The translations under genes were made by a program, and so were the position numbers. From Leucoraja ocellata (Eukaryota): a DNA stretch of 64,000 bases. Of the stretch, positions 1 to 64,000 are shown in pieces; the first letter of the stretch is position 1; each line of letters begins with the position of its first letter. The notes under the pieces were generated by a model. That model had not been told where the DNA came from and ran no database searches. It saw only the letters and a program-made list of their open reading frames with translations. The stretch covers positions 248,001-312,000 of the forward strand of contig JAWMAR010001015.1 of the NCBI GenBank assembly GCA_036785375.1, written 5' to 3'.

Positions 1-230
1 CTTTGACCATTGGACATTGTGACATCACATGATGGAACGTTCAGCGGGTGCTGGTGCTCCTGCAAAGGCATATGTAAATGATTCCATTGGGCATTGTGAT
101 GGAACGTTCCCCAGGGGCTGATTCTATGGGTGAGATGCCAGTTTTTTTTTTTTAAATATTGGGAGGGGGGGGGGGGGGGGGTGGAGAAGGATTTGATTAA
201 AAATGTCTACATAAATATGACAAAATCAGT
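1..230. repeat. Unclassified interspersed element with internal repeats (partial copy)
   Basis: The motif cattgggcattgtgacatcacacgatggaacgttca and the following gaaggatttgattaaaaa segment recur at ~1920-2437; the motif also appears at ~784. Confidence 0.6.
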
Positions 231-242
231 CTGGTGAACCTT

Positions 243-740
243 AACCCTATAACCATATAACAATTACAGCACGGAAACAGGCCATCTCGACCCTTCTAGT
301 CCGTGCCGAACACGTATTCTCCCCTAGTCCCATATACCTGCGCTCAGACCATAACCTTCCATTCCTTTCCCGTCCATATAACTATCCAATTTATTTTTAA
401 ATTATAAAAACGAACCTGCCTCCACCACCTTCACTGGAAGCTCATTCCACACAGCTACCACTCTCTGAGTAAAGAAGTTCCCCCTCATGTTACCCCTAAA
501 CTTCTGTCCCATAATTCTCAAGTCATGTCCCCTTGTTTGCATCTTCCCTCCTCTCAGTGGGAAAAGCTTATCCACGTCAACTCTGTCTATCCCTCTCATC
601 ATTTTAAAGACCTCTATCAAGTCCCCCCTTAACATTCTGCGCTCCAAAGAATAAAGCCCTAACTAGTTCAAGCTTTCTCTGTAACTTAGTTGATGAAACC
701 CTGGCATCATTCTAGTAAATCTCCTCTGTACTCTCTCCAT
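243..740 (-). mobile_element. CR1 LINE 3' fragment (young family with ATATGGTT tail)
   Basis: ORF2 C-terminus RGDLIEVFK..TRGH..FFTQRVV..WNELP, an octamer tail, and an 11-bp TSD tggtgaacctt (232-242, 741-751). Confidence 0.9.
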
Positions 741-849
741 TGGTGAACCTTCTCTGTACTCCCTCTATGGCAACAATGCCTTTGAGCATTGGGCATTGTG
801 ACATCTGTTTCCCCAACGGCGTTTGCGAACGGCGTTTGCGGGGGGGTGA

Positions 850-1486
850 GAAGAGGGGAGGGAGGAGGAGGAAACAAGATAGATTTGGGAGGGAAAGGAG
901 AGCGGGGTAGGGGGTGAGGGATGGGGAGAGAGCTTTGGGGGAGGGGGGATGGGGAGGGAGGGGAGGAGGGAGGGATGGGGAGAGGGGTGGAGGGAAAGAG
1001 GGGAAAGAGTGGGGAGGGAGGAGGAGAGGGGTAGCGGGAGTGATGGAAGAGGGACAGAGGGATAGGGGAAGGGTGTGGGGGGAGATAGGGAAGGGGGTGG
1101 GGTAGAGAGGGATGGGAGAGGGGTGAGGAGAGGGGAGGAGAGAGTGGGAGAGAAGTGGAAAAGTGGGGAGGGAGGGAGGGGTAGAGGGGTAGCGGGAGTG
1201 GTAGAAGAGGGACGGGGAGTGGTGGATGAGGGACAGAGGGGTAGGGGAAGGGGTGGGAAGAGAGGGGAAGGGAGGGGAAGAGAGATGGGTGGGGGTGGGA
1301 GAGGCGTGGGGTAAGGGGGTAAAAGTGGAAGAGTGGGGAGGGATGGGTAGGGGGAGTGGTGAAAGAGGGACAGAGGTGTAGGGGGAAGAGTGTGGTGGTA
1401 GAGAGGGAAGGGGGTGGTGGTAGAGAGGGAAGGGGGGTGGGGGAGAGAGAGATGGGTGGCAGAGGGAGAGGGGTGAGGAGAGGGAC
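850..1486. repeat. Polypurine (G/A-rich) low-complexity tract
   Basis: Almost pure G/A on the + strand, with imperfect internal repeats. Confidence 0.9.
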
Positions 1487-1830
1487 ACATAGAAACATAG
1501 AAATTAAGTGCAGGAATAGGCCATTCGGCCCTTCGAGCCTGCAACACCATTCAATATGATCATGGCTGATCATCCAGCTCAGTATCCTGTACCTGCCTTC
1601 TCTCCATACCCCCTGATCCCTTTAGCCACAAGGGCCACATCTAACTCCCTCTTAAATATAGCCAATGAACTGGCCTCAACTACCTTCTGTGGCAGAGAGT
1701 TCCAGAGACTCACCACTATCTGTGTGAAAAATGTTTTCCTCATCTCAGTACTAAAGGATTTCCCCTTTATCCTTAAACTGTGTCCCGCTTGTCCAAGACT
1801 TCCCCAACATCTAGAACAATCTTCCTGCAT
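1487..1830 (-). mobile_element. CR1 LINE 3' fragment (CTATGTTT tail)
   Basis: GHSLRIKG..FFTQ..LWNSLPQ..FKRELD plus an acatagaaacatagaaa tail. Confidence 0.85.
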
Positions 1831-1904
1831 CAGACAAATGCAATTCAGGACTTTTCACTTCACAAGCAAAATCAGAATGACAATTAGTGAAGAATTTGAA
1901 TAAT

Positions 1905-2437
1905 CGCTGAGTGTTCTCTATGGCAACAATGTATTTGAGCATTGGGCATTAGGACATCACACGATGGAACGTTCACCAGGGGCTGGGCTCCTGCAAAGGC
2001 ATATGTAAATGAATCCATTCCGATTGGCCATCTGTGAGCATTGGGCATTGTGACATCACACGATGGAACATTCACCAGGGGGCTGGGGCTGGGGCTGGGG
2101 CTGCTTTTATGGGTTAGAAGCCTGTTTATTTTTGAAATATTGAGGTGGTGGGGGGGTGAAGGATTTGATTAAAAAAGTGTACTTAAACACGACGAAATGT
2201 AATGAGGAGCGGATACTTAGAAAGAAAAGCGAAATCTCTACCGAAATGGAAAAGACGTCGGCGATTCTGCGTCCGGTTTCGGAGTTGCGGAGAATCAAAG
2301 GAAGAAACGCGGCCGGAAGCCGTACATGCAAATGGATCCATTCCGATTGGACGTCCGCGAGCATTGGGCATTGTGACATCGCACGGCGGGAACGAATCGA
2401 AAGGCTGGAAGGGATCCGTACTGCAGGTGGACGGATG
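1905..2437. repeat. Unclassified interspersed element with internal repeats (runs into gap)
   Basis: Three copies of gagcattgggcatt(g/a)..gacatc.cacg..ggaac at ~1937, ~2036 and ~2359; homologous to 1-230. Confidence 0.6.
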
Positions 2438-2768
2438 NNNNNNNNNNNNNNNNNNNNNNNNNNNNNNNNNNNNNNNNNNNNNNNNNNNNNNNNNNNNNNN
2501 NNNNNNNNNNNNNNNNNNNNNNNNNNNNNNNNNNNNNNNNNNNNNNNNNNNNNNNNNNNNNNNNNNNNNNNNNNNNNNNNNNNNNNNNNNNNNNNNNNNN
2601 NNNNNNNNNNNAGANNNNNNNNNNNNNNNNNNNNNNNNNNNNNNNNNNNNNNNNNNNNNNNNNNNNNNNNNNNNNNNNNNNNNNNNNNNNNNNNNNNNNN
2701 NNNNNNNNNNNNNNNNNNNNNNNNNNNNNNNNNNNNNNNNNNNNNNNNNNNNNNNNNNNNNNNNNNNN
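2438..2768. other. Assembly gap
   Basis: Run of N with 3 called bases inside. Confidence 0.99.
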
Positions 2769-2898
2769 CAACCTTCACATGGTCCACCTGCTGTTTCGAC
2801 TAATGCAATCAACCCGACATGCACAAACAAATAGGTCGAATAGAATAAGTTGACCTACAACTTTAGGCTGTGGACGCCATACGCAAGAAGAAGAAGAA
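2769..2898 (+). mobile_element. Possible non-LTR retroelement 3' end with (GAA)n tail
   Basis: Ends in gccatacgcaagaagaagaagaa. The 5' part is hidden in the gap and the family is not determined. Confidence 0.35.
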
Positions 2899-3109
2899 TT
2901 TTAATATCAATTTCTCTTTACTTCTGTCGCTCTAGATGTGAACCTTTATCAATTTTCATCCGAGGACAGTAATTGGTAAATAAGGACGATGAAACTGTTC
3001 AGATTTTATCCATCACTAGTTACTTGTTGGCTCTTGCTAACCACATGATATATACATTATGAAAGAGGGATGTAGAAAAATAAAATTAGTTTTTGATGAC
3101 GTTTTTATT

Positions 3110-4182
3110 AGAGAGGGAGCGTTAGAGAGGGAGGCAACAGGCTTGGAGGAGTGGAGAGGAGAGAAAAGGGGGGAGAGAAGATGAGGGAGTAAGTGAGGGG
3201 CAGGGGAGGAGAGGAGAGAGTAGAGGTGAGGAGTGCGGAAGAGGGGAGAGGAGCGGAGAGGAGGGTAGAGGAGTGGGGTTGAGTGGAGAGTAGAAGAGAG
3301 GAGAGGGTACGGGAGGGGAGGAGGAGAGCATGTGTGGAGAGGAGAGAGGAGGGAAGTCGAGGGGAGGAGAGGAGGAGAAGGGATGAGAGGTGAGGGGAGG
3401 ATAGGAGAGGAGATGGGAGGAGAGGAGAGGGGAAGGGAGGAGAGATGAGGAGAGAAGAGGGGAGGAGGGAAGAGAGGAGAGGAAAGTAAAGGAGAGGAGA
3501 AGCGAGAACAAGGGGGAGGCACGAGAGGAGAGGAGTGAGGGGAGAGTGGCAGGGGATGGATGAGGATATAGGAGGGGAGAGGAGGTGAAGATAGGGGAAT
3601 GGAGGAGAGAGGAGAGCAGAACGGAGATGCGAGGGGAGAGGGGATATAGGAGAGGAGATGAGAGGGGAGGAGAGGGGAGGGGAGGGCAGGAGAGGAGAGA
3701 ACAGATGCAAAGAGAGGAGAAGAGAATAGACAGAAGCAGTGGAGGGGGGAGGGGGGGAGCGGAGAGGAGAGGATGGAAAAGCAGGGGGAATGGGAGGGGA
3801 GGGGAGGATAGGATAGTAGAGGTGAGGGGAGAAGGGAGGCATAGAGGAGAGTGAAGGAGGGAAGAGGAGGGGTGAGGAGTGAGGAGAGGAGAGCGAAAGA
3901 GATAGGAGAGGAGGAACGAGGAGAGGAGATGAGATGAGAGAGGAGGGAAGGCGAGGAGAGGGGAGGGGAGGTGATGGGAGGGGAGTGGAGGAGAGGTGAA
4001 GGGAGAGGAGAGGAGAGAAGAGGAGAGGAGGGGATGAGAGGGGAGGAGAGGAGAGGAGAGGGCCGAGGAGAGGAGAGCAGGTGAGGGTAAGAGGAGAGGA
4101 TAGAAGAGGGGTAGGGAGGAGAGGGGATGGGAGATGAGGCTATACGGGGAATAGTTGAGGGGAGGAGATAGGAGCAGAGAAT
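3110..4182. repeat. Polypurine (GGAGA-type) low-complexity tract
   Basis: Degenerate (GGAGA)n on the + strand. Confidence 0.9.
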
Positions 4183-4339
4183 NNNNNNNNNNNNNNNNNN
4201 NNNNNNNNNNNNNNNNNNNNNNNNNNNNNNNNNNNNNNNNNNNNNNNNNNNNNNNNNNNNNNNNNNNNNNNNNNNNNNNNNNNNNNNNNNNNNNNNNNNN
4301 NNNNNNNNNNNNNNNNNNNNNNNNNNNNNNNNNNNNNNN
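4183..4339. other. Assembly gap
   Basis: Run of N. Confidence 0.99.
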
Positions 4340-4366
4340 AGGAGGGGAGGTGCGGGACGGTATGAG

Positions 4367-5381
4367 TGTAAGTTATTGGGGCAAATCCTCCAAAATTATG
4401 GAAGAACTCGGATAAGGACATGGACATTTTTAAATCAGATTTGCTGGCTGCAACGGAAACCCCCCCAATCCACAAAGAAAGAATCAGTTTCAAACCTGTC
4501 TGTGGGCCTGGGCATTACACGACTGTGCGAATGGTGTGAGCAGGAAAGGCTGAGATGGAGATAACGAGATTATCTTGGAAACACATAGGAAGGTACCGTG
4601 CCTCAGCAGACGGTGGTAAACAGGCCAGCAGGAAGCACAATCACCATCGTGGATGACCCATCCATCGGGACAATGGGAGCCCATCTAGGCGATGGGATAA
4701 TGATCAGGCTGAGGGATCATGACATCAGCAAACTCCTTATCATCGGAAGCCTATTGTTCATGCCAGATCGAAACTGGGAATCATCAAAAGACCCTTTTGT
4801 CCAGAGGACCACCTGGGGGGTTTCAATGGAGAAACTCAGGTATAAAAAGCAGGAGTCAAGCCAGAACTCACTCTCTTTCTGCTCTGCTAGACGGCTCGTG
4901 AACCTGCATCAATCGAGCTGTAAGTACCCCAGTGACCTGGTGACATTCCCGAAATAGGCTAGAGGTTGAGAGAAGAAGGGGAAAGGGGTTTATTTGCAAG
5001 TAAAATTGTGTAAAATAAGTTTTACGACGTGCCCGATAGTTTTCCTTCCATAGTCTTAGTTTGAAGCATAAGTTTAGCCACGTATTATGTAGTGTTGGTG
5101 AGATTCGATTTCTCATTGTTTAATAAAGCCTGTACATTTTAGACTTGCTTTGAGTCCATCTTGGTTTCTGTTTTCCCTCATCAGCACACTCTGGTCAAGC
5201 CAACCTTTTATCATATCCCACCATATTTCCGAGGTCTAGAACCCAGGGGAATCCCTTTTGTTGTATTCTCTCTCTTGGGAACCGCTCGAGTGGAGTGGTG
5301 GCCATTTGACCCCCCGACAAGGGAGAGAATAACTCGGGCAGTTGGGCCCGAAGTGGAGTAAAGGGAAATGAAACCCCTACA
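4367..5381 (+). mobile_element. Solo LTR (ERV- or Gypsy-type)
   Basis: 1015 bp with termini TGTAAG...CCTACA, a 4-bp TSD TGAG (4363-4366, 5382-5385), TATAAAA at 4841 and AATAAA at 5122. It interrupts the GA tract. Confidence 0.82.
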
Positions 5382-5385
5382 TGAG

Positions 5386-7015
5386 AGAGGAGGGAAGGAC
5401 AGGACGGGAAATGTAAGAAGAGGAGATGAGGGGAAGGGAAGGGGGATGGAGGATGAGAAAGTAGGATAGGAGATGGGTGTAGAGGCTAGAGGAGCAGAGG
5501 AGTGGTGAGGAGAGTAGGATCATAGGGACAGGAGAGGAGAGGGGAATGTTGATGAGGGGAGGAGGGTATAGGGGTGAGGGGAGAGGGGAGAGGGGAGAGG
5601 GGAGAGGGGAGGAGAGGAGACAAATCTCACCACCATATTATAATTATCGAGCTGTATTTGAGGGGAGGGAAGAGAGGGAGGGATGGAGATATGAGGGGAG
5701 GAAAGGGAAGGCGTTATGAGGGGATAGTAGAGGGGAGGAGAGGAGTGGAGAGGTGAGGAGGGGGGAGGAGTAGTGGAGAGGAGGAGAGGAGGGGAGAGGA
5801 TAGGGGTAGAGAGGAGAGGAGGGGAGGCGGGGAGCGGAGGGGAGAGACAAGGGTAGAGAAGAGTGGAGGGGAGGGTTAAGGCTAGTGGAGAAGAGAGGAG
5901 AGGGAAGCGGAGGAGAGGAGAGATGAGGGGTAGTGAAGAGGAAGGGGGGGAGTGTGAAGGGAGGAGGAGAGGGGACAGGAGGAGAGGAGAGGACAAAAGA
6001 CAATAGACAATGGGAGTGGGGGGGGGAGAGGAGGGAGAAAGGAGGGGAGGGAGAGGACAGGAGAGAAGAGAGGAGAGGGGAGAAACGAGAGGGGAGGGGA
6101 GCACAGAAGTAGGAAGTAGATGAGGAGAGGAGGGGAGAGGTGAGAAGAGGGGAGGAGAGGAAATGACGGGAGAGGAGAGGAGAGAAGAGGGGGAGGGATG
6201 AGGGGAGAGGAGCTTCGAGGGGAGAGGTAAGGAAGGGAGGTGGAGGGAATGAGAGTAGAAAACCTCTCAACACCATATCACAATGATCTTTTGTGATGAA
6301 TGGGAGAGGAGAGGGGAAGAGGGGAGGGGAGGAGAAGAGAGGGGATGGGATTGTAGATGGGAGGATAGAGGAGAAAAGGAGATGTGGGTAGTAGATGTGG
6401 TGAGGGGGGAAATGGGGTGGAGAGGAGAGGAGGGGGGAGGGAGAAGAGAGGAGAGGAGATGGGAGGAGGGTAGGTGTGAAAGGGGAAGGAGATGGGAGGG
6501 GAGGGTGAGGGCAGGGGAGGTGAGGAGGGAGGGGTGATGGTAGAGGAGAGGGAGGGTGGGGAGGGAGGGGAGGGGAGAGGGAGGGAGGGAGTGGAGAGGG
6601 ACAGGTGCAGAGGGAGGGAGGGGAGGTGAGAGGGAGAGGGAGCAGGGCAGGATTATCACTCCCATCTCTACGTTTCAATTTTCTTTTGCGCTGATCTGGA
6701 ATAAACGCATCCTGATCTGATCACAAAATCATTTGGCGTCCAGGAAATCAACTTGTCTCTGATGCACATCCTCCATTTTATTCCCAGCTAGAGAGAAGAG
6801 GATGGTGAGAGAGGAAGAGGGTAGAGAGAGGGGCAGAGAGATAGGGGAAGAGAGAGGGGGGAGAGGAGAGAGAGGGGAGAGTGGAGAGAGAGGGGAGAGT
6901 GAGATGGGAGAGAGAGAGGGGGAGAGAGAGGGGAGAGTGGAGCGAGAGGGGTAGAGAGAGAGAAGGGGGAGAGAGAGGGGACGAGAGAGAGGGGGGTGAG
7001 AAAGAAGGGGGAGAG
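5386..7015. repeat. Polypurine low-complexity tract with short unique islands
   Basis: G/A-rich on the + strand. The part after 5620 is paralogous to 22209-23780. Confidence 0.9.
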
Positions 7016-7019
7016 AGTT

Positions 7020-7780
7020 GTCGGGACTCGAGGGGTCTGAGCTACAGGGAGAGGTTGGGACAGTAAGCGACTCTATTCCTTGGAGGACAGGAGAATGAGG
7101 GGTGATCTTATGGAGGTGTACAATCATGAGGGGAATAGATCAGGCAGACGCACAGAATCTCTTGCCCAGAGCTGGGGAATGGAGAAACAGAGGGCACGGG
7201 TTTAAGGTGGGAGAGGAGGTGAACGATGAAAGATTTAATAGGAACCTGAGGGGTAACTTTTCCACACAGAGAGTGCTGGGTGCATGGAATGAGCTTCCGG
7301 AGGATGTAATTGAGGCAGGTAGTATCACATTTGGACAGGTACATTGACAGGGCAGGTTTGGAGGGATATGGACCAAATGCAGGCAGGTGGTACTAGTGTA
7401 GATGTGACATGTTGGCCGATGTGGGCAAGTTGGGCCGAAGGGCCTGTTTCCACGCTGTATTATTCCAGGGAAGAAACTGTCCCTGAATCTGGCGGTGTGC
7501 GTTTTAACACTTTTGTACCTCTTGCCCGATGGGAGACAGGACAAGAGGGAGTGACTGGGCTGAGACTGGTCCTTGATTATGCTGCTGGTTTTTCCGAGGC
7601 AGTGTGAGGTGTAGATGGAGTTGATGGAAGTGAGGTTGGTTTGTGTTGGATGGTCGGTACTGCATCCACAACTCTGTGATTTCTTGCGGCTCTTTGGATG
7701 GAACTGTTCCCAAACCGTGCTGTGATCCATCCCGATAAGATGCATTCCACGGCGCATCTGTAGAAGTTGGTGAGAGCTGT
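7020..7780. mobile_element. Old CR1 3' fragment (+) followed by Rex1/Babar-like fragment (-); paralog at ~23785-24543
   Basis: IMRGID..RGHGFKV..FSTQRV.GAWNELP on +; SIIKDQSQPSHSLLSCLPSGKRYKS..RFRDSFFP on -. Confidence 0.75.
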
Positions 7781-7781
7781 A

Positions 7782-8085
7782 GGGACAGCATGGCGGCGCA
7801 GCGGTAGAGTTACTGCCTCTCAGCACATGAGACCTGGGTTTGATCCTGACTACAGGTGCTGTCTGTACGGAGTTTGCATGTTCTTCCCGTGACCTGCGTC
7901 AATTTTCTCCGGGTGTTCCGGAACTCTCCCACACTCCAAAGACGTTAATTGGCTTCGGTAAAATTAGTAAATTGTCCCTAGTGTGTGTAGAATAGTGTTG
8001 GTGTTAGTCGCTGTTTGATGCGGACTCAGTGGGACGAAGGGCCTGTTTCTGTGCTGTGCTGTGCTCTAAACTAAACTAAATTAAA
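7782..8085 (+). mobile_element. tRNA-derived V-SINE (HE1-like)
   Basis: A box ggcgcagcggtag, B box ggtttgatcct, V-domain ggagtttgcatgttc..ctccgggtg.tccgg..ctcccacactccaaagac, and a CR1-like tail with (ctaaa)n. Confidence 0.85.
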
Positions 8086-8967
8086 CCTCCTCTGGACCCT
8101 CTCCAATGCCACCACATCCTTCCTCAGATATGGGGCCAAAACTGCTCACAATACTCCAAATGCAGGTTCTCCATTCACTAACACAACCCTCCGGTAACAT
8201 AAAGATATTCTTACTTGATAAGAATTTTTATCTCAGGGAATATAAAACAAAATTAAAATTAATAAAGCAGACCCTTAATTTTGTGGACAACACTCCCACC
8301 CAGTGGTGTAACGCCGCAATGACAGCTCCAGTTATTTTGTTGTCACCTTGATATTCGCTTGACATCTGTATTTGGAAATCAGGACATTCTATGAATAAAA
8401 TTGGTTTTGAAATCTAAAGCTAGTTTTTTTTTGTGGATAAGCAGGCGGTGCATTGCTGTGATGACGAACCTTTATGAATTGTGGACCCAGAGGTGACTTA
8501 ATGAGTTTATTAAGTTCTTGGAGTGGATTCTTGATGGAGGGATGGGGCGAGAAAAGAGGAGAAAGAGATCTCTCTCCCCTCAGTCACTCCTCTTTTTCCT
8601 GCCCTTATTCACTCCTCTACTTCACTACATTCACTCCCTTCCTCCACTCATTCACTCCATCCCCACCCTCTCTGAGATTTTCTCCCTCCCTAATCATTCT
8701 CTCCCTCATTCATTCCCTCCCTTCTCTCATTCACACCTACCCCTCCCACCTCCCTCTCCCCCCTTATTCTCTCCCTCACTCGCTCAGTCACACACTTTCT
8801 TTCACCCTTCAGCCCACATTCCCCTCCCTCTATCCCATCTTCCCCAATACCATTCCCTCTCCCTCTCCTGCTCTCCTTCTCTCTCTCTCTTTTTTTCTTT
8901 TCAAAGACTTTATTCAACACATCAAATAATACAACAGATCAAAACATAATCAGAAATTACACTATAT

Positions 8968-11900
8968 ATACCTTAGGTGGCTTTTTTGTAATTTATCGCT
9001 TTTTTGATAAATTACATTCAATTTTTTTGTTTATTCACAATTATGTGTTGTATGACTCAATCATTTTTATGTACACTTTATTTTATGTTTTTCTCTTTCC
9101 CTTAATTATGTTTAATAGTGCCAGGAGATGTAGAACTACTGTAGAAATTATGAAGGACAACTCTGGATTCGGGATTCTGAGGTACTTGGCTGCATCACAT
9201 GAATCATACAGTCTGGTAATAATAGCCAATGCAAGATAATAGTCGAATAAATATCGGAGGTCTCACCTTCTGTAGTTGGAACATCAGAGGTGCGAATGAG
9301 CCAATTAAAAGAGGTAAAATTCTGGCACAATTAAAATCATTAAATATGGATATTGCTTTCCTACAAGAGACACATTTGAAACAACAAACTCAGATCAGAT
9401 TAAGGGCAAATTGGATAGGTCAAACCTATTACTCCTCATTCACCTCTAAAGCAAGAGGCACGGCCATTATCATTCGGAAGGGCATACCTTTTAAATTAAA
9501 GAATTCCATATCTGATAAAGAGGGAAGATATGTTATAGTCACGGGAGAAATTTACAGTACACCATTAACTATGATAAATATTTACGCGCCTAATTTTGAT
9601 AACCCACAATTTTTTAGGAAAATAATAGATTTAATCGCAGAGCATAATTTTCAAAATATAATAATGGGGGAGATTTCAACTGTGTTATAGACCCATACTT
9701 AGATAAATCAATAAAGCTAGGGAAGCGTCTTGTTAAAACTAAGACCTGTGAATTTTTAAATACTTATATAAAAAATAATAACATAGCTGATGTTTGGAGA
9801 ATAGCAAATCCAAGTGGTAGGGAATACTCATTTTATTCATCAGTTCACAAAACTTATTCGCGAATTGACTATTTCTTATTGGACACAAAATTGATCCCGT
9901 ATACGAATAAACCATCATATCATAATAGTATTATTTCTGATCACTCACCATTGACTTTTATACTTAAAATTGAGGGAATGCCGAGTATAAAACCTTTTTG
10001 GAGGTTCAATGCACACATATTAAATAACCCGCAGGGTTATGAGTATATAAAAGAACAAACAAAACTTTTTTTCGAAATAAATGACACACCGGGTATTCCT
10101 GCACCGCTATTATGGGAAACCTTCAAGGCATATATTCGCGGTGTCATAATCTCTTACCAAAGTTTTAAAAATAAGGAAAATAAAAGAGAACTTCAGCGGA
10201 TAGAACAGAAAATAAAATTACTAGAACTGGACAATGCAACTGACCCAACCATAAATAAACATAATAAGATAACTTTATTGAAATATAAAGTCAATAGAAT
10301 ACTATCGGCTAGAGAAATAAGATTATTCCAAATTACAAAACAAGCACACTTCAAATTTGGGGATAAGCCACATAAACTACTTGCGAGGCAACTGAAGCAA
10401 CGAGAAAAGGAAAAAACTATTACTAAAATTAAATTGGATAGGGGTGAGTTTCTAACATTGCCTAAGGATATTATTAAGAGGTTTGCCCAATTTTATCATA
10501 ATTTATATACATCTAAAATAAAGACAGATGTAAGTAAAATTACAAATTTTTTAGATAATTGCAAGCTCCCAAAATTGGATAGTTTAGAACAAGAGCAATT
10601 AGGAGCACGGATTACTAGTGAAGAAATAAAACAAATAATAAACTCACTGAAAAATGGGAAGAACCCAGGACCAGACGGTTTTAGTAATGAAATTTACAAA
10701 AGATTTCAGGAGTCAATCGTACCAAGATTACTCAATTTATATATGCAGGCTTATACTGAAAATAAACTACCAGAAACCCGAGCAGAAGCAACAATAACGC
10801 TTATACCAAAAAAAGATAAAGATTTAGATGAACCGGGTTCTTATAGAGCTATTTCACTTCTAAATACGGATCAGAAAATTTTAGCAAAGATTCTAGCTAG
10901 AAGGCTAAATAATTATATTAACAATTTAATAAATACAGATCAAACGGGATTTATACCCAAAAGACAATCATTTAATAATTTGAGAAGGCTTTTTAATATA
11001 ATGTACTCTCATAATGAGGACAATGAAGATATTTCAGTTGGCACGTTGGATGCAGAGAAGGCATTTGATCAAGTAGAATGGCAGTATTTATACAAGGTAC
11101 TCCAAAAATTTAATATGGGAGAGAATTTTATTAGATGGATTAAACTACTTTATGATAGACCTACGGCAAGAATATTAACTAACAATACGCTATCTCCAAA
11201 ATTTTACTTATCAAGGGGTAATAGGCAAGGGTGTGCCTTATCACCATTGCTATTTGCCCTTATGATAGAACCGCTGGCCGAAAGGATTAGAAATCACCCG
11301 AATATTCACGGATATAACAGCAAGGACTCAAAGAATAAAATTTCATTATATGCTGATGATATCCTTTTATATATTACTAATACACAAACGAGTATACCCA
11401 CCTTATTAACACTAATTGAGCAATTCGGCTCTTTTTCAGGATATAGAATAAATTGGAATAAAAGCGAAATTATGTCTTTAAAACCACAGGATTCGAGACA
11501 CTTACTAAATTTCCCCTTCAAAATTGCAACAGAAAAATTCAAGTATCTGGGTATTCAAATTACGAGAAGACACAAATCATTATTTAGTGCCAATTTTATA
11601 CCACTATTAAATAAACTGAATGATACGATTAAATTTTGGAAAACGCTTCCGCTCTCATTGATAGTAGAAGTAACGCTATAAAAATGACTTTCTTACCACA
11701 ATTAATATATTTGTTTCAAGCGATCCCAATATATATTCCAAAATATTTTTAAAAAAAACTAGATTCCACTATCACTAATTTTATATGGGACTTCAGAACA
11801 CATAGAATTCAACGAAAGCATCTGTGCAAATCTAAAGAAGTTGGGGGTTTATCATTACCTAACTTTATGTATTACTACTGGGCAGTGCATATTAAGAACA

Positions 11901-13181
11901 TAATGTACTGGCTGGATAGTTCCACTCAGCAGTTGGAGTGGATAAGAATGGAGAAAGAGGAGTGCTATCCGCACGATATAGGAACGATCCTGCTCTCACC
12001 GATAAAATTGAATAGTATAATATATAAGAAGAACCTAATTATTCACAATATAATAAGAATTTGGAAACAAATAAAAGTATCCTTGAAATTAAATAATTTA
12101 TCAGTACTAACCCCACTATTGAACAACCCTGCATTCAAACCTTCTCTCATCGACAACACATATCAACAATGGGATAGACTGGGGATTAGGAAAGTAGGGG
12201 ATATGTATGAAGTGGGCAAACTGTTATCATTTCAACAATTAAAATTAAAATTTAAATTGAAGGATAATCAATATTTTAAATATATACAGGTATGTGACTT
12301 TATGAAGAAATATACACATAGATTTCAAACTATATTTTTAGATCCTTTAGAAGAAGCAATGAATATTAAGGCTGATTCACAAAAATTAATATCACACTTT
12401 TATAATAATATATTAAATAGAGAATCACCCTCAACAGAAAGATTAAGGGAAGATTGGGAACATGAGCTAATGATAAAGGTCTCGAAGGATAGATGGGAAA
12501 AGTATTTGATGAATACACATAACTGTTCTATTAATGCAAGACATAATTTAATTCAAATTATTACATAGACTATATTATTCAAAAACGAGGTTGAATAAAT
12601 TTTATCCAAACGTCTCTCCCAGATGCGATAAATGTTTGTTTCAAAACGCTAATATAACACATTCATTTGTAGGATGTACAAAGTTGAATAAATTTTGGAG
12701 TGATATATTTGATATATTTACAAAGCTTTTCAAGTCAAGAATAGAACCCAAAACGGAATGGATTATATTTGGAATAATAGGAGAAGATACCAATTTAAAT
12801 AAAGATCAAAATGTTTTTTTTAATTATGGGTTAATAATTGGAAAGAAATTGATACTTAAATTTTGGAAAAATACAACCATACCAACTGTTAAAATGTGGA
12901 TTAGGAATATGATGGACATAGCACGCCTTGAAGAAATGAGACTCCGACTAATAGATAAATATGACCAATTTTTTCTACTCTCTACCATCTATTTTTCCAC
13001 TTTTTCCTCTTTCTATTGTTTTCTTTTTCTTGTCTTGCTTACTTCCTTCTCATAATATAAAACTAGAGGTTGTACATAGAATGGATTACGGTATTACATA
13101 GTTGGCACCTAAAATTATGTTCCACTGTACTGTTTTGTGCTGTATTAACTTCTAATAAAATAAACAAAAACAAAAAAAAAA
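8968..13181 (+). mobile_element. 5'-truncated L1 LINE (ORF2 frameshifted), private to copy A
   Basis: APE endonuclease (SWNIRG, LQETH, SDH), RT (GNRQGCALSP, YADD) and C-terminal CxxC..H..C, followed by AATAAA and an A-rich tail. 16-bp TSD agaaattacactatat (8952-8967, 13182-13197). Confidence 0.95.
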
Positions 13182-13197
13182 AGAAATTACACTATAT

Positions 13198-14460
13198 CAA
13201 ATAATCATTATAGTACAAATGTGCATTCATTGTTTACAATACTCTCAACCCCACGCGGTGCCCAGTGCCCACGGACGGCCTCCAGAGTCCCCGTGGACAC
13301 CGCGTGTTCCCTCTCCAGGGACACACGTGCACGGACATAGGCCCGAAAGAGGGGCAGGCATCCGACCCTAGCCTGACCCTCAACTGCCCACTGCCTGGAC
13401 CCGCGAGTGGCCATCTTGGCCAGGCCCAGGAGCAATCCGACAGGGAAGTCCCACTCCACCCCCCTACTTGGCTCTCCCCACACCCTGCCTTGTGTCCAAA
13501 CACAAGAATCGTAGGACTAAAATGTAACCAGAGCTTGAGGAACAACCCTTTCATATATATAACAATAGGAACAAACTCCCTTCCTGGCTGCAGAAAATAC
13601 AGGTGGTAGACGAGCCCGTGAACCGACTCTAAAGTTTATTACATGCCACCGCTCTATGCAGCACTCTCCACCCCAGGTCCCCAATGTAAAGGGGGACAAC
13701 TCCCTTATAGATGGACCCCCACTGGGGACCTTTCCCACCTTTGGGTGGGAACACAGACTGCCATGGTGTGTCAGGACGGGAGATGAAGGCAAGGAGGTGC
13801 GGAAAGTACAGGGACATTCTGTACAGTGAGCGTCTCTTCGCATCACGAAACGGCACGCTGGTCATCTCAGAGAGGCGGCTCAGGTTGTGTGGAGCCGGTT
13901 CCCAAGAAATATCCCAGAGTCGAGGCCCGATGAGCAGATCTGATGATGCGGGTGAAAGCTCATTCAGAACCACTCTAGGCACGCGCCTCTCCTCAACACT
14001 CGCCATGACAGAGTGAGGACCAGCCACTCCCGCAGCCGCAACATCCCCTTCCCCTCGTGGAACGACACGCTGGCTGAAAACAGCCAAATTCCTCACTCTT
14101 AGCACATCCCAGTAGCAAACAGGCAAGCCCCTTAGGGTGGGTCGACTGATGCCCGCCACCGGGAGCCGTGAGACCCCCTTAGGCAACGACCCCGACGGAA
14201 ACAATACGTGGCCAAAGCATGCCATCTGGAGGGGTTCTCTACATACATGTATCTCCGCAGAGTCCTGAGATGGAGAGCCGCCACCTGAGTACGCACGCAT
14301 ACCAAGGACTGGCCGCCCTCCTCTAACGGGAGACTCAGAACCGCTGCGGAAACCCAGTGCTTCCTATTTCCCCAAAATAAATCCACCAGCTTCCTCTGTA
14401 AAGCAATTACAAATATGGAAGGCGGGACAAGAGTAGCCAGCTGCTACCATAACACGGATA
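13198..14460 (-). mobile_element. Tx1-clade LINE fragment, copy A (internally deleted; extreme 3' end at ~8890-8950)
   Basis: FWGNRKHWVSAAVLSLPLEEGGQSL and DLGWRVLHRAV. Colinear with 46484-47727; the segment ~47730-49257 is absent here. Confidence 0.8.
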
Positions 14461-14484
14461 CGTGTATTCCTTATGTGTATTCCT

Positions 14485-15200
14485 TACCTGAAATTGGAGA
14501 GTTCAATGTTCATTTCAGGTAGTCCTTGCTTTCTCACTCTTTCCCCTCCCCTTCCCAGCTCTCCCACAGCCCACAACCCACTGTCCCCGTCTCTTCCTTT
14601 CTTCTCCCCCCCCCTCCCCCACACTTCAGTCTGAGGAAGGGTCTCGACCTGAAACATCACCTATTCCTTCGCTCCGTAGATGCTGCCTCACCCACTGAGT
14701 TTCTCCAGCATTTTGTCTACCATTCGTGTCTAAACCCATGACTATAAGCTTCAGGGAAGAGCATCTGCTGACTTTACCTGGTCTTGTTATGTGACTCCAG
14801 GCCCCCAGTTATGTAGCCGACCCGTATCAGCTCTGAAATGGCCCTGGGAAACATCCAGTTCAAAGGCAGTTGTGGACGGGAAATAAATGTTAGTTCACTT
14901 CACTTGCACCTCCTCCAACCTCATCTACTGTATCCACTGTTCAAGGTGTGGACTCTTACACATCTGCGAGACCAAACGTAGACTGGGCGATCGTTTCGCT
15001 GAACACCTTCGCTCAGTCCGCCTGGACCAACCTGATCTCCCAGTTGCCAAACACTTTAATTCCCCGTCCCATTCCCACACTGACCTTTCTGTCCTGGACC
15101 TCCTCCACTGTCAGAGTGAGATGAAACACAAATTGGAGGAACAGCATCTCATATTTCACTTGGACAGCTTACAACCCAGCAATATGAATATTGATTTCAT
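14485..15200 (+). mobile_element. Penelope-like element fragments (pLTR piece ~14485-14720; GIY-YIG endonuclease piece ~14896-15198)
   Basis: FTCTSSNLIYCIHCSRCGLLHICETKRRLGDRFAEHLRSV..PVAKHFNS..LEEQHLIF..LQP..MNIDF, plus the tctgaggaagggtctcgacctgaaac motif and a short inverted piece at the left end. Confidence 0.8.
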
Positions 15201-15204
15201 GAAT

Positions 15205-15918
15205 TGTTTCCATGTCCCAGCTACACTAGTCCCACCTGCCTGTGTTAGGCCCACATCCTTCCAACCATGTCCTATCTATGTACCTGTCCAACTGTATCTT
15301 AAATATTGGGATAGTCCCAGCATCAACTACCTCCTCCGGCAGTTCATTCCATACACCCACCACCCTGTGTGGAAAAGTTTACCTCTCAGATTCCTATTCA
15401 ATCTTTTCCCCTACACCTTGAACCTATGTCTTCTGGTCCTCGATTCCCCTACTCTGGACAAAAGACTCTATGCATCCACCCAATCTATTCCTCTCATGAT
15501 TTTGTACACCTCTATAAGGTCACCATTCAACCTCCTGCGCTCCAAGGATTAGAGTCCCAGCCTACGTAACCTCTCCCTATAGCCGACCCTGATATCCTGG
15601 CAACATCCTCATAAATCTTCTCTGTACCCTTTCCAGCTTGTTGACATCTTCCCAATAACATTGTGCCCAGAACTGAACACAATACTCTAAATGTGGTCCC
15701 ATCAATGACATATAATAGACAATAAACAATAGGTGCAGGAATAGGCCATTCGGCCCTTCGAGCCAGCACCGCCACTCAATGCGATCATGGCTGATCATCC
15801 ACAATCAGTAGCCCGTTCCTGCCTCCTCCCCATATCCCCTGACTCCGCAATCTTTAAGAGCTCTCTCTTAAAAATATCCAGAGAACCTGGCTCCACCACC
15901 CTCTGAGGCAGAGAATTC
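15205..15918 (-). mobile_element. Mosaic of old CR1 3' fragments (further pieces ~17205-17345 and ~17575-18055; paralogs ~50010-50880 and ~51100-51590)
   Basis: PHLEYCVQFW, LERVQRRF.RMLPG and RGDLIEMYKI motifs. Confidence 0.75.
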
Positions 15919-15928
15919 GAACATGACC

Positions 15929-17197
15929 ATATAATAACCATATAACAATTACAGCACGGAAACAGGCCATCTCGACCCTTCTAGTCCGTGCCGAACACAT
16001 AATCTCCCCTAGTCTCATATACCTGCGCTCAGACCATAACCCTCCATTCCCTTCCCATCCATATAACTATCCAATTTATTTTTAAATGATAAAAACGAAC
16101 CTGCCTCCACCACCTTCACTGGAAGCTCATTCCACACAGCTACCACTCTCTGAGTAAAGAAGTTCCCTCTCATGTTACCCCTAAACTTCAGTCCCTTAAT
16201 TCTCAAGTCATGTCCCCTTGTTTGAATCTTCCCTACTCTCAGTGGGAAAAGCTTTTCCACGTCAACTCTGTCTATCCCTCTCATCATTTTAAAAACCTCT
16301 ATCAAGTCCCCCCTTAACCTTCTGCGCTCCAAAGAATAAAGCTCTAACTTGTTCAACCTTTCTCTGTAACTTAGTTGCTGAAACCCAGGCAACATTCTAG
16401 TAAATCTCCTCTGTACTCTCTCTATTTTGTTGACATCCTTCCTATAATTAGGCGACCAAAAATGACACCATACTCCAGAATTGGCCTCACCAATGCCTTG
16501 TACAATTTTAACAGTACATCCCAACTTCTATACTCAATGCTCTGATTTATAAAGGCCAGCACACCAAAAGCTTTCTTTACCACCCTATCTACATGAGATT
16601 CCACTTTCAGGGAACTGTGCACAGTTATTCCCAGATCCCTCTGTTCACCTACATTCTTCAATTCCATACCATTTACCATGTACGTCCTATTTTGATTTGT
16701 CCTGCCAAGATGTAGCACCTCACACTTATCAGCATTAAACTCCATCTGCCATCTTTCAGCCCACTCTTCCAACTGGCATAAATCTCTCTGTAGACTTTGA
16801 AACTCTACTTCATTACCCGCAACCCCACCTATCTTAGTATCATCTGCATACTTACTAATCCAATTTACCACACCATCATCCAGATCATTGATGTACATGA
16901 CAAAAAACAGTGGACCCAACACAGATCCCTGTGGCACCCCACTCGTCACTGGCCTCAAACCTGACAAACAACCATCCACCATTACTCTCTGGCATCTCCC
17001 ATTCAGCCACTGTTGAATCCATCTTGCTACTCCACCATTAATACCCAACCATTGAACCTTCTTAACCAACCTTCCATGAGGAACCTTGTCAAAGGCCTTA
17101 CTGAAGTCCATATACACAACATCCACTGCTTTACCCTCATCAATTTCCCGAGTAACATCTTCAAAAAATTCAAGAAGATTAGTTAAACATGACCTTC
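15929..17197 (-). mobile_element. CR1 LINE, 5'-truncated, private to copy A
   Basis: RT motifs DFSKAFDKVPH, GVPQGSVLGP and YADD, with an ATATGGTT tail. TSD catgacc (15922-15928, 17198-17204); the empty site is present in copy B at ~50724. Confidence 0.92.
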
Positions 17198-18122
17198 CAT
17201 GACCTCTCAACTTCTATTCTCAATACACTGACTGATGAATCCAATGTGTCAAAAGTATTTTTGACCACCCGAACTATCTGCGACTCCACCTTCAAGGAAC
17301 CATGCACCTGTAATCCTAGATCCCTCTGTTCTACAACACTCCCCGCAGGCCTACCATTGTCTGGTCATGCCCCAATGTCTTTTCCCAGAGGTGTGTTCCT
17401 CCAATACCTGGCCCCATGGGCTTTCCTGCAATGTTTGGCCCTCTGACCTATGCCATTTGGATCAGGTGCTGGAGTTGACTCTTCAGTATCAGTTGTATTC
17501 TTTTCGGAACCTGTTCATGTACTCCTCTCCTGATGCGTTTTAGCCCAGTATCTGGTGTATTTGGTGCACTCATAGAGTCATAGATTAATACAGTGCGGAA
17601 ACAGGCCCTTCGGCCCAACATGCCCACACCGGCCAACAATGTCCCAACTACCCTAGTCCCACTTGTCTGCACTTGGTCCATATCCCTCCAAACCTGCCCT
17701 ACCCATGTACCTGTCCAACTGTTTCTTAAACGATGGACTACCTCCTCTGGCAGTTTGTTCCATACACCCACCAACCTCTGTGTGAAAAAGTTACCCCTCG
17801 ATTCCTTTTAAATCTTTTCCCCTTCACCTTGAACCCATGTCCACTGGTCCTCGATTCCCCTACTCTGGGTAAAAGACTCTGTGCACCCACCCGATCTATT
17901 CCTCTTATGATTTTGTACATCTCTATAAGATCACCCCTCATCCTCGTACGCTCCATAGAATAAAGACCCACCCTGCTCAACCTCTCCCTGTAGCTCACAC
18001 CCTCGAGTCCTGGCAACATCCTGGCAACATCCTCGTAAAAGTCCTGGCAACATCCTCAGCTGAAGTCCCTAAAGTGATGAGTAAAATGATGATCAACTCC
18101 AAACATTTCATGTTTTTGTTAT

Positions 18123-18133
18123 TTTATTTTATT
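18123..18133 (-). promoter_or_regulatory. Candidate poly(A) signal, distal copy
   Basis: AATAAAATAAA on the minus strand, paralogous to 51651-51661. Confidence 0.45.
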
Positions 18134-18514
18134 TATGCATCTAATTTCAAATGAAAACATGCAGTTCTGCAGAAAAATTAAAAAATAAGCTGCAGACAAT
18201 GAGTTAAACAACATCTGCTTTACAAAACCTGATTGAGCAAGTCCCCAAGCATCGCCCCCCCCCCCCCCCCCCCACCCATCCAGCACATTGTTTCCTGTTC
18301 CTTCTCCCCTCCCCATGCCCCCTTCTTGCACCTAGGGCATCAGCGCATCCCTCCCCCTCCCACACTCACCTCTTCTCCTTCACTCATCACATTCCCATCT
18401 GCTCCCCTTACCCAAACATTAATCCTGCCTTCCTCTCCACTCCTGAATGCCACCCACTCCAGTGTCTTATACCCTGACATTTTCCCACTGTCATGTCCTA
18501 TCCTGTCCTTCACA

Positions 18515-18690
18515 CCCCCCCCACCCCCCCCCCCACCCCCCCCACCCCTCCCACCCACTCCCACCCCCCACCCACATCGCCCCACCCCCACCCCACCCGC
18601 CCACCCCCACCCCCCCCCGCCACTCGCCCCAATCCCACCCCCCCGCCCCACTTCGCCCCACCCCCCGCCCCACTCGCCCCACCCCCCTCA
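18515..18690. repeat. C-rich tract (G-rich on the Ig sense strand) in the putative 3' UTR, copy A
   Basis: Runs of C4-C11 separated by a/g, including ccccaccccccgcccactcg units. Confidence 0.85.
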
Positions 18691-18875
18691 ATCCCAACCA
18701 GTTTCTTCCCCAGCATCTCCAGTGCATTTCCAAGTTTATCTCCTGTAATGAGCGTTTGCAGAGCAGTAGCCTCAGATTGCCGAGTGAGTGAGTGAAAAGA
18801 CAAGGAGACTCCATTTTTCAACGTCAACAGCTGCATGGCGATCTCTTGAGTGAAGGTGGCGTGTGTGTCGGCTGG

Positions 18876-18887
18876 TCATTGTTGCAC
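18876..18887 (-). CDS. Candidate TM2 exon (VQQ*), duplicated distal copy
   Basis: Acceptor and GTG CAA CAA TGA are identical to 52334-52345. Confidence 0.55.
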   Translation of the reverse strand: MQQ

Positions 18888-19208
18888 CTGTAATATACAC
18901 AGGAAAGTTAGATATTGTGTGTGGCAAGGTGCAGCACAGATGGTGACCTGCAGGGACAGGCAAACTAAATAACAGACAGTCTGTCCTTAACCTCAGAGAT
19001 GGACCCTCATGGACAGGGGGTCTGCAACATTTCTAGGACCCTCGAGGATTGGTGGTTTGTGCATGTGTGTAGGAGATGGACCCTCATGGACAGGTGGTCT
19101 TTCATTAGTGGCCCAGGTCAACTCTAAGGGATACACAGTCTGAATGCCAGTTGTGGGCTGAAGAGAGGTCCCGTACTTGGGCACAGTTTCCAGATACGGA
19201 GTACCCTG

Positions 19209-19521
19209 TTAGTTGTAGTTTAGTGATACAGCATCAAACAAGCCCTTCAGCCCAGGGAGACTGCGCCGACCAGCGATCCCTGCACATTAACACTACCCTA
19301 CACACACTATGGACAATTTTTTTACATTTACATCAAGCCAATTAACCTACAAACCTGTACATCTTTGGAGTTTGGGAGGAAACCGAAGATGTCGGAGAAT
19401 ACCTACGCATGTCACGGGGAGAACGTACAAACTCTGTACAGACAGCACCCGTAGTCAGGATGGAACCCAGATCTCTGGCACGGTAAGGCAGCAGCTCTAT
19501 CGCTGAGCCACCGTGATGCCC
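19209..19521 (-). mobile_element. V-SINE (HE1-like) in the TM1-TM2 intron, copy A
   Basis: Reverse complement shows ggtggctcagcgatagagctgctgcc, a B box and the V-domain. Confidence 0.82.
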
Positions 19522-19679
19522 AACATTTGATATGAATACAACGTTTGTTTGATTTCCTTGTTTGAGCCCAGGGTCATTGCCCCAAATACCTAACATTCTA
19601 TGAATGTTTGCTGTATCAAGGCCCAGAGGACAGGAGTAAAGTGGAAAGGTTCAAAGACCAGGGGGATGTGAAGGGTCCC

Positions 19680-20977
19680 ATAGAAACATAGAAAATAGGT
19701 GCAGGAGGAGGCCATTCGGCCCTTCAAGCCAGCACCGCCATTCATTGTGATCATGGTTGATCACCCCCAATTAATAACCCGTGCCTGCCTTCCCCCCATA
19801 TCCCTTGATTCCACCAGCCCCTAGAGCCCTATCTAACTCTCTCTTAAATCCACCCAGTGATTTGGCCTCCTCTGTGGTAGGGACTTCCACAAATTCACAA
19901 CTCACTGGGTGAAAGAGTTTTTTCTCACCTCAGTTATGGCCTCCCCATTATGGCCTCCCCATTATTCTCAGACTGAGGCCCTTGGGTCTGGACTCGCCAA
20001 TATTGGGAACATTTTTTCCTGCATCTAGCTTGTCCAGTCCTTTTATAATTTTATATGTTTCTATAAGATCTCCCCCTCATCGTTCTAAACACCAGCGTCC
20101 TTCCTCAAATTAGGAGACTAAAGCAGTATACAATACTCCAGATGTGGTCTTACCAGAGCCCTATACAACTGCAGAAGAACCTCTCTACTCCTATACTGAA
20201 ATCCTCTTGTTATGAAGGCCAACATTCCATTAGCTTTCTTCACGGCCTGCTGTACCTGCCTGCCACCTTTCAGTGACTGGTGTACAAGGACACCCAGGTC
20301 TCGCTGTACATCCCCCTCACCTAACCCCATTGAGATAATAATCTGTCCCCTTGTTTTTGCCACCAAAGTGGATAACCTCACATTTATCTATATTATACTG
20401 CATCTGCCACGCATCTGCCCACTCACTCAACCTGTCCAGGTTACCCTGCAACCTCCTAAGATCCTCTTCACAGTTCACACTGCCACCCAGCTTAGTGTCA
20501 TCCGCAAACTTGGTAGTGTTGCTCCTAATTCCCTCTTCCAAATCATTAATATATATGGTAAACAGTTGTGGCCCCAACACCGAGCTTTGCGGCACTCCAC
20601 TCGCCACTGCCTGCCATTCTGAAAAGGACCCGTTCTTTCCTACTCTTTGCTTCCGGTCTGCCAACCAGTTTTCTATCCATGTCAACCCCCAATACCATGT
20701 GCTCTAATTTTAGTCCTTTAGTACCTTTAGCCCACTGTACCCTTGGCTCACTGTACCTTTACTAAAGCACTGTACCTTTAGCCCACTGTACCCTTGGCTC
20801 ACTGTACCTTTACTAAAACACTGTACATTTCTCACCTTTCACATCGATCCCTATTACTCTCTTATCCCTTTGTGAGCTTTCTTTCCCTTTAATTCTGGGG
20901 TCATTAACTATCCCTTTACTCCCTTTCCCTTTAACTCCGGCCCTGACTATCCCATTTGACACCCCCCTCCCCTTATT
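19680..20977 (-). mobile_element. CR1 LINE in the TM1-TM2 intron, copy A (internally deleted)
   Basis: RT C-terminal motifs and a CTATGTTT tail. It lacks the part corresponding to ~54187-56985, and filler sequence sits at 20716-20826. Confidence 0.85.
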
Positions 20978-21107
20978 GTCCCAGACTGCATCATCTGTTG
21001 GCCGTGGTGTGGTGAGGATTGATGAGTCAGAGAACACAGTGTAGTGAGGAATGGACGGTCACAGTGTGGGGGGGTCACAAAGTATCTTTGTCGTTGGTCA
21101 TCGTTAC

Positions 21108-21247
21108 CTTGACAACAGTGACGAAGGTACTGTAGAGGAAACTGATAATGAACAGGATGGCTAAGGCAGCAACTGTGAGCACATTGTCATCTCCATCCAA
21201 GTCCCCTGACTCCACCTTCCCTTCCTCACCTGTCAATTCTGTGCCGG
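21108..21247 (-). CDS. IgW: Ig transmembrane exon TM1, duplicated distal copy (usage unknown)
   Basis: Same 140-nt exon with identical splice sites and 5 substitutions. Encodes GTELTGEEGKVESGDLDGDDNVLTVAALAILFIISFLYSTFVTVVK with no stop or frameshift. Confidence 0.85.
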
Positions 21248-21774
21248 CTTCAGGACAAATGAGAAGGTGAGACAGTTAGTTTGCCGCCGATGTTTTGTGA
21301 AGATCAACAACGTGTGAATAAAATGAAGACAACAGGAGGACAGGAAGACAGGAGGCTTGGGTCAGTTCCACCGTTCAATGATATGTGGAGATCTATCACC
21401 AGCTCCACTGAGCTGACTTTCCCCCACATCCATTAACATCGCGTATAGTCAAACTCTGCAATCTCAGATATAAAATCACCTTCACACCTGGAACCAAATA
21501 CTAATTGTGGAAGGCAATTCCAAACTTCCATGAACCTCTGATAGACACAAAAAGCTGGAGTAACTCAGTTGCACAGGCAGTATCTCTGGAGAGAAGGAAT
21601 GGGTGAGGTTTCACGTCGAGACCCTTCTTCAGATGCCATGACCCACTTCATGTAGCATGGCTACCTCTAACCTTTAGACCCTGTACTTTGTATAAAGTTG
21701 GATTTCCATAAATCAGGGAGATCATTTGTAACCCAGGGAGCACTGTATACAACTAAAAAATAATTCCTCCTCAT

Positions 21775-22070
21775 CTAGTTAGTTTAGTTTATTGTCACGT
21801 GTACCAAGGTACAGTGAAATGCTTTTGTTGCATGCTAACCATTCAGCGGAAAGGCAAAACATGATTACAAATGAGTCATTCACAGTGTATACATACATGA
21901 TAAGGGATTAATGTTTAGTACAAGGTAAAACCAGTAAAGTCCAGTCAAAGATAGTCCGAGGGTCTCCAGTGAGGGAGATAGTAGTTCAGGACCACTCTCT
22001 GGATGTGGTGGGATGATTCAGTTGCCTGATAACAGCTGGGAAGAAACTGTCCCTGAATGTGGAGGTGTGT
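21775..22070 (-). mobile_element. Rex1/Babar-like 3' fragment with (CTAAA)n tail; paralog ~57933-58230
   Basis: TSTFRDSFFPAVIRQLN followed by a 3' UTR with aataaa and a pentamer tail. Confidence 0.7.
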
Positions 22071-22249
22071 AAATAGATCTTCACAGGATAATCTATTCTG
22101 TTAGCTCCCATTAACTTTGTGAAAACATCAAACAAAACTTCCTTTAGCCTTCTAAATGACAACTTGTTCAGCATCATGAAAGTAAGCATGCAGGTAGGTA
22201 CAGCAGGTACAAATCTCACCACCATATTATAATTATCGAGCTGTATTTG

Positions 22250-23775
22250 AGGGGAGGGAAGAGAGGGAGGGATGGAGATATGAGGGGAGGAAAGAGAAGG
22301 GGTTATGAGGGGATAGGAGAGGGGAGGAGATGAGTGGAGAGGTGAGGAGGGAGGAGGAGTAGTGGGGAGGAGGAGAGGAGGGGAGAGGAGAGGGGTAGAG
22401 AGGAGAGGAGGGGAGGCGGGGAGAGGAGGGGACAGACAAGGTAGAGAAGAGCGGAGGGGAGGGTTAAGGCTAGTGGAGAAGAGAGGAGAGGGAGTGGAGG
22501 AGAGGAGAGATGAGAGAAGAAAGGTAGTGAAGAGGAAGGCGGGGAGCGTGAAAGGAGGAGGAGAGGGGACAGGAGGAGAGGAGAGGACAAAAGACAATAG
22601 ACAATAGGAGTAGGGGGGGAGAGGAGGGAGAAAGGAGGGAGGGGAGAGGGAAGGAGAGGGGATGTGGGGAGAGCGGAAGAAAGGAGAGAACAAAGGGGAG
22701 GAGAGGGGAGAAGGGGGGAGGAGGGGAGGGAGTGTACAGGAGAGAAGAGAGGAGAGGGGAGAAACGAGAGGGGAGGGGAGGACAGAAGTAGGAAGTAGAT
22801 GAGGAGAGGAGGGGAGAGGTGAGAAGAGGGGAGTAGAGGAAATGACGGGAGAGGAGATGAGGGAAGAGGGGGAGGGATGAGGGGAGAGGAGCTTTGAGGG
22901 GAGAGGTAAGGAAGGGAGGGGGAGGGAATGAGAGTAGAAAACCTCTCAACACAATATCACAATGATCTTTTGTGATGAATGGGAAGAGGGGAGGGGAGGA
23001 GAAGAGAGGGGATGGGATTGTAGATGGGAGGATAGAGGAAGAAAAGGAGATGAGGGTAGTAGATGTGGTGAGGAGGGAAATGGGGCGGAGAGGAGAGGAG
23101 GGGGGAAGGGAGGGGAGGAGATGGGAGGAGGGTAGGTGCGAAAGGGGAAAGAGATGGGAGAGGAGGGTGAGGGCAGGGGAGGTGAGGAGGGAGGGGTGAT
23201 GGTAGAAGAGAGGGTGGGTGGGGAGGGAGGCGAGGGGAGGGGAGAGGGTGGGAGGGAGAGGAGAGGGACAGGTGCAGAGGGAGGGAGGGGAGGTGAGAGG
23301 GAGAGGGAGCAGGGCAGGATTATCACTCCCTCCTCTACGTTTCAATTTTCTTTTGCGCTGATCTGGATTAAACACATCCTGATCTGATCACAAAATCATT
23401 TGGCGTCCAGGAAATCAACGTCTCTGACGCACATCCTCCATTTTATTCCCAGCTAGAGGGGGGGGGAGATAGAGAGGGGAGAGAGAGATGAGGGAGAGAG
23501 GAGGGAGAGAGGAGGAGTGAGACAGGGGCGCAAGAGGAGAGAAAGAGGATGGTGAGAGAGGAAGAGGGTAGAGAGAGGGGCAGANNNNNNNNNNNNNNNN
23601 NNNNNNNNNNNNNNNNNNNNNNNNNNNNNNNNNNNNNNNNNNNNNNNNNNNNNNNNNNNNNNNNNNNNNNNNNNNNNNNNNNNNNNNNNNNNNNNNNNNN
23701 NNNNNNNNNNNNNNNNNNNNNNNNNNNNNNNNNNNNNNNGGGGGCAAGAGAGAGGGGGGTGAGAAAGATGGGGGA
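22250..23775. repeat. Polypurine tract, copy B (contains N gap 23585-23739)
   Basis: Paralogous to 5660-7015. Confidence 0.88.
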
Positions 23776-24544
23776 GAGAGTTGTCTGGACTCGAGGGGTC
23801 TGAGCTACAGGGAGAGGTTGGGACAGTAAGCGACTCTATTCCTTGGAGGACAGGAGCATGAGGGGTGATCTTATGGAGGTGTACAATCATGAGGGGAATA
23901 GATCAGGCAGACGCACAGAATCTCTTGCCCAGAGCTGGGGAATGGAGAAACAGAGGGCACGGGTTTAAGGTGGGAGAGGAGGTGAAAGATGAAAGATTTA
24001 ATAGGAACCTGAGGGGTAACTTTTCCACACAGAGAGTGCTGGGTGCATGGAACGAGCTGCCGGAGGATGTAATTGAGGCAGGGAGTATCACATTTGGACA
24101 GGTACATGGACAGGGCAGGTTTGGAGGGATATGGACCAAATGCAGGCAGGTGGTACTAGTGTAGATGTGACATGTTGGCCGATGTGGGCAAGTTGGGCCA
24201 AAGGGCCTGTTTCCACGCTGTATTATTCCAGGGAAGAAACTGTCCCTGAATCTGGAGATGTGCGTTTTAACACTTTTGTACCTCTTGCCCGATGGGAGAC
24301 AGGACAAGAGGGAGTGACTGGGCTGAGACTGGTCCTTGATTATGCTGCTGGTTTTGCCGAGGCAGTGTGAGGTGTAGATGGAGTTGATGGAAGTGAGGTT
24401 GGTTTGTGTTGGATGGTCGGTACTGCATCCACAACTCTGTGATTTCTTGCGGCTCTTTGGATGGAACTGTTCCCAAACCGTGCTGTGATCCATCCCGATA
24501 AGATGCATTCCACGGCGCATCTGTAGAAGTTGGTGAGAGCTGTA

Positions 24545-24848
24545 GGGACAGCATGACGGCGCAGCGGTAGAGTTACTGCCTCTCAGCACATGAGACCTGG
24601 GTTTGATCCTGACTACAGGTGCTGTCTGTACGGAGTTTGCATGTTCTTCCCGTGACCTGCGTGAATTTTCTCCGGGTGCTCCGGAACCCTCCCACACTCC
24701 AAAGACGTTAATTGGCTTCGGTAAAATTAGTAAATTGTCCCTAGTGTGTGTAGAATAGTGTTGGTGTTAGTCGCTGTTCAATGCGGACTCAGTGGGACGA
24801 AGGGCCTGTTTCTGTGCTGTGCTGTGCTCTAAACTAAACTAAATTAAA
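24545..24848 (+). mobile_element. V-SINE (HE1-like), paralog of 7782-8085
   Basis: Near-identical sequence in duplication copy B. Confidence 0.85.
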
Positions 24849-26323
24849 CCTCCTCTGGACCCTCTCCAATGCCGGCACATCCTTCCTCAGATATAGGGCC
24901 AAAACTGCTCACAATACTCCAAATGCAGGTTCTCCATTCACTAACACAACCCTCCGGATATATAAAGATATTCTTACTTGATAAGAATTTTTATCTCACG
25001 GAATATAAAACAAAATTAAAATTAAAAAAGCAGACCCTTAATTTTGTGGACAACACTCCCACCCAGTGGTGTAACGCCGCAATGACAGCTCCAGTTATTT
25101 TGTTGTCACCTTGATATTCGCTCGACATCTGTATTTGGAAATCAGGACATTCTATGAATAAAATAGGTTTTAAAATTTAAAGCTAGTTTTTTTTTTGTGG
25201 ATAAGCAGGCGGTGCTTTGCTGTGATGACGAACCTTTATGAATTGTGGACCCAGAGATGACTTTATGAGTTTATTAAGTTCTAGGAGTGGATTCTTAATT
25301 AGCGCGGGTGTCAGGGGTTATGGGACGAAGGCATGAGAATGGGGTTGAGAGGGAAAGAGACATCAGCCATGGTTTAAATGGCGGAGTACTCGATGGTCTT
25401 AATGGACTAATTTTGCTCCTATCTCTAATGGACATGAATTAAAGTTATGTGATAAAATACAGGGACCTGTCATAGTGGTGGGAGTGTTGACCGCAAAATA
25501 ATGAAGGAGGGGCAACTTTATATAGTCAATGGAGGGCACCATTAAATAGTTATTGGAGGGCACTATCAAATAGGAGCGAGAGAGTGAGAGAGAGAGACGG
25601 GGGGGGGGGGGGGGAGTGAGGGAGGGAGGGAGGGATGGGGCGAGAAAAGAGGAGGAAGAGATCTCTCTCCCCTCAGTCACTCCTCTTTTTCCGGCCCTTA
25701 TTCACTCCTCTACTTCACTACATTCACTCCCTTCCTCCACTCATTCACTCCATCCCCACCCTCTCTGAGATTTTCTCCCTCCCTAATCATTCTCTCCCTC
25801 ATTCATTCCCTCCCTTCTCTCATTCACACCTACCACCTCCCACCTCCCTCTCCCCCCTTATTCTCTCCCTCGCTCGCTCAGTCACACACTTTCTTTCACC
25901 CTTCAGCCCACATTCCCCTCCCTCTATCCCATCTTCCCCAACACCATTCCATCTCCCTCTCTTGCTCTCCTTCTCTCTCTTTTTTTTTGTTTTCAAAAAC
26001 TTTATTCGACGACTTCCGGTTGCGCCATGCTAGGCTAGCAGTCGCAACTTTTAGCTCCGCTCCTGTGGAAACGCGATTTTTTGCGTTAAAATTGTGTCTG
26101 GAAGTCGGGACCAATTCAAAAAACTCACCAGAGCCCTGGGATGTCGCGCTGATGACGTCATCAGTAAGCGCTGCAATTTAAAACGGAGGGAAAAGCAGTT
26201 TAAATGAAAAAAACGTCTCCAGCTCAGAGCCCTCAGAGAAACATCTCAAAACTGCTGAAAACACAGAAAAGTGAAGAACAGACCTCTGAAGTGGATTCTG
26301 GAATGGCTACAAGATCCAAGACT

Positions 26324-27706
26324 GAGATAGCTACTAAGGAGAAAAATTAAATGGAGGAGACACTGCCCCAGGGAGCAGTGGAAGCAGAAACTTTAAATAT
26401 ATTTAAGACTAAAATAGATGGTTTTTTAGCTGCCAAGGGGATAAGGGGCTACGGGGAGAGGGCAGGGATATGGACCTAGGTATGGTTAGTATAGTAAGAC
26501 CTGAGTGATCTCCTGGACAAGTGTCGATCGCCTGGATTGGGGTCGGAGAGGAATTTCCCGGATTTTTTTTCCCGAATTGGACCTGGGTTTTTATCCGTTT
26601 TTTTGCCTCCCCCAGGAGATCACGAGGTTCTTGGGGTGGAGAGGGGTGATAGCGGTATAAAGGGGAAGGTAGTGTCTTGTGTTCTGTGTCTTGTGTCCAC
26701 TGTTTGTGGGTAAGTGTGTCTGTTTAGTGTTCAGCCATGAGCGAATGGCGGTGCGGACTCGACGGACCTGGTGGTCTACTCTCGCACCTACTTTCTATGT
26801 TTTCTATGTTTTCTAAAGAGCTCGGTAAGAGATTTGAGAAAGGATATTGAGGCTGGAAACTCAAAAATGTTGGAAAGTATGGAAAATATGAATGTTAAAT
26901 CAATGGAAAATATGGCAAACATTAATGCTGGTAATCAAAAAATTATTGACTGCATTGGTATTATACAAAAACGAATTGAGGATGTGCATGAAGAGCTAGT
27001 GGTGAGAATTAAGAAAGGCGAAGAAGAAACTGAGAAGAAGTTTGAGTCTGTGAATGTAATTGTTTCTTCACATGGAACCGAAATAAAAGACATGGAAACA
27101 GTGGTTGAACAAATGGCTGAAGATATGCAGGGAATGAAGCTAGAAGTGGACAGCCTCAAGAGTCAACTGGCAAAATTTTCAGATAAATGCCTTGATCTTG
27201 AAGCTTGCTCACGACGCCAAAATCTACGAATACTGGGAGTAACAGAAGGGGCAGAAGGGGACAACGCTCGTGGGTTCACTGCCAACCTAATCAAACAGGT
27301 ACTCAATCTACCTGTGGAACCAGAAATTGAAGTGGCACATCGAATACCAAGATTTAAGCCAAGAGCACAAGCAGATCCAGCCCACCCACGACAGATCATA
27401 GTCAAACTTCGGGACATTTCAGCACTTGAGGACCTGATGAAAAAAATCAAATATGGAGTGAAGATGACCTTTGGACAAGACACTATCAAACTCCTGTGGG
27501 ACTATCCCTTTGAGATTGTTCAAAAGAGAAGAAAGTTTGAACAGACAAGACAGATTCTCTATGGAGTCAAAGATGTTAGATGTGGCGTTTTTTATCCGGC
27601 CAGAATGCGCATTACTTACAAGGGAAAAAAGAAAACTTTCACTAACTCGGACGCATCTTATAAATGTGCCAAAGAGATTGTCGCAAAGGCAGAAACAGAA
27701 GATTAA
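26324..27706 (+). pseudogene. L1 ORF1p (coiled coil plus RRM/CTD), disrupted near the N-terminus
   Basis: DLEACSRRQNLRILGVTEGAEG, IEVAHRI, PRQIIVKL, DYPFEIVQKRRKF and YPARMRI. Has an early stop and a CR1 insertion. Confidence 0.85.
26363..26813 (+). mobile_element. CR1 3' end nested in L1 ORF1
   Basis: Nearly identical to ~42756-43205, with a (ctatgttt)n tail. Confidence 0.9.
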
Positions 27707-27825
27707 CCACACCAGCGGGAGTATATGAAGATTTTCGTGCCTTTTATTATCCCACAGAGAACACCCGAAGACAAAGGAAGAAATAACACTCTCTAAAAGT
27801 TTAAAATGGAACCTAATTTCCACGT

Positions 27826-29214
27826 CAAGTCAAGTCAAGTCAAGTCAAGTTTTATTTGTCACATACACATACGAGATGTGCAGTGAAATGAAAGTGGCAA
27901 TGCTCGTGGAACAACAAAACAACCAAACAAATTATAAACACAATCATAACACACATATTATTTTACATAATAAATAATAGAAGGAAAAAACGTTCTGTAC
28001 AGTTAGTCCCTGGTGAGAAAGGTGTTTACAGTCCGAATTGCCTCTGGGAAGAAACTCCTTCTCAACCTCTCCGTTCTCACTGCATGGCAACGGAGGCGTT
28101 TGCCTGACCGTAGCGGCTGGAACAGTCTGTTGCAGGGGTGGAAGTGGTCTCTCATGATTTTGTTTGCTCTGGAGTTGCACCTCCTGTTGTATAGTTCCTG
28201 CAGGGGGGTGAGTGAAGTTCCCATAGTGCGTTCGGCCGAACGCACTACTCTCTGCAGAGCCTTCTTGTCCTTGGCAGAGCAATTCCCGAACCAGATGGTA
28301 ATGTTCCCGGACAAGATGCTTTCCACCGCCGCTGCGTAGAAGCACTGGAGGATCCTCGGAGACACTCTGAATTTCCTCAATTGCCTGAGGTGGTAAAGGC
28401 GCTGCCTTGCCTTACTCACCAGTGCTGAGGCGTGTGATGACCATGTCATATCCTCAGAGATGTGGACTCCCAGATATTTAAAACAGTTCACCCTATCCAC
28501 AGGATCCCCATTTATACTCAATGGAGTGTACGTCCTCAGATGATGTGCCCTCCTAAAGTCCATGATCAGCTCCTTCGTTTTTTTGATGTTCAAGAGGAGG
28601 CTGTTCTCCTGGCACCAGAGTGCTAGATCAGCCACCTCCTCCCGGTAGGCCTTCTCATCATTGTCTGAGATCAGGCCCACCACCACAGTGTCATCAGCAA
28701 ACTTAATTATTGAATTGGAGCTGAACCTAGCCACACAGTCATGTGTGTACAGGGAGTACAATAGGGGGCTGAGGACGCAACCCTGGGGCGATCCTGTGCT
28801 CAGGGTGAGGGACTTCGATGTATTCCCTCCCATCTTGACTACCTGGGGCCTGGCGGTGAGAAAGTCCAGGACCCAGGCACACAGGGAGGTGTTGAGCCCC
28901 AATTCCAGTAGCTTCCCGGCCAGTCTGGTGGGGACTATCGTGTTGAAGGCTGAACTGTAGTCTATGAACAGCATCCTCACGTAGCCCCCCTTCTGGCTGT
29001 CCAGATGGGAGAGAGCGGTGTGCAAGACCTGGGAGACTGCATCGTCCGTGGACCTGTTCGGACGGTATGCGAACTGCAACGGGTCCATGTTCCGAGGGAG
29101 GAAGGCGCAGATGTGATTCTTCACCAGCCTCTCAAAGCATTTCATGACTACCGAGGTAAGGGCCACCGGACGGTAGTCATTCAGGCAGGCTGGGGAGGCA
29201 TTTTTTGGTACCGG
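27826..29214 (-). mobile_element. Rex1/Babar LINE, 5'-truncated, nested in the L1 inter-ORF region
   Basis: Open RT frame: [65 protein letters not shown] and [10 protein letters not shown], with a (CTTGA)n tail. Confidence 0.9.
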
Positions 29215-32200
29215 CGTTTGTCTAGACATCTTATCTCCTTTGGACGCTTTGGAATTTAACTCAAGGACATCCTTTGTTCAGAATGAAGGAAAGACTGATG
29301 AGCTAACCAAAGATGAACATCAGAGCCAAATGTGGAAAACACCCCAAGGTCGAATGGCGAATCAAGATTTTAAAACAGTTTTACAAAATATAGAGAATTA
29401 ATAATAACTAACAATATTAATATAGAAATATAAATGGAAACTAACCTGAACTATATAATGGGTAAAAAGTAATAATCTGCTTATAAGACTGACTAGCTCA
29501 TATATAGAGATGACTAATTTTAGAATTAAAGTAGATAACATTGAAAGGATAAGGGATACGTTGTTCGTGTGAAGAAGGGAGAAGACTCAGGCACCTGGCA
29601 CAATTCCAGGAGCCTGTTTCTGGTTAACCCTTACAGCTAACAGCTTACTTTTATCAAAGATATAACTAACTATAAATAATTAGTAGATGAAAGTGTTAGA
29701 TAAATAAATTTCACAGTAGCTGAACACAGATCGGATACTGGCTAATGAAATATATATAAATATATACAGATGTAGATAAGGTAATGGGTGAAATTTAGCT
29801 GAATTTAAAATGGCACCGCCTTCTTAGGGACAGAATAATAAAAAGATCGGAGCTAACAGTGCATCATCAATTTCGGAAGTCGAATAAATGTCGGACCCCA
29901 CAGACGTGTGGGACACGCATTACAGTGTCGAACACTTCAGACACTGTAATTTTACCTGTCAATTTTTTTTTTTATCACAATATGTCACTATTATGTGGTT
30001 TTTTTCAAGCAAAATCGCAAAAGGGATCTACCAAGGAAGTTAATAATATAAACGCCCCCCAACTATCCAGAGTCCTGAGCTACGGATGCACCGTAATAAA
30101 TAAAGGTACTAAAATAAGAGAAAATGCAAGATGATAAACAAAAGAAAATGGGAGAAATCACACTGTGTAGCTGGAATATAAGGGGTATTAATGAACCAAT
30201 TAAAAGGGGCAAAATACTAGCTCAGTTGAAATCATATAACACGGACATTTCTTTTCTACAAGAAACGCACGTTAAACATCAAGACCAGATGAGATTGAGG
30301 GCGAAATGGATAGGCCAAACATTTCACTCCTCATACACATCGAAATCCAGAGGCACCGCAATTATTATTCGCAAAGGAATACCATTCAAATCAAAGAATA
30401 TTATATCAGATAAGGAAGGGAGATACCTTATAGTCACAGGAGAGATTTATGCTACGCCAATCACCTTGGTAAACATATATGCGCCCAATTGTGATAATCC
30501 TCAATTTTCTAATAAAATTCTGAATAAAATCGCAGAATCTAACTACCAAAATGTTATAATTGGAGGAGACTTCAACTGTGCTTTAGATCCGTACTTAGAT
30601 AAATCGACGCAAAAACAAAGAGGTAATATGAAATCTAAAACTAGTGAACTCTTAAATACATATATAAAAAATACAAATATAGCAGACGTTTGGAGGATCG
30701 CGAACCCGACTGGAAGGGAATACTCGTTTTATTCAATGGTGCATAAAACGTACTCACGTATAGACTATTTCCTAGTGGATTCAAAACTAATCCCTTATAC
30801 TCTTAACCCTAAATACCACACCAATACGATTTCAGACCATTACCCGCTATCTTTTGTTTTAAAACTGGAAGGAATCTCTACGAACAAATCGTTCTGGAGG
30901 TTTAACTCGCAAATTTTGAAAGACCCACAAGGGAGTATATATCTAAAAAAACAAATGGATCTATTTTTTGAGATAAATGATACACCAGATATTTCGCCTA
31001 CTTTATTATGGGAATCCTTCAAATCATTTATTAGAGGAGTCATTATCTCGTATTAAGCTTTTCAAAACAAAAAGAATAAAAATGAACAAAGACAATTAGA
31101 AGAACAAATCAGACAACTAGATATAGATAATGCTAAAGATCCAACTATGGATAAACATAATAAAATTTTAAATCTGAAATTTAAGCTAAATAAATTATTA
31201 TCAGAGAAGATTATAAGATTATTCCTAATTACTAAACAAGAACGTTTTGAATTTGGGGATAAACCCCATAAACTTTTGGCATGCCAACTGAAAAAACGGG
31301 AAAAAAATCATGCAATTTTAAAGATTAAATCAGATAGAGGGGTATTATTAACACTACCTAATGATATCAATAAAAGTTTTGCTCAATTTTACAAGAATTT
31401 ATACACATCGAAAACGCTAATAGACAATAATAAAGCTTCAGAATATTTGAACGATTGTAACCTCCCAAAACTAGAATTGAAGGAACAAGAGAAACTGGGA
31501 GCACAAATTACAGCTAAGGAAATAGAAGACACAATAAACACACTTAAGAACGGAAAAACACCAGGACCAGACGGATTCAGTAATGAATTTTATAAATGTT
31601 TTTACGATACAGTGACCCCACGCCTACAGAAAATGTATACATTTGCTTTTAAAGAACAAACCTTACCTGAAACACTAGCAGAATCAACGATCACACTAAT
31701 ACTTAAAAAAGATAAAGATATCGAAGAACCAGGATCATACAGAGCTATAGCATTGTTAAATACGGATCAAAATATATTAGCGATTTATACCTAAGAGACA
31801 CTCGTTTAATAACCTGAGACGTCTGCTTAACATAATGCACTCTCACAAATCTCAAGAACAAGAGTTATCTATCATTTCATTGGCCACAGAAAAAGCATTT
31901 GATCAAGTAGAATGGGAATATATGTTTAAAGTATTGCAAAAATTTCAAATGAGAGAGAGCTTCATCGCATGGATAAAATTATTATATAACAAACCCACGG
32001 CTAGAATATTAACTAATAATATACTATCTACGAAATTCCAATTAACAAGGGGCAATAGACAAGGGTGTTCATTATCACCGCTATTATTCACTCTGGTAAT
32101 TGAACCTTTAGCTGAAAAAATTAGAACACATCCTAATTCTGTGAAAAAATTAGAACATATCCTAACATATGGGTATAATACAAAACATTCAAATAACAAA

Positions 32201-33400
32201 ATATCCTTATATGCAGACGATGTACTACTATATATCACAAAACCCCAAATCAGTATACCAAACATATTGAACCTAATCGAGGATTTCGGTTCTTTCTCAG
32301 GATACTGAATAAACTGGAACAAAAGTGAAATTATGTCGATAAAACCGAAAGACTCAACACATCTTTTGAAATTCCCCTTTAAAATAGCTACAGAAAAATT
32401 TAAATACTTAGGAATTGAAATCACTAGAATTTATCACGGTATGTTTAATGCTAATTTTACTTCGGAGTCACGTGAGTGACCGTGAAGAACCCGCTCAGTG
32501 CGCAGGCGCGGCATTACGCCAGCAGTGCAACAGCGGCGGCAGCTGGAGTCAGGCTCTCCAGCTGCACTTTAAACAACGGACCGTCAGGTAAGTATACGGT
32601 GCGTTGGAATAACAGAGGAGAGTTGCAGTTGTGTTTGCTTTTCAGAAGTCGACACAACGCAGAAAACTCTCAAAGAGAAACTGCCCCGCTTCAACTCTAC
32701 CAGCGGGGCAGCAACCGATGGCAGCTTCGCTCTCAGAGCGTTTCACTATCCCCGAGACCGAGCCAAGCCCAGTCTCACCAAAGCCTGCACGGCGGACTGA
32801 GAAAGCGGCCAGGAAGCCCAATCGGCCGGTCATCTCCGATTCGTCGGAGGGGGACATGTCTCCACCAAAGCGGAGGAGAGACAGCTGCCTGAGCTGCATT
32901 CAGCAGCTCCTGGAGGAGATGCTCCACCGGGACACGCAACAAGAGCGCTCCCGGGGAGAAAGGACAGGTACCTCCTCCACAGTGTCTTGTGCACTGCCCT
33001 CTGCTCCCTCATTACTGGAGGCTAGCATTGGTGACCAGGGCTGGGCTGGTCTGGAACAGGGGCAGGCGGACGAACTCGGGAGTATGCTAGGGGTGCAGGA
33101 ACAGGAACAGCTGTTGGGTGTGGTGGACCGCTTTGTAGCAACCCCACGGGCTGGAGCACCGCTGGAGCCAAGAAGGACAGCCAGCATCAACCACCTATCC
33201 AATAAACCATTACTGGAAAAGGTGCTCGCCGAGGTGCTGGAACAACACACAGCACCAGAAAAGTGTCAACAGCCAAATCTGGGGGCATGTGGGGGCACAC
33301 ATCCGGACCCAAGAACTCAAGCTACAGCGGATCCTAAGGCTCCTGACGTCGGCCACCACAGCCTTTGCTCACTCCGTGGAGACTATGGAGACCAATACAT

Positions 33401-33875
33401 TTACTAGAATGTTGCCTGGGTTTCAGCAACTAAGTTACAGAGAAAGGTTGAACAAGTTAGGGCTTTATTCTTTGGAGCGCAGAAGGTTAAGGGGGGACTT
33501 GATAGAGGTTTTTAAAATGATGAGAGGGATAGACAGAGTTGACGTGGAAAAGCTTTTCCCACTGAGAGTAGGGAAGTTTCAAACAAGGGGACATGACATG
33601 AGAATTAAGGGACTGAAGTTTAGGGGTAACATGAGGGGGAACTTCTTTACTCAGAGAGTGGTGGCTGTGTGGAATGAGCTTCCAGTGAAGGTGGTGGAGG
33701 CAGGCTCGTTTTTATCATTTAAAAATAAATTGGATAGTTATATGGATGGGAAGGGAATGGAGGGTTATGGTCTGAGCGCAGGTATATGGGACTAGGGGAG
33801 ATTATGTGTTCGGCATGGACTAGAAGGGTTGAGATGGCCTGTTTCCGTGCTGTAATTGTTATATGGTTATATGGT
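33401..33875 (+). mobile_element. CR1 3' fragment nested in DIRS gag
   Basis: ATATGGTT-tail family; TSD tacat (33396-33400, 33876-33880). Confidence 0.9.
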
Positions 33876-36800
33876 TACATGCCAGCAGGATGTGCCGGCA
33901 TTAATGTGTACCACACAATTCGAGAAACAGTCTCCGGATGAAAATCATAAGACCTGCCCTCAATCCCAAATTTGCTGGCTTGTGTAAAGCCCCAGCTGCG
34001 GAGACGGACGCACTGCTATTTGGGAAAGATCTTAATAAAAAACTGAAGGAGATGGAGGAAGCTTCAAAAACCTTCGGCCTAATGAGGGCAGGCCCCGGGA
34101 CGAGCAAACCAAGACCTCCGATACCCAAGCGGCAGCACACCCACGGCATCCACCAGTTGACATCAGGAATATGGGACTGGTGAACGCTTGGGGTCCGCAC
34201 ATTGGGGTCTGCTTGGGGTCCGCAACGGGAGGGACAAGCTGAACTGGTGAGACTTATCACAAAGGGTGTCATAGAAAAGACCAAACATGAACCCTTGGAA
34301 TTTGTATCCAATATATTCACCAAAACCAAAACAGATGGTGGATGTCGCAAAATCATTGACTTAACATCCCTAAACAAGTTTGTTAAGTATATACATTTCA
34401 AACTGGAAACATTTGTTACTGCTAGACAATTGATTTCCAAAGGATACTACATGGCAAGCATTAATCTCAAAGATGCTTACTATCTAATACCCATACACAA
34501 GGATCATTGCAGATATCTAAAATTTATCTGGATGGGGCAGCTGTGGCAGTACAAAGCACTGCCTAATGGGCTCACGTCAGCCCCAAGATTGTTCACAAAT
34601 ATTGAAGCCAGCCATGGCAATACTAATGAAACAAAAACATATTGTCATGGTATATTTGGATGATATCCTCATAGTGGCAAAAACAATGGAACTGGCTGTG
34701 GCAGCAGTCTCAGCTACAAAACAGCTCCTTGAAACTCTGGGGTTCGAACTACATCCAGGTAAATCTAAGTTAAATCCATCTACTATCATGGACTAACTGG
34801 ATTTCACAATTAACTCAGTCCATATGACTGTTACCCTGCTAAGGGAAAAAATGATTGGATTAGCACAATCATGCATTAATTTAATGGTCAACAAAAGACC
34901 AACTATTCAACAAGTAGCAACAGTGATTGGTAAAATGGTAGCAGCATTTCCGGCTACACAATTTGGATCTTTGCACTATCAAAATTTACAGAGAGCAAAG
35001 GTACAGGCACTAAAACAACATAGAGGTCACTATGATCGGGTCATGATATTACCCACGGAAGCAATATCAGAGCTACAGTGGTGGACACAAAATGTTTGGC
35101 ATAGTTTTAGTCCTATTATCATCACTAACCCTACTTTAGTTCTTCAGACAGATGCCAGTGCTCAAAGCTGGGGAGCAACTAACTCCATATCCAGCACAGG
35201 TGGTAGATGGACTAACCCAGAGTCATCATTACTATCTACACTGGGCATTAACTATTTAGAAATATTGGGCGCCTTTTATGGTTTAAAAGCATATACATCC
35301 AATATGCAGCACTTGCATGTTCGGTTACAAATTGATAATACTACGGTGGTGGCTTATATTAACCATATGGGCGGCATAAAATCTTTATCATGCGACAAAT
35401 TGGTCAATATGATTTGGCAATGGTGTGTCGAAAGACATATTTGGCTTTCAGCTACCTATCTACCAGGTAAGCTAAACACAGTGGCAGACACCAGGTCACG
35501 CAAATTCAATGATAACATCAAATGGATGTTAAACCCTAAAGTATTTGCTAAAGTTATCAAGCAATATGGAACGCCAGATATCGATTTATTTGCATCAAGA
35601 CTAAATCACCAGTTACCTATGTATGTCGCTTGGGAACCAGTCCCAGAGGCAGCAGCGGTAGATGCCTTCACGCTGGATTGGGGAAAGTTCTTTTTCTATG
35701 CCTTTCTCCCCTTCTGCCTCACCGGTCGGGTACCTCGCAAAATACAGATGGACTCTGCTTCTGGCATTTTGATGGTGCCCGACTGGCCTACACAGCCAGG
35801 GTTCCCAGTACTACATGACATGGTGGAAGAATCACCTATGGTGTTTCCCAGTCATCCAGGACTATTAACTCACCCAGTATCAGGCATAAGCCACCCATGC
35901 CATGAAGACATTAAACTCCTGGGTTGTAGGTTCTAAGCAGACCTTACCTGGAACTGGGATTATCTGAACAAACCATCACCACCATGTCAGCATCCCTGCG
36001 AACATCCACCAAGAGGCAGTACTTAACCAGCATAAAAAAATGGGAAAAGTACTGCCAGGAAACAGGGACATCATATGCAACAGCCACAGTAACCAACGTA
36101 TTGCAGTTCCTGGCCTATCTACACCATCATGAAGGGATCAGCTACAGTGCCATCAACACGGCACGTATTGCTCTTTCCGCTTACTTCAAACCAGCAGGAC
36201 ATCAGGCTATGGGATCCCATCCACTGGTGGTAAAACTGATGAGGGGCATCTATAATATTAAGCCCCCAAGCCCAGGTATACCCATATTTGGGACATCAGT
36301 GTCGTCCTGATATACCTCCGGGAATGGCCACCAGCTAGATCCCTCAGCCTCGAGCAATCAACACTGAAGACGCTCATGCTGATGGCACTTGTATCCGCTC
36401 AGAGGGTCCAGTCACTACATAAATTGAGACTGGACCACATGGAGACAACCCCAGATCAGATCACATTCATTCTACAAGGTCTGGTGAAACAAAGCAGGCC
36501 AGGAACATCCAATCCACTAGTGGTATTCCGGGCCTACCCACCAGAGCCACGTATATGTGTGGTGACCCATCTACTACAGTATATGGACACAACCCACAAC
36601 ATCAGAGGGAGTGAACAAGCCTTATGGCTCAGCCCCAAAAAACCTCATGGCCGGGTAACAAGCCAAACCTTCTCAAGATGGCTAAAACAGGTATTGAAAG
36701 CTGCCGGGATAGATATTAATACCTTTAAATCTCATTCCACTAGGGCAGCGTCCATATCAACGGCAGCAAGAATGGATGTACCTATTGACCTCATCCTGAA

Positions 36801-37075
36801 TACAGCAGGATGGTCGAGGAAATCAACATTCAGAACATTTTATAATAAGCCGTTGATAAAACCTGATTCATTTGCAGCAAAGATATTAGAAGCTGCAAAT
36901 ATTTAATTTAAGCCCGGGGGAGCAATTTATTTTTGTTATTGTTAATAAATACCTTTTTGTTTTTCTTGAAAAACAGATTAATTGGTTAAATTACGATAAC
37001 ACTTCCTCCCTCAAGAACTTCGGCAGTGAGTGAATAAAACTGTTTGAAATCACAGAGCTTTGAAATCTTCACGAA

Positions 37076-37178
37076 GTCACTCACGTGACTCCGAAGTAAA
37101 ATAGTAAGATTAAACGAGAACTTACCAGTTTGAAGTTTGATCTGTATTTTATGAGGAGTTACGATGAGGGATTACGTG
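37076..37178. other. DIRS internal complementary region (ICR)
   Basis: The first 27 nt are the reverse complement of the left terminus (32454-32480). The remainder is the reverse complement of the right terminal extension (~37326-37401). Confidence 0.92.
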
Positions 37179-37722
37179 CCCTCCGCTCCCACCCTCATTA
37201 TATGGATCAAACTGATAAATTGATGTCTCTTTTTCTTTACTATGTTACTTCAAATACTTGTGTCTATCTGTGATTCCACACCGCTGCTTGGAAGTACGCC
37301 GCTCCTGCGCACTGAGCGGGTTCTTCACGTAATCCCTCATCGTAACTCCTCATAAAATACAGATCAAACTTCAAACTGGTAAATTCTCGTTTAATCTTAC
37401 TATTATAGCCCCTTACTTAAGAAATTAAACAATTTAATTAAATTCTGGAAAACGCTGCCGATGTCTTTAATAGGTCAAATAAATGCTATAAAAATGATCT
37501 TTTTACCACAAATCCTATATTTATTTCAATCAATTCCAATATTTCATCCAAATATTTTTTTCAAAAAATTAGACTCAGACATCACAAACTTTATATGGGA
37601 TTATAAATCCCCCAGAATACAAAGAGCACACCTTAGTAAACCAAAAGAGATGGGTGGTCTAGTGCTCCCTAACTTTATATACTATAATTGGGCGGTAAAT
37701 ATTAAAAATATGATTCACCTGC

Positions 37723-40700
37723 TATAACCATATAACCATATAACCATATAACCATATAACAATTACAGCACGGAAACAGGCCATCTCGACCCTTCTAGTC
37801 CGTGCCGAACACATAATCTCCCCTAGTCCCATATACCTGCGCTCAGACCATAACCCTCCATTCTCTTCCCATCCATATAACTATCCAATTTATTTTTAAA
37901 TGATAAAAACGAGCCTGCCTCCACCACCTTCACTGGAAGCTCATTCCACACAGCTACCACTCTCTGAGTAAAGAAGTTCCCCCTCACGTTACCCCTAAAC
38001 TTCAGTCCCTTAATTCTCAAGTCATGTCCCCTTGTTTGAATCTTCCCTACTCTCAGTGGGAAAAGCTTTTCCACGTCAACTCTGTCTATCCCTCTCATCA
38101 TTTAAAAAAACCTCTATCAAGTCCCCCCTTAACCTTCTGTGCTCCAAAGAATAAAACCCTAACTTGTTCAACCTTTCTCTGTAACTTAGTTGCTGAAACC
38201 CAGGCAACATTCTAGTAAATCTCCTCAGTACTCTCTCTTTTGTTGACATCCTTCCTATAATTAGGCGACCAAAATTGTACACCATATGCCAGAATTGGCC
38301 TCACCAATGCCTTGTACAATTTTAACATTACATCCCAACTTCTATACTCAATGCTCTGATTTATAAAGGCCAGCACACCAAAAGCTTTCTTTACCACACT
38401 ATCTACATGAGATTCCACTTTCAGGGAACTGTGCACAGTTATTCCCAGATCCCTCTGTTCACCTACATTCTTCAATTCCCTACCATTTACCATGTACGTC
38501 CTATTTTGATTTGTCCTGCCAAGATGTAGCACCTCACACTTATCAGCATTAAACTCCATCTGCCATCTTTCAGCCCACTCTTCCAACTGGCATAAATCTC
38601 TCTGTAGACTTTGAAACTCTACTTCATTACCCGCAACCCCACCTATCTTAGTATCATCTGCATACTTCCTAATCCAATTTACCACACCATCATCCAGATC
38701 ATTGATATACATGACAAACAACAGTGGACACAACACAGATCCCTGTGACACCCCACTCGTCACTGGCCTCCAACCTGACAAACAACCATCCACCATTACT
38801 CTCTGGCGTCTCATATTCAGCCACTGTTGAATCCATCTTGCTACTCCACCATTAATACCCAACCATTGAACCTTCTTAACCAACCTTCCATGAGGAACCT
38901 TGTCAAAGGCCTTACTGAAGTCCATATACACAACATCCACTGCTTTACCCTCATCAATTTCCCGAGTAACATCTTCAAAACATTCAAGAAGATTAGTTAA
39001 ACATGACCTTCCAGGCACAAATCCATGTTGACTGTTCCTAATCAGACCCTGTTTATCCAGATGCTTATATATATTATCTCTAAGTATTCTTTCCATTAAT
39101 TTTCCCACCACTGACGTCAAACTAACAGGTCTATAATTGCTAGGTTTACTCTTAGACCCCTTTTTAAACAATGGAACAACATGCGCAGTACGCCAATCCT
39201 CCGGCACTATTCCCGTTTCTAATGACATTTGAAATATTTCTGCCATAGCCCCTGCTATTTCTACACTAACTTTCCTCAATGTCCTAGGGAATATCCTGTC
39301 CAGACCTGGAGACTTATCCACTTTTATATTTCTCAAAAGTGTCAGTACTTCTTTTACTTTGAACCTCATAGTTTCCATAGCTACTCTACTTGTTTCCCTT
39401 ACCTCACATAATTCAATATCCTTCTCCTTGGTGAATACCGAAGAAAAGAAACTGTTCAATATCTCCCCCATCTCTTTTGACTCTGCAGATAGATGTCCAC
39501 TCTGACTCTCTAATGGACCAATTTTATCCCTCGTTATCCTTTTGCCATTAATATAGCGGTAGAAACCCTTCGGATTTACTTTTACCTTACTTGCCAAAGC
39601 AACCTCATATCTTCTTTTAGCTTTTCTAATTTCTTTCTTAAGATTCTTTTTACATTCTTTATACTCCTCCAGCACCTCATTTACTCCATGCTGAATATAA
39701 TTATTGTAGATCTCCCTCTTTTTCTGAACCAAGTGTCCAATTTCCCTTGAAAACCATGGCTCTTTACAATTTTTACGATTTCCTTTCAACCGAACAGGGA
39801 CATAAAGATTCTGTACTCTTAAAATTTCACCTTTAAATGTACTCCATTTCTCTTCCACATCTTTCCCATAAAACAAACTGTCCCAATTTACTCCTTTTAA
39901 ATCCTTTCGCATCTCCTCAAAGTTAGCCTTTCTCCAATCAAAAATCTCAACCCTAGGTCCAGTTTTGTCCCTCTCCATAATTATATTGAAACTAATGGTA
40001 TTGTGATCACTGGACCCGAACTGTTCCCCAACGCATACCTCTGCCACCTGAGCCATCTCATTTCCTAACAGGAGGTCCAGTACCGCCTTTCTCTAATAGG
40101 TACTTCTATGTATTGTTGCAAAAAACTATCCTGCACACATTTTACAAACTCCAACCCATCCAGCCCATTTACAAAATGTGTTTCTACATATACAAATATA
40201 GAGGGGTACTCGACAATTAGGAAAGATAGACAGGAAAGAAAGGGAGGAGGGGTGGCCCTTTTAATAAGGGAGGGAATAACGGCAATAGAGAGGAAAGATA
40301 TTGCGTTGAAGGATCAGGATAGTGAAACAGCTTGGGTACAGATAGAGAATAATAAGGGGAAAAAAACACTAGTGGGTGTAATTTATAGACCTCCAAATAG
40401 CTGTGACGCTGTTAGTCAGAACATAAATCTGCAAATAGTTGACGCATGTAAAAAGGGAACTGCTGTAATCATGGGGGACTTAAATTTTCATATTAATTGG
40501 GCAAACCAAACTGGGCAGGGTAGACTAGAGGAAGAGTTTATAGAATGTATTAGAGACGGGTTCCTAGAACAGTATGTCACAGAACCGACAAGGAGGGAGG
40601 CAATCTTGGATCTGGTCCTGTGTAATGAAGCAGGATTAATTAAAAATGTCATAGTTAGGGACTCGTTGGGAACAAGTGACCACAATATGGTCGAATTCCA

Positions 40701-43700
40701 TATTCAAATAGAAGGGGAGCAGGTTGAAACTCAGGCTAGGGTGCTTAGTCTAAATAAGGGGGATTATGAAGGTATGAGGACTGAGCTGATCAAAGTTGAC
40801 TGGGATAGCAGACTCAAGAATAAGACGGTACATGAGCAGTGGTGTACGTTTAAGGGTATACTGTATAACCTTCAAGAAAAATTTATTCCTATGAAGAAAA
40901 AAAGGGGTAAGGGTAAGAACAGTCAGCCATGGCTCAGTAAAACTATAAAGGATAGTATTCGGCTGAAGGCAAGGGCATATAAGGTAGCCAGAGATAGTGG
41001 GAGGGTAGAGGATTGAGAAGCATTTAAAGGTCAGCAAAAAATAACTAAGAGATTAATTAAGACGGGGAAAATAGACTATGAAAGGAATTTAGCGAACAAC
41101 ATAAAAACTAATAGTAAGAGTTTTTATAGCTATATAAAAAGAAAAAGGGTGGCTAAGGTGAACGTTGGTCCATTGGAGGGTGAGACTGGAGAGTTGTTGG
41201 TGAGGAACATGGAAATGGCAAAGGCATTAAACGAGTATTTTGTATCAGTCTTCACCATAGAAGACACAAAATATATTCCAACGCTGGATAAACAGGGGGC
41301 GGTAGGAATGGAGGAGCTAAATACTATTAAGATCACCAAGGAGGTGGTATTAGGGAAATTAATGAGACTGAAGGAGGATAAATCCCCTGGGCCTGATGGA
41401 TTACATCCAAGGGTCTTGAGGGAGATAGCGGTGGGGATTGTGGATGCATTGGTGATAATTTTCCAAAACTCCCTGGAGGCAGGAACGGTCCCAGTGGATT
41501 GGAAAATGGCCAATGTAACACCTATATTTAAAAAAGGAAGTAAACAGAAGGCGGGTAACTATAGACCGGTTAGTCTAACATCGGTGGTGGGTAAAATGTT
41601 AGAGACAATTATTAAAGAAACACTAACGGGGCACTTGGATAAACATGACTTCATCGGCCAGAACCAGCATGGTTTTGTGAAGGGGAAGTCCTGTTTAACG
41701 AATCTGCTCGAATTCTTTGAGGAAGTAACAACCCGGGTGGATAAAGGGGAACCGGTGGATGTGGTATACTTGGACTTCCAAAAGGCTTTTGACAAGGTGC
41801 CACATAAGAGACTATTGCTAAAAATAAAAAATTATGGGATTGGGGGTAATATATTAGCATGGGTAGAGGATTGGCTAACAAATAGGAAGCAGAGAGTGGG
41901 GATAAATGGTTCATACTCGGGATGGCAACCGGTAACTAGCGGGGTTCCGCAAGGGTCGGTGCTGGGACCCCAGTTGTTCACAATTTATATAAATGATTTG
42001 GAGGAGGGAACCAAGTGTAATATATCAAAATTTGCGGACGATACAAAAATGGGAGGAAAAGTAGGGGATGAGGAGGATAGGAAGAGTCTGCAAAAGGATA
42101 TAGATAAGCTAGGTGAGTGGGCAACAACTTGGCAGATGAAATTTAATACTAATAAATGTGAAGTCATTCACTTTGGGAAAAAAAAATGATAGGGCAAGTT
42201 ATTTTCTAAATGAGGAGGAGCTGCGTTGTAATGCAACGCAAAGGGATCTAGGGGTATTAGTACATGAATCACTGAAAGTTAGTATGCAGGTGCAGCAAGC
42301 AATCAGGAAGGCCAATGGAGTTTTGGCCTTTATTGCTAGGGGGATTGAGTATAAAAACACGGAGGTCTTGCTGCAGCTGTACACAGTATTAGTGAGACCA
42401 CATTTGGAATACTGTGTACAGTTCTGGGGTCCATACTTAAGAAAGGATGTACTAGCCCTGGAGGCAGTATAGCGAAGGTTTACAAGATTAATTCCTGCAA
42501 TGAGGGGATTGACATATGAGGAAAGGTTAAGTAGGCTGGAACTCTACTCTTTGGAGTTTAGAAGAATGAGAGGCGATCTCATTGAAACATATAAGATCGT
42601 GAGGGGCCTTGATCGGGTGGATGCACCGAGGATGTTCCCAATGATCGGGGAAACTAGAACTAGGGGACATAGTTGCAGAATAAGGGGGGCTCTTTTAAAA
42701 CTGAGATGAGGAAGAACTTCTTCACCCAGAGGGTGGTTAATTTATGGAATTCACTGCCCCAGGGAGCAGTGGAAGCAGAAACTTTAAATATATTTAAGAC
42801 TAAAATAGATGGTTTTTTAGCTGCCAAGGGGATAAGGGGCTACGGGGAGAGGGCAGGGATATGGACCTAGGTATGGTTAGTATAGTAAGACCTGAGTGAT
42901 CTCCTGGACAAGTGTCGATCGCCTAGATTGGGGTCGGAGAGGAATTTCCCGGATTTTTTTCCCGAATTGGACCTGGGTTTTTATCCGTTTTTTTGCCTCC
43001 CCCAGGAGATCACGAGGTTCTTGGGGTGGAGAGGGGTGATAGCGGTATAAAGGGGAGGGTAGTATCTTGTGTTCTGTGTCTTGTGTCTACTGTTTGTGGG
43101 TAAGTGTGTCTGTTTAGTGTTCAGCCATGAGCGAATGGCGGTGCGGGCTCGATGGACCTGGTGGTCTGCTCTCGCACCTACTTTCTATGTTTCTATGTTT
43201 CTATGTTTCCCAGTCTATGTGTGGAAAATTGAAATCTCCCACAATCACTGCCTTGTGCTTACTACTAATATCTGCAATCTCCTTACATATTTGCTCTTCC
43301 AATTCTCGCTCCCCATTTGGCGGTCTATAATACTCCCCTATAAGTGTTGCTACCCCTTTCCCATTTCTCAGTTCCACCCAAATAGCCTCCCTAGACGAGC
43401 CCTCTAATCTATCCTGCCAAAGCACTGCTGTAATATCTTCCCTGATAAGCAATGCAACACCTCCACCTCTTGCCCCTCCAATTCTATCACACCTGAAGCA
43501 ACGAAATCCTGGAATATTTAGTTTCCAATCACAGCCCTCCTGCAACCATGTTTCACTGATCGCCACAACATCATACTTCCAGGTGTCAATCCAGGCTCTA
43601 AGTTCATCCACTTTTCTTACAATGCTCCTAGCATTAAAATATACACATTTAAGAAACCCACCCTCTCTTATTCTCTGATTATTTTCTTTTTCTTCTCTCT

Positions 43701-45000
43701 CCCCTACATTTTGGGTCAGAGTGCTACCATTCTCTGCCCCCTGCTTCTCACACTGACTGCTAGCTTTCCCAATTTGAGTCCCTCCCCCCAACCATACTAG
43801 TTTAAAGTCTCCCCAGTAGCCTTTGCAAATCTCCCCGCCAGGATATTGGTCCCCCTTGAGTTCAAGTGCAACCCGTCCTTTCTGTACAGGTCACACCTTC
43901 CCCTAAAGAGGTCCCAATGATCCAGAAACTCGAATCCATACCCACTGCACCAGTCCCTCATCCACGCATTTATCCTCCACCTCGCTCCATTCCTACTCTC
44001 ACTGTCGCATGGCACAGGCAGTAATCCTGAGATTGTTACCTTTCTAGTCCTTCTCCTTAACTCTCTACCTAACTCCCTAAATTCTTCTTTCAGGACCTCT
44101 TCTCTTTTTTTCCCTATGTCGTTGGTACCTATATGCACCCCAACTCAGGCTCCTCTCCCTCCCATTTCAGGATTTCTTGGACACGTTCAGACACATCCCT
44201 GACCCTGGCACCAGGGAGGCAAACTACCATCCGGGACTCCTGTCTGCATCCACAGAATCGCCTATGCGACCCCCTGACTATAGAGTCCCCTATTACAATT
44301 GCCCTCCCCTTCTTTTCCTTACCCTTCTGAGCAACAGGACCGGTCTTTGTGCCAGAGGCCCGGCCGCTGTTGCTGCCCCCAGGTAGGCTGTCTCCCCCAC
44401 CCTTACTCAAGCATGAGTACTTATTTTCAAGGTGTACAGCCACCGGGGTACTCACCAGTCCCTGCCTCTGCCCGTTGCCCTTCCTAACTGAGACCCAGTT
44501 TTCTGTGTCCCGTGGTCTTGGAGTGACCACCTCCCTGTAACTCCTTTCTATGACCTCCTCGCTCTCCCTGAGCAGACAGAGGTCATCGAGTTGCTGTTCC
44601 AGGTTCCTGACACGGTCCCTTAGGAGCCCCATCTCGTCGCACCTTGCGCAGATGTGGAAGTCTGGAGGGCACTCCGACTACATGACCTCCCACATCTGAC
44701 ATCCAGAACAGTAAACTATCCTGGCCTTCATTCTCCCCCTTATCCAAATACAATAAAGCCATACCGGGATACAAGCCAATCAGCTGCTTCCTCTGGTCCT
44801 CTTCCACCAATCAGAGACTTCCACCAGAATCAGAATCCTTCTCTGGAAGTGAGATGGAACGTTGCAGATTTGGGTAACTCACAGCTCCAGGTAAGTCCTC
44901 CTCTCGCCAACGGCTCCCCGGGCCTCTGTAGAAGCAAACCCCGCGCTGTTTTTATACTCACAGCTCCAGGTAACTCCTCCTCTCACCAACGGCTCCCCGG
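37723..45000 (-). mobile_element. Full-length CR1 LINE nested in L1 ORF2
   Basis: The 5' UTR has a 45-nt direct repeat (~44877 and ~44956). ORF1 has a Cys finger plus SGNH esterase (GDSIVR, HIGTND, DGLH) at ~43797-44730. ORF2 endonuclease is at 43204-43791 and RT at 38212-40056, followed by an (ATATGGTT)n tail. Confidence 0.93.
40185..43203 (+). mobile_element. CR1 LINE of a second family, 5'-truncated, nested in the full-length CR1
   Basis: Endonuclease and RT motifs in ORFs 40108-41016, 41149-42189 and 42158-42870, a (ctatgttt)n tail, and TSD tgtttc. Confidence 0.92.
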
Positions 45001-46423
45001 AATTTGAATAACAAAAATTATAATAAAAATCCAATGATACATAGTACAATTAGAACTTGGAAACAAATAAAACAGAACTTAAAATTAAGAAATCTATCAC
45101 TGCTAATGCCAATAGCCAATAACCCTTCGTTTAAACCCTCAATTATAGATAAATCATTTACCCAATGGGAAAGAACGGGAATCAAAACGCTCGGAGACGT
45201 ATGAATTAGGGAAATTATTACCATTTCAACAATTACAACTGAAATATAACTTGAAAAATAATCAATATTTTAAATATCTTCAAATCCGTGATTATCTGAA
45301 AATATATACAAAAGACTATTATAATATGCCCCCAGACTTATTAGATGAAGCCATGAAGATAAAGGCTGAATCAGCAAATCTAATATCGTACTTATATAAT
45401 ATTATATTGAATATAGAAATACCTACAACAGATAATATTAGAAGAGACTGGGAACAAGAACTAGCTATAAAAATTTCAAAAGAGAGCTGGGATAAACACT
45501 TATTATATGTGCATAAATGCTCGATCAACGTACGACATACTCTAATCCAATATAAAACATTACATAGACTATATTATTCAAAAACTAAAATAAATAAACT
45601 TTTCCCCAATGTCTCACCCATTTGTGATAAATGTCAGTTACAAGAAGCTAACATAGCGCACTCTTTTGTTTTATGTATAAAAATTCTTGAACAAAATATT
45701 TGAAATCTTTACAAAATTATTTAAAACAAAACTACTACCCAAAGTAGAATGGATCATTTTTGGAATATCGGAAGGTAACCCAGAATTAAATATGTTTCAA
45801 AAGAACTTACTTAATTATGGGCTAACAATGGGAAAAAAGCTTATACTAAAATTTTGGAAAAATGCTCCAATACCAACAACAAAAATGTGGATTTCAAACA
45901 TGTTCGAAACACTACACTTGGAAGAGATGAGACTCCTCCTAGCAGGCAAAGCAGATCACTTCCAAAAGACGTGTTCTGCATTTATGGAACTATTACAAGC
46001 ATAAGCTGCAATAATAAGTTAAAACATAAAGGCTACCAGGACCTGGTAACGGGGGGGTATAAAATAATTTTTTAATAAAAACACGGTTGGTATATCCTTT
46101 TTTGCGGAGTTTTTTGTTACAATAGAGCGATTGATTTTCCTTTCTTCTTTTTTTTCTTTTCTTTCTAGGGTCTTATTTATTTTCTTTACTTCCTTCTTTA
46201 ATTCCTTACCTAATGGGTTCCTTTCTCCCAACACTTTCCTGCACCTTCACGATTCTTGCTTACTTTCCTTACTTCTTTTGTTTCTATCTTTTTTAAAACT
46301 CAAAAAATGAAGTGGTACAACATAATGTAATAAGATATATCTGATGTGTATTATTGTAATTTACTGTACTGCTAATAAAAATAAAATAAAAATAAATAAA
46401 TAAATAAATAAACTTTATTCGAC

Positions 46424-49262
46424 ACAGTCATCACAGGCATATGATACAACAGATCAAAACATAATCAGAAATTACACTATATCAAATAATCATTATAGTA
46501 CAAATGTGCATTCATTGTTTACAATACTCTCAACCCCACGCGGTGACCAGCGCCCACGGAATACCTCCAGAGTACCCGTGGACACCGCGTGTTCCCTCTC
46601 CAGGGACACACGTGCACGGACATAAGCCCAAAAGAGGGGCAGGCATCCGACTCTAGCCTGACCCTCGACCGCCCGCTGCCAATGGCCATCTTGGCCAGGC
46701 CCAGGAACAAACCGACAGGGAAGTCCCACCCCCCCCACTTGGCTCTCCCCACACCCTGCCTTGTGTCCAAACACAAGAATCGTAGGACTAAAATGTAACC
46801 AGTGCTTGAGGAACAACCCTTTCATATATATAATAATAGGAACAAACTCTCTTCCTGGCTGCAGAAAATACAGGTGGTAGACGAGCCCATGAACCGACTC
46901 TAAAGTTTATTACACGCCACCGCTCTATGCAGCACTCTCCACCCCAGGTCCCCAATGTAAAGGGGGACAACTCCCTTATAGATGGACCCCCACTGGCGAC
47001 CTTTCCCACCTTTGGGTGGGAACACAGACTGCCATGGTGTGTCAGGGCGGGAGATGAAGGCAAGGAGGTGCAGAAAGTACAGGAACATTCTGTACAGTGA
47101 GCGTCTCTTCGCATCATGAAACGGCACGCTGGTCATCTCAGAGAGGCGGCTCAGGTTGTGTGGAGCCGGTTCCCGAGAAATATCCCAGAGTCGAGGCCCG
47201 ATGAGCAGATCTGATGATGCGGGTGAAAGCTCATTCAGAACCACTCTAGGCACGCGCCTCTCCTCAACACTCGCCATGACAGAGTGAGGACCGGCCACTC
47301 CCGCAGCCGCAACATCCCCTTCCCCTCGTGGAGTGACACGCTGGCTGAAAACAGCCAAATTCCTCACTCTTAGCACATCCCAGTAGAAAACAGGCAAGCC
47401 CCTTAGGGCGGGTCGACTGATGCCCGCCACCGGGAGCCGTGAGACCCCCTTAGGCAACGACCCCGACGGAAACAATACGTGGCCAAAGCGTGCCATCTGG
47501 GGGGGTTCTCTACATACATATACCTCCGCAGAGTCCTGAGATGGAGAGCCGCCACCTGGGTACGCACGCACACCAAGGACTGGCCGCCCTCATCTAACGG
47601 GAGACTCAGAACCGCTGCGGAAACCCAGTGCTTCCTATTTCGCCAAAATAAATCCACCAGTTTCTTCTGTAAAGTAGTTACAAATATGGAAGGCGGGACA
47701 AGAGTAGCCAGCCGGTACCATAACATGGAGGCCACCAGCTGGTTTATGACCAACACCCTCCCCTGAAAGAATAGAACTCCAAGCAGGCCTGACCAGCGCC
47801 CCAGCCTGGCAACCACTTTCGTCTCCAACTCCTGCCAATTTGCCGGACAAGCATCCTCAGTGGGACTCAGGTACACTCCCAGATAGAGGAGGTGCGTGGT
47901 GCTCCACGCAAACATTGCCATCTCCTCTGGCAGGGAGTCCACCTGCCACTGACCCACTAAAAGTCCAGAGCACTTGCTCCAATTAATCCTGGCAGAAATG
48001 CAGCCGAGAAAATCTTCTGGCAATCACGCATCCTCCGCAGGTCACCAGGATCGGTGAACATAAGGAGTACATCATCGGCATACGCCGAAAGAACCACCTC
48101 CACCCCCGGGCCCGGTAGGGCCAGACCTGTCAACCTCCTCCGAAGAAGACACAGGAATGGCTCCACACAGACCGATTACAACTGACCCAACATGGGGCAC
48201 CCCTGACGGACCCCCCTCCCAAAATGAAAGGGAGCCAACAACACACCATTCACCTTCACAAGGCACTCCACTGCAGCATACAAAAGCCAGACCCCGGGCC
48301 ACAAAATGCGGTCCAAATGCAAACGCTTGCAACATCCCGAAGAGGTATTCATGCTCTACCATATCAAAAGCTTTCTCCTGATCAAGAGACAGAAAAGCAG
48401 CTGACTGACCAGTACCCTGGGCTAGATGAATCAGGTCCCTAACCAGGTGGATGTTATCCTGAATGGACTGACCTGGGACTGTGTAGGACTGGTCAGGGTG
48501 AATCAGTTGAGACAGCACGGAGCCCATGCAATTCGCCATCGCCCGTGCAAAAACTTTGTACTCTGTACATAGGAGAGAGACCGGGCGCCAGTACTTCACC
48601 AAGCGGAGTTCCCCCTTCTTGGGCAGCAAGACAACAACTGCTCTACGCCACGAGAGGGGCATCTCCCCGGACACCAGGCTCTCCCCCAGAACCAACATGT
48701 AGTCACCCGCATGATATCCCAGAAAGTTATAACATACTTTACCGTCAACCCATCCAGCCCGGGGGACTTACCCCTCCTGAGCTGATGCAATGCACGAGTC
48801 AACTCCTCCAAAGATAAGGAGCCATCAAGAAGATCGGCCACCTCCCTTTCTACAGTTGGTAGACCCTCCCACAGGTCCTGCTGAGCCTCCCCGCTGAATC
48901 CACCTGCGGAGAACAGGGACCCGTAAAAGGACCTGACCAGGGCACTAATCCTCTCCGGATCAGTGACAGAGGAGCCATCGTCTGCGAGAATCTCTACGAC
49001 CTGTTTGCGGGCTCCCCGCCCTTTCTCCAGAGAGAAAAAGAAAGGTGAAGCTCAGTTCAGATCGTGCAGCATCTGGACCCGCAACCTCACGTAAACGCCT
49101 CGGGACCGCTCAAGTTGCAGGTTCCTCAAGGCTTCCTTCTTCTCCTGAATTCCGCATTCACAGGAGTCATCACTAAACCGACCCAGGCGAGACTCTGCGT
49201 CCAGTAGCTCCCTCTCAAGCCTCTCGACCGCAGAGTCCTGCCGTCCGGTCGACCCCCACGTG
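46424..49262 (-). mobile_element. Tx1-clade LINE fragment, copy B (extreme 3' end at ~25980-26010)
   Basis: KSPGLDGL, LLPKKGELRLVKYWRPVSLLCTEYK, LSLDQEKAFD and AYADDV, with multiple frameshifts. Confidence 0.85.
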
Positions 49263-49281
49263 TATTCCTTATGTGTATTCC

Positions 49282-50005
49282 TTACCTGAAATTGGAGAGT
49301 TCAATGTTCATACCGCTATTTCAGGTAGTCCTTGCTTTCTCACTCTTTCCCCTCCCCTTCCCAGCTCTCCCACAGCCCACAACCCACTGTCCCCGTCTCT
49401 TCCTTTCTTCTCCCCCCCCCCCCCACACATCAGTCTGAGGAAGGGTCTCGACCTGAAACATCACCTATTCCTTCGCTCCGTAGATGCTGCCTCACCCACT
49501 GAGTTTCTCCAGCATTTTGTCTACCATTCGTGTCTAAACCCATGACTATAAGCTTCAGGGAAGAGCATCTGCTGACTTTACCTGGTCTTGTTATGTGACT
49601 CCAGGCCCCCAGTTATGTAGCCGACCCGTATCAGCTCTGAAATGGCCCTGGGAAACATCCAGTTCAAAGGCGGTTGTGGACGGGAAATAAATGTTAGTTC
49701 ACTTCACTTGCACCTCCTCCAACCTCATCTACTGTATCCACTGTTCAAGATGTGGACTCTTACACATCTGCGAGACCAAACGTAGACTGGGCGATCGTTT
49801 CGCTGAACACCTTCGCTCAGTCCCCCTGGACCAACCTGATCTCCCGGTTGCCAAACACTTTAATTCCCCATCCCATTCCCACACTGACCTGTCTGTCCTG
49901 GACCTCCTCCACTGTCAGAGTGAGATGAAACACAAATTGGAGGAACAGCATCTCATATTTCACTTGGACAGCTTACAACCCAGCACAAGGAATATTGATT
50001 TCATG
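49282..50005 (+). mobile_element. Penelope-like fragments, paralog in copy B
   Basis: Near-identical to 14485-15200. Confidence 0.8.
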
Positions 50006-51650
50006 AATTGTTTCCATGTCCCAGCTACACTAGTCCCACCTGCCTGTGTTTGGCCCACATCCTTCCAACCCTGTCCTATCCATGTACCTGTCCAACTGTT
50101 TCTTAAATATTCAGATAGTCCCAGCCTCAACTACCTCCTCCGGCAGTTCATTCCATACACCCACCACCCTGTTTGGAAAAGTTTACCTCTCAGATTCCTA
50201 TTCAATCTTTTCCCCTACACCTTGAACCTATGTCTTCTGGTCCTCGATTCCCTTACTCTGGGCAAAAGACTCTATGCATCTACCCAATCTATTCCTCTCA
50301 TGATTTTGTACACCTCTATAAGGTCACCATTCAACCTCCTGCGCTCCAAGGATTAGAGTCCCAGCCTACGTAACCTCTCCCTATAGCCGACCCTGATATC
50401 TTGGCAACATCCTCATAAATCTTCTCTGTACCCTTTCCAGCTTGTTGACATCTTCCCAATAACATTGTGCCCAGAACTGAACACAATACTCTAAATGTGG
50501 TCCCATCAATGACATATAATAGACAATAAACAATAGGTGTAGGAATAGGCCATTCGGCCCTTCGAGTCAGCACCGCCATTCAATGCGATCATGGCTGATC
50601 ATCCACAATCAGTAGCCCGTTCCTGCCTCCTCCCCATATCCCCTGACTCCGCCATCTTTAAGAGCTCTCTCTTAAAAATATCTAGAGAACCTGCCTCCAC
50701 CCCCCTCTGAGGCAGAGAATTCGAACATGACCTCTCAACTTCTATACTCAATACACTGACTGATGAATCCAATGTGTCAAAAGTATTTTTGACCACCCGA
50801 ACTATCTGCGACTACACCTTCAAGGAACCATGCACCTGTAATCCTAGATCCCTCTGCTCTACAACACTCCCCGGAGGCCTACCATTGTCTGGTCATGCCC
50901 CAATGTCTTTTCCCCGAGGTGTGTTCCTCCAATACCCGGCCCCATGGGCTTTCCTGCAATGTTTGGCCCTCTGACCTATGCCATTTGGATCAGGTGCTGG
51001 AGTTGACTCTTCAGTATCAGTTGTATTCTTTTCGGAACCTGTTCATGTACTCCTCTCCTGATGCGTTTTAGCCCAGTATCTGGTGTATTTGGTGCACTCA
51101 TAGAGTCATAGATTAATATAGTGCGGAAACAGGCCCTTCGGCCCAACATGCCCACACCGGCCAACAATGTCCCAACTACCCTAGTTCCACTTGCCTGCAC
51201 TTGGTCCATATCCCTCCAAACCTGCCCTACCCATGTACCTGTCCAACTGTTTCTTAAACCATGGACTACCTCCTCTAGCAGTTTGTTCCATACACCCACC
51301 AACCTCTGTGTGAAAATGTTACCCCTTGATTCCTTTTAAATCTTTTCCCCTTCACCTTGAACCCATGTCCACTGGTCCTCGATTCCCCTACTCTGGGTAA
51401 AAGACTCTGTACACCCACCCGATCTATTCCTCTTATGATTTTGTACATCTCTATAAGATCACCCCTCATCCTTGTACGCTCCATAGAATAAAGACCCACC
51501 CTGCTCAACCTCTTCCTGTAGCTCACACCCTCAAGTCCTGGCAACATCCTGGCAACATCCTCGTAAAAGTCCTGGCAACATCCTCAGCTGAAGTCCCTAA
51601 AGTGATGAGTAAAATGATGATCAACTCCAAACATTTCATGTTTTTGTTAT

Positions 51651-51661
51651 TTTATTTTATT
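51651..51661 (-). promoter_or_regulatory. Candidate poly(A) signal of the membrane-form mRNA, proximal copy
   Basis: Overlapping AATAAAATAAA on the minus strand ~680 nt after the TM2 stop, at the edge of non-repeat sequence. Confidence 0.5.
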
Positions 51662-52048
51662 TATGCATCTAATTTCAAATGAAAACATACAGTTCAGCAG
51701 AAAAATTAAAAAATAAGCTGCAGTCAATGAGTTAAACAACATCTACTTTACAAAACCTGATTGAGCAAGTCCCCAAGCATTGCCCCCCCCCCCCCTCCCC
51801 TCCACCACATTGCTTCCTGTTCCTTCTCCCCTCCCCATGCCCCCTTCTTGCACCTAGGGCATCAGCGCATCCCTCCCCCTCCCACACTCCCCTCTTCTCC
51901 TTCACTCATCACATTCCCATCTGCTCCCCTTTCCCAAACATTAATCCTGCCTTCCTCTCCCACTCCTGAATGCCATCCACTCCATGTGTCTTATACCCTG
52001 ACATTTCCTCAGTGTCATGTCCTATCCTGTCCTTCCCACCCCACCCCC

Positions 52049-52158
52049 CCACCCCCCGCCCACTCGCCCCACCCCCCGCCCACTCGCCCCACCCCCCGCC
52101 CACTCGCCCCACCCCCCGCCCACTCGCCCTACCCCCCGCCCACTAGCCCCACCCCCCC
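52049..52158. repeat. 20-bp minisatellite in the putative 3' UTR, copy B
   Basis: About 5 copies of ccccaccccccgcccactcg. Confidence 0.88.
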
Positions 52159-52333
52159 TGTTTCTTCCCCAGCATCCCCAGTGCATTTCCAAGTTTATCT
52201 CCTGTAATGAGCGTTTGCAGAGCAGTAGCCTCAGATTGCCGAGTGAGTGAGTGAAAGACAAGGAGACTCCATTTGTCAACGTCAACAGCTGCATGGTGAT
52301 CTCTTGAGTGAAGGTGGCGTGTGTGTCGGCTGG

Positions 52334-52345
52334 TCATTGTTGCAC
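52334..52345 (-). CDS. Candidate cytoplasmic-tail exon TM2 (VQQ*), proximal copy
   Basis: Reads ctaac (branch-like) tttcctgtgtatattacag|GTG CAA CAA TGA in non-repeat sequence downstream of TM1. Phase 0 gives a KVQQ tail, comparable to the KVK tail of IgM. Confidence 0.65.
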   Translation of the reverse strand: MQQ

Positions 52346-52666
52346 CTGTAATATACACAGGAAAGTTAGATATTGTGTGTGACAAGGTGCAGCACAGATG
52401 GTGACCTGCAGGGACAGGCAAACTAAATAACAGACAGTCTGTCCTTAACCTCAGAGATGGACCCTCATGGACAGGGGGTCTGCAACATTTCTAGGACCCT
52501 CGAGGATTGGTGGTCTGTGCATGTGTGTAGGAGATGGACCCTCATGGACAGGTGGTCTTTCATTAGTGGCCCAGGTCAACTCTAAGGGATACACAGTCTG
52601 AATACCAGTTGTGGGCTGAAGAGAGGTCCCGTACTTGGGCTCAGTTTCCAGATACGGAGTACCCTG

Positions 52667-52979
52667 TTAGTTGTAGTTCAGTGATACAGCATCAAACAAG
52701 CCCTTCAGCCCAGGGAGACTGCGCCGACCAGCGATCCCTGCACATTAACACTACCCTACACACACTAGGGACAATATTTTTACATTTACATCAAGCCAAT
52801 TAACCTACAAACCTGTACATCTTTGGAGTTTGGGAGGAAACCGAAGATGTTGGAGAAAACATACGCATGTCACGGGGAGAACGTACAAACTCCGTACAGA
52901 CTGCACCCGTAGTCAGGATGGAACCCAGATCTCTGGCACTGTAAGGCAGCAGCTCTATCGCTGTGCCACCGTGATGCCC
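52667..52979 (-). mobile_element. V-SINE (HE1-like) in the TM1-TM2 intron, copy B
   Basis: Paralog of 19209-19521. Confidence 0.82.
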
Positions 52980-55200
52980 AACATTTGATATGAATACAAC
53001 GTTTGTTTGATTTCCTTGTTTGAGCCCAGGGTCATTGCCCCAAATACCTAACGTTCTATGAATGTTTGCTGTTTCAAGGCCCAGAGGACAGGAGTAAAGT
53101 GGAAAGGTTCAAAGACCAGGGGGATGTGAAGGGTCCCATAGAAACATAGAAAATAGGTGCAGGAGGAGGCGATTCGGCCCTTCGAGCCAGCACCTCCATT
53201 CATTGTGATCATGGTTGATCACCCCCGATTAATAACCCGTGCCTGCCTTCCCCCCATATCCCTTGATTCCACCAGCCCCTAGAGCCCTATCTAACTCTCT
53301 CTTAAATCCACCCAGTGATTTGGCCTCCTCTGTGGTAGGGACTTGCACAAATTCACAACTCACTGGGTGAAAGAGTTTATTCTCACCTCAGTTATGGCCT
53401 CCCCATTATGGCCTCCCCATTATTCTCAGACTGAGGCCCTTGGGTCTGGACTCGCCCAACATTGGGAACATTTTTGCCTGCATCTAGCTTGTCCAGTCCT
53501 TTTATAATTTTATATGTTTCTATAAGATCTCCCCCTCATCCTTCTAAACACCAGCGTCCTTCCTCAAATTAGGAGACCAAAGCAGTATACAATACTCCAG
53601 ATGTGGTCTCACCAGAGCCCTATACAACTGCAGAAGAGCCTCTCTACTCCTATACTGAAATCCTATTGTTATGAAGGCCAACATTCCATTAGCATTCTTC
53701 ACGGCCTGCTGTACCTGCCCGCCAATTTTCAGTGACTGGTGTACAAGGACACCCAGGTCTCGCTGTACCTCCCCCTTGCCTAACCTAACCCCATTGAGAT
53801 AATAATCTGCCCCCTTGTTTTTGCCGCCAAAGTGGATAACCTCACATTTATCTATATTATACTGCATCTGCCACGCATCTGCCCACTCACTCAACCTGTC
53901 CAGGTTACCCTGCAACCTCCTAACATCCTCTTCACAGTTCACACTGCCACCCAGCTTTGTGTCATCCGCAAACTTGCTAGTGTTGCTCCTAATTCCCTCT
54001 TGCAAATCATTAATATATATGGTAAACAGTTGCGGCCCCAACACCGAGCCTTGCGGCACTCCACTCGCCACTGACTGCCATTCTGAAAAGGACCCGTTCT
54101 TTCCTACTCTTTGCTTCCGGTCTGCCAACCAATTTTCTATTCATGTCAACACCCTACCCCCCAATACCATGTGCTCTAATTTTAGTCACCAGTCTCCCGT
54201 GCGGGACCTTATCAAAGGCTTTCTGAAAGTCTAGGTACACTACCTCCACTGGGACCCCTTCATCCATTTTACTTGTCACATCCTCAAAAAATTCCAGAAG
54301 ATTAGTCAAACATGATTTTCCTTTCATAAATCCATGCTGACTTGGACTAATCCTTTTACTGCTATCTAAATGCCCCATTATTTACTCTTTAATAATAGAC
54401 TCCAGCATCTTTCCCATCACCGAAGTCAGGCTAACTGGTCTGTAATTCCCCGTTTTCTCTCTCGCTCCTTTCTTGAAAAGTGGGATAACATTAGCTATCC
54501 TCCAATCCACAGGAACTGATCCTGAATCTATTGAACATTGGAAAATGATCACCAATGCATCCACTATTTCTAGAACCACCTCCCTGGGATGCAGACCATC
54601 AGGCCCAGGGGATTTATCATCCTTTAGTCCCATTAGCCTACCCAATACTATTTCTCACCTAATGAAAATGTCTTTCATTTCCTCTGCCCCGTTAGATCCT
54701 CTGTCTTCCATTACTTCTGGGAGATTGTATGTGTCTTCCTTAGTGAAGACAGATCCGAAGTACTTGTTCAACTCTTCTGCCATTTCCTTGTTTCCCATAA
54801 TAATTTCACCCATGTCTGCCTTCAAGGGACCCACATTTGTCTTTGCTACTCTTTTTCCCTTAACATATCAAATAAGCTTTTACTGTCCTTCTTTATATTC
54901 CTGGCCAGCTTCCCCTCGTACTTCATCTTTTCAGCATGTATTGTCCGTTTTGTTTCTTTCTGTTGTCCTATGAAAGTTTCCCAATCCTCTAGCTTCTGGC
55001 TACTCTTTGCTGTGTTATACATATTTTATTTTAGTTTTATTCTATCCCTAACTTCTCTTGTCAGCCACGGTTGCCTCCTACTCCCCTTAGAATCTTTCTT
55101 CCTTTTTGGAATGAAATGATCCTGCATCTTCCGGATTATGCCCAGAAATTCCTGCCATTGCTGTTCCACCGTCATTCCTGCTAGGATCCCTTTCCAGTCT

Positions 55201-55325
55201 GAAGAAGGGTTTCCACCCGAAACGTCGCCTATTTCCTTCGCTCCATAGATGCTGCTGCACCCGCTGAGTTTCTCCAGCATTTTTGTGTACCTTCGGTCTT
55301 CCAGCATCTGCAGTTCCTTCTTGAA
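55201..55325 (+). mobile_element. 125-nt Penelope pLTR-derived short insertion with a minimal hammerhead-like core
   Basis: 13-bp TSD ccctttccagtct (55188-55200, 55326-55338). Related to ~14628-14720 and, inverted, to ~21545-21633 and ~57703-57792. Confidence 0.72.
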
Positions 55326-55343
55326 CCCTTTCCAGTCTACCTA

Positions 55344-56248
55344 ATTCAATAATTAAGTTTGCTGATGACACTGTGGTGGTGGGCCTGATCTCAGACAACG
55401 ATGAGAAGGCCTACCGGGAGGAGGTGGCTGATCTAGCACTCTGGTGCCAGGATAACAGCCTCCTCTTGAACATCAAAAAAACAAAGGAGCTGATCATGGA
55501 CTTTAGGAGGGCACATCATCCGAGGACGTACACTCCATTGAGGATAAATGGGGATCCTGTGGATAGGGTGAACTGTTTTAAGTATCTGGGAGTCCACATC
55601 ACTGAGGATATGACATGGGCATCACACGCCTCAGCACTCGTGAGTAAGGCAAGGCAGCGCCTTTACCACCTCAGGCAATTGAGGAAATTCAGAGTGTCTC
55701 CGAGGATCCTCCAGTGCTTCTACGCAGCGGCGGTGGAAAGCATCTTGTCCGGGAACATTACCATCTGGTTTGGGAATTGCTCTGCCAAGGACAAGAAGGC
55801 TCTGCAGAGAGTAGTGCGTTCGGCCGAACGCACTATGGGAACTTCACTCACCCCCCTGCAGGAACTATACAACAGGAGGTGCAACTCCAGAGCAAATAAA
55901 ATCATGGGAGACCCCTTCCACCCCTGCAACGGACTGTTCCAGCTGCTACGGTCAGGCAAACGCCTCCGTTGCCATGCGGTGAGAACGGAGAGGTTGAGAA
56001 GGAGTTTCTTCCCAGAGGCAATTCGGACTGTAAATGCCTATCTCACCAGGGACTAACTCTACTAAACGTTTTTCCTTCCATTATTTATAATGTAAAAGAA
56101 TATGTGTGTTATGATTGTGTTTATAATTTGTTTGGTTGTTTTGTTGTTTGTCTTTTGCACAAAAGTCCGCGAGCATTGCCACTTTCATTTCACTGCACAT
56201 CTCGTATGTGTATGTGACAAATAAACTTGACTTGACTTGACTTGACTT
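55344..56248 (+). mobile_element. Rex1/Babar 3' fragment nested in the intronic CR1
   Basis: Same family as 27826-29214 (near-identical protein), with an (ACTTG)n tail. Confidence 0.9.
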
Positions 56249-57266
56249 GGCCAGCTCCTCTCTGATGCCTTCATAGTCCCCTTTGTTCAACTACATCACT
56301 GACACTTCCGATTTAACCTTCACCTTCTCAAATTGCAGATTAAAACGAATCATATTATGATCACTACCTCCAAGCGGTTCCTTTACCTCTCGTTCTCTTA
56401 TCAAATCTGGTTCATTAGACAACACTAAATCCAGAATTGCCTTTTCTCTGGTCGGCTTGATTAGAAGCTGCTCTAAGAATACAGTCGGAGGCATTCTACA
56501 AACTCTCTTTCTTGGGGTCCTGAACCAAGCTGATTTTCCCAGTCCACCTGCATATTGAAATCCCCCATCACCACAGTGGCATTACCTTTGTTACATGCCA
56601 GTTTTAACTCCTGCTGCAACTTACACCCTACATCCGGGCCACTATTTGGGGGTCTGTAGATAACACCAATTAGGGTCTTCTTGCCTTTGTAATTCCTCAA
56701 CTCAATCCACAGTGACTCTACCTCTTCAGTCCCTATGTCTTCCCTCACAAGGGACTGAATTCCCTCCCTCACCAGCAGAGCTACCCCCCCCCTCCTCTGC
56801 CCACCTGCCTGACCTTTCTATAGGCTGTATAACCCTGAATATTAAGTTCCCAGGCCTGATCCTCCTGCAGCCACGTCTCAGTAATCCCCACCATGTCATA
56901 TCTACCAACCTCTAACTGAGCTTCAAGCTCATCTACTTTACTTCTTGTACTTCGCACATTCATGTACAATACTTTTAATTCCTTACACATCTCACCTTTC
57001 ACATCGATCCCTATTACTCTCCTATCCCTTTGTGAGCTTTCTTTCCCTTTAATTCTGGGGTCATTAACTATCCCTTTACTCCCTTTCCCTTTAACTCTGG
57101 CCCTGACTATCCCATTTGACACCCCCGCCCCTTATTGTCCCAGACTGCATCATCTGTTGGCCGTGGTGTGGTGAGGATTGAAGAGTCAGAGAACACAGTG
57201 TAGTGAGGAATGGACGGTCACAGTGTGGGGGGGTCACAAAGTATCTTTGTCGTTGGTCATCGTTAC

Positions 57267-57406
57267 CTTGACAACAGTGACGAAGGTACTGTAGAGGAAA
57301 CTGATAACGAACAAGATGGCGAAGGCAGCAACTGTGAGCATATTGTCATCTCCATCCAAGTCCCCTGGCTCCACCTTCCCTTCCTCACCTGTCAATTCTG
57401 TGCCGG
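57267..57406 (-). CDS. IgW: Ig transmembrane exon TM1, proximal copy
   Basis: Not in the ORF track; translated by hand. 140-nt exon with acceptor ctcaccttctcatttgtcctgaag| and donor AAG|gtaacg, phase 1 in and phase 0 out. Encodes GTELTGEEGKVEPGDLDGDDNMLTVAAFAILFVISFLYSTFVTVVK: an acidic spacer plus the CART motif FxxLFxxSxxYSTxVT. Confidence 0.92.
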
Positions 57407-58427
57407 CTTCAGGACAAATGAGAAGGTGAGACAGTTAGTTTGACGCTGATGTTTTGTGAAGATCAACAACGTGTGAATAAAATGAAGACAACAGGAGGAC
57501 AGGAAGACAGGAGGCTTGGGTTAGTTCCACCGTTCAATGATATGTGGAGATCTATCACCAGCTCCACTGAGCTGACTTTCCCCCACATCCATTATCATCT
57601 CGTATAGTCAAACTCTGCAATCTCAGATATAAAATCACCTTCACACCTGGAACCAAATGCTAACTGTGGAAGGCAATTCCAAACTTCCATGAACCTCTGA
57701 TAGACACAAAAAGCTGGGGTAACTCAGTTGCACAGGCAGTATCTCTGGAGAGAAGGAATGGGTGAGGTTTCACGTCGAGACCCTTCTTCAGACATCATGA
57801 CCCACTTCATGTAGCATGGCTACCTCTAACTTTTAGACCCTGTACTTTGTATAAAGTTGGATTTCCATAAATCAGGGAGATCATTTGTAACCCAGGGAGC
57901 ACTGTATACAACTAAAAAATAATTCCTCCTCATCTAGTTAGTTTAGTTTATTGTCACGTGTACCAAGGTACAGTGAAATGCTTTTGTTGCATGCTAACCA
58001 GTCAGCGGAAAGGCAAAACATGATTACAAATGAGTCATTCACAGTGTATACATACATGATAAGGAATTAATGTTTAGTGCAAGGTAAAACCAGTAAAGTC
58101 CAATCAAAGATAGTCCGAGGGTCTCCAGTGAGGGAGATAATAGTTCAGGACCACTCTCTGGATGTGGTGGGATGATTCAGTTGCCTGATAACAGCAGGGA
58201 AGAAACTGTCCCTGAATGTGGAGGTGTGTAAATAGATCTTCACAGGATAATCTATTCTGTTAGCTCCCATTAACTTTGTGAAAACATCAAACAAAACTTC
58301 CTTTAGCCTTCTAAATGACAACTTGTTCAGCATCATGAAAGTAAGCATGCAGGTAGGTACAGCAGGCAGTTAAGAAAGTGAATGGCATGTTGGCATTCAT
58401 AACAAGAGGAGTTGAGTATAGGAGCAA

Positions 58428-58896
58428 ACATCCAGAAACAAAAAATACTACAAAAAGTTGTGACCATTGCCCAGTTCATCGCTGGCTTTGACCTCCCCAC
58501 CGTCGAAGAGATCTATCATAGTCACTGCCTCAAAAAGGCAGCCAGAATCATCAAGGACCCACACCATCCTGGCCACACACTCATCTCACCATTGCCATCA
58601 GGAAGAAGTTACAGGAGCCTGAAAACTGTAACGTCCAGGTACTGGAACAGCTTCTTCCCTACAGCCATCAAGCTATTAAACACAATGAATAAGCTCTGAG
58701 CTCCGAACTGCAAAAGACTATATTATTGTTTGTTATTTGCACTATTTGTTATTTATTAAACTTTTTCTTTTTTTCTCGTTCCCCGTTATGCACTATGTTT
58801 ATATATTCACATATTCTGTTGTGCTGCAGCAAGTAAGAATTTCCTTGTCCCGTCTGGGACATATGACAATAAAACACTCTTGACTCTTCTTGACTC
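58428..58896 (+). mobile_element. Rex1/Babar-like 3' fragment in the C-TM1 intron
   Basis: KAARIIKDPHHPGHTLISPLPSGRSYRSL..NSFFPTAIKLLN, then aataaa and a (ctcttga)n tail. Confidence 0.78.
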
Positions 58897-58998
58897 ACTT
58901 ACACACTGCAACACTTGTCCTTCAGTGCTAAACTTGCCTGGGCCTATTTTGTGACGGGGTAAAAGATGTGATGATTAGAGTGAATCCCAGCACCGTAC

Positions 58999-59316
58999 CT
59001 TGAAAGCTTTTCACTTCCCGGCTGATACTGGTGTTCGAGGGGGGATGAGACACTGTGCAGCCGAAGACTGAGCCTTTCTTCCAATCCTCTGAACTCACAG
59101 TCAGGAAGTGGCTGGCACTGAAAGTCCCCCCTTGCTCCAGAGCAGTCGGTGTAGCGCTGGTAGTGGAGGAGACTGGGGCTCCGTCTTTCTCCCAAGTGAC
59201 GTTTATGAGGTCCGGGTAGAAACCAGAAAGCACACACTCGAGGATGGCTGTGTGGCTTCGCTTGGTCTCTTGGTGAGCTGGAGGCAGCAGTCTGACCTTG
59301 GGTCTTTTTGTTTCAA
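58999..59316 (-). CDS. IgW: Ig heavy-chain constant-domain exon (IgW CH4-like; homologous to IgNAR C3)
   Basis: 318-nt phase-1/phase-1 exon with acceptor ctcctctgttccag| and donor CAAG|gtacgg. Encodes ETKRPKVRLLPP..AILECVLSGFYPDLINVTWEKDG..PTALEQGGTFSASHFLTVSSEDWKKGSVFGCTVSHPPS.., with the C1-set GFYP and CxVxH motifs. It is in frame with the upstream exon. Confidence 0.92.
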
Positions 59317-59358
59317 CTGGAACAGAGGAGCAAAGTAGATGTGAGACCCTCTTCCTCA

Positions 59359-59686
59359 AGGGCCTGTCCCACTTACGTGACTTTTTCAGTGACTGCTGGC
59401 ACCCGTCACAGGTCGCCGATGTTGAAAATGTTGAAAATCCAGCAACCACCAGAACAAGGTACGACTCTTTGGGCAACTACTCATGACCATACAGGTTTCA
59501 TCCCGCGACATATCGCCAGGGTGTCACTTGTATGGTCGTGAGTAGTCTGTTCAGTCACCAAAAGAGTCGTAGCATCTTTCTGGTCACCACTGAATTTTCA
59601 ACATGTTGAAACTTTTTGGCGACCTACAATCACCTACGACTGGTGCCGGCCGTCACCGAAAAAGTTGCGTAAGTGGGAAAGGCCCT
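59359..59686. mobile_element. Palindromic MITE, PIF/Harbinger-like, in the intron between the C exons
   Basis: Termini agggcctgtcccacttacg / cgtaagtgggaaaggccct, imperfect complementarity over most of its length, and a 3-bp TSD TCA. Confidence 0.82.
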
Positions 59687-59732
59687 TCATGGTAACTAAT
59701 GTTGGCCGTATCATTGCCGATCTCTCGCCCAC

Positions 59733-60035
59733 CTTTGGCACTTTCTGTCCGTGCTGACACTGGTGAGGATGATGGAGATCGTTGGGCAGAGCACACAACC
59801 TCCACCCCGCTGGTCCACTCCTCCACATTGCTCCGGAGTTTACTGCTCACTCTGTCTTGTGTACTTTCCCCTCTCGGTTGGCGGGTCACAGCCCCTGTAG
59901 TTCTCTCCCTTCCGCTCACTTGCCAGTAGACTTGGACCTGGCTCAGATCAGCGCCCATTACCACGCACACCACAGTAGCGGTCTTGTTGATCCAAATCTC
60001 TTCAGTAGAGGGGTTTTGGATAAAGACAGACAATT
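59733..60035 (-). CDS. IgW: Ig heavy-chain constant-domain exon (IgW CH3-like; homologous to IgNAR C2)
   Basis: 303-nt phase-1/phase-1 exon with acceptor tttctcatctgcag| and donor AAG|gtgggc. Encodes LSVFIQNPSTEEIWINKTATVVC..VYWQVSG..SKLRSNVEEWTSGVEVVCSAQ..RTESAK, showing the C1-set Cys/Trp/Cys pattern and an NKT sequon. Isotype is assigned from recalled similarity to chondrichthyan IgW/IgNAR. Confidence 0.88.
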
Positions 60036-60179
60036 CTGCAGATGAGAAATAGGAAGCTTACAAACCGGACAAGGTCTGGTGTTGTCGTCACCGATCAACT
60101 GGACTCTGACAACTTGCATTCATTTTCCAGACTCACTTTATTTACGTGTGCATAAGGAACAACCTCTCTCTCAATGTCT

Positions 60180-60735
60180 GCTAAACTAAAGAGCTGATCA
60201 TGGACTACAGGAGACAGCAGGGGAGTGGACACCTCCCCATCCATATCGGTGATGTTGACATTGAAAGGGTCAGCAGCTTCAAGTTCCTCAGTGTGTACAT
60301 CAGTGAGGACCTCTCCTGGACACTGCACACGGACACAATAACTAAGAAAGCCCGCCAGCGGCTCTTTCTCCTGAGAATACTGAGGTAGTTTGGCATGAAC
60401 GCCAGCATCCTCACAAACGTCTACAGATGCACCATCGAGAGCCTGCTGACGGGTTGCATCACAGTCTGGTACGGGAACTGTTCTGCCCACAGCCGCAAAT
60501 CACTACAGAGAGTGGAGAAGGCGGCAGAGCACATCACTGGCAACTGTCTCCTGGCCATTCAGGACATTTTCCACTGTCGGTGCCTGTGGAAGGCACACAC
60601 CATCATCAAGGACCACGGCCACCCAGCACACAGACTGTTCTCCTTGTTACCGTCAGGCAGACGATACAGGGGCATGGCTGCAAGTACCACCAGACTTAAG
60701 AACTATTTTGACCATCAGGCTATCAGGCTAAATAC
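60180..60735 (+). mobile_element. Rex1/Babar-like fragment
   Basis: KELIMDYR, FKFLSVYISEDLSW, KARQRLFLLR, IESLLTGCITVWYG and LPSGRRY. Confidence 0.82.
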
Positions 60736-60738
60736 TAT

Positions 60739-63700
60739 ATTTTACTTCGGAGTCAAGTGCGTGACTACGTGAGGAACCCGCTCAGCACGCATGCGCGGCA
60801 TTACGTTCACGCAGGCAACAGCGGCAAGCGGGAGTCAGGCGCTCCCGCTACAAGCCTGAAGGAAGGAACCGTTAGGTAAGTACTTACCTTCAGTTTTAAC
60901 TAGCGACTCGCGTCTGTTTGTTGCTCCAGGTGGAGCAAAGCAGCAGATGCAAGCGGCCCCCGTTGGACTCTGGGGAAGGAGCGTTCCGTTCGCGGAGGGG
61001 GGAGAGACGGCACCAGGACCACACACGCTGCGGTCCACAGATAGGGAGCTGCGTCGGTGCCAGTCCAGACGTAAGCCCCCCCTCCCCCCACCCCCCCGTG
61101 GCCTCTGGGGAAGGAGCATTCCGTTCGCGGAGGGGGGAGAGACGGCACCAGGACCACACACGCTGCGGTCCACAGACAGAGCTGCGCTGGTTTCCAGTCC
61201 AGAGGCACAGCGGGAGTCAGGTACCCCCGCTACAGTTAAAAAACGGACCATCAGGTAAGTCTACTCTGAGGTCGGTTTTCCTGGCTTGGAGCGGCTCATG
61301 GAGCGTAAGCTCCAGCGAGACGTGCTTCGTGAGGAGCAGTTTCGCAGAGGGAATTCAGGCACTCCCTCCACACTGGCCATTGCTTCCTCCTCATCCGAGG
61401 ACAGCTTTGGCGACCAGAGCTGGGCTGGTCAAGAAGATGGGCACTGGCTGAACAATATCGGGAGTATGCTTGGGGTACAGGATCAGGAAGAGCTGCTGGG
61501 TGTGGCCGCTACGTGGTTTCACCACGAGCAAGGTGGCCTTTCAGTCTTAACTGATGGCCAGCCTACTACCTGTTTTTTCCAAAAAACCTCTCCAAGACTG
61601 GTAGCCATGAGGCATTGGTTTCATCACGCCTCCCCTAAATTGCATTTACTCGAAGTGCCCGCCATTATTGGGGGATACATTGAGCAGCGCATTTTAACCC
61701 AAATATCTTAAAATTACATTTGATACCCTGACGTCGGCTATCATGTCCACCTGCTCATTCCAGAAGGGCAGGGTAGTATGGCAAAACACCTGACCCTACT
61801 GTTCAACAGTATACCCCGTAACTTCTCAAGGGAAGTCACAAACCTGCCCTCAATGTATGAAATTCACAGGACTGTGAGAACGCCGATCTCACAACCACAG
61901 ATCCTGCTACCTGGCACTTACCAAACCAGTCCTAAAAACTGGACAAAGTGTTCAAACTATTCGGCACAAGAGGGCAGAGTCTGGAATGAGCACCACACTA
62001 AACCAGACAGCAGTACCTCTACGCGTCCACCAGGGGCGTCTACCTCATGGTACTGGTGAAAGCTCGGGGCCTGCATGCCAATCCCGTAAGCCTTTTAGGC
62101 CAGGGCCCACAGCAGGCCCCATGGAAAATGCTCCACCCCCCAACAAACATCGTCCCTACAAGAACAAGGAACCAGAAACTGAAGAAAACAACAATGAAGG
62201 CAGATAGGTTTGGTTCCTACTATGACATAAAGGTGAAGGGTTTGTACTAACAAGGGGTGGGTGAATCACGCCTGGTTAGGAAGCTATCACTCTTGGTAGT
62301 TATATACCAAAATATATATTCAAGGGGAATAGAATTAATATCTTGCCACCAAATCAGCAAGCACCCCAAGGAGTCTACCCTCCCACGATGGTGAATGTCG
62401 CACCATCATTGATTAACCACTTGAGTTAGGTATGTTACAAAACCTACCTGAATCGTCATTGGGAATCTGCCCACAGCCAGGTCCGCGATTTTGGCGCTGT
62501 TTGGAGGGGGCGGGTTTAAAACGCGATTTTTACTAGGCTGTACTAATCGCAGATGTTCAGCCTAGTAAATCATTAACCAAAAATCGCTGCAAGACCCGGT
62601 CGCAAAAGGTATTATTAGTTTTATAGGCCTCGATAATATAGTTCTAATAGTTTTTAAATTACTCTCTGATTCCGCAACCTCTCGCAGCCCCAGGGTTTTA
62701 TAAAGCAAACAATTAAAGGTATGTACCTTATTTTTACATTAAATGGGGCATATATATAACCCTGTATATCAAGTTATCTATAGCGAGTAGTTCATTTTGG
62801 GCTTTTTATATCCCGCAGTATTTTTCTCGGCATTTGAGGGCACTAATCCAGCGCGATGTCAACATTCTAAACCAGTGCGTTCACAGAAACCCACTAGAAA
62901 GCCGATTTAAATGGGCATTTATTTACAGCAATTGAACACTAAATTCCTTCCATTTGGCCTATAAATTAATGTAAAAGATATAAAAATCATGTTATATTGT
63001 GAATTATTTGTGAATAATCTTTGGACACTTAGGCTATTTAAAAATGTTAATCTTTCCTTAAGAAATGGGCTTTTGACAATCCAAGATCACAGCTTTTTTG
63101 TAATGTCCATTGAAAATCAATAGGGAACAAGATGCTAATTTCCGAGTATGAAAATGGCCATAACTTTTTTAATACTTGAGATATGAAAGTGAATTTGGTG
63201 TCAAATTAAACTTATTGTTATGCTTTATCTGATGGGATAAATTGCAGACTTGATTTTTAAAATCTCAAAATTTTGTAACATTGCTACTTCAGTATTTCAC
63301 CAGGTATACCCACATGGGATTTGTAACTCCTACCATGGATCCAAGGACACTTTATGGTAGACATCGACTTTGAAGATGCATACTATTCAGTACCTTTTCA
63401 TATAAGTTTTTTGGATATACCACAATTACCTGGATGGGGTAACCATGCGAGCATTGCCATTTTCATTCGCTGCACATCTCGCGTGTGTATGTGACAAATA
63501 AACTTGATTTGAGTATTGAATTGGCATATAAGCCGAAGCTATTCCAGAATCAACCAGCCCTGACACTTAAGGAACATTCCGTCATGGCATGTCTATATAT
63601 TAATGACAGACTATCCTTGGATAAAGCTTTATTAGCTGCATTAGCTACTAACTTATTTAGCTGGCTCTGTCATATATCCAGATATTACGTTGACCATCCA

Positions 63701-64000
63701 CAACATTGTCTATCTGGTATTCATTAATGCTATCAGTTATGGTAACATTTAACCACCATTCAACTACGTGGCAAAGTAATTGGGATAGTAGCAGCATTAC
63801 CAGCTACTGAACATTGTCCCTTTCCTATGAGCTGAGATACTTGTGTTCAAACTATATTCCATACCTATAATATGGTGGCAAATGGACTAATCTGGAGTGT
63901 CATCATGGAATTCATCTGCATAGGAAGGATTATGGTTGTACACTTCCACCTGGTTTCAGTAACATCTTATGTGTTCTGATGTGTTACTGAGCTTGTAATA
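60739..64000 (+). mobile_element. Second, degenerate DIRS element (runs off the window)
   Basis: Starts attttacttcggagtca.gtg.gtgac..cgtga.gaacccgctcag, like 32454. Gag similarity (GDQSWAG..GSMLGVQDQEELLGV) and decayed RT/RNase H-like sequence at ~63570-63960. Interrupted by a TIR element and a Rex1 tail (~63447-63512). Confidence 0.8.
62427..63286. mobile_element. Non-autonomous DNA transposon (superfamily uncertain)
   Basis: 16-bp TIRs with 2 mismatches (taggtatgttacaaaa / ttttgtaacattgcta), flanks cttgagt / cttcagt, no ORF, and it interrupts the DIRS remnant. Confidence 0.6.

Follow-up and report, generated by a model that had tools for sequence, protein, structure and literature searches.

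In the elasmobranch IgW membrane form, represented by P0053 and by the four-C form P0039, C3- and C4-type exons are spliced to TM1 and TM2, and the skate locus described here has the same kind of exons in the same order. Zhang 2013 and Rumfelt 2004 are reportedly the main papers on IgW splice forms, and they may describe TM exon layouts. Membrane exons that lie downstream in an IgH locus with no constant exons of their own have been described in rabbit and killifish. The rabbit delta TM1 and TM2 exons are orphans that gave no transcripts by 3' RACE, and splicing of delta TM onto upstream transcripts was looked for by RACE and not found (PMC5568218); in killifish, an orphaned IGHZ-TM1 is on record (PMC7287348).

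The window, a 64-kb stretch of skate DNA, differs from the known IgW membrane form in that two TM cassettes follow one C4 exon and the distal cassette carries Leu at TM position 8 (Leu8). The features are collected in Table 1. The original prediction for this DNA was one set of Ig constant exons followed by two intact membrane-anchor cassettes. Both TM1-TM2-poly(A) cassettes are indeed intact, whereas the constant set consists of the last two exons only.

Table 1. Features of the IgW 3' end and of the duplicated segment, with positions in the window
Feature	Position	Strand	Details
IgW C3-type constant exon	59733..60035	-	303 nt, phase 1; Pfam C1-set
IgW C4-type constant exon, final C exon ahead of the membrane exons	58999..59316	-	318 nt; Pfam C1-set, E 5e-21
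Proximal TM1, Phe at TM position 8, putative working anchor	57267..57406	-	140 nt; 1,592 nt from C4
Proximal TM2 (VQQ, stop), 3' UTR, doubled AATAAA	51651..52345	-	AATAAA at 51661/51656
Distal TM1, Leu at TM position 8, Ser in spacer	21108..21247	-	140 nt; open frame, intact splice sites
Distal TM2 (VQQ, stop), 3' UTR, doubled AATAAA	18123..18887	-	AATAAA at 18133/18128
Duplication copy A (distal)	5620..22207		16,588 nt, ~10,960 nt common with copy B; self-BLAST
Duplication copy B (proximal)	22209..58366		36,158 nt; self-BLAST
Duplication joint	22207..22209		one inserted T at 22208, no microhomology, no N
LINE insertion in copy A only, 4.2 kb	8967..13182	+	RVT_1; 16-nt target-site duplication, A-rich tail
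LINE fragment in copy A only, 1.3 kb	15929..17199	-	RVT_1; 9-nt target-site duplication
Nested retroelement stack in copy B only, 20.4 kb	26010..46428		RVT_1, endonuclease and tyrosine-recombinase matches; 14-nt target-site duplication
109-nt filler in copy A, opposite 2.8 kb of LINE sequence in copy B (54187-56984)	20715..20824		sequence comparison of the copies

All four exons (C3-type, C4-type and both TM1) have AG/GT ends and a frame without stop. The C3-type exon is 91% identical to the Rhinoraja model P0023, and the C4-type exon is 89% identical to P0023 and 62% identical to the four-C TM form P0039. An IgNAR identity, with its three-C membrane form, was considered on the grounds that the top PDB matches of the C3-type exon are the IgNAR structures 4Q9B and 2MKL; such matches are expected because the last four C domains of IgW and IgNAR are homologous, as stated in the available text of PMC4279169. 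This identity was ruled out by sequence identity, which is only 43-49% to IgNAR (the same range holds for the C4-type exon) versus 60-89% to IgW models, and by C-domain trees, in which the C3- and C4-type exons grouped with IgW and fell outside the IgNAR clade at 100/100 support (14 rows in each tree, 3 of them IgNAR, with IgM rows left out). By identity and tree placement, the gene is assigned to IgW.

A tblastn search with 52 proteins found no V, D, J, C1, C2, secretory or further Ig exon in the window, indicating that the remainder of the IgW gene is located outside the window. The next exon after C4 is TM1, with no C5, C6 or secretory exon between them. A deletion of C5, C6 and the secretory exon is not claimed; the sawfish model P0002 has the same adjacency, its C3-C4 pairs standing directly before TM and after its secretory exon, and the upstream part of the skate gene is outside the window.

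The TM1-TM2 pair of the window matches the known IgW membrane tail. The proximal TM1 has 79% identity across 43 aa with P0053, the curated transmembrane form of horn shark IgW, which has the same F12, S15, Y18-S19 and V22 motif and the same VQQ tail; protein database searches returned no skate IgW TM protein. As predicted, the distal cassette preserves the TM1 frame, both splice sites, TM2 and the poly(A) signal, and it has no C exons of its own upstream. The TM1 acceptors of the two copies are identical over their final 36 nt, and the donors are identical too. The proximal copy retains an undamaged poly(A) signal, in a context that matches the distal one, and 19 more AATAAA motifs lie on the sense strand between the two signals. 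The introns from C4 to TM1, predicted at 1.6 and 37.7 kb, measure 1,592 nt for the proximal and 37,751 nt for the distal copy. Splicing of one TM1 to the other would read PAQN and then stop, which makes the two homologous TM1 exons mutually exclusive by frame; both have usable splice sites.

The two copies lie head-to-tail, meet at one joint and have since gained insertions of their own, which is the pattern of a tandem segmental duplication. The duplicated segment holds TM1, TM2 and the poly(A) signal and spans no constant exon, in agreement with the claim that the duplication took only the membrane tail. The right end of copy B falls inside a LINE fragment that runs unbroken past 58366, where positions 58349-58424 are 88% identical to LINE sequence at 20188-20263. 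Upstream of TM1, the two copies form direct repeats in which runs of 170 and 169 nt match perfectly. The retroelement stack of copy B makes up over half of the distance between C4 and the distal TM1. The filler in copy A is likely a deletion joint, and the very high contig depth over 20754-20807 indicates that it is a genome-wide repeat. A different history, in which a whole cluster was duplicated and a deletion across the boundary followed, would yield the same structure.

An assembly artefact, in which two divergent haplotypes or paralogous clusters were placed in series, might also produce such an arrangement. Consistent with this, none of the contigs listed for three DNA runs bridges 22207/22209, their alignments ending at 22207; the IgW flanks are collapsed high-depth repeats that are difficult to assemble, and a run of 155 N (23585-23739) lies 1.4 kb from the joint. 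However, the joint is base-exact and free of N, with one inserted base, and were the N run a gap, the joint and copy A would still share one contiguous stretch. The four N runs each measure 154-174 nt, and two of them are within purine-rich low-complexity DNA. The DNA runs compared match neither window copy exactly, and the joint may be absent from them. Furthermore, the copies differ by 2.2% and by three insertions of 1.3-20.4 kb flanked by target-site duplications, which is much for alleles, and both share 7 TM1 letters, at 21117, 21123, 21207, 21214, 21225, 21228 and 21237 in the distal exon, that are missing from all three outside contigs, indicating that they are sister copies and not two random clusters. 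We therefore regard an artefact as quite unlikely.

The background divergence of the copies is 154/7,025 nt (2.2%), and TM1 has 5 differences in 140 nt (3.6%; expected 3.1, P=0.20), which shows that TM1 is conserved no better than intron DNA. The five differences are those described in the original prediction (P/S, M/V, F/L, V/I and one silent change). In the 3' UTR, letters particular to the distal copy stand at 18700, 18718, 18817 and 18839. Four of the five are replacements, compared with a neutral expectation of 3.7, and with five changes selection in either direction could hardly be detected. In the absence of selection, a cassette would have remained intact with a probability of 0.63-0.79 under three assumed indel rates, so the intactness of the distal cassette at this divergence is no more than chance gives; too little change would have accumulated to break so small a target. 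The TM1 block holds 29 differences, of which contigs of related animals allowed 13 to be polarised; 7 of these match the distal and 6 the proximal copy, indicating that both copies drifted about equally. Four of the five TM1 differences are clustered within 34 nt, but a gene conversion tract is not needed to account for them, since such a clump appeared in 47% of block simulations. The caveats attached to the two-anchor proposal, namely neutral decay and a remnant of a second cluster, fit these data better than the proposal itself.

In the residue numbering of PMC11300204, the distal TM1 has Y18-S19, S15, F12, L11 and V22 all present, so the YS pair is retained as claimed. The F/L difference was correctly placed at the first of the conserved aromatics in the mIg TM helix, which is position 8 in this numbering, where the proximal TM1 has Phe and the aromatic is absent from the distal TM1. 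Phe was found at this position in 16/16 database Ig TM rows, several of which are isoforms of one gene and none of which is from skate. Full surface expression of mouse mIgM allows no residue but Tyr at position 8 (PMC11300204), and by analogy Leu8 would lower the surface expression of IgW. However, Leu8 also occurs in the deepest TM1 contig of 3/3 DNA runs, suggesting that skate-type IgW may tolerate it, and this makes it harder to argue that the distal anchor is defective.

These DNA runs (n=3) come from related animals, none evidently the window's own. The search for sequencing runs listed no RNA run carrying this DNA, and the best share of words was 0.55. In each, the deepest TM1 contig has the distal letter at 4/5 of the copy-difference sites, including Leu for Phe, and the contigs are nearer to the distal than to the proximal TM1, being 10, 12 and 10 letters off the distal exon with none of these falling on four of the five positions. 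Of its five letters, the distal copy thus shares all but Ser with the TM1 contigs of the 3 DNA runs. The original prediction had treated the five changes as diagnostic of the distal copy and as its decay, and neither view holds: with four distal letters present in related animals, distal transcripts cannot be recognised from the five SNPs, nor is Leu a decay confined to the distal copy. Phe in the proximal copy may be a reversion, or Leu may have come to the distal copy from a paralog. Among the contigs listed, TM1 contig depth is 1,000-1,270 versus 13-61 for seven other contigs, which suggests many IgW TM1 copies per genome, and in related skate-like genomes Leu8 seems to be the most common form of TM1. 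Of the RNA run X22, from an animal not known to carry the joint, about 6% was read, and 6-7 reads covered TM1, all on the gene strand and extending into the upstream intron. Six of 7 have letters at five sites that neither window copy has. Among the best 40 of 81 rows, Pro/Ser is the only copy-specific site of the five; 2/7 reads have the proximal letter there, and the other 5 have the distal or a third letter.

The most likely explanation, in which we have good confidence, is a tandem duplication at the 3' end of the IgW gene that left the distal anchor as an unused, drifting orphan, with membrane IgW predicted to come from the proximal cassette. The duplication would have taken along TM1, TM2 and the poly(A) signal without a constant exon. 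The C4 donor would then encounter an identical proximal acceptor after 1.6 kb, and the transcript would be cleaved at the proximal poly(A) signal, so that only rare read-through would extend to the distal acceptor, 37.7 kb away. The distal cassette would drift unused, its silence being suggested by the sequence.

The gene might instead pick between the Phe8 and Leu8 anchors by alternative last-exon splicing and polyadenylation, giving receptors with a differing surface level or CD79 coupling. Both cassettes are complete, in frame and exclusive by frame, Leu8 is common in related animals, the database models P0009 and P0018 link TM to different C4-type exons of one gene, and IgW is known for many splice forms (PMC4279169, available text). 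However, the distal cassette shows no constraint, no splice-site difference favors it, and the poly(A) signal of the proximal cassette is undamaged. In addition, 37.7 kb of mostly retroelement sequence would have to be crossed, and the many IgW clusters per genome already provide TM variants (PMC4279169, available text). This choice, the central claim of the original prediction, thus appears very unlikely. The distal anchor could also be used only after a DNA deletion, if the copies recombined in B cells or the germ line with the loss of ~36 kb. Recombination would set the distal TM1 straight behind C4; the copies are 98% identical with 960 nt of shared intron upstream of TM1, including the perfect runs noted above, and according to the available text of PMC4279169, sharks show an unconventional inter-cluster switch thought to involve AID-made breaks. 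Against this, the perfect runs are short, no read or contig supports the product, nothing shows breaks aimed at the shared intron, and the product would differ in only a few TM residues, making this route highly improbable. By read-through splicing and copy-to-copy deletion considered jointly, it is unlikely that one IgW gene makes two B-cell receptors differing only in their anchor.

In itself the orphan explanation matters little, adding to the signs of turnover in elasmobranch Ig clusters, and it cautions against inferring use from an open TM exon. Were the distal anchor used, receptor diversification would keep the antibody and swap the signalling anchor, and Leu8 would tune receptor surface level or CD79 coupling; we found no description of anchor-swapping isoforms for Ig genes in searches of the open-access literature. 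The high-depth Leu8 TM1 type, set against Phe in every database row examined, is perhaps the better lead, and it raises the question of whether skate-type IgW receptors are tolerant of Leu or most TM1 copies are dead.

Tandem-duplicated mutually exclusive or alternative last exons likewise consist of homologous tandem exons that permit no in-frame joint splicing; in the available text of PMC8373072 and PMC9741552, such cases are defined by the expression of both isoforms and are described as mostly ancient, whereas the skate pair is known from sequence alone. The rabbit and killifish orphans are old, decayed remnants of a lost isotype, whereas the skate cassette is a recent, 2.2%-diverged and open copy of the gene's own anchor.

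As shown in the table, Ig constant exons are followed by a proximal and a distal membrane-anchor cassette (TM1, TM2 and poly(A) signal), the latter lying in duplication copy A. The original prediction had described this arrangement, with 5 of 140 nt differing between the TM1 copies (P/S, M/V, F/L, V/I and one silent change), and it proved accurate when exon ends, frames and differences were re-derived. Using tblastn with 52 fetched proteins, we found no further Ig exons in the window; the two other matches at E <0.001 came from the non-Ig tail of one model, over the TM2 regions. The intron between C4 and the proximal TM1 is 1,592 nt long and contains no C5, C6 or secretory exon, and the gene's 5' part is outside the window. 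Reading through the C4 donor on the minus strand (58998-58757) gave ∼23 open codons without cysteine, with an AATAAA at 58757; known secretory tails had no match at E <0.001 in this stretch, which could be open by chance.

Exons, poly(A) signals and duplication copies in the window
Feature	Position	Strand	Remarks
Ig C1-set exon (C3-type)	60035-59733	minus	AG/GT ends, open frame
Ig C1-set exon (C4-type)	59316-58999	minus	AG/GT ends, open frame
Proximal TM1	57406-57267	minus	140 nt; AG/GT ends, open frame
Proximal TM2	at 52345	minus	reads VQQ then stop
Proximal doubled AATAAA	51661/51656	minus	
Distal TM1	21247-21108	minus	140 nt; AG/GT ends, open frame
Distal TM2	at 18887	minus	reads VQQ then stop
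Distal doubled AATAAA	18133/18128	minus	
Duplication copy A	5620-22207		
Duplication copy B	22209-58366		

For the C4-type exon, identity was 89% with a Rhinoraja model (P0023), 62% with a four-C membrane form (P0039) and 43-49% with IgNAR rows. Both C exons were placed with IgW and apart from the three IgNAR rows, at 100/100, in each of two 14-row trees, which contained no IgM rows. Over 43 residues, the proximal TM1 had 79% identity with P0053, the curated transmembrane form of horn shark IgW, whose tail ends in VQQ, as does TM2 in the window. These best matches suggest that the gene is IgW of a skate-like animal. The sawfish model P0002 has a C3-C4 pair of the same type directly before its TM, after its secretory exon; thus, the C4-then-TM1 layout need not be the result of a deletion.

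Residues 1004-1734 of P0002 hold two C3-C4 pairs between the secretory exon and TM, and the window C exons are of the same type as these pairs; rays may have C pairs confined to the membrane form, or two clusters may be fused in the P0002 model. Ray and shark IgW models (P0001-P0006 and P0015), some of the multi-pair ones named "titin-like," have up to seven tandem C3-C4 pairs and up to 1,791 aa. All of these are predicted models, and the longest exceed the forms of up to eight C domains described in the available portion of a review. Two stand-alone models of 84-85 aa (P0049 and P0052, one named from sawfish) consist of IgW TM1-TM2 with a filler start; they could represent further isolated TM cassettes or simply annotations that were split.

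Copies A and B have ∼10,960 nt in common and meet at a joint (22207/22209) with one inserted T, without microhomology and without N. Copy B ends on the right inside a LINE fragment that extends beyond 58366; copy A is truncated within this fragment. In background blocks, 154 of 7,025 nt (2.2%) differ between the copies. Three insertions flanked by target-site duplications occur in one copy only: two in copy A (4.2 and 1.3 kb) and one in copy B (20.4 kb); three other length differences show no convincing target-site duplication. The copy-B insertion (26010-46428) is a nested stack of retroelements within one 14-nt target-site duplication and includes a tyrosine-recombinase frame (36265-36903) that we take to be DIRS-like. 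Where copy A lacks 2.8 kb, it has a 109-nt filler (20715-20824) built from a doubled high-copy repeat unit, which resembles a templated insertion at a site of repair.

In all three DNA runs of related animals, the alignment of one of the listed contigs ended at 22207, marking the same place as a break. No piece among those listed for these runs bridged the joint (160,508 more lay outside the listing), and both window copies are distinct in sequence from these runs (best share of words, 0.55). It is unlikely that the duplication is an assembly artefact; it has the look of a real tandem duplication, partial in extent, from which a spare IgW anchor remains. The same structure would arise if a whole cluster had been duplicated and a deletion had then crossed the boundary.

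We estimated how often an unselected cassette would survive, assigning half of the 2.2% divergence to each lineage; stop-creating changes in TM1, changes at six splice and six poly(A) bases, and indels over 152 coding nt were treated as disabling. The probability of survival was 0.79, 0.73 and 0.63 at assumed indel rates of 0.0005, 0.001 and 0.002 per site, so the intact distal cassette is unsurprising. TM1 showed 5 differences versus 3.1 expected (P=0.20), and 4 of the 5 are replacements versus 3.7 predicted under neutrality, in agreement with the earlier caveat that a 4:1 ratio of replacement to silent changes is the neutral expectation. In these tests, which have little power, nothing points to constraint.

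One RNA run and three DNA runs of related animals were aligned to 20700-22300. A single contig spanned TM1 in each DNA run, with 10, 12 and 10 other letters, all explained by the listed rows (10/10, 12/12 and 10/10) and none at 21149, 21155, 21162 or 21182. At 4 of the 5 copy-specific sites (Ile, silent, Leu and Val), these contigs have the distal letter; the exception, 21209 (Pro), has the proximal one. Thus, the five SNPs, originally proposed as diagnostic of distal transcripts, are common to paralogous clusters and insufficient alone; judging from the same contigs, Leu in place of Phe is not decay peculiar to the distal copy. Seven TM1 letters common to both window copies were absent from all three contigs, indicating that the window copies are sisters. 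Thirteen of 29 block differences could be polarised, with 7 agreeing with the distal copy and 6 with the proximal; the remaining 16 were in repeats or outside the rows listed. Word depth was 1,002-1,269 for the TM1 contigs versus 13-61 for seven other listed contigs, which suggests many collapsed copies and is not a copy number. In the RNA run (X22), 6-7 reads covered TM1 on the gene's strand and extended into the intron, mostly unlike both window copies. Over 21078-21455, depth stayed the same on into the upstream intron, on the gene's strand; the reads look like unspliced transcripts of other clusters.

Counted from Tyr18, the F/L site corresponds to position 8 of the mIg helix. All 16 database Ig TM rows had Phe there; no skate was represented among these rows, which included an IgNAR, a teleost and five isoforms from a single shark species. 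For 15 of them the row filter admitted only Phe or Leu at position 8 and excluded a single TM-ending row, that of a T-cell receptor chain. According to the available text of a deep mutational scan of mouse mIgM, residues other than Tyr at F8 markedly lower surface expression, with a smaller loss than at F12 (PMC11300204). By analogy, the distal anchor, with Leu8, would be the weaker of the two. Against this, Leu8 was the state of the deepest TM1 contig in 3 of 3 DNA runs (X1, X12 and X4; 21108-21247), and thus skate-type IgW may tolerate it; either this is so or many TM1 copies are dead.

No base differs between the two TM1 acceptors in their last 36 nt or between the two donors, and the proximal poly(A) signal is undamaged. 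A transcript would reach the distal TM1 only by bypassing an equivalent acceptor at 1.6 kb, running past the proximal signal and the 19 further AATAAA hexamers beyond it, and traversing ∼36 kb of mostly retroelement DNA; TM1-to-TM1 splicing is out of frame. With co-transcriptional splicing and cleavage, the proximal cassette should win. For these reasons the distal cassette is probably an orphan, so far undecayed. Its use as a regulated alternative last exon is very unlikely, given the identical acceptors, the intact proximal signal and the lack of any sign of constraint. Upstream of TM1, the two copies match perfectly over stretches of 170 and 169 nt, which could serve a DNA deletion between them, but use of the distal anchor by that route is highly improbable. 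That one IgW gene has two working anchors is, overall, doubtful.

Our search of open-access papers turned up no Ig gene described as having two alternative TM cassettes. As far as the available portions of the reports describe, several C donors share one TM1 in fish (PMC3570791). Orphan TM exons, which the spare distal IgW anchor resembles, have been described in rabbit, with no sign of use by 3' RACE (PMC5568218), and in a killifish (PMC7287348).
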